From Girardia tigrina (taxonomy: Eukaryota): a DNA stretch of 50,373 nt. Positions 1 to 50,373 of the stretch are shown here, piece by piece. The stretch's first letter is position 1; each line of letters begins with the position of its first letter. The DNA lies in assembly GCA_001938485.1 (NCBI GenBank), contig MQRK01250777.1, positions 8,642 to 59,014 of the forward strand, read 5' to 3'. A program made the position numbers and the translations under genes. Below the pieces are notes generated by a model, which saw only the letters and a program-made list of their open reading frames with translations, was not told where the DNA came from and ran no database searches.

Positions 1-530
1 AATATTTAATCAAAAACTATATTAATCAAAGAATGATGACCACTGAAAATTGTTGTGAAGAATCTGTTTGTGTTGTAAATAAATGTTTGCATTCAAATTG
101 TGATGTTGTTAATAGTGATGTTAATATTGATAATTTCTAGATTCTGTGTAGGCCTGGAGAGACTGTCGTGTGAAGCATTGTTAATTAGGTCGTGTTGCCC
201 TAAAATCAATGTTCAATCGGCAGTCTCAACCAGAAAAATAAAATTTTGATGGTTAAATTTTTAAAATCATTTGTCTCTTCCAAATTGTTTCCACGATAAA
301 TCACCTTATATTATGAACTCTGTTTTATAAAGTTTTAGCATGTTTTATACATTCACTCTAGTATTTCATGGAATCGATTACACAATCATCATTTTTGCAT
401 TTATATGCAGATGAATTAAATTATTAATCAGTGACCTGAAGATGGCGGTTCATCCGTCTAAATATATAGCAATAAATATATATATATTTAATGGATGAAT
501 TTTGTTTCCATAGAAAATTTTCAACTGGAT
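1..530 (+). mobile_element. Penelope-like element, internally deleted (ORF start fused to GIY-YIG C-terminus, then 3' pLTR with decayed hammerhead)
   Basis: CCEESVCVVNKCL resembles the ORF start at 5908-6000; EALLIRSCCPKINVQS; 380-530 is similar to 46190-46335. Confidence 0.7.
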
Positions 531-2587
531 TGAAGTTTTTTTAATATATTCAAAAGTCTGACAAATGAAGTCGACAAAAGATTATTATAGATGAGAAAGA
601 TTACAATTTAGATTATACGTTTTATTTTAAAAATAAATTGACCTTATTAGTTTCTTTTCAGCTTTCCATTTATTATTTTTATGAATAATCTTACACTCCC
701 ACAATTTCTTATAATCTTCATTATTAACTTTCATTGTTAATAAAAAGATAAGTAATTCAAAAGCTAAATTACATATTAAGGAGATTTATAACGAATTTAA
801 ATCAAAAGATAAATTCCTAAAATTGATAAAGTGGAAATTTTATATTTCCTTCTCACACACAAACTCCTTGTCGGGGAATGACGAATTCTTCCTACGTGGA
901 TGTCACTGATTCATAGCTGTAGCTACAAAAGTAGTGACGGTACATCCTAAAAACACTAATGTTTATTACTGATCAGTCATAATATTGGCAAAATTATGTC
1001 TTTTACAAATCATTTAAATAATTTATTTCCTCTAAATTTTCATCTCAAATATCCTTTTTCAATCTTTTTAGGTGGTTTTCCACAAGCTTCTTAACAATGG
1101 TTTATATTTATTGGTCGTCCAAATGACTTTCGTAAGAAAGTTATACTAGAATGAATGTACACAACATGGCAAAACTATAAAATAGAGTTCCTAATATGAG
1201 GTGTTTTTAGGGTGGAAACTATTTGGAAGGGCAAATGATTTTTAATATTTTACCATCACAATTTTATGAAAAGAAAGAAATTAAAATTTACAAATTTTTG
1301 TTACAATAATTTTAACAATATAATAAAAAAACTAAGTGTATTAAATATATGTTGTCACAGTCATTCAGACATTTAAATCTGTTACACATTAAACTAAGTC
1401 TTAATTTTTATTAAGATTTATTAAACAACACAAAAAATAAGAATATATTGATATTAGATAAAAAATTGACTCCAAGTCTCATTGTCTAAGAAGGACCTCA
1501 AGTATATTAGGGCTAGGGTCTTTTCTTCTTTCAGATTATTTTCCTCCGAGAAACTTTTATCAACAGTAGGCTTGTTTTTTACGCCAGTGACCAGAATTAA
1601 ATGCACTTGGCATTAAATCTTAATTGTAATATATTAATTTTAGTTAATACATTGTTGCGTGATTGTTTCCTTTGCGAATTCTTCTAATTTGCTTGTATTC
1701 TGTTTGATCTGAGGTGTGTGTCAAATAGTTAGATTTTTTTTATAGTTCAGAACATAGACATGTCAATCTTAGACAAATTATATATAAGAATGAGAAACAA
1801 ACGGTACAGTGGATTTAAAGTAATAGATAATAGAAATTCAATTCTCCAATTACTTTCAGAAAATATTATAGAAATATTAATATCAGAAAATATTATATTA
1901 TGAAATTTTAAGATTCAAACATTTTTTTATAACAAAAGACATATTTTATTTTTGTCAATCCGAAGGAAGATTTAAGGATAAAGTAACAGTAAATGAAACA
2001 GTATGCTATTATGTATTCAATGAGCAAATACAAATTTTGATTAATTTTAATATGAATTAAATAATGCGAAAAATATATTTAACACTTTCAACCAAAATAG
2101 AGAACTCTGATTGTAAATTATTATAAAACGTATGTATCGATAAATTACAACTTAAACTATAAGTTCCAGACTGCAGAAACATAACATAACCATTCATTTC
2201 AGTAACAGGAACTGATTCTTTCTGCAAATATCAAGTTTATGTGAAAGCAATAATTTATATATTATTCACTAGTAACGATAACATCGTATTTCCACCAAAA
2301 ACGAAATTTTAAAATAAAAATAGTCAATGATCGCCAAGCGATCAGATTTAAAAATAAATCAATAAAAAATATATTGGTCAGAAATATTATACTGAATTGT
2401 ATTTGGATTACCGTAGATAATTTTTATTTATTGAGATTTCCTGTTTTTTTGCGCATTCGTTCCAATATCTCAATTTTAAAAAGACACAGGGAAAAGTTCC
2501 TGAAACTGTTTATTCAATATTTTAATTCAAAGTATCGGAAAGGAAAAGACTGCTCAAAATTATATTTACGGATATTCTGACTATTTA

Positions 2588-2740
2588 AAAAGAATAATTG
2601 AAGAGATAACTATCCATACAGTTCATAGTCGATTATTAACTATCAAAGAAGATATTATCCAGACAGTCTTTAGTCCTTGTTGATTGTAAAGAAAGAATAA
2701 TTGATGAGAAAACTATCCTGACAGTTCATAGTCGATTATT
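2588..2740. repeat. imperfect ~50-bp tandem/direct repeat
   Basis: aaagaataattga..actatcc..acagttcatagtcgattatt at ~2588 and ~2692, with a degenerate middle copy. Confidence 0.6.
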
Positions 2741-3652
2741 TTTGTAAGATTACCTTTTTTCTTTGTGTATAATACCAAGTTAATTATTAATTCCTTCTTA
2801 TTATAGTGTTACAAATAAATCTTACGTTCTTAATCTCATAATATTACTTAATTATAGTGGCAATAAAACTCATTATAATAATAATCATATATTCCATGGC
2901 TTCTAACATTTACTCGTAATGTAAGGTTTTCGAAAAATGTTCGAAAAGAAAATTTAGAAAAAATGTTTCAAAATGAAAAGTATTGAATCCCATACCTTGA
3001 TGACTGATTGATGTTTTTCACATTTCGATTTCTCAGACAGAATTTTAATTATAAATTAAATGTAATAATTTAACCTTTCCCTTACCGTGCTGTGTAGTAG
3101 CTACACATTTAGAAACGAATGATTCAAAATCGATATAAATAGAAATATTCATTGACATTACTTAAGGTAGAAGTCAATATATGAAATTTATCTGCTAAAT
3201 TCATGATAAATATCGAGGAATACCTAAGATCTCGAAATTAAATTCATTGTATTAATAGAGATATTTAAGTTATTAGAAGCAATGTTTACACGTTATACAG
3301 TATGGTACATGAAGGGTGAAAAGTAATTGTGAAATACTTTTAATCTTTTTATATTCTAATATTTTAATCAATGTCAGATTTAGCTATATCCACTAAAGCT
3401 TATGGTCTTCATTTTAAATAAATAATAATCCTAAATAATATATTGCCTGAAATCGATCGATTATTATGATACAAATGATAATCGTTCAAGAACAATGAAA
3501 ATCGTTAATTTTATCGTTGTTAAGTGTACAAATTTACTTGTTGTTTGCAAGAGATTAAAAAGTAAATATCTAAATGGGTTCTACAGAAAATTTATTACTC
3601 AAAAAAGCCGAATTATCTTATTTTCATTTTTTAACTGTTTTTGGAAAATTAC

Positions 3653-3772
3653 TGTAACACGCGAAAAGTTTATTTTCAAAAACACTGTTTAATTGATAAT
3701 ATTTAAACAAAACATTTATCAAAAAACCATATATTAAATAATTCAAATAATTAAAATATCTAATATCCAACA
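3653..3772 (-). mobile_element. Solo LTR (120 bp) of the Gypsy family at 7195
   Basis: Reverse complement aligns to 7195-7313; TG...CA ends; exact 5-bp TSD ATTAC (3648-3652 and 3773-3777). Confidence 0.92.
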
Positions 3773-4299
3773 ATTACGTAGGCGGTATTTTTAAATTTAC
3801 TTCATTTTCAATTAATAAATTAATTAAGGTAACTCTCATACATTGATATTCATTTTTCAATCAGTCACAGTTACTCATTTACATGTGAGAAATAAAAATG
3901 TAACATCAATAAATGCATAATGAATAAATTTAGGAACTAAATATATCCCATTATCGCATATTATACATTGTGAAGATGTACGTACTAAATTAAAAAATAG
4001 ATCGATTTATAAGCAAATGTTTTTAAATGTGGACTCATTGCATGAACTAGATAAACATATTTGTGCGTTTATATTTATTTTACATTTATAATGTATACAT
4101 TTGTACATAAATGCATGTATCTGTTATGCAATTAAAAATGTAACGGAGGGTTTGGGTTCTTTCTTAGTTCAAGGCATTTATCAAGACGTAAATCCAGTCT
4201 CGGGTTAAATATTCTGATATTATAATTTTTCAGTTTGAATTTTAATAATGAAAATTGTAATTAACGATGAAAATGTTTAACAGAGAAGTTGAGTGTGAA

Positions 4300-4542
4300 G
4301 CTTGAATATTAATTTGTGGATCCATGGATCTTATTAATAAGGCCTCACACGTTTTACTCTCTCCCAGTAATTTTTAAATCGATTTCACTAAATTTGAAAA
4401 TCATTTGCTTCGATTTTCTTTTTACATTTTAAATTATGCTCAGCAATATTGGTCCCATTATCCAACCGACTATGCTCTTTGATCCGTTTGCAGAGATGAC
4501 GAGATGTCTCTCCAATGTATGTGGCGTTACACCCATTTCACG
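4300..4542 (-). mobile_element. Penelope-like GIY-YIG endonuclease remnant
   Basis: Minus-strand translation CNATYIGETSRHLCKRIKEH followed downstream by EALLI. Confidence 0.75.
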
Positions 4543-5586
4543 TATATATATATATATATATTGCATTGTATTACATGATTAATTATTATGAACTTATTAT
4601 ATTTGAATAATTCAAAATTGAATATTTTAAATTTATCAAAAAAGGTAAAAATCATCAGGCTAAATAATCTCGGAAAATATGAAAAATTGTCTTAGTTAAA
4701 CAAATTAAAATTTATTTCAAGCTTTTTCAGTGTTCCAGGAGTGGAGCTTGTGAATAATTCTGTAATAATGATATGAGGTCTGTATCAAAGTCAGGGTCCA
4801 CGGCATCTTTTTTGCATTGTATTAAGTCATTTGAACACATTGTAAACACATGATAAGGTTTTGAATAAAGATGTGAACAGAAAAGAAACAAATATGAAAA
4901 ATATGTTACATTTGACTAATAAATCACGAAGAAAAAATTGTGCACATTATAAGAAATAATTTTCCAATTTCTCTTATTATAATAATAAAATATAAATAAA
5001 TAAATATATATTTATATAAATAAATCAATTAATAATAAAAATGAAACAGTATATTGATGAGCGATACTTGAATCACGGGTATCTATTTTTGTTCCAGCCA
5101 TCCCAATCAGACTAATCCAAACACTTTCCTCTCCTTGCCGGGATGATACAGAAACTTGATTATTCACACAAGAGTCTGGCTTTTATAATTAAGATTTCAA
5201 AAAGGGAATGAAACAGGCGAATTTAAAATTATCTATTAAATTTATTACTCTTTTGCATGAACATTTGTTTAACATATTTATTTACCACAAAAATTCCATT
5301 ACTTTCCCTTTAGGAGAAGTATTTGACTTTTGAACCACTGATGTGAAATAAGTAATTTAAAAGTAACTATACACGAGACAATTATAGGAAAATTTTGATA
5401 TGTCTTTTATCTTTTTTGTGGTAAATGTCTTTTACACTGAGAAATAAAATGGCCTTTGATCTACCAATTTCCAAAAATATATCAAGGTGAAGATTTTTTT
5501 TTATTTATGGGCATTATTTTCAAAACCTTTGCTTATTTTTCAATTCTTATTCCTCGGTTGTTTTGAGAACTTTAAGTCAAGTTACC

Positions 5587-6000
5587 GGGTGAATTTTTTG
5601 TTGATGTTGTGCATGTTGATTCGGATTGTGTCTCTCCTACCCAGATGGATGATTGATATTTTTCTTTGATTCCTACTAATTAAAAATAATTTAATTTAAT
5701 TTAAAGTAAAAAGATTTAAAATAATTTTCGAATGTAATATTTAATTTTTAATGTAATTTAAAAATTTTAATATATTAATTTAATATGTACTTTTTAAAAA
5801 ATGTTTAGATTTAATTTTAAGCAATTAGAATCTTTATAATTAATAATAAATATTTTTCATTTATTGTAATATTAGTATGAGTTTAGAAATATATTAATCA
5901 ACAAACATGTCGAATAGCGAAGGCGGTTTGAATAATTGTTGTCATGACAATTCTACTTGTGTTGTTAATAAATGTTTAAAAAATCATATTGATGTTGTTA
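5587..6000 (+). mobile_element. PLE 5' region copy (head repeat, AT-rich leader, ORF start MSNSEGGLNNCCHD)
   Basis: Highly similar over ~400 bp to 38925-39330; the head motif ttgtgtctctcctacccagatgg recurs across the window. Confidence 0.7.
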
Positions 6001-6321
6001 AAATACCTAAAACAAATTAATCTAGAACAAATTTACCTAAAAGCTATTAACATAAAATTAATTTATTTAAAGTAAATCCATTTGTTACAATGTTACAAAT
6101 ATAAAAAAACGTTATTTAAAAAACTAAATTTTATTGTCTCAGTGGACTTTCCATCATTTTCAGGCCCTATTAACAACAATTTTACTGCCTTAAATATTGA
6201 TGATTAAGCAATCATCGCGTATAATAATTAATTAAATATTTTCAACAAAGTGTAAGGTAGACTTGTTTGGACATTAACTGGTGGATTAAGTGACTCTTTC
6301 CAAATAATTATAAAAAATATT

Positions 6322-6525
6322 TTAGTTGTTTTCACTATTTGATCTACAGACTTTCATATGTCCAGCAATATTACTATTATTACTCAATAGTTCATGTCCT
6401 TGAACCCGTTTAGAGAGATGACGAAAAGTCTCTCCAATGTATGTAACATTGTACCGATTACACGAAAACTGATAAACTAGATTGAAACATAAACTCAAAG
6501 GAGTTGGAGATTTATTGCTGAACAT
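6322..6525 (-). pseudogene. Penelope-like GIY-YIG endonuclease fragment
   Basis: LVYQFSCNRYNVTYIGETFRHLSKRVQGH is the typical PLE GIY-YIG motif. Confidence 0.85.
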
Positions 6526-7328
6526 ACTTTATTAGGTTTTTAATTTGTGCAGTAATCTTATCATTAATTAATATTATTAGGAAATACCACTAGTAAAATT
6601 ATTACATTATTGAAAGCAATAATTATCACTTGCATTTGTATGAGCGGCTTCAACTATTGAAAATTCATTCATCGATTGACTTCTGTGTTTCCTTTCTTTC
6701 CCGATCGGCTAGCGATACTGTAATAAGTCAGATTATACAAATATTGAAAGAAAAAAGACTAATCCAAGTTCGACACGAAGCTTTACTTGTACTTCCTACA
6801 AGTAAAAGTTAAATTATTTTTACCAATAATTATTCAGAAACGATGAGAGTAGAAAAATTTCCTGCTTAAGATTAAAGTCCAAATGATGCTCATCGATCAA
6901 TTGATAGGCAACGCAGGTGCTCATAATGCCTGCAAAGAGGGCTGCATTAGCATTCACGAAACTCATTAACATTATAAGGAATATTTTAAATTGTTTGAAT
7001 GTGTAAATGTATTTATTCTGTATGTTGATTTAAGTATGTTGACTTTAGAATGGTGATTCTCCCACCAAGATGGAAATTGGTATTTTTTTTATTTAAATTT
7101 AAAGTGATTGACTATTCCAACATAATTAAAATAATCATTTTATAAGATAATATTTATTATTTATTTATTATTATTCGAATTGTTTTAACGACATTGTTGG
7201 ATATTAGATATTTTGATTATTTAAAATATTTAATATATGCTTTTTTGATAAATATTTTGTTTAAATATTATCAATTACAACAGTGTGTTGAAAATAAACT
7301 TTCGCGTGTTACAAGCTATCCTGGTATA

Positions 7329-8030
7329 ATGAATGATATGAAAATCGCTTTGGACTTTTTGGAAAAATTTGATGGAAGCGTTAGCTTCGAGGTCTGGCAG
7401 AAGAAATTTGAAATGGTCATGAAAATCCAGAAGATTACTGATCCAGCCCCGTATCTCCCTTTTTTACTATCGACGGTTGCACTGAACATCTACATGGAAT
7501 CGGACGAGAAGACGCAAAGCAGCTGCGATCGGTTCTTCAAGATACTAAACAATTCGTTCGGTCTAACTAGACGTTCTGCGTACAGTCAATTGATAAACTT
7601 ACAGTATCACGAGGGCGAGACTATCGATGAATATGCGTCTCAGGTGAAGATGCTATCATCAAAGGTCGACGATCTAACAAAGGTTGCCTTCATGGCTGGA
7701 CTGCCTTTCGAGTTGCAGATGGATTTGGAACGAACCGACGACCAACCCTTGACCGAAATGATAGAGTATAGCCGTAGGTATTTGGGGATTAAAAGGGGTT
7801 TATTACAGGGTTCATACGCAGTAATACAACAAAGAAGCAGGAAGATCCGGAGGTCAGGGAAAACTCGATAAACCCAGAGCAAATCTTCACAAAGGACCCT
7901 ATGTTTATCGTGAGAGAGACACCGAATCGGAGGAAAGGAAGCATCATAAGGGTTCTCAGTGGCAATCAAACAGACATACAATATGCTACAAATGTCAGTA
8001 ACCGGGTCATATAGCAAAATATTATCAGTC
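7329..8030 (+). pseudogene. gag: Gypsy gag (capsid plus degenerate CCHC knuckle)
   Basis: ATG 7329; EKFDGS..FEVW, LQYHEGETIDEY and FMAGLP are retrotransposon gag-like; knuckle CYKCQ*PGHIAKYY at 7984-8025 is in another frame (frameshift and stop). Confidence 0.85.
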
Positions 8031-8039
8031 GGGAAATGA

Positions 8040-8471
8040 ACAGGGGAGTTTGAAGGCGCCGGCTGTCTCCCTTCACAGTTGCAGGCGTTGCCGACGATGA
8101 TCGTCACCGTAAATGATAGGTCGGCCATAGTGTTGATTGATTCGGGTTGTCCGAAAACGGTTGTTTTAAAAGGGTTAGTTAGAGATTGTATGTTATTTTT
8201 TGACGGAGAAAGTATGGTTTTGGCGAATGGAAAGGGTGTTAGAGTGGGTTCGGGTGAAGTGCGGTTGACAATAGATGGCATGATCCTTAGGGTGGAATGT
8301 TTGGTCATGGAACATTTGCCGTATGGTCTAGGGGTCTTAATAGGTATGGATGTCATAGGTAAATTGGGCGGTGTGAGAATTAATAAGGGTGTTATTGAGT
8401 TCGGTGAAGAAGAAATTAAAGGGACAGATAGTAACTTGAGTTGTACTGCATCGGATGCGCCTCTTGTTAGC
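8040..8471 (+). pseudogene. Retropepsin aspartic protease (truncated pol)
   Basis: AIVLIDSGCPKTVV catalytic motif and VLIGMDVI motif; truncated at the inverted end. Confidence 0.88.
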
Positions 8472-10515
8472 ATCAAAAAAGCATTTATTAAATATTTTAA
8501 ATAATCAAAATATCTAATATCCAACAGACATTATGAATTTAAATTATTTGGTGATATTTAATGGAAATATTTCGACGATTAGTCGAGTTTATCAAAAAGT
8601 TTTTGGTGAATTCTTTGACAATGTGTTATTAAATTTTGAATTACTATATAAAAAATTACTTTGAAACGAAAATATTGAGGAATTTGCAAATAAAACGATT
8701 TTTTATACGAATTTATTTGTACAAGTTTTGAGACGAAATTTAAATGTGATTTTTTTCTGAAACGTGTTCTAATTTTTTTATTGAAATCTGAATTATATTT
8801 GATGTTTCAAAACTATTAATGATAATAAGTTTGAATAATATAAAAGGAGCTCAACACGAAATTGCTGAGAGCTATGACTCTGCCACCATCATCCAGTTTT
8901 CGGGGTAACCTGAGTGTCAAATGGAACAACATGTAACCGATGAACAGGTCTCATAAGGATCCCAACAAAACATTATTGAAAACAATATTCTAACAATGAT
9001 TTTTACGTTTTTGTTATTTAAATTATTTTAAATATATAATTTTCTTCTCATTAAATTCCATTCTTAAAAATTAATATTTCAAAAATAAATTTAATACTAA
9101 AAACTTAAATATTTTATTTTGTATTTTAAAAACGAACATTCATTGAATTCCCAAATAAAATTTGCGTTGACAAATTCTAACAGCAATAAATCACAAAATC
9201 AATCTTTTTTTGGGAATAATTTTATAAAAAAAATCTTCAAATTTGCTATTTGTTTTTATTAAGCGACAGAAAGAAGATGAATAAGTTGTCTGAAAAATAA
9301 ATTTTTTTTACAATTTTAACCAATCGAAAAAGAGAGAAATATTCTATATTATTACTGAATAATGTAAATGTATTAAATTCGTCAATGGATACAAACTGAC
9401 CCACCAGGGATTACTGATAGAGTTCAGTGGACCTAATCAGCCGCCCCCTCCTACAGAGGTAATCTGTTTCAGCACAATTTTAACCAAACTTATGACCGAA
9501 TTTCGTCCAATAAAATCTGTAGAAGCCGAAAAATCAGCCTCCCAGTCTTCCTCGATTCTGTAATTCTCCTATTTCTGTGTGCTTCGTCCCAATTATTGCT
9601 GTAATCTTAAACATGTCATATGTGGGTTTTCGTAGATAAAAAAAAGCGACACAGCAATTTGTATTCTGTGCTGACTACAAAAAACTGGTTAAATAAACAA
9701 CCGGATTATTTATCTCAATTTTTATTGAAGGAAAATAAGTGATTTTCCACAATCTTCTTTCGAAGAAACCAAAAAAAAAAACAAAAACTAAATTAACGAT
9801 TAAAAATTGGGATATTTTAGATTTTGAAGAACTAATTCTTAAGTGGAGAATAATAAGTGTAAAATAAAACATGAAAATAATTTTTCTATATTGTTTCAGG
9901 TAATTCTTTTATTTTATTATTAATTAATTAATTAATTTATTTATTTATTCAATTAGTCAATTGATTTTATTATATGTCATTCTATCATTCGATTCGATCG
10001 TATCAGCTCAATCGGTTTGATTTCGTTTTTGTTTCTAAAATTTATTTATTAAATTATAACTTAAAATTAATTTTTTTATTAAACATTGTTTTGATAATTG
10101 ATTTTTTTAAACATTTAATTTTTTTATTTAATAAATAAAATGGCATGGAAACAGAATTACTAGAATGTCCCATAATTATTTTCCGTTTTTAATGCATATT
10201 ATATGCAATATTAATATTGAAATAAAAAAATATAATTACATTATTAATTATCAAAATGATATTTATTTTCAAAAAAAGATTTACAAAAGAATTTTAAAAA
10301 AATAGCAAAAATCGATTCTTATCGTTTAAATTTACTTATATTAAAAACGAAAAAAACATATATGACACGCTAGTAAAATGTAAATTTATTCTTCTACCTT
10401 ATTGTCGACCCAAAACCTGATTATGATGAGAAGGTTTATGACACTAAACTTAGGGTACCAAAACTTGTTTAACAAGTAATTATTAAAAACAAGTCAAGCT
10501 TATTAAGAATGAGTA

Positions 10516-10715
10516 CCGTATTTTCATGAATATGCGATTTTATCTACGCCGCACCAACTCGCAGGGTATAAAAGTTGGCGGGGTATCTTAAAAATACTTT
10601 ACAAGATATCAACTAACATCCCACGATGATTGCATATGGGTAAGGCGAGATTTTGCCTAATCAAAATGCCTCTGACGAGGAAACAACTATGCGGGCTATA
10701 TGCGTGAAAAGACGG
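10516..10715. mobile_element. Tc2/pogo-type MITE
   Basis: TA|CCGTATTTTCATGAATAT ... ATATGCGTGAAAAGACGG|TA; TIRs with TA TSD. Confidence 0.75.
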
Positions 10716-11684
10716 TAGGTATAAATAGGTTTATTTTTTGCAGATTCATGTTTCTTAACATTTTTTTGTTTATTTCTACTTTTCTGTTGGTCTATTCGTT
10801 CTTTTTCCATAGAGGAAAAAAACCTTTTTCTACGCATGTTTTTCGAACGAAGAATGAATCGGTGGTAGGAGACTCAGGAATATTTTTAACAATCCATTTA
10901 TTAAACATGACAATAATAAAAATAACAATAATAATAAATCTTGTAAAACTTGTTCAATATACTGATTCAACGTATTTTTCAAGTCATTAATTATTTTAAA
11001 ATCATTTATTTATTAGTCACGGTGGTCTAGGTTAAATAAGTAATCATGTTTAATTCAGTGACTCATTTGTAAAATTTCCTTCATCTTCAGATGAGGAAAG
11101 GATGTTGTCTTTTTACTGATGATTAAAAATAATTATTAATTATTGAAAAAAAGAAATTATATAATTTGTTTCCTTTCGAATATTTCCCGTGATGATTTAC
11201 ACAATTCTAATACAAAGATTCCTTCTACATTCTCGACTTCTTATTGCCATGTCCTTTAAATTGCCTTCATCATAACATCGTGATAGAGGGTCTTCCAAAA
11301 GTTATGATATTTGAATGGTGTAATCTCAACATATTTAAAACAGGATTAAGAACCAACAAAATTATTTGAAAAACAGTGTTCTAACTTATACAAACAATAA
11401 CATTTTCGTCGTGAAATATACAAAATAGAAGGCAAACTAAATAAATATTTTTATCCAAATATATCCGATACAATTTGAGCATTTGATTTCATAGATACAG
11501 TTCTGAATAAGTTGTTATTCATATTATCTCGGATATAAGTAGCAAGCATTTCCTGTTCTTTTTCTTTTCTTTTTTCTACATTAGTTGGATAAATTAGGAT
11601 CTTGAATTAATGATTTTACAATCTTTTCGAAATTCAAATAGTTTTGCTATAACAAGCACCTTTGGAATTTACCTTTTGCATGTA

Positions 11685-12949
11685 TTGGGTTGAGGAATAA
11701 GTTCCCGCCGTTTTTTGAAAAATTAAAATTTTATTTTTTAACAAAAAGTTACTACAAATTAATCACAAATATAATCTCCGCCATTGTTTACGACTTCTTC
11801 CCAACGTTCAACGAGTTTTTCAATGCCTCTTTGGTAGCAATCGCCCGGTCTTGACTCGAAGAATTCAGCCAACCAAACTTGCAGTTCTCCATCATTGTTG
11901 AACGAAACAGCACGCAAAGCGTTAGAAAGCGAACGGAAAAGATGAAAATCAGATGGAGCCAAGTCAGGTGAATACGGAGGGTGCGGTAACACTTCCCAAC
12001 CAAGCGTTTGAAAGGATTCTTTAGTCATTCTGGCAATATGAGGACGTGCATTGTCGTGTTGCAAAATAACGCCATGTTGTCGATCCGGATGTTTTTGTCT
12101 TATAGCGGCGTTGAGTCTATGCAGCTGTTGAACATAAAGTTCTGTATTCACTGTTTGGTTTTGAGGAAGCAATTCATAATGAATAAGCCCTTCCCAACCC
12201 CACCAAACGCATAGCATTGTCTTTCGTGGATGAAAATCCTGTTTTGCTCGCGGTGTCGATTGTTCTTCTCGGCTACGCCATTCTTTGCGCTGTTTCATGT
12301 TGACGTATAGGCAACATTTTTCATCAACTGTTAAAATTCGATAAAGAAATTGTTGCTTATGACTGTGAGTAGAGCGATGACGGGCAAGCAAACTCGCCGA
12401 AATTGTGGATCGCTGGTTTTTATTGTTTTCGGTCAAAAGATGTAGGACTCATGCTCCCATTTTTTGAACTTTTCCCATTGATTTCAGGGGGTTCACGACA
12501 GTTTTTTGATCACAATCAAATATGTTCCGCCAATTCTCGAGTGATTAGACGCGCGTCTTCATGCAAAAGTTTGTTCAAATGCTCTTCATCGAATTCCTTT
12601 GGTCGTCCTCAAAGAGGTGCATCCTTGAGGTCAAAATTGCCAATTTAATCAGCTATAGCGCCTTCTCCGTATACAGCACAAGGTTCTCGGGCAGCGTTTG
12701 CGGCTTAGGTGCCTCGATTATACGTAAACAATAGATGGTGTCGGAAATGCTCATTATTGTCGACTTGACACTCCATTTCAATGGTCTAAAAATCGACAAA
12801 AATTAATCTGAATAAAAAAACAAAATACACCATTTTTAGGGCAAAACAATAGCTTTCAAATAACATATAACATTACATCAAAAAAATTGATTTAAATATT
12901 AAATTGATTAAAAATTAAAAAAACGGCGGGGACTTATTCCTCAACATAA
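11685..12949 (-). mobile_element. Full-length mariner (DD34D) element, inactive
   Basis: ~30-bp TIRs (ttgggttgaggaataagttcccgccgtttttt) with TA TSD; 1265 bp. Confidence 0.95.
11759..12776 (-). pseudogene. mariner transposase (frameshifted)
   Basis: Start MECQVDNNEHFRHHLL; TVDEK, HDNARPH and PPYSPDLAPSDFHLF motifs; stops and frameshifts in the N-terminal half. Confidence 0.92.
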
Positions 12950-13099
12950 TAGATCCGTTAATCTGAAAACAAGTCCGTTTCACTCACTTCCTCTAGCGTT
13001 TATTTAATGTTTGAATTTAAAGATAAGTAATTTATCCTTCTTTTCGTTGTTCACAGTCTTTTCACAAATTTAAATAACCATACTTAATACTTATTTATT

Positions 13100-13760
13100 A
13101 TTTCTTTCATTGTTGAACTTATTGCAGCGATATCGGATGTAAGTATCTGTCATGCATTGTACAAATTATTCTAGCTTCAATTTGTTTTGGGTACAGTCTA
13201 AAGGCATATTTTATATATTGCAACATAAATAACTTTATTAAAGATTATATTTCGAAATATGTTTCTTTACTATTTTAAATCACTATTAGTTCTGTAATTA
13301 CACAAATTGTTAAGTCTACGCAATTTATATCTAATATTAGCATACTTTAATATGATTGGACAAATTAAATTGCATATTCAGCCAAGGTTTATAAAAATTT
13401 ATTAATCATGATTCAGTAATCATCCATTCCATAACACTTCAAAATGTGATATATTTGTGAGAGATTTATTTTCAATAAAGTATGCTTAGCAATTGTAGGA
13501 CAAATGAAACAAGTAATCTTCTCAATGTATATGATTTCTTACAATTCCCAAATTAATAGAACTTAAGTTTCTATCAAAGTTCTAAACCCCTTGTAAAGAC
13601 TTTGTTTTCAATAATAATTGAACACTCATTGACCTGGAACCCACCAATATCGAAATACTTCAAATCCTTAGCCTCACACGGTTATAGTAATCCTTTTGCG
13701 AATTGAGAACAAGCACATTCTATTAGTTTTCAACTAAGTTTCCATTTCCAAAAGTTACAA
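13100..13760 (-). mobile_element. Degenerate PLE GIY-YIG region
   Basis: Minus-strand GNCKKS..YI-like and IEARII-like fragments; heavily decayed. Confidence 0.4.
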
Positions 13761-14169
13761 AGATTTATTTTTGCGATTTACATAATAAAAATTTAAATAT
13801 GATCTCATAGACAATGGTGTTTTAGATTAGTTTTGTGAGAAATTATAAGTTTTATCAGTTTAGACTTTTATGCGTTTAGAAAATGTCTTTTTTTTGAAAA
13901 TTTTAAAGGTAAACAAGCGGAATCGAGAAATTTGAAGCAGTGTGTCATGCACTTGAGAATACTAATATAAATTTATATTCACTGACTGTAATTTCCTCGG
14001 ATTGAGGTCCAAGGATGTAGGGTATTAAATAAGGAATAGTCACTGTAATAAAGGAAATAATATTTATTTGTACTGGAAATAGGTCAATTCATTACCATTA
14101 CATTATACACTAAGTAGGTCTTGGTGTGGGTGTTTTACAAATGAATCATATCATGCGCATGGTTTTTAA

Positions 14170-14600
14170 AGCTGCGTATTTTATTAAGAGTAGTTGAATA
14201 ATCCATCGGAAATTTCAGTAATTTTAAAAAGAATTAGAAGTCAAATTTTGAGACTTGGTTTATTTTACATCCATTATGTAGCTTAGAGCACATTCAAATT
14301 TTAAAAGACTTTTTAGTTTACAAAACGAAATTCTAGAATTTTTTACTCAAAAAGAAAATACCATTCCAGAAGAGTATGTTATAGATAGGTGGTGTGATTT
14401 CGATTTCCTAGTAGACGCTAATGAAATTCTTAATGAATTAAACAGAAACTATAATCAAAGAGTAAATCTGATTCTTCAATGTATAAACATGAAAATCGAT
14501 ATAGTGAAAAATAAGATTGTTAAAAAATCAAGTTGCCGAAGGAAATACGCGAGATTCTTTCTGACGAGATGAATGAACGGAAAGATAAATTAACTTCAAT
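14170..14600 (+). mobile_element. MULE/FAR1-like SWIM-region remnant
   Basis: IPEEYVIDRW motif following a decayed GI.C.H-like segment. Confidence 0.45.
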
Positions 14601-14999
14601 CGGCGTTTCATAGATTTTAAGAGTAATGTGGGAGAACTTACTGTATTTGAAGATCAATTTTCTTTTAAACTAGAAACAAAACCGTTAAATTTGTCGCTCT
14701 AGTAAATTAAAAAAGCTCATCAATTCACAGTTTTTTTAACTTTATGAATTTTGGCTCGAGTACGAAAAGGTTTTATAACCCTTGATTTAAAGCATATCTT
14801 TTTAATAGTAAAATTTTGTTTTCAAAAAATATTGACCGACAATCTAAACAAAGGGTCATCAAATAAATGTTTACTTTTAGAATTAGTAGCCATTTATTTT
14901 TTGTACTAGAATTTCACAATTAAAATGGCATTTGCAATCATTAAAATGAGGAGAAATTCGGTTTTAAAACGCTTGTTAATTGTTAAAAAATATTTTCAT

Positions 15000-15960
15000 T
15001 TAGGTGAAAAATATGTGGAAGACTGAAATACTTAAAAGAACATGCTTCATCGCTTTTTAAAGCGGTAATGTTGGATGGGGAAAACCAAAACCCAGATATC
15101 GTTCTGGAGGTTGTGAAGCAAACATCCGTGCTGTTAGTGTAAGTATTGTTGAAAATCCCAAAACATCAATTCATCATCCTACAGAGCAGCTGAACATTAT
15201 AAAATCAACTGAGCACATGGTACATAAGATCTTCATTTGGAAGCCTACAAAGTTCAATGGACACAATAATTAAAGTCCTTTGACTACAATTTACGCAGAA
15301 TTTTTGTGGATTTTGTTATTTAAGAAAAAGAAGGAACTGTCTATTTTATAATGTCAGTTCTCCTTAGTGATTAAATACATTTTGAGATCGGTAGATTAAT
15401 AAATAAACAAAATTACAGAATCTGGGGTTAAGAAATTCCACATGAGATAGTGGAAAAACCAATACATTCACATGATGTTACAGATTGATTTGGTTTATGG
15501 ACAGATGGAATAAGTCAAAATAATTTCTTGAAAAATAAAACTAGAAATACAGTTAGTGGCTGAGCTCGATATCGAACAATGATTGCACATTTTTATGGTA
15601 TAAATTATAAGATATGTGCTGAACATGAGGTTTCAACAAAATGGGGCTACATCACTTACAGCCAACGAAACAATTGATCGTTGTGGCCTGCAGTTTGGTG
15701 TGAGAATAATTTCTTGAAAAGGAGATGTCGATTCTCAGCCTAGATCTTGCGATCTGGACTTCCTTCGTTATGGTTTTAAAAGAGAAGGTACTTGCAAACG
15801 ATCTGAAGGTAATCGGTGACCTCAAAGAGAATACAATCAAAGCTCTTGATTAAATTTAACCAAATTTAGGTTGAACTGTAGTCGAAAATTTCCAGAAAAA
15901 TATACCGTGCAGTCATAGAAGGCCATTTTCTAGATATTGTTTATCATTACTAAACCGAAA
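15000..15960 (+). mobile_element. IS630-Tc1-mariner (DD37D/DD41D-like) transposase remnant
   Basis: NKQNYRIWG, FQQNGATSLTANETID and PRSCDL motifs with many disruptions. Confidence 0.75.
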
Positions 15961-17299
15961 CTATTATATTTTCAAAGGAAATAAAATTATTTTAATATTT
16001 AATGTATTTTATTAAACAAAACTTCTTCTTTGAACATCCTTTAAGTATTAAAATTAAATTATAAAATATTTCTTTTAGTCTCAAAAAACTGATATACTTA
16101 GCTTTTGATAATCTTAATTTTTGACATTTTTGGCAAAGGGTCTCCTTGGATAACCTAAGCAAAAGTTAAAACAAATATAGTAAAATATTATTTATCTAAA
16201 GACATCTTATAATCACTTAAATTTACTTTATTTTTTGCATTATATGAATATAATTTACCAAAAAATATAATTGAACTAATATTATTATTTTACACAAAAT
16301 TTTAAGGGGGAATAGAACTCATAATGATTATTGATGTTTTCAAAGTGAGCTGAACACTTATATTTTATTCATAAAGAATTTTGTTGCCATCAATGACCTT
16401 CTTAACTTTTCTTGCGTCAAAGGAACTAAGTTCTTTATTTGTATCATTTTTAATTTAAATTTGAAGTCCTTCTTCAAAATGGTACGAACGCTGGGATAAA
16501 AGTTTCTCCTTCAAATCATTAAAAATTGTAATGCTGTCTGTTAGTTGTGGTGGGCACATCACTCGGGTGGTAATAAAACTCAGTCATCGAATAGAAATTT
16601 GCCAAGACTATCACAAATTAAGATTATCAAAAGCTAAATATTTCAAGTGGTTTTTCACTGTTTAAATTTTCGCCCTACTTGCCAGTATTTAAACAAAATC
16701 TTATTTTTTATCTAATATACATTTCACGCAAAATTATTTCATAAACATTGTTTTGTAAATTTTTATCGATCTTAAACTGGAAAAAAATGATAATATTATT
16801 ATTGAATTTTAATTTCGTTCCACAAAAATTATTCTTACTTATTTTATAACTTTGATTAATAATTACACATGATCTTAAATTTCCGAATGTACAAAAAAAT
16901 TAATAATTCAAATAATCTGTATATTCAAACATTTTCCAAGTGGCTCTTGAGTATCTGACACTGATTCTTGATATATTTTCAGATGATAGATCATCTGCAA
17001 ACTATTGTAAATTCTAAACTCATCCTCATCATCAATAATATCTATGACTTCCTAAAACTCTAATTGGTTTGAAAGACTTGGAATGCTTAGGTGAATTTTT
17101 GAATGTGGTTTATCTTGGATACTGATTGATTTTCATGACGATGGGAAGGAAAATCTTTTGCAATATTTTTTGGGAAAATTCTGTTAAACGAATTTGGTTT
17201 TTGTATATAATAGTTCAGATTTACTTTTTCAGTTTTCTTACTGTAAAATTCAGTAAATGACACACGTAAATGTATCGGAAAATGGGTGTAAGTTTAAAA

Positions 17300-17830
17300 T
17301 TCTAATTATTTAATCAATTTATGAAATAAAATGAAACACTTGTGACAAAATGAAAGAGAGTCTCGTTTGAACAATAATTGATGAATTAAGTAATTTAAAT
17401 AGTAAAGCCTCACGAGAAACTTTCTCACAATCAATTCTAAAATGAATGCAATTTATTTTACAGTGCTTCGCGCAAATATATTTTTTTTTGCTCAAATATT
17501 TATTATTTATTACATTATATTTGTGCAAAGCACTGTAAAATCGTCCTTTCTCTTGAATCCATTTACATACATTAATAACAAGAAAATTAATAAACTAAAT
17601 TGGAACATAAACTCAAAGAAGTTGGAGTTTTTTGACTAAAATTATTTTGAATACGATAACATTTAGACAGGCTATTAATTCGTATTTTGTAATGAATTGA
17701 TCTTAAAATATAAAATAGAAGATTTGAATTTTGAAAAACCTTCTGAATGAGCAATCAATAAATTAATTACCATATAAGAATCTCCATTGGATAATTGGTC
17801 AAGTTTGAACTCATTTTCACTGGATTTCTT
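17300..17830 (-). mobile_element. PLE 3' remnant
   Basis: SREALLFK motif; shares gaacataaactcaaag.agttggag with 6485-6512. Confidence 0.55.
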
Positions 17831-18468
17831 TATTAATTAATTTATAATGACTTTGAATTTTTTTTATTTGAAATATGACTAAAATATTATTAAACAAGCC
17901 GCACTAGAGTGCCTGGAACAGGACTTGCACAGGGTGCTGTTTTCACGCCATGGACCTGGTACTCTGCTTAAACAATTATTTGCTAATTGAATCAATGTTC
18001 ATTGGATTGCCATTATACGAAGTTGTATTGCGAATCATTGCTGATCAGACCCTATAGTCATTAATTAACACCAATAATTTGCCAAATAAAATTTCATCAA
18101 AGTTTAATGATTTTACTAAAACAATAAGTAAACTAAAATTAAAAATAAAAACTCTTAAAAGAATCAATATTTTTTTTCAATAAATAAAAATCATTTAATC
18201 AACAACTGTATTAATTGAATTATAAATTATGTACATATCGTTTTCGTGTTATGATAATTATTCTATTCGCAATGTAGGGAAATTCCCTCAATAACGTTAG
18301 ACACCCTGCCGATTTGACTATGATGTTACAATTTCCAATTTTATATTAGCTTTTTTATATGTAATTACCTTTAATGTATTTGATCGTAATATTAGAAAAG
18401 GAATTATTTAACTTGATATACTAAAATAGTATTCTTTAACGAAATATATGAATATTATTAACTGACAG

Positions 18469-18561
18469 GGAGATCTGAATAATTCTACTACTTCAAATAA
18501 ATCTTGCGAAAATGTTTGCACTCCAGACAAATGCCAATGTGTGGGAATGAAAGGCGGAAGA
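18469..18561 (+). CDS. collagen IV-like exon (7S Cys-rich start)
   Basis: ctgacag|GDLNNSTTSNKSCENVCTPDKCQCVGMKGGR|gtaact. Confidence 0.8.
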
Positions 18562-21500
18562 GTAACTGATTTTTAAAGGATTAGATTTTATTATTTGAAT
18601 AAAGGGACCTCCTGGTAAACGAGGACTTGTGGGACCACCTGGTTCGAAAGGAAACATAGGTCGTCAAGGTATTCAAGGACATAAAGGAGATCGTGGTAAA
18701 ACTGGTAAGACAGGATCAAAAGGTTCCAAGGGTGAAATGGTAAGTAGCAATTGTTTGTCTTCTAAAAATAGATTAAATAATACCTTTGTATAAATTATAT
18801 TTTCTTAAAATTTAAAAAAAATATTTGTTACATTTTTTTACTTTGGTTTCAGATTTCTATTAGCACGTTTCAGCATAATTTTGAACAGAATTTATATGTC
18901 TAGTAAAAATATGTTTAGTATAAAAAGTTTATAGGTTGTAAGCCGCCCGTGAAAAACATTTTTTAAGTCTATAAAACCTTTTAATTTTTGAAACATTTAA
19001 CCTAAAAAAAATCACTTCATTTTGCTTGTTTTCATTAAGAAATTGTAAATTCGGAGTTGGCACATTAATACACTTGAGCTACCTGCATCAATTACTCTTC
19101 ATTTATAAGTAAATTTTGTTTTTCAAAGTGACTATGTCAAAACTAACTGCCAGCATATGGAGTGCCTTTGCCCTGCAATTTCATTATTAATAATAAATTC
19201 AGCTGATGCAAGCATGAATGAATGCATTTGCAGTACAGAAAAAAATCATTGTTTAAGAGTGAAAAAAAGTTGATCATAGTAAACTTTGAGATTGACCGAC
19301 AAACCAACAAACAAACAAACATTTTGATAAAATAATTAATAGTATTTAATAAATTTCAATTTAAAACTATCTAAGTAGAAGAATCTCACACACTATTTAT
19401 TGACTTAAATTTTGTGAATTTATGATTCTTAACAAAAGTGTAAATTATAATATTTTTTCATAAATTGTTACATTCTTTATTTTTATTTGTATTGTTCAAC
19501 ATTTTATCTTTCTATATATTAATTTATTTTTAATAATATAGTTATATATATAATAATATAGTTATATATATACAACTACTTACAATTTTCCAGCGTTACG
19601 TACAGACAAATAGACATTTAAGACAAATATTATATTTATATGATTTATTTATTTTTTCAAAAGTAAGAAAGAAATTTTTGTTTGTGAGGAATATTTGAAA
19701 TGTTTGATGTTTAGTGTTTGAATGTTGTGTGCTGATTTAGGATTGCGTCTCCCCTAACCGTCGTGAGACAGTACGAGAGGAACCACAGATTCGGATCACT
19801 GGTAAATGTGCTTGATCGAAAGGTCAGTGGCACGAAGCTACCATCCGAGAGATAATAATTAATATCTTAATTAATATATGATTAATATCTTAAATCTTAT
19901 TATTTGTATTATTATATACATATATTTGTATATTTGTAAATTATTAAATCAAATTAACATTATCATTTAAAATTTATAATCATAATAGATTAAAAATAAA
20001 TTTGAATAAATTAGTTTCAGAGAATAAGAATTTGAAATTTCAAAATTATTTATATATTTGAATATTTTTTTAAAGTGATATAATCACTTTTATAAAAAAA
20101 ATTATAAGTAATATATTAAGTTAAATGATTTTGATTAATTACTTCCAAACATTGCAATAACAACTTTAAAATATATTTATTTTATTTTTAATAATTAATT
20201 TACATATTAGGTCAACAAAAATTTATATTTAAGAACATAGATTTATAATTTTAAAAATCTTTTAATAGTGTTATTTAATATGGAAGAACCATTAAAAAAT
20301 AAAATATATTCAATTGAAAAAGTGAATGTTGAGACAAATTATTTATTATTTCCTTTTTCCAAAGAAATGGATAATTTTGATCGTGTTTATATCATAAAAT
20401 AAACAATCCTAAAACAAATCACATAAACAACTTTCGCTCCGATTTACCCACTTGTGACCCTTTCCCTTCACAACCTCTTCAGATTGTATTACCAACCAAG
20501 ACGAGAAACCAATTTTTTCTAACCTAAATAGTTTTCTATATAGACAGTTTATATACGGTTTTATATGTTTATATCTAAATTTACATTCACTTTTATATAT
20601 AATAAAATATTTTGTCTTTTATTTTTCAACATGATAAATTAATAACAATTCAATGGATTTTAATTAAATAATTAATTGCTTTGCTTACCCAATCATTGTT
20701 AGGTATTAAGTTAGTTAAGTTAGTTCATTTTCGTTTCGCTGACGACATTTAAGTAATTTAAAACCTAAAAAAAGTTTAATTATTAAAATCCATTTTCATA
20801 AAATAATACAAATAATAAGTCATCATTTAAATAAATGTTAATCTTAGGGTGTCCCATAAGTTTCTTCCCTTTTTTGATGCGAAATGAATAGACGATATTT
20901 GTTTTTTAAAGTTGATTTATTATGTTAAATAAGAATCGTTCTGTTCTATAACCTTCCTCCACCTTTCATCATGCCTCATTGCGCCATCTTTCCGAAATTG
21001 TTGAGGCTTACTTTCAAAATATTCTTCAAGGTGGAGCTTTATTTCGCTTTTGGATTTGAAAGATTTACCACGGAGAGAATTTTTTAAGGAGAGGACAAGT
21101 AATAATCAGATGGAGAGTACTAATTTTGCCTAACAGCCAATGCAACATGTGGCCTTGAGTTGTCCTGGTGGAATATGATATATCATCAGTTCGCCAATTC
21201 TGGCCGTTTTTCTGCTATGGCTGCTTTTAGTTGATTCGGTTGATTGCGAAATTTTTCTGCATTGATAGCATCACGTTGCAGTAGAAGCTCGTAGTACACT
21301 TCATCATTCCAGTCCAACCAAATGCACAGAAGAATCTTCTTCCGATGAAGCCCAGGCTTCGCAACAGTTGAAGGTCTATTTTCTTTAGACTAAGTGCGTT
21401 TTCGATGTACGTTTTGATACAAATTCAGGTCTCGTCTCCAGTGATAAGACTCTTTAAGAAGAAGCAAATCGCATGTAGAGACACAGTTTATAAGACCAGT

Positions 21501-24500
21501 CCACGTCAATAAGTGTGGAACTCAAACTTCACATCGATTCGTATATCCCATTTTGATAAATGCTTATGTACCGTTATGAACCACTTACCGTTATCGCACG
21601 CACATTATATCGCGGATTTTCAGCTTGCATAGTCTTGATAATGTTTTTATCCATCATTGCTGGACGTCCAATGCGGTCTTCATCTTTCAACTTGAAATTT
21701 CCAACTCTAAATGCCTTAAACAAATTTCTGACGGTCTTAATAGTCGTAATAGACGGTCTTAAACCCACGTAAACGGTGCAAATCTCGTCTTTTTGCACTA
21801 CTGCCCTTTTTAAAGCAATGAAGCATAACATGCCGCAAGTGCTTCTTTTGAATCTCCATATTGCACTGTGTAATAAAATTTAAGAGTTTTTGTCACAACG
21901 AAACGTACTTCGAAAAGGCTCTAGGACGACTGAAACCGATGTCAAAAGCGGTTTGGAGGATAAACCTGCAGGTATTTATCAACAGTCAGTCAGAATCATT
22001 CATAGCGGGACACTGAAGAAACTTATGGGACAATTTAATATTTTAATTAATTTGAAATTAAAACGTTTTTTAATGTTTTAGAATAAAATGTTTTGTAGTA
22101 TAAAAGAAAAACAAAATTAATAATACAAATTGAATTAAATATCACTTTTAATTTAGAGTTTTTAAAAAATTAATAAAGGATTTAAAATATTATTTAAAAT
22201 ATAAATATTTGAAAATTGATTTTTAAAAGGAAGAAGAAAGTTTGTTTGAATTTGTTTGTAATAAAAATTATTAATAGTGCTATTATGACTGATAATATTG
22301 ACGTAATTCACAAAATCAATTACTTTTAAGTTATTTGGTTTAATTTAAAGTTGATTTTACATTTAATAGTTTAACTTAAAAATGTCATATGTAAAACATT
22401 GCTTTCATTTCATTTGTTTTAATATTATCGGAAATTGGTTTATGACCTACCGGAAAAATTAGGCAAGTTTAAAGAAAATTCATAAAAGTTATGATCTCAT
22501 CCAAAAGTCAAATATTGTAGGAACTAGCCTAGAATTTGGAAGATACTCAAGGAATGTCTTGAAAGTAAACAATCAATATCATATTTATATAGAAAATCAC
22601 AATGGGCATCAGGCATCACCTTACTGAAGATTATGAAGGAATTTGATATTTCAAACACATAACGAAAATGATCTTAAAAAAAGTTACAAAGAAGTTTGTC
22701 ATATCCGCTATGAATGGAAGTATGATCAAACACTAAAGCACAGTTTGTCCTGAACTTGAAGAACTGATATCATCGAAGAGTTGCCTGATGAGAAACTTCC
22801 ATTGTTGATCGAGTTAGGCCAAGTGTTCATTGAAAGTATCTTTAATCAACAAATTATCTATAAATGTTATAAAACAATATTCCTGAATAAAGATTTTAGG
22901 ATTACCTTAGCAAAAACACATATTCTTCTTTCCGTTGAAAAGTTTTGGTAGAGATGCTAAAGCAGTTATTAAGTGTTAACACCACATAACTTTGCTTTTT
23001 GGGTACGTATCAAAACAAAGGCTTAGAAATTGATACAAAAACGTATTTGATTATCGAAGAATAGAATTATTACGGATTTATTTATTTTGTGTTTACGTAA
23101 ATATTTTTTTTAGTTAGATATGAGCATTGTGATGGGTCACAATTCACAGTTCACATTTGATAATCAAAGGAACTTACAAGATCAAAAAGTTCAAGAACTA
23201 CTTTTCTAGATCACACTTTATTATATCAATCGATAAATTGATTTTAAAATACCCTAATTTCTTGCGAATAACCGGCACCTTATGAATTTCATTAATTTCC
23301 ATAAAATATTAAAATTATTCACGCATAACTCGCACTTCAAATATTTTTTAATTCTTTTTTTAGTTTTAAAATGCCACCGAAACGTAGGTCATATACAACT
23401 GAATCCAAATTAAAAGTAGTCAAATTTGCTGAAGAAAATTTCAATGGAAGAAGTGCGATTCGTGTATATACAATTCTCTGACTTCATTTAGACTTAAAAA
23501 TGAACGAAACTTTTGACACTTGTTTTTAATATTTTTTAATAATATTTCTTTGATACGTAATAATAAAATACATATATAACCCGCTTCAATAATTATTTTT
23601 AGAAAATTTACTTTTTTTCGAAAAACGCGCGGGTTATACGCAATAAATAAGGATAAATAGAAGATTAAAATAAAAACCTTAACAAAATATTTTTCTAAAA
23701 AGATTTCAAAAATTAAATAAATAAATAATAGGCTTGATTAAAAAAGATAATTAATAAATTTCAAGTGAAATATTTTCCGATCAGTTTAGATAAAATTAAT
23801 TACGGTGACATCAAAGACTACTAGAATGTTTTTCCATTTGCTAATGATAATATTAATTTATTAACAAATTATTTTATTATTATTTTCTAATAATAATATT
23901 AATTTAGTAATAAAAAGAAAAAGAAAAAACAACTCCATTAAAAAATATATTTTAAGATAATATATTTCGACGGTGAATATATTTAATGAATGATTTAGTA
24001 ATATTCTACGTAAAATTATTCGAAAAATGTTTTTGACCTGTCATGAGTGTCATGTCCCATACATTGGAGAGACAGTCTGTCAACTTGGCAAACGAATCCA
24101 GGAGCATGCTTATAGAGTGATAAGAGTGATATTTGAGCATTGTAAAACTAATAAATGTAACTTAGTATAAATTATTTCAAGATTTTATACAAGAATTTTA
24201 AAAATTATTGGACGTGTAATTTCAAGAATGGTTAATAAGATTTCGTAATCCAAAAATCAATGCTAAGAAACATTCTCAATCATTATGTTACGAGTTTTTG
24301 ATTAATTTTACTGAAGACATTACACAATCGTTGAAAATTTTTGAAACATTTTAAAATCTAGTTTTAAATGGTGTTGTTTTGTTTATTTGAAAAGATTGCC
24401 ATCGTTTTTTTAATAAAAAAATGGTATCATTTAATTTTTCATACTAAATGCCTACAATCACTATCACAAAAACTTTCATTTTAAAAATATCCAATTCATA

Positions 24501-27500
24501 ATATGTTCCTAGTTAGAGTCATTCGACTGCCTTGGTAGATGTTAATAAACATTTGGAAGGATAAAAAAGATTTAAGCTAACAGATATTTAATTATAAAGC
24601 TAGTACGATAGTTAAAACATTATTTTGTAATTATTTTATTAGTGTTGTTAGGTACGCTATTAACACATTGAATGCTGAGTACGAGATATCTCGTACTTCA
24701 ATATTCATTAGTTAGACGCTAAGTACGAGATATCTCGTACTCAGCATTCAATGTGTTAAATGCTAAAAAGGCAACAATGTAAACTTTTTTTCCCACGCGT
24801 AGCGCGCGTAGCAGACGTTCGGTGCATGATGTCAACAGCAGTCAATGTGTTAATATTAGGTTGGGCGAATAATAATGGCGGTTTTTAAGCTTTATACTTT
24901 GTTTATCTACTTTGATATGTATATAAGTTTAAATGCATTAGTGTTAGATATTATTTGAAATCTAATGCCTAGCTGTATATTCCTATAGCCATATTGTTAC
25001 CTGTGATGAGAAATGGATCCTGTATGATAACCGACGTCGATCTGCACAGTGGTTGGACAAAGATGAAGTACCGAAACACTTTCCAAAAACAAAACTAACA
25101 CCTCGTAAGGTTATGTTGACAGTTTGGTGGTGTGATGCTGGAATCATTCACTATAGTTTCTTGAATCCAGGTGAAACAATCACAGCGGAGAGGTACTGTC
25201 ATGAAATTGATGAAATGCATAAAAAATTGAAAACCNNNNNNNNNNNNNNNNNNNNNNNNNNNNNNNNNNNNNNNNNNNNNNNNNNAACCCTTTGTCCGGG
25301 ATTGGTCAATCGAAAAAGTACCATCCTTCTTCATGATAACGCTAGACCTCATATTTCAAAAGTGACTCTTCAAAAGCTTAATGAGTTGGGCTATGAAACC
25401 CTGCCTCATCCACCATATTCACCAGACCTCTCGCAAATGGACTTCTACTTTTTCAGGCATTTGTACAACTTCCTACGTGAAAAAAATTTCAAAAACCAAA
25501 ATGATGCTCAAAATGCCTTCCAAGAATTTGTCGCTTCGAGAACCGATGCATTTTATGCTGATGGAATNNNNNAACTTGTTTCTCGTTGGCAAAAATGTAT
25601 TGATGCCAACGGTTCATACTTTGATTAATAAACTTTTGTTTCTGTGAATTTGTACGTCTTTGAAGTTTGTGTCCCAAAACCGCCATTATTTTTCGACCAA
25701 CCAAAGATATTTTCTTCAGACATTAAAAAATTAAGAAATTCAAAAATATTTATTATCTAACAATAATAAGGTTTTTTAAACAAATTTCGGAGATTTTTGT
25801 GATTTTTAATTTAACCGTTTTTTATTAATAAATATATGATAAAATATTGATAATCAAAAAATTGAAACCTGGAATCTTATTTTAACGTCTTATTTTAAAA
25901 TCTAATGTCTAGATTTTATTTTACATAAATAAATATACGATGTGATAATGAAATATCGATCATAAGAAAGTAAAATCTTTAACATCAAAATCTAATTTTA
26001 AAATCTTACAAGTGTCGAAATAAATATCGAATTATATGAGAATATGGAATAATTTTCCGTTTTAAACCGTTTTCAAAAGGTTTATTAAGGCAAGTTCCGG
26101 TAATTTATTACATTTACACGTATAAAGAGAATAGAATTATGTAATTTATTATAATCTCATTTACCAGTAATTTAATTGATGTGTAATGGCTTAGGGTCCA
26201 ACCGGAGAAATGGGACATAATGGAACTAATGGATGGCCGGTAATTACTTTTATTCAGTCCCTTATATGATAAGATTTCAGGGCTTTCAAGGATATAGGGG
26301 TCCAATGGGATTTAAAGGATTGATGGGCTGCGATGGAGCCATAGTTAGTGATTATATTTAATTATTATTAAACTTTATTATTAAATAATGAAAAAAAGTA
26401 TTATATTTAAATATTATTGAGAAAAATATTTTTGACTAAAAAATATTATGATTTATTTTTTTTAGGGTGAAACTGGTGATTCTGGCTTAAATGGTACCAA
26501 AGGAGCAGACGGACTTCAAGGTGATGAAGGAGACGTAGGCGACAGGGGTCCAGACAGTAGTTTAGTTAATTCGACCAAGGGAGACCAAGTTAGTATCAAA
26601 GACATTTGTTGTTATAATTATTTTTTCAAGATTATTTAATTGCTTTAGAAAAGATAAAATTTTAAACCGTAATTTAAATGGGAATGAATCCTTAATCAAT
26701 TTAATCACAATTTATGTGCTGTAAATAAATGGGAAAATGATAATTTTATAAATGTTCCTTTTTATTGACAAACGGATGACATTTATTTCTCATTGGAAAT
26801 TTCTTTTAATTTTTAAACACAGATTTCTGGAATTAAAAATTATTTATATTTTATAATAATTACAATATTACAATAATGTGTCGATAATTAAAATTTATAT
26901 TATAAAGTTACTAAATTATATAAATAATCTGTGAAATATATGCAAGAACTGGCAAGTTTTTTCTTATTAAGATAAAATTAAATTGCTCATTATATATAAA
27001 AATAGACTGACCATTAATAGATCTAAACAATTTTTCCAAAAAAAAGTTTCCTTGGTTTCACAAAATCATACGTAAATTTATTAGGCCGCCAGTTTATTTT
27101 GTTTGAAATTAGTTTGAAATTTGAAGAACTAAAGTAAAATTTTATTGATAATTTACCAATACAAATATTTGTCATTCATCAAAATATGCACTCATATTAT
27201 CGACACTTTGGTAATTTGAGCGGCAACTTGTTAAGTCCATTTGAATACAAATTTGGTGGATGAGAATCTATAAATTTTCAAAGAGCATTTTTACAGATAC
27301 TTTGGAATCGAATTCTTTTCCTATCAAAAAGTTTTTGAAATTAAGTCGAAATTGTAGTCAGTTTGGGCTAGGCCTGGTCAGTATGGAAGATGATGCATAA
27401 GTTCAAACTCAAATCACTGTAGTTTTGTCACGATTTCAAGTGCAGTACGTAGTTTTGCATTGGCAAGGAAATGCGGCTGTTGTTCTTTGTGATTCCGCAT

Positions 27501-30500
27501 CATATAATCCAATTGGGTTTAGTAGACATCTGCTGTGATAGAAAAACCAGATTTCATGAATTAATTATGGATTACACCTGCGGCAGACCACCAAACATTC
27601 GTTATCAGATTCTTTTGATAAATGTGTGCTTTAGACTGTGTTTTTATGATTCATTTGTGTCCAAATAGCTTGCTGAACGTTTACGATTATCAAATTGGAT
27701 CCAATTTTCATAACAAGCGAGGATTCGACTCAAAAAGCAAGCATATTTATAATGAGAAAGCATAACAAGCAAGCATCCAAACGTTGTCTTGTCTTCTTTT
27801 CATTCAACTCATGTGGAATCTATTTATCCATCTTTTTCCCTTTCGTAATCATACCTACAAATTTCATACTTTACAACCTCATATATTTGCATTAAACACT
27901 ACGTATTTGATGTTCATGATGTATGATTCATCCCGTTTGTTAAAGCTGCTTCACTCATTTTTCTCTTAATCCTGAATTTTTGTACACTTAAAAGTAAGAA
28001 GCTGAAGGTGAAGTTTTTGGAAGTTTTTGTTTCTTTGGAAGTTTTTGAAAAGGATTAAAATTATGTTTCGTATTTGAATACCCAAAAATTACTATCAACA
28101 TTTCTTATAGAATTGTAAATTTAAAAGAAAAGAAACAATTTGAAATCAAGCTCCTGCAGTAGAAGGATGAATCAACAGGCACAAAAAAAACCTTTGGAAT
28201 ACAAAAGATTTATTTGCTTGATATTTCTTCTACTTTTTTTTACAAATTATGAAGATCCAAATTTCGTAAAGAATCCTCTTTGAGTATCATAAGGGGATAT
28301 GGAAGAATTGTGACTCGTTTCTTATACGACTTGATATTGAATGGAAGTGTTAAGGGTTTGGTCAAGGTGGAAACGTAAAGGATGTAAAATGTAACAAACG
28401 CGTATTTCTAATAATTTTTTGTACCAAAAAATTGCCATTTCTCGTTATAGCAATTAATGTAAAAATAAACTTATAAAATTTGATGTTATTTATTTATTTC
28501 AGGGAGATCGTGGATTGAACGGATCAATGGGAATAAATGTAAGTAATAATGAATAAAAATTACTATTTTTAAGATGAATAGAACGAATTTTTGTGGCCTA
28601 AAATAATCTTTAGATTTATATCATCTATAATTTGTGTTTCATTATGTGTGAGATCATCTGAATATATTTTATACACGGATAGTTGTTCTCCAACTTATGC
28701 ATCTTTGTGATATTCGCTACACTTCATGATCATTAAAGCCATTGTTGTAGTAAGAGCGAATCCATAGCTCTGCTGTTTTATTGAGAGAACCCTTTTCTTT
28801 AAAGAGAAATAAAGCATTTTTTGTACAAAACATCAGCGATTCAAGAATAGCCTCTGGTTGGATATGTTCTTATCATAATTCCACAACCAATTGATCCTTT
28901 TTATTTGTATGATATGGAGAGACTCTTAGTAATACCAAACCTCCTGTTCTCCAACCGCTACTATGTGGAATCAATTTCCATACCCTACTAGATACTTAAA
29001 ATTATAGTACGTTATATAGATAATGATAATGACAAACGTATAATCTACTTAATTCTATTAAAGAATTTCTTACCAATGCCAGCAATTATATGATTCTAAC
29101 TGATTTTGAAATGGCTACAATGGATGCCTTCCAGTTTAATAACCTAAACGGTTTAGTAAAGTGATTGTATTTTCCCTTCTGCAAATCACTTCTATTAAAA
29201 ACGCTGCAAATTGGTCTGGGTCATATTTATAAAACGAAAGATGAAGTGCGAGGAATGATACAAATTCTTCTAGCTTATGATATTTTTATACCTTCTTCTA
29301 CTACAATATAAAGGCATTGATGAGCTGATATCTTCTCTTCAGCACACATACATTTGTATAGGTTGTGGAGATCATTAGAGACCTGCTTTATTTCCTCCCT
29401 GTATACCGGATCAAAAAATATCCGCAATCGAGAGGAATATTTTGATGGAATCAGAAAGAAGATTTCAATACAGCATCCGTTTTTCTTTAAGGTTCTTCTG
29501 GATAGATTGAGCGTCAGAAAAGAAGTATTTGAGGCTTACAGAATGTGTTTGCAATGGTATTGAAATTTATGGACACTAAAATTGATTTATATTTTAGTGG
29601 ACTTCGTCTCAACTACCGCAGTTCTAAATAATAAATTTTCGTAGCTAAACTTTATGGTTACTTTTAATTGATGTTTTATTTTTTTCATTTTACATTTCAA
29701 TTTTTTGATCATCAATGATTTTACGATTAACAACAGATATTTACCAAATGACTGTTAAATGGCATAAAATTTAAAATTTAAATTTTAAATCTAAGTGTGA
29801 TGAAATGACCCAGTAAATATACTCGTAATGTCAAATACTTTTAGTATTCGTCAATGGATTTCAATTTAGAAATCAAAGAGCTCAAAAACAAGTCTAGAAT
29901 TTTTGCGGCTCTATACTAGACTAAATCGATCCTTTACAGCACTGAATGAAGGGGATAATCAGCTTTGTGTACTTTGGTTACCATAGAGCTTCGCTGGTTG
30001 AGATCCTTGGCCTTGATTCTGGTAACCTCTTCATCGATTAGTTTTCCTCTAAGGAGACAGTTTCCATAATTCATCGAAATGATTTTCATCTTCTTTTGGG
30101 GAATGGATGCTATTCCTTTGGAATTTCAATTTATCGAATTTGTCGATATCTAGTTTATTGTTCATTGTACCAACATACCGGAGTATTCCTAGAATACGCC
30201 GGGGCGTATAATCGGAAAATGCTTTCAATAATTCGTAATAATTCTTTTAGCAAATTATCGATATTCGCAATAAAAAGCTTTATGAAAAATTTTTTATGTT
30301 CAAAGAGACATCACTTTTTTAGGGTAATCACTTTTGCTAAGACATGTTACACAATACCCTTATCAAAATTTGTTGTAATTAAATATTTATTTTTATTCAA
30401 CTTCTTTAATGTTTCCTTATCTGATTTTATGAGCCTTTTGTTAGTAATTATATAATTATTTGGGACCCATTAAAATAGAATCGTTTACATTATAAAATAC

Positions 30501-33500
30501 GCGATGGTTCAACTTTTACTGAAAAATTTTAAATGATTTTCGTTTTTTTCAATATTATTGTTTTTTGTATAATTATTATTACATGTATTACCAAATTTTT
30601 TAATGTATTATTTTCAGAATTATTATAACTTGATTCAATTTAGCTTTTAATTTTCATACGTTTACGGGGCTTTAATTCAATGATTGATTTTATATTTTCA
30701 TATTTTTATTTCCTCATTCTTTAACCCTTCGTAACTCAATATCTGAAAAAAATACCACACAATGTAATAGATAGAACAGTAAAATTCATCATCCTACCAC
30801 CAACGCCACCTGTAGGTACTAATAAATCACCGATGTTGTATAGATCGGTGTGAAACAGATATTTAAAACAGATTTAAAACAGAGGTCTCAAAGTAGCGGC
30901 CCGTGGGCCACTTGCGGCCCTCAGAGGTAAATCGTGCGCCCCGCGTCATAAGTCTCACAAATCTAAATAGAACCACAAACAGTGTAATTTTACATAACAG
31001 TGACTAAATTTTCACTAAAAGCATAAACAGCAAGTGTTATTATAATACTATAGCATGGTTTCTTTAAGAATAAATGTTTTTTTTGAATACATGTTTTCTT
31101 TTATACTTAGTTAAATAGTTTTTTTTCTGTGTTTGATAATGTACTTGACATTTCCATTGTGGCCCGCCGTTGCATTTGTGTTGTATCAAGTGGCCCGCAC
31201 AGCAAAAAGGTTTAACACCACTGATTTAAAATGTGATATGTTAATAGTTACAGATGCTGTAAGAGTTACAACGGTTTGTTACAGAAGTGTCCCACCATGT
31301 TACGAAGGGTTAACTGATAATTTAAGAGATTATTAATTGGAATTTTATTACCCCTGCAATTTAATGCAATTTATCAACCTTTTTATATGTTTTTAAAATT
31401 TGAGAAACCATATCCATTTATGTTTTAATAATGACATTCAAAACCGAAGCTGTTCAACTATCTCGAAAATTCAATTCTAACCTGACATATTTCTTTTTAG
31501 ATATTGTAACGGCTTTTCATTATATAAATGATTGTGATCATTACTCATTTCGTCTGATGATGATGGATGATCCGTTGAAATTATTGATTGTTTGTTTAAT
31601 TATTGTTTGAATAATTTGCAATTTTTTCAAATTTAAATAATAATAAATTATTATACTTTGTTGCAGGAAAACAAATATTTATTAAAAAAATGATCAAAAA
31701 AAAGGTTTAAAGGTTGCTCAAATTTGACTTAATTATAAATTTATTTTATAACAAAAACAACTAAATAAGTTTATTGAAATTTATATATTTAAGAATGTAA
31801 TTTTGAAAACTACGTTACTAGATGCTATTGAAAGATGTTGACCAATTTATATCACTATAGGGTACTAAAGGAGAAAAAGGTCTTCCTGGTTTTCAAGGAC
31901 AAATCGGAATGAATGGAACAAAAGTAAATTTTCAGTCTCAAGATTTTTTTACTAAATCAATTGTTATGATTTTTTATATTTTTTTCATTTGGAATTTAGG
32001 GAGAAAATGGTACAATGGGTCCAAAAGGTATTAAAGGGAAAGAAGCTCCACATCCAAAAATACAAGAAGGACAGAAAGGCGAAAAAGGAAGTCAAGGAGA
32101 AAATGGTACAGAATGCCCATCTGAAGAACCTAAAGCAAGAAAAATTAATGGTACTTTTGGAGAACGTGGACATAAAGTAAATATCTTTTTTTTTAATTTC
32201 AACAAGAATAATTATTTTTAGGGATTGAAAGGAGAATCAGGAAATAAAGGAGAACCAGGAGTTGTTGGAAATCCGGTAATAAAAAAAGGTTTTCAATAAA
32301 ACATTTAATTCTATTTAGGGAGTAAAAGGTAAAAATGGGACAAATGGAGAAAAAGGATTAGAAGGATTCCCTGGAGACCGTGTATGTTTATCATAAATAA
32401 ATTATTTTTATAGTAATTTACTAATTTAGGGTAAGAAAGGATTGAAGGGTAATGAAGGTTACCAAGGAGATCAGGTTTGATTTTTTAACTAGATTATTTT
32501 TTTTATAAAAACATAGGGAAACGAAGGTAGGCCAGGACAACAAGGTCCAATTGGAGAAGCCGGTGAAAAAGGAGATAGAGGTATACCGGGAAAGAATATG
32601 GAAAGAGGAGAACGTGGAGAGAAAGGACCACCTGCAGTAAATATTTATCGAATTAAAAAGAAAATTACTTAAGCTAAATCTTTGAAATTGTTTTAGATCA
32701 TTAATTGTACTTCGTCAGATTATGAAAAAGGTGTAAAGGGCGAAAACGGTTCTAAGGGTGAAGTTGGAGATTTTGGTTTGAAAGGAGAAATTGGATACCA
32801 AGGATTAAATGGAAGTGAGGGTGAACCTGGAAACAAAGGTCCCGATGGACCTGGTGGTTCAGAATGCATAAAAGGAGAAAATGGACGTCAAGGTGAAAAA
32901 GGAGATACAGGTAAAACAAACTTTATTAGTTGTAAAGGTTTGTTAATAATTATTTTCATGTATCTTCAATAGGTGTCTCTGGAAAAGAAGGTGAACAAGG
33001 CAACAGAGGATTAACTGGCGAGAAAGGATTAACCGGTAAAACTGGAAAAAATGGAACATATATTGAGGGAGAAGATGGAGATAGAGGCAAAGTGGGTCAA
33101 CGAGGAGAAAAGGGTGATTTTTAAAACTGATGATCTTTCTGGGAAATTAATTCTGTTAACTGTAACAGGAGATAATGGAACTACTGGGGAAAAGGGTGAA
33201 AAGGGTTATGCTGGAAATATAATCGGACAAGAAGGACCAAGAGGAGATCCAGGTGAAGATAGTCAAGATGGTGCTAAGGGAGGTAAAGGAAAGCAGGGTT
33301 TAAAAGGCGAAAAGGGTGAAGCAGCAACAATGTGTGAATTAGACTGTCAAAAAGGTTCTACTGGACAACGTGGTGAAACTGGAGATAAAGGCATGACTGG
33401 TTTTCCTGGAAAAAATGGAACTCGTGGGGAGAAAGGTCTTAATGGAACTGTAGGTGAACCAGGAAAAGATGGAGTAAATGGATCAGTTGGAGAACCAGTA

Positions 33501-35785
33501 TGACTTCAATAAATTATTCTAAATTAGTTTTAATATTTAGAATTTAATACAAAAATATAATCAATTACTGAACTGAAACCATCTATTTTAGTCATTTGTG
33601 TCAACATTACATTATTGTTTTCCTTCCTTCTTGTAATTTTTAATTTTAAAATAAAATAAAATTTTAACAATACAAAAATTAAATATTTTTAAAAAGAATT
33701 CTGAAAAATATAATATTAATTTTTAAGTTGAACGCTCCTTTTTGCCTCTTTTAACAATTTCTGAATAATCAAAAATTCTTTATTTAATTATCTCTACAGT
33801 AGAGAGACTCTACTCAACAGAATATGTATATTACTTTATATTATTTAAATAAAATATTATAATTTTATACATCTTTTAGGGAAGAAAAGGTGAAAAGGGT
33901 TCTTATGGAATTCTCGGAGAGAAAGGAGAAATCGGATACATTAATAGAACTTCTAACTACACTAATGATGGTGAAGTTGGAGATAAAGGTGTTAAAGGTA
34001 GACCTGGCCCTCGAGGTGATCAAGGTGAACAAGGAATTGTTGGAACAGTTGGGGAAATTGGTAAAAATGGAACTAAAGTAAATAATACTAAAGCAATTTT
34101 ACTGGATTTAAAATAACTAAAAGGGTGAAATGGGTGCTAATGGAACAGTTGGAGTAGTCGGTCAGAAAGGTGAAAAGGGTGAAATTGGTGAACCGGGATT
34201 AAGTTCAAACGAAAGTATTAAGGGATATCGAGGAGATCAAGGTGTAAATGGGTCTAAAGGAAATCAGGGCCTAAAAGGCGAAGAAGGTTTCAAAGAAGAT
34301 TGTAATACCACAGCAAATTCATTGGGCAATCAAATTCAAGGTAATTTTGAAAATTAAATCTAGGTTTTTTTTATTTGTAAGAAAAATTTACACATTGAAT
34401 ATAATTTTATACACGCAATTTTGATAATCATTTCGACATTCCACAGTTGAGACTTCAGTCATTGATATCAAAAAGAATAGATGAAAAATTTTTATCGAAT
34501 TTTCTAAAACAAATAGACATATTTAAAACTTTTAAAATATTTACAAGGAATTTCGTAGGTTACAATTAAAACAAATATTAATTATTTAAAAATAATAATT
34601 TGATTTATTTGTTAAAAAAAATTTAAAATAAAATTAATCGATTCATTCAAAATTTTAAAATGATTTCAAATTAAATTAAAAATACATTTAAACATTAAGT
34701 CTTGATTTAAATCAAATTAGTTTCAGATATTAAGAATTAAAATATTAATCAGCCATTAGGGTAAGAGAGTCGCAATCCCAAATCAACACACAACATTGAA
34801 ACACATCAAACATTCAAATATTCCTCACATGGTTATTTGGTTTATACCAGAAATAAATCTGAAATAATATTTTTCTGTGCTAATTTACATGTTTAAAAGT
34901 TTGACTTTTTCATTTGTTTTTTTATTGTTGTAATATGTTTTATTACACAGTTCAAAGCAAGGGACAAAAAGGTGAAAAGGGAATGATTGGTGAAGGCGGT
35001 CCTCAAGGTCCAAACGGAATAAAAGGGGAAAAAGGATTTGTTGGCACGGATGGTCTGATGGGAATTAAAGGGGCTAATGGTACGGTTGGAATGAAAGGAG
35101 AAAGTGGAGTTCCTGGACAAAATGGTAATTTTATTGAATTTTCGATCGAATGGGCTTCATTTTTTACGATCGGCCATAAACTATATCATTTCAGAAGCAA
35201 TCTTGAAACTGAACTAATTGAAATTTTAAATGTCATAAAAATGAAATGGTAATTCTCTCATCATAAGGAGCAAAACACAATATTATCTCATTTTCATTTT
35301 ATTTTCGATTTATACAGTGACTTTATGAATGTTTTTTACCGAAAAATTATGATCCCATAGCATTGATGCTTGACTATCCAATACTATCATTTCTTTGACC
35401 ATCCTTCTATATGATTTAAGATTGGTAATATTAACCTTTTGACTTATAGAAACGTTTTCTAGTTTAATTTTTAAGTCACTTCTTCTAAATATAAGTCAAA
35501 AGAGAGTATAAAACCTGATATAGTTTTCTGAAATCCACTTTTGCCGTTGTAATTCGATTAATATGTATACTGTCTTACTAAAAGTCCCCGACCACCTATG
35601 CGTTCACTGTTATGTAAGATTATGAGAATTTTAAACGAATGAATATATTCACAAAACGTATAATGATATTAATGTATTTTTAATGATTTAAGATTGGTAA
35701 TATTAATCTTTTGACTCATAGAAACGTTTTGTAGTTTAATTTTTAAGTTACTTCTTCTAAATATAAGTCAAAAGAGAGTATAAAA

Positions 35786-35826
<41 letters not shown>

Positions 35827-38800
35827 TGTCTATTGAATTTTACCACCTCCTTCATCTCTCTGGCATCGAGTTGAGGACACTTGCTGGGTAGTCAAGAAGA
35901 ATATTACGCCACTCTTCCAGACGGTATTCTGCTAGGACAGCAAGAGAAGATAAAAGACAATGTCTTCGACGAATTTGGTTCTCTACTTCCTCCCAAAGCT
36001 TCTCTGTAGCATTTAAATTAAGGCTTTGTGCAACCCAGTCTAAGTCGTGTATGTATTGAGCGAGGAACTAGTCTTTCATCATTTTAGCAATTTGCAAGAC
36101 GCGTGATCGTGGTTTCCTGTAACAATTGGGCGATACGGAAGCAAATCTTTCTCTAGTACCTCTGTATATTGATAGGCTGAAACACAATTGAGACAGACTT
36201 TGAGATGCCAGATTGCATGAGGGACCCATACAATCAAAGAATAGCTTTCTGATTTGACTGTAGGTACTAGATAATCATGGTTGAATCACTCATGATTTCG
36301 GCACCAAACCCGAATGCGTCCATCAAAGTTAAAAAAGTAAAGCAAGATTCACCAGACCATGTAATTTTATTTTCGAGGAACTTTTGCACTTTCTTTTCAC
36401 ACAAACCATTATAAATAAGAATAGATATAAATATAGATATGGTTATTTTTATCTAGTACGAATTAAAATTTTATGCTTTTTTTTTAAATTATAAGGTGAA
36501 TTCACCAAAATTTTGTTGCATTTTTTATTAAATTTCAATTTTATTGTACATTTAAATTTAACTGTTTCTCAATTATATTTCTCCATTTTGTAAAATAGCA
36601 TTTTCATTTCGTTTTCATAATAGCTTAAAAATTACTGTTAGATTTTGATAAAATAACGTTTTGAAAATAAAATTAAATCGCATTTTTCATTTTTTAAATT
36701 ACCCCTTTTTTACATAAAATAAAATTAATATTTCCAATAATAATAACGTTTTCCAAAAAAAAATTAAAATTGCATTTTAATTTACTTCGATTTAATCATG
36801 TAAAATAAAAAAGTTACAAAAAATAGTTTAGTTTATTTTTATTTCGCAAATAAAATATTAAATTTATATTCATTTTTATTTTATTTCAATTAAATACTTC
36901 CATCAAAATTAAAATTAACTTTTTTACTCTATTATAAATCTTTGAATACATCTTTTAATAAACATACCGTAAATTTATTTTATTTCTTACATAAATTAAT
37001 TTTTACCTTAAATTCTGAAAATCTTATTTTAACATATCTACAACACTATTTTACGGAATATAATTGTTTTATTATTAATTTGATCAAATTGTAAATTCAA
37101 AAATTTCATGAACTCAACAACGCTCCCAACAAACACCTCAAAATTATGCGCCTTATAGTCAGAAAAAAATCTTTGACGACCACATCTTGCTGATGAGGAT
37201 ACACTGCCAGTATTAAAATATCTGTGAAAGATGTCTACCACAGCTGTTTTCATATTTCCTATTAGCAACACATTTCTCACTGTAATTTACCACAGATAAA
37301 ACACCCCACAATGAAGCTTCTTTCAAATTTTCTGAGTTCCTTCTGTGTCATATTCAGATATGTTAAATAATATGCACTTTATTTCACTATAACGACTGAA
37401 AATTAATAGCTGGACGATGAAAAGAAGACACAACCAGAAGATAAATATCAGGAGTTGCTGTGATGATAGATAACTGAAATTTTCAAACACAATTGCCTCA
37501 TTTGATATAAGAAAAACATCATAATTAAATGAACTGCAGTTACTATGGGGTTCCTAAAATTTAAATTTATTATAAGTGGCGTATCTAATGTGTTCTTATT
37601 GTAACACCATAAAAAATTAATAATTATAATCATTTGATTAAAATTGATACTGTCTATGCATTTCACTGATAAAGATGCCAGACAGAATGAAAGAGATTAT
37701 AAATGCAAACATTAATGGTAAATACAAATGTGGTTAGTGACTTTGGTAGGGCGGTGTATGCATTTTAAATTCACAATTCATTCCTTGATATTATAATAAT
37801 ATACTTCAAAACCAAAAAAACCCTGCAATTTATAGTTTTTTGAAATATTTAAACTAGTGCTAGAGTTTTATATTATTTTAATTTATTATCAACAGAAAAA
37901 AAAGATGTTTTAATACAAAAACCAAATTATATAATCCTCATTTGCCATATTTAGGAGCTGGTCTGATGTAATAATGTATACTAAATGTGGCTTCTTTGAG
38001 GGATTATTTTTCAAACATCCATATTTTCGTTGCTTTCACATTTTTTCATCACCTAAAGAAAGAATTTTTCTTTCATCTAAGAATGAGACAGTTCATCATT
38101 AGATCATGTTACACTTAAATAAAATTAATGGATTTCTTTTATTCTTTTTAACATTAAAGAATGAAACAATTATAGTCTTGTATACATCCAGTCAAAAAAA
38201 TACAGTCAGAACTTGTAAGTCAAGTCCGTATTCTTTTTGGACTTGCGACGATATCGCTTCTTTTTTATTTTTTCTTTCATATATATGCTAAAGTAAATCA
38301 TTTTCAGATCTGCTTGATGTTCTCCAAAACTATTTTTCATGGACTAAGAAAATAGTTGTAAACCTAAAAAATAGATTGTTTTTCAAATATATTTTAAAAT
38401 CGTGTATCGATTATTAAGAACACTAATTGAATCTTCAATACATTTATTGATATCACAACTTGAATTGCCGCTTTTTTGTAGCTACTCATCGTTCTAGATT
38501 GATAAAATTTTAATTCTTTTTCTAAACATATTATTTTTCAAACAAATATAAATTACTATTTAATTTACAATATCGATTACAAAATGATTGACAATTTAAA
38601 TTACAAAATAATTTTAATTATTTTGAAAAATATTTTAGATATATTATTTATGATATTTTGATTTAATTTTAAAGTTAGTTATTTAAATTTTAAAATTGAA
38701 TAAATAATTCGACGCTTTAAAATATTTAAAATATCAATCTTCCATCTGGGTGGAAGAAACACAATCCCAAAGCAATATACCAAACAACATTCAATAAACA

Positions 38801-41800
38801 CCATTCAAAAATATTCCTCACGACGTAAAATTAGTTGTCGATCGAGATTTAAATTAAAACTTTATTTCCTTTAAAACTTAAAATAGATTTTCAAAATATT
38901 AAATTTCGGTACTGCGAGGAATGTTTTGAATTGTTTGTTGATATTGTGCATGTTGTATGTTGATTCGAATTGTGTCTCTCCTACCCACATGGATGATTGG
39001 TATTTTTTTTGATTCGTACTAATTGAAAATAATTTTATTTAATTTTGAAGTAAAAAGATTTAAAATAATTTTCGAATGTAATATTTAATTTTTAATGTAA
39101 TTTAAATTTTAATATGTACTTCTTAAAAAAATGTTTAGATTTAATTTTAACCAATTAGAATCTTTATAATTAATAATAAATATTTTTCATTTATTTTAAA
39201 ATTAGTATGAATTTAGACAATATATTTATCAAGAAAATTGTCGAATAGCGAAGGCGGTTTGAATAATTGTTGTCATGACAATTCTGATTGTGATGTTAAT
39301 AAATGTTTAAAAAATCATATTGATGTTGTTAATAAATATTTAAATATTTAATAAATATTAAATATTTTAGTTCCAATTAGAATGAAATGTTAATTTTTTC
39401 AATTATTTAATATATATTTTTTTATGAAGATATGTGTGTTTAATATTTAAAATTCAAAGAGAAAAAGCATCTAGATAATTAAAAATCAGACTTTATTCGG
39501 TGTCCTAGAAATAAAATAGTAATGAATAAATTTTTGTGATAAATCTCTTGTTTTTATCATTTTAGTGGACGTTAATACAGGTTTCATAAATGAACATAAG
39601 AAAAATGGGTTTATTAGTGTTCATTTTGAGTAAGTTTGAATTTATATGTTGATTGGAATTTTATGAAAATATAAAATATTTATTTAAATAATAAATAATA
39701 TGTAGTAATGTTTTACAAAAAAATAAGTTTACAATTATTTATATAAATTAGGTACAATTGGAAATATTGGTGAGACTGGTGAGGACGGTGAAGTTGGTAA
39801 ACCTGGAGACGTTGGCCAGAGAGGAGACAACGGAACCATGGGAATGAAAGGAAAAAAAGGTTATAAAAATATTTCTCTGGTTTTAAAGCAAAAGTGAATT
39901 TAAGGTGAAATTGGGGAAGAAGGCAGTGTTGGAAATGACACAATAGGTGAAAAAGGATCAAATGGAACAAAAGGATTCCTTGGCCCAAGAGGACCAAAAG
40001 GTCTTAAAGGAGAAAGAGGAGAGCAAGGTGTTAATGGCACAAAAGGTATGTAACTTAGAACTTTGTAATTATATTATTGTACTTAATAATTTAAGTAAAG
40101 TATGTTTAATCTTCGCCCAGTCTTGTAAAGTCTGAAAGACTTAAAATTATAATTTTTATTAAGCTTGTTTAAAAGAGTATTATGAGTAATAATTTTTTTA
40201 ATATTATTCATCTATAGAAATACAGCTTCCATTAAATTGTAACGTTAATAGTTCAAGGACCAAATGTTTCTGCAGGGTGTTTTCAAAATTTAGACGTACA
40301 TCACTTATTAAACTTTTATTTGAGTAATACGCAATGTATGTTCTTCAAGAAACATAGAGCTCATTAATTTAAAGTGTAATCGTTTTATTAATTTTAACTG
40401 AAACAATAATTCCTCGAAAATGTTAACTGTTTCGATTTCCAGATAAAAATGAAGATATCAAATGAAGATAATTTTAAAAGAAAAGTTTACAAAAATTTAT
40501 TATTAATCTAAAAATAAAATTATTTAAACAAATTATTATTTATTTTATTAAACAAACCTTGATTGTAGCTCAAGTTAAACATCACATTTGAACATACTAG
40601 AATGGCAAAGCTTAAAGTTTATTTCTCTTTACACGTTTCAAAGTGACTTAGGTTTATGGAAAGACTTACGTATTCGTTTTGTAAAACTGTTAAAGATGTT
40701 GTTTTAAAGTTCTTAATTTAATTTTATGATTTTATTTATAGGTCTAACTGGAATGATTGGAAATAACGGGACAAAGGGTGAAAGAGGTGACACTGGAGAA
40801 AAAGGAGATCGAGGAATACCTAACCCGAATGCTACCGCTGGTGACAGGGGAGAACAAGGTGCAAGAGGCATGAAAGGAATCCAAGGATCTATAGGAGAGA
40901 ATGGAACAGATGGAAATTGTACTGATAGAGGTTTAATGGGTGAAAGAGGTGATATGGGCCCACAAGGTGAAAATGGAACAAAAGGAGACATGGGAATAAA
41001 GGGAGAAATGGGAGAAAACGGTACCATAGGTGACACAGGGCAGAGTGGTACGTTTAAAGATTAAGAATTTCATAAATGAAAATTTTAAATTTCCTTTTAG
41101 GTGAAAATGGAACAGTTGGATTAATGGGAGAAACTGGTGATGCCGGACAAAATGGTTCCATTGGTTTGAAAGGACCTAGAGGAGAAAAAGGGGAAAATGG
41201 CACTCAAGGGGATATTGGAGATAGAGGAATTGCAGGAGAAAAAGGTAAATATAAATATGTTTTTAAAATAATAATTATTATTTAGGAAATAATGGTTCAA
41301 TTGGTTCGGTTGGACTTAACGGAACAAGGGGACAGAAAGGAGATTCCACTCCAGGAATTTCCGGAGATATAGGAGATCAAGGTGTTAAAGGACCACAGGG
41401 AGAAAAAGGTATTGCAGGCATGCCGGCTAAAGATGGACGGCGTGGAGATACAGGTCAATCATTCATTGGAGTTAAAGGAGACATTGGAAGCCCTGGAGAA
41501 AATGGTACAATTGGAGATAGTGGTGAACAAGGGGAAAACGGAACACGTGGCTCTCAAGGAGAGCAAGGAATTAACGGAACAATTGGAGATACGGTATTAT
41601 ATTAGTTTAAATTATCTTAAAGAAACTGTTAGGAACTTTAGAGTTATTCGATTTTGAACTCCTGGTGTCTTTATAATTTTCCATCAGATTTTGACATTTG
41701 ATTCTTCAGTGTGTACAAAAGAGTTATGACTTTTTGACTTTTTTAAAAAAAATAATTTTCTCTGTCATAAATCGATGAACTTTTGTTAAAAAAAACATTG

Positions 41801-44800
41801 AAAACATGTTCGATTCCTCTCCTTTGTAAAAAAGGGTCACTCGCAATTAAAATTACAATTCGTCATTTATTTAATCTTGTTCCTGCTACTTCTAATACGT
41901 GTGTCTTTACTACAAATCATTTAAAACTTAGATTAGAAGTGTTTCGAAAAGAAACAGTGGGATACTCTACAGACCAAGAAACCAGTAAAAAAATGATCCA
42001 TCCCTCTAAAAGACAAAAACTTTCTAATCATCAACTCATCATCTTATTATCCTGGTTTTAGTGATTCTGACTCTGAGGCTGACGACAGTGAATATCAAAG
42101 CGATGAAGAAGAAGAAGAGGAAACTACTCCTACACCAAGCTGAAAACATCATAAAAGCAAAATTGCAGTCAAACTGATGACCTTCACAAGATTATCAACA
42201 TGCAAAGCTGCTAAAATTTGCAAGCAAATGGTTCATGAAGGTATTGACATCATAACTTCTAGTCAATCAGCTATTTACAAGTCAACAATCAAAGAGTCAA
42301 TCAAACTGAAAGAAGAAATGATTGAAAAGTTGCATTTGCAAAGGCAGTCCTAACACTTTGATGTCAAGCACATCGGTGGAATCAATTATCAAGTGGTCAT
42401 CCTTATAAATTAAAGAAGATGAATCAAATTGGATGTACTTGGTTTGGTAGATGACAGGTCAAAAACTATTGCTCAAGGAATTTCTAAAGTCCACGATTAA
42501 TTTAACCTATGGAATTCAAAACAGATGATTGTTACAGATACCACCAGCGTTAATATTGGAAAAAAGAATGGTGTTGTTGTATGATTGCAACGAATATTCA
42601 CAGAAATAAGCATCTACAAACCTCAGTTTATCAGATGTCAACACCATGTATAAGATAGAATCCTCCATTTGGTGATGGATGAAAAACTTGGAAGTAAAAC
42701 AAAATCACTAAACATCGAATATCCATTTGTATCTCAACTGTTGAAGGATCACAAACAAATAAAAATACAGTTTGATAATGGAAAAGAAGTTATTCTTGAA
42801 ACATCAGACTGAAGAGATAATTTGAAATTTTTATTTCATCTCACTCGAATGTTCCGATCTTTTGAGGAAAAGGCACATTTTCCATTGTTCAGGTTTAAGA
42901 ACATACCCAACATCGACAATCCGAGGTGGAATTCCAGAGCTATACTAGTGATCCTGGCCTTCATTGTAATTCCTTTATCAAGGTCAGTTCCGCATAGAGT
43001 ATGTTGATTTATATGGTATGGCTGGGTAAACCATTTGTTTACAGACTAACTGTACAACGAAAATTACTTTAATAACTTGCTGAAGCACAGAATCCATACA
43101 AAAAGGCTTTAAGCTCTTTGAAAAATCACTGGAAGCGAGAGCCATACATACTACAGATACCCAGAAGTAATTAATAGCGGAGTGCGCAATCAAATTGTTC
43201 GGAATTTGAATCAAGATATATATTATACAGAGCACGACAATTAAGTCTCAAAAATTAAGTCTCGGAAAATTAAATGGTTTCTTTAAAAGATAAAATTTAG
43301 AAAAAACTAAAAATCTAATAAATTACTTAATCGTCGGAGACTTTTCATTTTTTTCTAAAATTTACTGGAGTTTTTCATTTTTTTCAAATTTATTATTTAA
43401 AGAAACCATTTAATTTTCGAGACTTAATTGTCGTGCCCCATATATTATTTATTATTATTATTTATATTTAAATTCAAAATTTGAATCTTCATCTCTTCCC
43501 AAGACAATTCAAAGGAATCATTTATTCGAACTTGAATGACAATCTCTGAAAATATTTATCGTATTCTGTTTTGGAATGACAATCACTGTTTTATTTATTG
43601 CCTGCTTGCTGTTATATATATATATACCTATATAAAATAATATGATAATAAATTAAATTAAATTTAAAGAAAAAAATAATTAATAATTCAAATTTTTAAG
43701 AGTCAAATTCAGTTTTTTTTTAAATAAATTATTTCTTTGTAAATCGAGTCATGTGACTCATATTGGTTACCCCCGTTTTTTTTTTGAGTTGGTGGGTATT
43801 TAGTATGCCAGTTGTGTGCTAGTTGAAGAGAGAAATCCGACTTGTGTGAAGTGGCAAGAGGAAATTTATTCATCATGCAAAAGTTACACCTTCGATTCCT
43901 TCTATGCAACAAGCATGTGAGGAATATTTGAATGTTTGATGTTTTGTGTTTGAATGTGTATGTTGATTTGGGATTGTGTCTCTCCTACCCAGATGGATGA
44001 TTAATATTTTAATTCTTATTATCTAAAAATATGTAATGTTTAAATTTATTTTTAATTTCAAATAATTTTAAATAAGTTAATTAATTTTTATAATATTTAA
44101 TAAATAAATCAAATTAATATTTTTTAAATAATTAATAATCATTTTAATTATTATCCAATAAGTTTTGACAGATTGTCTTAAGGACAATCAAAATTGTTGT
44201 TTAAATAAAAATATAAAAATTCAAATTGGTGTTCTTAATAAAGCAATAGCAAGGTCTGACTCATAGTTGGATTGGAAATTTGTTGTATTACATGACTATG
44301 ACATTCTAAATACATTTGGATACACAGTAGTACTTATGTCAAAATCGATTTTTCAATGGCGGGATGAACTTTTTAGAAAATATATGTAAATAATAGTTCG
44401 ATACGTAGTTTTTAGGTAAAAGTTCATCAAAATGAAAGGAAAAAAAACGGAAAGTAAATTGAAAGTAATCGAAAATGGATTCAAATTCGAAGATGGATGT
44501 TCACAAACAAAAAAAAGGGAATAAGGAATATATTTGAAAAAATCAGATATTTTATTAGATATGATAAAAAAAGAACTTCAAATAGATAAAAGTAATAAAT
44601 CGTACATCCCTCTTCCAGAGTATCTTATTTATGCATATAAAAGATTAATAAATCAAAGTAATATAAATGATATTAGAGATCCCGAAAAAGTAGTTTTGGC
44701 TCTCTTTTCTTCAGATCCAGATAAGATAGTCAGTTGTGATAGTTTACCAAAAGATAAGAAGAATTTAATAATCTTCGATTATATGGCAAATTTGAAAGAT

Positions 44801-47800
44801 CAAAAAATAATGAAATCTTATTTTACTAGAGGTCGTCATAATAATTGCAATACAATATATATTTCTCAAACATTTTATGATCTTGATAAACATTCAATAA
44901 GAAACAATTCTAATGGATTCATATTTTTTGAACTGGGAAAACGAGATGTTTTAGGTGTTTTAGTCTTAAGCATTTATTTAATTTCCTTCAGAATTATAAT
45001 CGATTAATATATAATGTTTTCATGTTCAAGGTTTTTATCAATAGAAAGAAGAAACAAAACTATATTTATGTTTATACTTGCAGAACTATTCAAGGGTAGA
45101 ACTGATCAAATCGATAAGATATCAGTAAATGTCATCTAAATAGAAAATGACCCGCAGAAGCTAAGGTATTTTTCTTTGAAAGTATAGGATCATGGGGTTG
45201 GAAAACGTCATAATCTTAACGTACAATTTAAGTGAGATTTTGTGTTGACTAATTAACAATACAGGGGATTAGTTTATGGAGTCATTATCATTTTTTTACG
45301 TTTGCTTAATTTAAAATATTACTGGAAAAAATAACTCAAATTGAAGGAGAAGGATTGTATCATAAGGCATAAAGCAACCGTTGAATAAAAAAAATCAAAC
45401 AATTTTTACGAATAGAAGTAAAGATATAAAATTTCCCTTAGAGAGCTGCAACCTTGAACGTGTTAACTAGAATGTGATTCTTAGAATTATTAATGAAAGA
45501 TGTGGAAGAACTTCGATGTACTTTTGTGATTTTCAGGTTGTGTATTTTTCTTAAAAAGAAGAATCGCACTGCATTCATAATCCTTCAATTACGGGATCAA
45601 TTTCAAATGAGAACATAAATAATAAAATATATCATGTGCTAAACATCACGTGATATATAATAATAGAAAATATATACAACATGGGGTAGTCTAATATCAT
45701 GCTTTATTAGAAAAATGCAATCTTTCAGTTTTCTTCCATTCATCCTTTCTTCATAGTAAATGAATTGATTCTTTTTATTAGCAACGAAATTTATCCATTA
45801 ATAAAAATATTTATAGACAATATATATTTCGACGGATCAACCGTATCTTCAGGTCAAAATATGTTCAGTAAAAAATCAATTACACATTTATCACTTTATT
45901 CTGATATTGTTTATGACATGCATTTGAGAGACTGTCCGTTATCTCTGTAAACGAATTCAAGAACAAGGTCGAAAAGAGAGTAAGAGTAATAATGCACAAC
46001 ATATGAAAAATGTAAATGTGATGTTCATATTGAAAATTTCAAAATTCTATGTAAGCAATTTGATAGTTATTGGGAGTGTCGTTTGAAGCTTTGTTAATTA
46101 GGTCACATTGCGCTAAATTCAATGCTCAATCGGTAGTCTCAATCAACCTATTGAGATTTTTTGTTTAGAGTGATTTTATACAATGGATTACATATTCATT
46201 ATTTTTGCATTTACAGGTGAATTAATTTATCAAGTGACCTGAAGATGACGGTTGATCCATCGAAATATATTGTCTATAAATATATTTTAATGGATGAATT
46301 TTGTTGTTAACAAAAAGTTCTCATCTGGATTGAAAATTATTTTAAGATCACTTATTTGTCTTAACTAAAATCAATCTTTACCAATTTTTTAATCTTATTC
46401 TTGGATTCACTTACAGAGATTATGAGATGTTTCTCAAATGTACTTGAAATCTCATTCCTTGAATATCTGATATACGATATCGATCACAGCTATAAGGCGT
46501 AGTAGAGTTACTTCAAAATATACTACCAATCTTTATTGACTTTAAGATAAAGTTTGAATTTAAAGGATTATTTGCATATTTAAAAATAGAATTTTTAAAA
46601 TTTAATCATTAAAATATTTTATTAATTTCTTACGAACTTTGTAAATTTATCATATTATTTTTTTAAATGATAGGGAGAAAAAGGCCGTCGAGGAGAAAGT
46701 GGATGGAGTGGTAAAAGAGGTTTGCCAGGACAAAATGGGACAGAGGGAAGTCGTGGCAAAACTGGTATCAGAGGAGAAAAAGGGGAAATAGGGTCACAAG
46801 GGGAAAAGGGAGAAATGCAAAATGCAACAAAAGGAGAAAGGGGACAAAGAGGACATAAAGGAATACGAGGAGATAAACCAGAAAATACAACTGAGGGAGA
46901 AAAAGGGGATTATGGTAATAAATGACATTTAAATATCGTTTTTTGAAAATGTTTATAATAAACGTTTCAAGAAACTTTCAAAAAGATATTTAGGAAAATA
47001 AATAAAATAAGTAAATTGATTTTGATAAATTGTTATCAGTTATTTTTTATAAGTTTTAAAAATACAATACCATCATTAATCACCTTCTAATGTGGTTGAT
47101 GTAATATGATGTGGATATTTACGTAAATTCCCGTAAGTTAGAGTCTTTGAAAAGTACAAAATGTTTCATATCTTACAAGTATCTTATAAGTATCTTTCAT
47201 ATTTTATAAGTACAAGTATAAAGATTATCTTCAGATGCTACTGAAATGGAATTTTAAAAGTACAGTTTTTCATCTTAACCATTTGAATTTAGTTTTAAAA
47301 TTCTATTTCAAATGTGATATTTAAATCAATGTCATGGGTATAATGCTGCACACATTAGAGAGATTTCTTGTCATATATGTAAACGGTGTCTGGAGCACAG
47401 GCGATTGGCTAATTGTAGCAGTATTGGTGGACATATGGAAGTTTGTAGATCCGATGTAGCGATAAACAATTTAAAATACAGTGCAGTAATTTGAAATATT
47501 ATTGAGAGGTTAGCCTGTGAGACATTATTGAATGAATCATTTAATCCATCTGTAGTGGGCTCGATCACCCTTCTCGTGTGAGGGAAACAAAAAAGGTAAA
47601 GAACCCTGCTACAAAATTTATTAAAATGAAAATATTTGTTTGCGATTGAGATTCCTCGTTGTTCTGCAGTTTTTGACTTCGACATTTTCGGTAATTCTGT
47701 TTATTCAAACAAAAAAACATTTTTTTATTTGAATTTTATTTTCGTTGATTTATTTTTTTTTTGATTTAAATTTCTTTGTCAACTAATTTAAGCATTTCTG

Positions 47801-48023
47801 AATATTTTTTATAGGAAAATGTGCTTCAAATAAATTAGTTGATTAATAATTTTTTTAAGTAAAATAGTAAAAAAAATTGAATGTTATTTACATCATTGAA
47901 ATTTGTAAAATTTAAATCATTTGATTATTCAAGGAAAATCGAAGAGCCACACCATCAATTAATGTTCAAGCAAGACACACTTTCACTTTGTTGAAAGTAT
48001 TTAATTAGTTGATTACATAATTA

Positions 48024-48066
<43 letters not shown>

Positions 48067-48766
48067 ATAGTAAAATTGTTAAAAATTTTGACTGAAGATG
48101 GTGGAATATCTACCTAAATATATTGCAAAACTTGTAAATCAAAAAAAATTAATATTTTATATCCATTCTTTATGCAGACAGAACTCTACTTTGGAAACAA
48201 AGTTTTTAAAATTTAAAAATTTTAATTAAAAAAACATTAATAATTAATAAAAAACTACTTATAATTTTTATAAGTAGATATCTTGCAATTAATATTGTTC
48301 AGGAACTCCGAATTTTCCGTTGTTTCCGATTTGGGAATCTTAAAAAGTTTTTTTCGATCAAATTTTTACATAATCATTGTAGTGAACACAATTTTCAAAT
48401 TAAATTAATAATAAACGTTAATTTTTGTAAATTTACTCATTTTTAAATTTTATTTTTTTACAGTTAATCTTATTTTTTCGGTCATCGTCAAAAAATCTTT
48501 AAATTAAAATCAATTAAGCACAAAAATTGAATAATTAATTTTCAATCAATTTTTGTAAAAAAATTAATCTTGTTTGAATAATCGTTTTTTGATACAAAAT
48601 AAATTTTCGGCTCATGTTTCTTATTACAATTTGTTTATCGGCATACTGTACGTGCAGTCCCTGCCACGATAATCATTTATTGTCATCGAGAATGAGTAAG
48701 TGTGCAAAGTTTGAAGAAAATTGATTGAGTTAAAAGCCTTCAAAAACAGGTTTCTAAATTCCAAGA

Positions 48767-48803
<37 letters not shown>

Positions 48804-48911
48804 ATTAGAAAGAAAGCTAATGAAAATAATGGAAAAAGGAAAATGTTAAATTAATAAATTCTTCAGATTTAAATAGCGTTTTTGATTATTTAAATCAATA
48901 AATTAAAAATG

Positions 48912-48947
<36 letters not shown>

Positions 48948-50047
48948 ATTAAAACAAATTAAATTCATGCATGTGTGTTATAGTTTGTTGATTTCGATTT
49001 ATTGAGTATGTTGTTCTCGATCTGTTAATGTAATTATTACTATCAGTATTTTAAGGAAAAATTTTTAATGACGTATTGAATACGACAAATAATGATTTTG
49101 TTTAATATTCACTATTATCACATCGATTAACTTATGAATGTGTGTAAAATCTGACTAGAATTGCAGAAAAATAGTGGTTGGGTTCTACACCATGATAATG
49201 CTCCTGAGAGCATCTCATACTTCCGTTGTAACCAAGCTGCATATTTACCTGACATGGCACTGTGTAACTTCTCTTTGTTTTCTTGACTTAAGATATTGAT
49301 TTGAGGAAGTCGTTTAACAACTTTACTAGAAATAAAAGAAAAGTCGCTCGAGTTGCTCCAGGACATTCCATTACAAGTATTTTATGAGACACTTGAAGAT
49401 TTGAAAAATGTTGCTAAATGTACATATTTTTCAAGGGAAGTACTTTAAAGGAGATTTAATAAATTTCTAATAAGAATTAATCACTTTTGTTTTATTTAAC
49501 TAATAATAAAATAAGAATAATCTTTTCATTTGAAAGTTTATTATTTTGTTTTGTTAATTTTGATATATTTTAAATAAAAAATTCCTTTAAGGGGACATCG
49601 GTCTTCCTGGAAATAATGGAACAATTGGAAATAATGGAACGATTGGTCCCAAAGGAGACAAAGGAGAGAAAGGGGATATTGGACCAGTTGGTCCAGAAGG
49701 TCGTTTATATCTTTTTAAATATTATTAATAAATTTTAAATTTAGGCATAAATGGAACAGAAGGAGACAAAGGAGATCAAGGACAGAAAGGAGAGACTGGA
49801 AAAATGGGATCTATTGGAGAAAAGGGTTTAACTGGCAGCATAGGCGAAAAAGGAAGTTCTTGTGGTCGTAGTAATGAAGGCTCTTCAGGTTTCAGAGGAA
49901 AACCAGGTGTTAAGGGTGAGAAAGGAGATAAAGGAAACAAAGGAAAAGTTGGAATTGAAGGAGAAAAGGGAATAGTTGGGGATCCTATGCTTGGCAAACC
50001 CGGAAGGAAAGGTCATAGGGGTTCTCGAGGAGACGATGGTCAACAAG
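18469..50047 (+). CDS. col4a: Collagen type IV alpha-like chain (partial, 26 exons traced; 7S and interrupted Gly-X-Y domain; signal exon and NC1 not seen)
   Basis: All 26 exons join in frame via GT-AG introns (3949 nt, ~1316 codons). The N-terminus CENVCTPDKCQCVGMKGGRGPPG and the GCDG motif match the collagen IV 7S pattern. The Gly-X-Y run has frequent short interruptions. The first 12 introns are phase 0 and most later ones are phase 1, usually splitting a Gly codon, as in vertebrate COL4 genes. Alpha1 versus alpha2 is not resolvable without NC1. Confidence 0.8.
18605..18739 (+). CDS. collagen exon
   Basis: aaag|GPPGKRGLVGPPGSKG...KGEM|gtaagt; 135 nt. Confidence 0.92.
19683..19900 (+). mobile_element. 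PLE head repeat interrupted by a 28S rRNA fragment
   Basis: gtgaggaatatttga...gattgcgtctcccctaacc matches 43917-43990; the continuation atgattaatat..aatcttatta resumes after the rRNA piece. Confidence 0.7.
19757..19856 (+). rRNA. 28S rRNA fragment (pseudogene) including the sarcin-ricin loop
   Basis: ACCGTCGTGAGACAG, AGTACGAGAGGAACC and GAAGCTACCATC are conserved LSU 3'-region motifs in the correct order, with an internal deletion. Confidence 0.9.
20844..22038 (-). mobile_element. Decayed full-length mariner
   Basis: TIR tgtcccataagtttcttc at both ends; start MEIQKKHLRHVMLHCF at 21859; LKDEDRIGRP, ITGDET and FHQDNSRPH motifs. Confidence 0.9.
23252..23653 (+). mobile_element. pogo/Tc2-like deletion derivative
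   Basis: Imperfect TIRs with TA flanks; ATG 23371 MPPKRRSYTTESKLKVVKFAEE resembles a Brinker-type DNA-binding domain start. Confidence 0.7.
23930..24320 (+). mobile_element. 5'-truncated PLE with inverted pLTR fragment
   Basis: CHECHVPYIGETVCQLGKRIQEH; upstream inverted piece aatatatttcgacgg similar to 45820-45835. Confidence 0.75.
24664..24755. mobile_element. 92-bp piggyBac-like MITE
   Basis: TTAA TSD (24660-63 and 24756-59); perfect 34-bp TIRs, each containing the 20-bp palindrome agtacgagatatctcgtact. Confidence 0.85.
24856..25704 (+). mobile_element. mariner element with N-terminal deletion (contains assembly gaps)
   Basis: TIRs ttaggttgggcgaataataatggcgg / ccgccattatttttcgaccaacc; VTCDEKW, HDNARPH and PPYSPDLSQMDF motifs (ORF 25053-25628). 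Confidence 0.92.
26195..26239 (+). CDS. collagen exon
   Basis: ttag|GPTGEMGHNGTNGWP|gtaatt; 45 nt. Confidence 0.85.
26281..26343 (+). CDS. collagen exon (GCDG 7S motif)
   Basis: tcag|GFQGYRGPMGFKGLMGCDGAI|gttagt; 63 nt. Confidence 0.88.
26466..26588 (+). CDS. collagen exon
   Basis: ttag|GETGDSGLNGTKG...NSTKGDQ|gttagt; 123 nt. Confidence 0.9.
27130..27850 (-). mobile_element. Old mariner remnant
   Basis: Minus-strand FLSRILACYENWI (cf. FL.RIVTGDEKWI) plus decayed C-terminal motifs. Confidence 0.7.
28503..28538 (+). CDS. collagen exon
   Basis: tcag|GDRGLNGSMGIN|gtaagt; 36 nt. Confidence 0.85.
28700..29560 (+). mobile_element. MULE transposase remnant
   Basis: LTDFEMATMDAF followed by a decayed (G)CYF(H)FC motif. 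Confidence 0.65.
29880..30400 (-). mobile_element. Penelope-like reverse transcriptase remnant
   Basis: Minus-strand FDKG...SKSDY and GSQPAKLYG-PKVHK motifs are typical of the PLE RT N-terminal region. Confidence 0.75.
30725..31309. mobile_element. piggyBac-type MITE
   Basis: TTAA|CCCTTCGTAAC ... GTTACGAAGGG|TTAA. Confidence 0.88.
30880..31223. mobile_element. hAT (Charlie/Buster-type) MITE nested in the piggyBac MITE
   Basis: CAGAGGTCTCAAA / TTTAACACCACTG TIRs; GGCCC(G) subterminal repeats; 8-bp TSD ATTTAAAA with central TA. Confidence 0.88.
31861..31923 (+). CDS. collagen exon
   Basis: atag|GTKGEKGLPGFQGQIGMNGTK|gtaaat; 63 nt. Confidence 0.9.
32000..32176 (+). CDS. collagen exon
   Basis: ttag|GENGTMGPKG...GERGHK|gtaaat; 177 nt. 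Confidence 0.9.
32222..32275 (+). CDS. collagen exon
   Basis: ttag|GLKGESGNKGEPGVVGNP|gtaata; 54 nt. Confidence 0.9.
32319..32381 (+). CDS. collagen exon
   Basis: ttag|GVKGKNGTNGEKGLEGFPGDR|gtatgt; 63 nt. Confidence 0.9.
32430..32474 (+). CDS. collagen exon
   Basis: ttag|GKKGLKGNEGYQGDQ|gtttga; 45 nt. Confidence 0.88.
32517..32636 (+). CDS. collagen exon
   Basis: atag|GNEGRPGQQGPIG...GPPA|gtaaat; 120 nt. Confidence 0.9.
32697..32910 (+). CDS. collagen exon
   Basis: ttag|IINCTSSDYEKGVKG...KGDT-G|gtaaaa; 214 nt. Confidence 0.88.
32973..33113 (+). CDS. collagen exon
   Basis: atag|(G)VSGKEGEQG...GEK-G|gtgatt; 141 nt. Confidence 0.88.
33169..33497 (+). CDS. collagen exon
   Basis: acag|(G)DNGTTGEKG...VGEP|gtatga; 329 nt; matches ORF 33051-33503. 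Confidence 0.92.
33880..34077 (+). CDS. collagen exon
   Basis: ttag|GRKGEKG...KNGTK|gtaaat; 198 nt. Confidence 0.9.
34124..34340 (+). CDS. collagen exon
   Basis: aaag|GEMGANGTV...NQIQ-V(split)|gtaatt; 217 nt. Confidence 0.9.
34560..34830 (-). mobile_element. PLE head repeat copy
   Basis: Reverse complement of the 43917-44140 family. Confidence 0.7.
34951..35124 (+). CDS. collagen exon
   Basis: acag|(V)QSKGQKG...GQN-G|gtaatt; 174 nt. Confidence 0.9.
35411..35788. repeat. ~107-bp direct duplication (35411-35517 and 35683-35788)
   Basis: atgatttaagattggtaatatt...gagagtataaaacct occurs twice. Confidence 0.85.
35789..35825. repeat. (TA)n microsatellite
   Basis: Direct reading; similar tracts at 4543-4561, 48026-48064, 48770-48799 and 48914-48944. 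Confidence 0.9.
35826..36360 (-). mobile_element. Tc1 transposase remnant
   Basis: Minus-strand WSGESCF..FDGRIRVW and LDWVAQSLNLNATEKLW (cf. WPAQSPDLNPIENLW); Tc1-like end at 35568-35600. Confidence 0.8.
37038..38360 (-). mobile_element. Highly decayed Tc1/IS630-like fragments
   Basis: RYFNTGSVSSSARCGRQR HTH-end motif and FLDE motif; may be two separate remnants. Confidence 0.4.
38600..39330. mobile_element. Two divergent (head-to-head) PLE 5' copies
   Basis: Minus copy ends at ~38822 and plus copy starts at ~38914; both carry the gaggaat...cccagatgg head. Confidence 0.7.
39752..39859 (+). CDS. collagen exon
   Basis: ttag|(G)TIGNIGETG...KGKK-G|gttata; 108 nt. Confidence 0.9.
39905..40045 (+). 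CDS. collagen exon
   Basis: taag|(G)EIGEEG...VNGTK-G|gtatgt; 141 nt. Confidence 0.9.
40742..41047 (+). CDS. collagen exon
   Basis: atag|(G)LTGMIGNNGTK...GQS-G|gtacgt; 306 nt. Confidence 0.92.
41101..41244 (+). CDS. collagen exon
   Basis: ttag|(G)ENGTVG...GEK-G|gtaaat; 144 nt. Confidence 0.92.
41286..41593 (+). CDS. collagen exon
   Basis: ttag|(G)NNGSIG...TIGDT|gtatta; 308 nt. Confidence 0.92.
41640..43200 (+). mobile_element. hAT-related DDE transposase remnant
   Basis: LHFD, IVTDTTSVNIGKKNGVV and FIRCQHHV (CxHH) motifs; many stops and frameshifts. Confidence 0.7.
43228..43440. mobile_element. Tc1/mariner-type MITE
   Basis: TA|cagagcacgacaattaagtctc ... gagacttaattgtcgtgcccca|TA with extended inner inverted repeat. 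Confidence 0.82.
43915..44150 (+). mobile_element. PLE head repeat copy
   Basis: gtgaggaatatttgaatgtttg...ttgtgtctctcctacccagatggatgatt. Confidence 0.7.
44534..45007 (+). pseudogene. Maverick/Polinton (adintovirus-like) A32/FtsK packaging ATPase fragment
   Basis: Walker-B-like NLIIFD followed by FTRGRHNNCNTIYISQ..(F)YDL...IRNNS, diagnostic of A32-family ATPases; N-terminal part decayed. Confidence 0.85.
45816..45855 (-). ncRNA. Minimal hammerhead ribozyme copy (inverted)
   Basis: Reverse complement gac-CUGAAGA-u-ACGG(uugau)CCGUC-GAAA-uauau-AUU-guc. Confidence 0.7.
46236..46274 (+). ncRNA. Minimal type I hammerhead ribozyme (PLE-associated)
   Basis: gac-CUGAAGA-u-GACGG(uugau)CCAUC-GAAA-uau-AUU-guc; stem I gac/guc; palindromic AAUAUAUU stem III. 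Confidence 0.75.
46674..46914 (+). CDS. collagen exon
   Basis: atag|GEKGRRGESG...KGDY-G|gtaata; 241 nt. Confidence 0.9.
47370..47700 (+). mobile_element. Degenerate PLE GIY-YIG remnant
   Basis: CHICKRCLEH and ETLL..S.NP motifs. Confidence 0.5.
49130..49455 (+). mobile_element. mariner C-terminal remnant
   Basis: WVLHHDNAP and YLPDMALCNFSLF (cf. YSPDLAPCDFFLF). Confidence 0.75.
49592..49699 (+). CDS. collagen exon
   Basis: taag|(G)DIGLPGNNGTI...GPE-G|gtcgtt; 108 nt. Confidence 0.9.
49745..50047 (+). CDS. collagen exon
   Basis: ttag|(G)INGTEG...DGQQ-G|gtaaat; 303 nt. Confidence 0.92.
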
Positions 50048-50202
50048 GTAAATTATTATTAATTAATATTCTATTTATTAATACATTAAGTTTTAATCCT
50101 TTTAGAAAAAAATTTAATATTAACTCCATCCTTTTTAAATTATAAAGATTTTGGTTCTAGTAGGGGAAAAATGGGCATTCGGCATACATACCCCCCCTAG
50201 CC

Positions 50203-50373
50203 GTAACCATGGCAACGGTATAGGTTATCGCGGTTACCATGGCAACGGTCGCGATTACCATAGCAACGGTCGCGGTTACCATGGCAACGGTCGCGATTAC
50301 CATAGCAACGGTCGCGGTTACCATGGCAACGGTCGCGGTTACCATGGCAACGGTCGCGATCACCTTAGTTACG
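50203..50373. repeat. 21-bp tandem repeat composed of X-box-like palindromes
   Basis: Unit GTTACCATGGCAACGGTCGCG alternating with variant ATTACCATAGCAACGGTCGCG; runs to the window end. Confidence 0.92.

Follow-up and report, generated by a model that had tools for sequence, protein, structure and literature searches.

A Girardia tigrina retrotransposon copy with inverted U3 ends and an intact target-site duplication, probably a dead end left by one error of reverse transcription

How could a copy of an LTR retrotransposon come to end in an inverted copy of its own U3 end and still lie between two intact target-site duplications? The question is raised by an element at positions 7195-8526 of the window, i.e., the whole stretch of 50,373 nucleotides of the Girardia tigrina contig MQRK01250777.1 that was analysed. 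The element is 1332 bp long with TG...CA termini, and is laid out as GACAT, a 119-bp LTR, an internal gag-protease region, LTR nt 1-55 repeated in inverted orientation at 54/55 identity, and GACAT again. The left (7190-7194) and right (8527-8531) duplications were identified as matching flanking 5-mers, and a GACAT pair is expected by chance at 0.8-0.9e-3, or about 1e-3. We searched the whole window for units of 80-8000 bp that begin with TG, end with CA and are flanked by a repeat of 4-6 bp, with three or fewer mismatches in their 15-nt arms. Among the 15 rows returned, only the element at 7195-8526 showed 0 mismatches; the remaining 14 had 2-3 arm mismatches and lay in AT-rich sequence. The coordinates, the GACAT on both sides and the 54/55 arm match that the initial annotation had given for this inverted-end structure were all recovered.

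The left end is a complete LTR of 119 bp (7195-7313, plus strand) that starts with TG and ends with CA. Its limits were claimed to be set independently by a solo LTR, and the two indeed share 92.7% identity over the full length. The solo LTR, 120 bp long, lies at 3653-3772 on the minus strand and has a duplication of its own, ATTAC (3648-3777 with the duplication), a 5-mer pair expected by chance at 1.7-2.1e-3, indicating that the parent has direct LTRs and an integrase that makes 5-bp duplications. The family inserted twice within 3.4 kb, in opposite orientations, and a 5-bp duplication accompanies both of these insertions (2/2 in the window), neither GACAT nor ATTAC reaching 6 bp. A motif scan located AATAAA at LTR position 99 (7293-7298). 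The protein P0001, which comes from another copy, reads through the same LTR as that at 7195-7313 and encodes the same residues across the leader, where the motif scan placed a presumed primer-binding site (7314-7328, plus strand). The TGG in the leader starts 8 nt past the LTR, not directly after it, and a search of the window for tRNA genes, intended for a test of the primer site, found none. The first 20 bases of the LTR had two exact matches among prokaryotic genomes, both in bacterial MAG contigs; these were judged to be chance, as neither match extends beyond 20 nt and neither encodes a related protein.

The LTR and its leader are followed by gag and protease, as had been reported, and the presence of both was upheld by Pfam (Retrotrans_gag, E 0.024; gag-asp_proteas, E 3.7e-5; both under the gathering cut-off) and by close relatives (E 8e-96 and 1e-43). 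A gag-like fold class was also confirmed by Atlas searches. However, the gag is not intact. It was traced by tblastn against P0001 over 7329-8052 on the plus strand, and is broken by a frameshift near 7828 with the loss of about four codons and by a nonsense codon that interrupts the zinc knuckle at 7999-8001; moreover, there is no stop codon where the gag of its relatives ends. In the gag/pro overlap on the plus strand, a slippery-type heptamer at 8031-8037, presumably the frameshift site, is followed by a stop in the protease frame at 8037-8039. The aspartic protease region of pol occupies 8040-8480 on the plus strand (Pfam), has its DSG at 8139-8147, and is 83-90% identical to P0004, P0005, P0007 and P0154. 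Alignment with full-length relatives showed that it is truncated where the protease-RT linker begins. Private replacements numbered 8-12 in 168 residues of gag and 7 in 98 residues of protease (15-19 in 266 in total), which corresponds to a coding decay of approximately 2.5-3% at the DNA level. The copy in the window is a pseudogene.

The parent family was approached through related proteins. Three gag relatives were found, the closest being P0001 (91%), which has a whole gag of 293 aa with a CCHC knuckle, and none of 405 candidates proved to be a longer gag relative. Protease relatives numbered 192, with 150 listed. We scanned the domains of 22 proteins, namely 19 protease relatives together with P0001, P0003 and P0007. 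Protease, RT, RNase H-like and integrase domains followed each other in that order in 5/22, and DUF7047 was carried by 13/22. This domain order indicates that the parent is an LTR retrotransposon with a DDE integrase. The label "Gypsy" that had been applied to the element agrees with the order only as seen in distant relatives (26-36% identity), and the same order is common to BEL elements and retroviruses. The RT hits of the relatives to RVT_1 were mostly under the cut-off, and the matches of P0098 to solved structures were weak and, among the 60 matches listed, retroviral rather than Ty3. The family shows a TG...CA LTR, a duplication within 4-6 bp (5 bp) and gag with an aspartic protease. 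The copy at 7195-8526 does not have two direct LTRs around its internal region; the second LTR, RT, RNase H and integrase are all absent from it.

The right end of the element is formed by an inverted copy of LTR nt 1-55, the U3 end (8472-8526, minus strand). The match of this arm to the reverse complement of 7195-7249, at 54/55 positions, was recovered by both BLASTN (E 1.8e-21) and an inverted-repeat search, in agreement with the inverted LTR-start copy described at the outset. The arm ends exactly at LTR nt 1, abutting GACAT. Within nt 1-55, the left LTR and the solo LTR differ at four sites, and the arm is identical to the left LTR at 4/4 of them, indicating that it was copied from the lineage of the element itself. 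The solo LTR at 3653-3772 was rejected as its template, the arm differing from it at all 4 diagnostic sites. Both the left LTR and the arm differ from P0001 at LTR position 21, and the arm has one private change, at LTR position 42. The arm mismatch of 1/55 has a 95% interval of 0.05-9.7% and is uninformative for dating. On the basis of the coding decay, 2.7-3.5 arm mismatches were expected against the one seen, which is not a significant difference (P 0.14-0.25).

The initial annotation had called the join between the internal region and the arm abrupt; the comparison with P0007 points instead to a join at a microhomology. P0007 is identical to the window at 47/55 residues before the arm and runs past the junction point into the protease-RT linker. 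The identity of its tail as this linker was supported by phmmer (best E 2.7e-7 among 153 fetched proteins) and by a motif aligned with full-length relatives. A run of 15 consecutive identical residues ends at the third codon of the arm, and none of the next seven match (0/7). The first nine bases of the arm encode I-K-K, the same residues as in P0007, suggesting that pol and the inverted LTR share a microhomology at 8472-8480 that may reach 8484. Its length, judged from this one protein, is probably 8-9 nt and perhaps 12, with the amino acids fixing only 6/9 of the junction bases; a fourth residue matches P0007 given a one-base slip in the A-run. Three matching codons are expected by chance at 2-7e-4 (74/100588 9-mers of the window; 3/14208 random joins). 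Moreover, I-K-K is encoded at 1/111 positions of the inverted LTR, and that position is the junction. The 8-bp duplex at the junction would be weak (-6.7 kcal/mol). With gaps, tblastn could extend P0007 beyond the arm, but this extension was rejected as chance because all three frames of the right flank contain stops.

We consider it probable that one microhomology-guided template switch before integration gave rise to a cDNA with two U3 ends, which was then inserted by the family integrase with the usual 5-bp duplication. An origin as a one-off aberrant reverse-transcription product integrated through two U3 ends had already been suggested, and the junction microhomology, the arm ending at LTR nt 1 and the 5-bp duplication all support it. 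The switch would have occurred most likely during reverse transcription in the particle. On one route, plus-strand DNA primed at the polypurine tract would start at LTR nt 1, stall after 55 nt and anneal to plus-sense pol; the annealed strand could then prime a minus strand that extends back over pro, gag and U5-R as far as the 5' end, with normal strong-stop DNA completing the duplex. On the second, mirror route, the plus strand at the end of pro would copy back on the start of U3. Either route would yield U3-R-U5-gag-pro-inverted U3(1-55), both ends of which are U3 attachment sites, and the sequence does not discriminate between the two. The arm would stop at LTR nt 1 because the template or the primer ends there. 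An integrase supplied in trans may then have taken the two U3 ends and made a normal 5-bp duplication. A single template switch explains both the junction and the terminus, and the length of the GACAT duplication, equal to that of the solo LTR (5 bp), also speaks for an origin before integration. Such use of two U3 ends has biochemical precedents: the Ty1 integrase can insert two U3 ends in a concerted reaction, U3 being preferred over U5 (PMC8487063), and assays of the RSV integrase also use U3-only donors (PMC3579926). Several observations count against this origin. The junction microhomology is read from a single protein and its 8-bp duplex would be weak, microhomology is equally typical of host repair (PMC11724301), and the single arm mismatch, set against the coding decay, leans toward an arm younger than the decay, albeit not significantly. 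The copy has no second R, 3' polypurine tract, RT or integrase, and therefore cannot retrotranspose again; its anatomy suggests a decaying dead end.

The strongest alternative, which we regard as unlikely, is a rearrangement after a normal full-length insertion at GACAT. Host replication or repair would have switched at the microhomology between pol and the LTR, copied the LTR in reverse from nt 55 to nt 1, and rejoined the right flank at the ACA common to both LTR ends, the left and right termini of the LTR being alike in TGT only; RT, integrase and the 3' LTR would have been deleted in the process. In a variant, an inversion would have been followed by a deletion. Such a course leaves the same junction signature, its original insertion accounts for the duplication, and DNA breaks are a documented setting for templated inversions mediated by microhomology (PMC11724301), although the foldback insertions reported there are mostly local and 5-34 bp long. 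The 54/55 identity of the arm is also slightly high for the coding decay; however, this age signal is not significant (P 0.14-0.25), and the lean would equally follow if the donor was already defective. In addition, the rearrangement needs two switches over kilobase distances, the second of which must hit the boundary of the element exactly with only 3 nt of homology. Each flank was also searched by BLAST for a paralogous empty site, and none was found; the left flank resembles a dispersed repeat (61-68% identity), and the right flank does not continue in that repeat.

It had further been proposed that the element may belong to a non-autonomous family of the inverted-repeat type, a possible intermediate between LTR retroelements and Ginger-like transposons. 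With its 55-bp terminal inverted repeats, such a mobile family would be transposed as DNA, either by a transposase of the Ginger kind or by the parental integrase. We judge this highly improbable, and the present data did not support it. The termini fit TGTNR, the 55-bp repeats fall within the 40-270 bp range of Ginger1 inverted repeats, and TDD-4/5 also make 5-bp duplications (PMC2836005); well-kept arms around decayed genes would fit as well. However, the junction occurs once in the window, neither an integrase nor a transposase is present in the unit, and integration is normally all that LTR integrases do (PMC2836005). The duplication also has the length seen at the solo LTR, 5 bp, and not the 4 bp of most Ginger elements. 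The chimeric C-terminus was seen in 0/4 proteins found with the chimeric ORF and in 0/154 fetched proteins, and the exact chimeric ORF was absent from the protein collection searched. These protein tests are weak, since sampling of the host is sparse and a single close relative reaches across the junction.

An amplification chimera or a misassembly appears very improbable. Inverted joins at short microhomologies are typical of whole-genome amplification, and the window contains 55 N in two gaps. Nevertheless, a copied-back strand would lead on into the left flank in inverted form rather than into GACAT and new sequence, and an exit by way of a different LTR copy would produce matching 5-mers only about once in 1000 cases. 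In addition, an overlap of 8-12 nt would not suffice for an assembler to make the join, and the arm has one private difference. The remaining possibilities, namely two opposite insertions fused by a deletion, a solo LTR (3653-3772) as the source of the arm, or a product of autointegration, have together hardly any likelihood: the family did insert twice within 3.4 kb in opposite orientations, opposite-facing LTRs have been proposed as the source of Ginger1 inverted repeats (PMC2836005) and inversion circles are known from autointegration (PMC7197481), but two independent insertions would have the same duplication only by chance (about 1e-3), and the solo LTR fails at all 4 diagnostic sites. 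In autointegration, moreover, it is the LTR terminus that becomes linked to internal sequence; in the present element the link is at LTR position 55, and the terminus lies toward the host.

We compared the element with known systems. It shares with LTR retrotransposons of the Ty3/Gypsy order (the DUF7047-bearing lineage) the TG...CA LTR, the 5-bp duplication, the DSG protease and, in P0001, the CCHC knuckle of gag; unlike them, it has no 3' direct LTR, RT, RNase H or integrase, and its right end is an inverted U3. TR-GAG and other non-autonomous LTR retrotransposons with only gag and protease are likewise short (PMC13570524). However, TR-GAG elements are retrotransposon families with two direct LTRs, which allow retrotransposition in trans, whereas our element has a single LTR, an inverted fragment and a broken gag. 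Ginger1 and Ginger2/Tdd resemble it in their TGTNR termini (here TGTTG), in inverted repeats of similar length (here 55 bp) and in target duplication (PMC2836005). In contrast to them, the element carries gag-pro and has no integrase-like DDE transposase, its repeats are part of a living LTR, and its duplication is the 5-bp GACAT; theirs are 4-bp CCGG/CCGT or of the RTATAY type, with 5 bp given only for TDD-4/5. With the 154 fetched proteins as queries, integrases included, no match to an integrase or transposase was found in the element or elsewhere in the window. The element at 7195-8526 is not a Ginger.

Inverted LTR segments are also present in the inversion circles of autointegration (PMC7197481), which are not integrated, and in guppy PrERV-1, where a whole inverted 5' LTR is of unclear origin (PMC5210030). 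The present case differs from both in that a partial U3 copy forms the terminus beside an intact duplication and is joined at a microhomology. DIRS elements are likewise retroelements with inverted terminal repeats, but they use a tyrosine recombinase, whereas direct LTRs, a protease and target duplications characterize the present family, whose relatives carry an rve integrase. Our literature search found no description of a U3/U3 copy that had been integrated and kept its duplication intact, the older retrovirus papers lying largely outside the search. Aberrant products of retroviral strand transfer were described in older papers, and the silence of the literature on integrated U3/U3 copies is not proof of novelty.

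According to Bao et al., it is unclear which events could convert an LTR retrotransposon into a DNA transposon; they suggest a chance second insertion in the opposite orientation (PMC2836005). The locus described here points to a simpler route, in which one template switch yields both inverted ends, and an integrase accepts such ends in the germ line as the Ty1 integrase does in vitro (PMC8487063). As a single dead copy without an integrase, the element is an illustration of this route and not itself an intermediate from LTR retrotransposons to Ginger. There is a slim chance that the inverted match between U3 and the internal region acts as a built-in hot spot that gives units bounded by inverted repeats in one step, and that the 1.3-kb unit founded a family moved as DNA. 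If so, the same switch downstream of the integrase would place an integrase gene between TGT...ACA inverted repeats, and such a unit would be the missing route from Gypsy-like elements to Ginger1. A genome-wide count is now possible of how frequently U3/U3 copies with intact duplications occur and whether any of them keep an integrase. Pipelines that require direct LTRs would presumably miss such copies or label them as MITEs.

Troyka elements (Kuafuorterviruses) were rejected as a match, since they have CG...CG ends and a 3-bp duplication, as opposed to TG...CA and 5 bp here; their IADD/VADD/LADD motif of RT is absent from the 19 fetched relatives longer than 300 aa, the only sequences to which this comparison applies, all of which show Y[I/V/M]DD. 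The window itself is AT-rich and carries collagen exons and mariners, and its two gaps lie at 25236-25285 and 25568-25572.

DUF7047 was present in 13 of the 22 proteins scanned, the carriers belonging to the set of protease relatives (P0031-P0140). In the proteins that showed both a reverse transcriptase (RT) and an RNase H domain, DUF7047 was positioned between the two. The RTs of the carriers mostly fell under the RVT_1 cut-off. The DUF7047 carriers among the scanned proteins are a divergent LTR lineage.

P0001, the closest gag relative of the element, comprised a read-through of the LTR and an unbroken gag of 293 aa, and it had 10 members on 4 contigs. The two residues preceding the LTR in P0001 differed from those of the window flank, indicating that P0001 is a same-family copy at another site. 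The presumed primer site of the element (7314-7328) showed no TGG adjoining the LTR; judging by resemblance, a tRNA may anneal to this putative site through its 5' part and not through its 3' end. On its left side, the element was flanked by a degraded member (about 6980-7190) of a dispersed repeat family that also occurs at 5590-6011, 38927-39344, 34564-34837 and 43908-44149, in both orientations and with 69-88% identity.

Between 18605 and 50055, the plus strand of the window also contained numerous short Gly-X-Y exons from a long collagen gene; therefore, the host is an animal. N-G-T sites were abundant in these exons, and the interruptions carried Cys. A search for Gly-X-Y collagen exons across the window yielded none upstream of 18605.

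A mariner-type DNA transposon occupied 11680-12954, with inverted ends about 80-83% alike and a Transposase_1 ORF on the minus strand (11759-12448; E 2e-24). A second mariner-type transposase fragment was located at 24966-25628 (E 3e-26); both assembly gaps of the window fall within it, and a short distance upstream of it is a perfect 39-bp hairpin (24660-24759). Segment 44525-45007 is possibly a Polinton/Maverick remnant, as suggested by a weak match to the Pox_A32 packaging ATPase under the cut-off (E 0.0013). MITE-like inverted-repeat units with arms of 48-128 bp were found at 238-1267, 16090-16645, 43253-43429 and 45771-46317, and a 21-bp tandem repeat, with copies 90-100% alike, occupied the window end (50207-50373).

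Follow-up and report, generated by a model that had tools for sequence, protein, structure and literature searches.

Does the collagen IV-like gene of Girardia tigrina crowded with N-glycosylation sequons encode a chain selected to carry glycans along its triple helix, or does the motif have another origin? The question was addressed in a window of 50,373 nucleotides (GCA_001938485.1 MQRK01250777.1:8642-59014), in which a first-pass annotation had joined 26 exons. The gene rebuilt from the sequence likewise consists of 26 exons on the + strand (positions 18469-50047), with introns that are all GT..AG and a single unbroken frame. The joined product comprises 1316 residues and preserves the Gly-X-Y register over the exon junctions. 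The surrounding genome is AT-rich (~28% GC), and its assembly is fragmented into 255,254 contigs.

The gene opens in the window with an internal exon, exon 1 (18469-18561; AG acceptor, GTAACT donor, phase 0/0). Exon 1 encodes a 7S-like non-collagenous start with three sequons and four cysteines (C-x3-C-x4-C-x-C) directly ahead of the first Gly-X-Y triplets. Pfam has no scoring profile for 7S, and we take the four-Cys pattern to resemble the vertebrate 7S start. An exon with a start codon and signal peptide was searched for and not found, position 18469 being an internal acceptor; membership of the family suggests that the chain is secreted. Exon 2 (18605-18739) encodes 45 residues of Gly-X-Y, including two of the three Gly-Pro-Pro triplets, and contains no sequons. 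Intron 2 (18740-26194) harbors an assembly gap (25236-25285) inside one copy of a mariner-type transposase, a + strand remnant at 24993-25622 with further N at 25568-25572. Residues 34-223 of the remnant are collinear across the gap with an intact copy at 11759-12436 (tblastn), and the gap touches no collagen exon or reading frame. Exons 3 (26195-26239), 4 (26281-26343) and 5 (26466-26588) are predicted from sequence, and use of an in-frame alternative donor at 26564 in exon 5 would remove one N-S-T sequon.

The gene is expressed and spliced. Two transcript contigs, X5 from the same species (zero mismatches) and X7 from a relative with ~1.4% divergence (a single 3460-nt contig), lack precisely the introns predicted between exons 7 and 18, and together they confirm all junctions from exon 6 through exon 18. 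Exon 6 (28503-28538) has its end read in X7, whose loose end at 31861 carries it. The following joints are 31923>32000 after exon 7 (31861-31923), 32176>32222 after exon 8 (32000-32176; X5 and X7), 32275>32319 after exon 9 (32222-32275), 32381>32430 after exon 10 (32319-32381) and 32472>32515 (cut +2) after exon 11 (32430-32474). Exons 12 (32517-32636; joint 32636>32697), 13 (32697-32910; joint 32908>32971, cut +2), 14 (32973-33113; joint 33112>33168, cut +1) and 16 (33880-34077; joint 34077>34124) are each joined onward in both X5 and X7. Exon 15 (33169-33497; joint 33497>33880) encodes 110 residues and matches the Pfam Collagen family (PF01391) at 60 bits. Exon 17 (34124-34340) is joined to exon 18 (34951-35124) in X7 (joint 34338>34949, cut +2), and X5 has a loose end at 34340 whose sequence is the beginning of exon 18.

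The remaining exon junctions, the end of exon 5, the gene start and the contig join described below are predictions from sequence. Exon 19 (39752-39859), with its weak donor GTTATA, is solely predicted, and exons 20 (39905-40045), 22 (41101-41244), 24 (46674-46914) and 25 (49592-49699) are also predictions. Exon 21 (40742-41047) encodes 102 residues with six sequons and matches the Collagen family at 60 bits. Exons 23 (41286-41593) and 25 are each single copy in the genome, and the closest paralogous exons to exon 23 are 43-49% identical. Exon 26 (49745-50047), the last in the window, ends in phase 1 (G|GTAAAT).

The 3′ end of the gene probably resides on a second contig, C174890 (locus L018), which holds further exons at 949-1683, 1726-2012 and 4870-5127 (stop included). 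The window's contig ends in intron 26 inside a foldback-type transposon, whose left end (50159-50373) consists of a terminal inverted repeat and 42-nt tandem repeats; its right end appears on C174890 (L018 426-586). The two contig ends form a 94% inverted repeat, the transposon termini share an identical 19 nt, and the same 6-bp target duplication, GGTTCT, is found on both flanks. The phase-1 junction between exon 26 and C174890 keeps the Gly-X-Y register, neither coding part has a second copy in the genome, and five of the six N-G pairs on C174890 are N-G-T. With this contig the model reaches 1742 residues, and an open frame runs through 28 exons.

The domain organization of the full model agrees with the collagen IV-like assignment of the first-pass annotation. 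The 7S-like start is followed by 1344 residues in Gly-X-Y runs, broken by 28 interruptions of 1-25 residues each before the NC1 domain, so that the helical region totals ~1500 residues with interruptions included. The NC1 domain on C174890 (233 residues) contains 12 cysteines in two C4 repeats, matches PF01413 (C4) twice (88.1 and 62.5 bits; cut-off 27) and matches solved NC1 structures at E values of 1e-30 and 1e-20. In alignments to solved NC1 domains, the two sulfilimine positions, which are widespread in collagen IV but not universal, are replaced, Met93 by Ile within an N-I-S sequon and Lys211 by Arg. Among the Schmidtea mediterranea chains, col4-3 alone is reported to be without the sulfilimine Met and hydroxylysine (PMC8072372). 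The sulfilimine residues are also missing from P0151, a 305-residue database fragment with 78% identity in NC1. The locus is likely to be a single-copy, transcribed collagen IV α chain gene of a flatworm, most probably a freshwater planarian, a judgment made jointly with that of selected helix N-glycosylation.

The window part of the chain contains 54 N-x(not P)-S/T sequons. Forty of its 44 N-G pairs are N-G-[ST] (33 NGT and seven NGS), leaving four exceptions and 14 other sequons, and these counts reproduce the earlier estimates. In the full model, Ser or Thr follows 45 of 50 N-G pairs, and of the 63 sequons the helix holds 45, NC1 four and the N-terminus together with the interruptions 14. 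All helix sequons lie in the only register permitted by Gly-X-Y, in which Asn at Y and Gly are followed by Ser or Thr at X; the first 75 helix residues carry none. Exon junctions fall within two of the sequons: one at 28538|31861 (I-N|G-T), opened by the final Asn of exon 6 and completed in exon 7, and one at 35124|39752 (Q-N-G|T), opened by the final Asn and split Gly codon of exon 18 and completed in exon 19; both had been noted in the first-pass annotation and are located in the model, and a transcript contig contains the first. Proline and asparagine constitute 4.3% and 6.1% of the window part, respectively, and Gly-Pro-Pro occurs three times, as estimated earlier. The charged triplets that had been singled out are abundant in the full model (KGE 39, KGD 17 and RGD 9), which also contains RGE 11 times.

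The impression that this pattern was selected is borne out by chance tests. Position-specific shuffling of X and Y residues yields 6.8 ± 2.3 N-G-[ST] motifs, and never more than 18 across 20,000 shuffles, versus the observed 40, and pooled X/Y shuffling yields 3.8 ± 1.9, so the sequon frequency is far above the shuffled expectation. The association of Y-position Asn with Ser or Thr at the next X is strong in the window part (table 39/4/20/299; Fisher 7e-33), and the full 1742-residue model gives 45 motifs against 7.6 ± 2.4 expected (z = 15.6). The enrichment extends to the interruptions, which helix geometry does not constrain: they contain 14 sequons where 3.3 ± 1.6 are expected, none of 20,000 shuffles attained that number, and a sequon is present in nine of the 13 long ones. 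N-x-T is glycosylated more efficiently than N-x-S. The Thr excess after N-G in the window part (Thr:Ser, 33:7) fits this higher efficiency; 33 of 35 X-position Thr residues belong to sequons, compared with seven of 27 X-position Ser residues. Pro follows none of the 45 motifs, with ~3 expected. In the relative represented by X7, 21 of 21 sequons are retained despite 14 amino-acid changes (chance p ~0.2).

The sequon pattern is restricted to one of the five COL4 genes compared. The four COL4 paralogues in the same genome contain 0-2 N-G-[ST] among 17-25 N-G pairs each, which equals the chance level. Among 41 NC1-bearing collagen IV fragments from other animals, only five motifs occur in 7722 helix residues, versus 33 per 1000 helix residues in the present gene, so the pattern is not routine among these fragments. 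The richest of the best 150 collagen hits reach 21 per 1000 and look like bacterial or phage collagen-like proteins by sequence. Within the mere 69 helix residues covered by the orthologous fragment P0151 (65% identical) there is a single N-G-T, whose position is shifted.

Of the readings considered, N-glycosylation under selection along the triple helix accounts best for these data and is likely, with site occupancy predicted from the sequence, and the rod is probably sugar-coated. The same motif, G-x-N-G-S/T-y-G, forms the N-glycosite that experiments have established in the 7S helix of vertebrates (PMC7619536). Planarians are known to produce N-glycans (PMC5936828), and STT3, retrieved in the search for oligosaccharyltransferase genes, is present at three or more genomic loci. 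N-glycosylation within Gly-X-Y is rare according to a review (PMC7619536), and zipping of the helix might be impeded by glycans spaced 30 residues apart on all three chains. An artefactual origin, through composition, an amplified DNA repeat, mis-assembly or a dead gene, would draw on the Asn codons favored in an AT-rich genome and on the fragmented assembly. It can be rejected with near certainty: the position-specific shuffles always fall below half of the observed count, the paralogues share the composition bias without the pattern, and the frame is open with spliced transcripts in two organisms. The 40 window motifs comprise 21 different 9-mers in 37 different heptapeptide contexts and codon use is the same inside and outside the motif, which together argue against an amplified repeat. 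A sugar-free role, in which Y-position Asn and the next-X Thr form an inter-chain hydrogen-bonded or hydration contact with K-G-E-like geometry, matches the Y-Gly-X′ register of the known axial K-G-E/D pairs. Such a contact is nonetheless very improbable as the origin of the pattern; it accounts neither for the four-fold N-x-S/T enrichment in the interruptions and N-terminus nor for the NC1 sequons, other collagens, including four paralogues rich in Y-position Asn, lack the pair, and the Thr preference and absent following Pro obey oligosaccharyltransferase rules.

Two further explanations accept the glycans and assign them a different function. The first-pass annotation had proposed that glycans and K-G-E/K-G-D salt bridges replace hydroxyproline in stabilizing the helix, perhaps in adaptation to a parasitic or oxygen-poor life. 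Y-position Pro is indeed the lowest of the five COL4 genes (6.4% versus 9.2-16.3% in the paralogues), KGE and KGD total 56, and glycosylated Thr stabilizes a proline-poor cuticle collagen of a vent worm. However, the genome contains two prolyl-4-hydroxylase α loci well above the Pfam cut-off, and the paralogues are similar in total Pro (3.9-9.6% versus 4.3%) and have Lys at 29-36% of Y positions, yet show no sequon pattern. Low proline is thus a trait of the AT-rich genome rather than of this gene, and glycan compensation for it is unneeded in this genome. The interruptions, which are not helical, show equal sequon enrichment, and NC1 also carries sequons; stability of the helix is no concern in these parts. 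Of the closest named orthologue, which comes from a tapeworm, the region sampled is proline-rich (17%) and sequon-poor (one motif in ~470 helix residues), and the COL4 gene number here fits free-living planarians (PMC8072372, PMC12141075); neither the replacement of hydroxyproline, which we regard as unlikely, nor the lifestyle adaptation is upheld. Slightly less likely still is a purely intracellular role, in which the sequons serve as calnexin/calreticulin handles for a slow-folding, proline-poor chain and have no function in the matrix. The low Y-position Pro would suit this role, and N-glycans of fibrillar procollagen C-propeptides have a proteostatic role (cited in PMC7619536), but one or a few glycans suffice to recruit chaperones, 63 evenly spread sites are far beyond that need, and the paralogues fold without sequons. 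This role overlaps with selected helix N-glycosylation rather than excluding it.

Selected helix N-glycosylation would operate as follows. Oligosaccharyltransferase would glycosylate the unfolded chain in the endoplasmic reticulum, ahead of zipping from NC1, and the outward orientation of X and Y side chains would produce a folded rod with one N-glycan per ~30 residues per chain. Folding control by calnexin/calreticulin would presumably be engaged by the glycan sheath. Once the rods are in the matrix, the sheath may hold water around them, limit their lateral packing, impede proteases and cover receptor sites.

Known glycosylated collagens resemble the planarian chain in part. Riftia vent-worm cuticle collagen is proline-poor and carries O-linked galactose on Y-position Thr; it shares with the present chain a low proline content and many helix sugars, which are predicted here, but the planarian chain is a basement-membrane collagen with an N-linked sequon and Thr at X. 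In the collectin surfactant protein D, a Y-position Asn followed by Gly-Ser within the triple helix, as in the motif described here, is N-glycosylated on all three chains, but each chain of this soluble lectin has a single site, situated in a short stalk. Vertebrate COL4A1-6 follow the same plan of 7S, interrupted helix and 12-Cys NC1, but they have a single N-glycosite in the 7S helix and none in the central helix or NC1 (PMC7619536). The region of that vertebrate site corresponds to the sequon-free first 75 helix residues of the planarian chain, which also differs in its Ile and Arg at the sulfilimine positions. Schmidtea mediterranea col4-1 to col4-7 similarly represent multiple unlinked COL4 genes in a flatworm-specific cluster (PMC8072372), and the absence of sulfilimine residues from col4-3 suggests that it may be orthologous to the present gene. 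The string 'glycos' is absent from the main text of that planarian collagen IV paper (PMC8072372), and the sequon pattern thus appears undescribed.

We tentatively propose, at somewhat less than even confidence, that one planarian collagen IV chain is a dense N-glycosylated rod with ~60 glycans per chain that has lost its sulfilimine residues and builds or tunes a looser, more hydrated and protease-shielded network. If so, glycans would add perhaps half again of the protein mass. The chain would represent a form of collagen IV that no other animal is known to have, and would provide a natural test bed for the effects of N-glycans on the triple helix.

The gene on the + strand at 18469–50047 encodes a genuine, expressed collagen IV chain that carries N-glycosylation sequons (N-x-S/T) far in excess of chance. 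The window has a GC content of 24–33% and abundant transposon remains, and stop-free Gly-X-Y stretches run along its + strand from 18.6 kb to the window end. Exons were chosen by AG/GT sites that preserve both frame and glycine register. The resulting model contains 26 exons with GT..AG at all introns, and the joined product has 1316 residues without a stop. This model is identical to the 26-exon model of the first-pass annotation. Of the 25 introns, fourteen measure 41–76 nt, whereas five extend over several kb and bear transposons. An upstream search for a signal-peptide exon gave no convincing candidate, and the gene start is missing from the model.

Intron 2 (18740–26194) contains an assembly gap, a run of N at 25236–25285, which is flanked on both sides by parts of one mariner-type transposase copy. 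When aligned to the intact copy at 11759–12436 (Pfam Transposase_1), transposase residues 34–223 are collinear across the gap in a single orientation. The two flanks thus form an unbroken stretch of a single element, and the gap bears on no collagen exon or frame. Disturbance of the reading frame by the gap is rejected because the gap lies inside one transposase copy in intron 2. The end of exon 2 and the start of exon 3 are both in phase 0, and the glycine register is preserved; a small exon may formally lie within the unread gap letters. The two mariner-type copies of the window (11759–12436, − strand, an open 225-aa frame; 24993–25622, + strand, containing the gap) share ∼35% protein identity. 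Two further element traces are observed. A 157-aa open frame in intron 23 (44534–45007, + strand) weakly matches the Pox_A32 packaging ATPase (E 0.0012, below the Pfam cut-off) and is possibly a Maverick/Polinton-type remnant. At 7194–8524, open frames overlap on both strands, and the frame at 8079–8504 (+ strand) matches a gag-type aspartyl protease just below the cut-off, so this stretch is probably an LTR-retroelement fragment.

The window contig stops at the window end and contains no C4 domain. Among the C4-bearing contigs of the genome, only C174890 is rich in N-G-T, with five of the six N-G pairs in its short helix part belonging to the motif. The first 600 bases of C174890 contain an inverted copy of the window-end repeat (94% identity). 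Both copies begin with the same 19 nt and bear GGTTCT on the outer flank, the hallmark of a single inverted-repeat transposon that duplicated 6 bp of its target and inside which the assembly broke. The acceptor on C174890 is in phase 1, like the donor of exon 26, with the glycine register preserved, and the coding parts on the two contigs are each single copy in the genome. Judged from the repeat ends, the phase, the single copy and the N-G-T richness, C174890 is probably the continuation of the window gene. The element in intron 26 (window 50159–50373; L018, the coordinates on C174890, 426–586) is a transposon of the foldback type, whose long terminal inverted repeats consist of 42-nt tandem units. 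A 110-nt stretch beside it (L018 ∼775–890) has >1200 first-look matches in the genome.

Three added exons, one of them behind a 42-nt intron, extend the model to 1742 residues and a stop codon. The C-terminal NC1 domain consists of 233 residues with 12 cysteines, contains Pfam C4 twice and matches solved NC1 domains at 1e-30 and 1e-20. A four-cysteine start immediately precedes the first triplets. The predicted domain plan is therefore that of a complete collagen IV minus the signal-peptide exon. In the NC1 alignment (L018 1500–2012 and 4870–5127), both sulfilimine cross-link residues are replaced (Met93 to Ile and Lys211 to Arg). The isoleucine at the Met93 position is the middle residue of an N-I-S sequon; a glycan could thus sit at the NC1 trimer–trimer face.

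Splicing was checked against contigs from two sequencing runs, X5 (same species) and X7 (a relative ∼1.4% diverged), whose RNA nature is a guess, though contigs joined without introns are what transcripts would give. The check covers 31800–35200 (exons 7–18); exons 1–5 and 19–28 and the contig join are predictions. X5 contigs (0 mismatches) skip five predicted introns, and the trailing letters of the X5 contig ending at 34340 match the beginning of exon 18. In a single 3460-nt X7 contig, each of the eleven introns from exon 7 to exon 18 is missing, cut at its predicted sites, and the end of exon 6 directly precedes exon 7. The contigs thus agree with the first-pass splicing at exons 7–18 and the exon 6 end, and the gene is transcribed and spliced as modelled over exons 7–18. 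The reading as a pseudogene is rejected outright. A stretch of intron 17 (34536–34877) is covered by short contigs from three of the four runs (not X5), to a depth of up to ∼1800; the stretch is a dispersed repeat and does not belong to the transcript.

The window model contains 54 sequons. Forty are N-G-[ST] (33 Thr, 7 Ser) among 44 N-G pairs, and 14 lie outside N-G. Gly-Pro-Pro occurs three times, and the first-pass counts of sequons, N-G-[ST], N-G and Gly-Pro-Pro prove exact on recount. The full model contains 63 sequons, and 45 of its 50 N-G pairs are N-G-[ST]. The Gly-X-Y repeat permits a single sequon, with Asn at Y and Ser or Thr at the next X; the repeat thus dictates the form of the motif but not its frequency. 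A shuffle that kept X residues at X positions and Y residues at Y positions (20,000 rounds) bore out the suspected enrichment, with 6.8 ± 2.3 motifs expected in the window model against 40 observed. Chance is rejected as the source, since the shuffle maximum is 18. For the full model, 7.6 ± 2.4 are expected and 45 observed (z = 15.6). Y-position Asn is strongly associated with a following Ser or Thr (Fisher p = 7e-33, window), and sequons take up 33 of 35 X-position threonines and 7 of 27 X-position serines (window). Proline never directly follows the motif (0/45). Codon use inside the motif equals that elsewhere, and the 40 motifs comprise 21 distinct 9-mers in 37 heptapeptide contexts. Such variety excludes the copying of a single DNA unit, and an origin in a DNA repeat is rejected.

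Sequons are also in excess outside the helical triplets. The non-helical N-terminus and the interruptions hold 14 sequons (3.3 ± 1.6 expected; none of 20,000 shuffles reaches 14), and nine of the 13 long interruptions contain one. The longest sequon-free helix stretch measures 110 residues (model 1218–1328). Two other bare stretches comprise the first 75 helix residues, in the 7S region, and the 67 residues that precede the first NC1 sequon; it is speculation that these two end stretches are perhaps left bare for end-to-end assembly.

Four further COL4 genes in this genome, sampled at 414–473 triplets each, contain 0–2 N-G-[ST] among 17–25 N-G pairs (chance expectation 0.9–2.8). Asn occupies 11.4% of Y positions in this gene and 4.6–6.1% in the four paralogues; Thr occupies 9.1% and 0.7–2.4% of X positions, respectively. 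Within the genome, the comparison covered these four paralogues; a sequon-rich partner chain may lie among the numerous collagen loci of other types or the three COL4 loci known from short contigs (C22781, C238129 and the C33866 group). Across 41 collagen IV fragments that include NC1 (drawn from mites, insects, amphioxus, fish, reptiles, birds, a tapeworm and unnamed sources), five N-G-[ST] occur in 7722 helix residues, or 0.65 per 1000 versus 33 per 1000 here. The motif density proposed as unusual is thus matched neither in the paralogues nor in fragments from other animals, and by these comparisons the saturation with sequons is confined to this gene and is not typical of the lineage. When the C-terminal open frame was searched against proteins, most matches were long repetitive collagens; 11 of the best 150 matches contained NC1, and none supplied the helix of a more distant orthologue. 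N-G-[ST] density among these 150 reaches 21 per 1000, and the densest look like bacterial or phage collagen-like proteins. A word search with exon 21 gave no match within the searched protein lengths, with longer relatives outside its scope. By NC1, the closest protein is P0151, a 305-aa database fragment (78% identical in NC1). It also lacks both sulfilimine residues but has no sequon there. A tapeworm protein is also close (50% identical in NC1), and at its locus the orthologue shows one motif in ∼470 readable helix residues, with 17% proline. A second long collagen gene lies directly downstream of it on the same strand (L041, the tapeworm locus, 13781–22925), and this head-to-tail pair resembles the reported arrangement of Schistosoma COL4 loci (PMC12141075). 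In the ∼1.4%-diverged relative, 21 of 21 sequons are preserved, a result without statistical significance.

The genome contains STT3 genes, planarians produce N-glycans (PMC5936828) and G-x-N-G-S/T-y-G is the glycosylated motif of the vertebrate 7S helix (PMC7619536); the gene is therefore read as an N-glycosylated collagen IV chain. Most likely, as far as its sequence indicates, the chain receives its glycans co-translationally and from end to end, ahead of helix formation. The product would be a rod with glycans pointing outward at about every 30 residues per chain, and likely effects would be folding with the help of chaperones, hydration, impeded lateral packing and a shield against proteases and receptors. 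Alternatively, the Asn-Gly-Thr pair could act sugar-free, by a hydrogen bond, but this leaves the sequons of the interruptions and NC1 unexplained. What helix, interruptions and NC1 share is the sequon of oligosaccharyltransferase and no trait of helix geometry. The earlier proposal that glycans stand in for hydroxyproline is not supported, as two P4H-alpha loci are present and the sequon-free paralogues are equally proline-poor overall, although Y-position proline is lowest in this gene. Low proline as a special adaptation fails likewise, given those paralogues and an AT-rich genome; the comparison shows that the proline poverty of these collagens follows from the AT-rich genome.

With a tapeworm protein as the best named match, the animal is read as a flatworm. 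Many unlinked COL4 loci are found in its genome, in agreement with planarian reports (PMC12141075, PMC8072372). The loci C40914, C50992 and C149936 (and C33866, C171107 and C189206) form triplets of contigs with identical scores and layout, which seem to be uncollapsed copies or haplotypes and make assembly copy counts unreliable. Schmidtea has seven COL4 genes, and col4-3 is reported as the only chain without the sulfilimine residues (PMC8072372), so that col4-3 is the likely counterpart of this gene. The main text of that paper does not mention glycosylation (PMC8072372). A literature search turned up no account of a collagen IV rich in sequons, and sequon saturation of collagen IV appears to be undescribed so far.

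Every animal basement membrane is built on a scaffold of collagen IV, whose chemistry is commonly viewed as dominated by O-glycosylation and by the hydroxylation of proline and lysine. A recent review describes the one N-glycan motif within the 7S helix as "particularly intriguing", with an undefined role, and reports no such motif in the central helix or NC1 (PMC7619536). The motif that is single in vertebrate 7S occurs 45 times in this chain. The host animal is amenable to RNAi and matrix proteomics, and the sequon-rich chain makes two questions directly testable: how N-glycans affect the triple helix of a collagen (its folding, lateral packing, stiffness and receptor masking), and whether one specialised chain can tune a basement membrane. 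The gene is thus of real interest for matrix biology.
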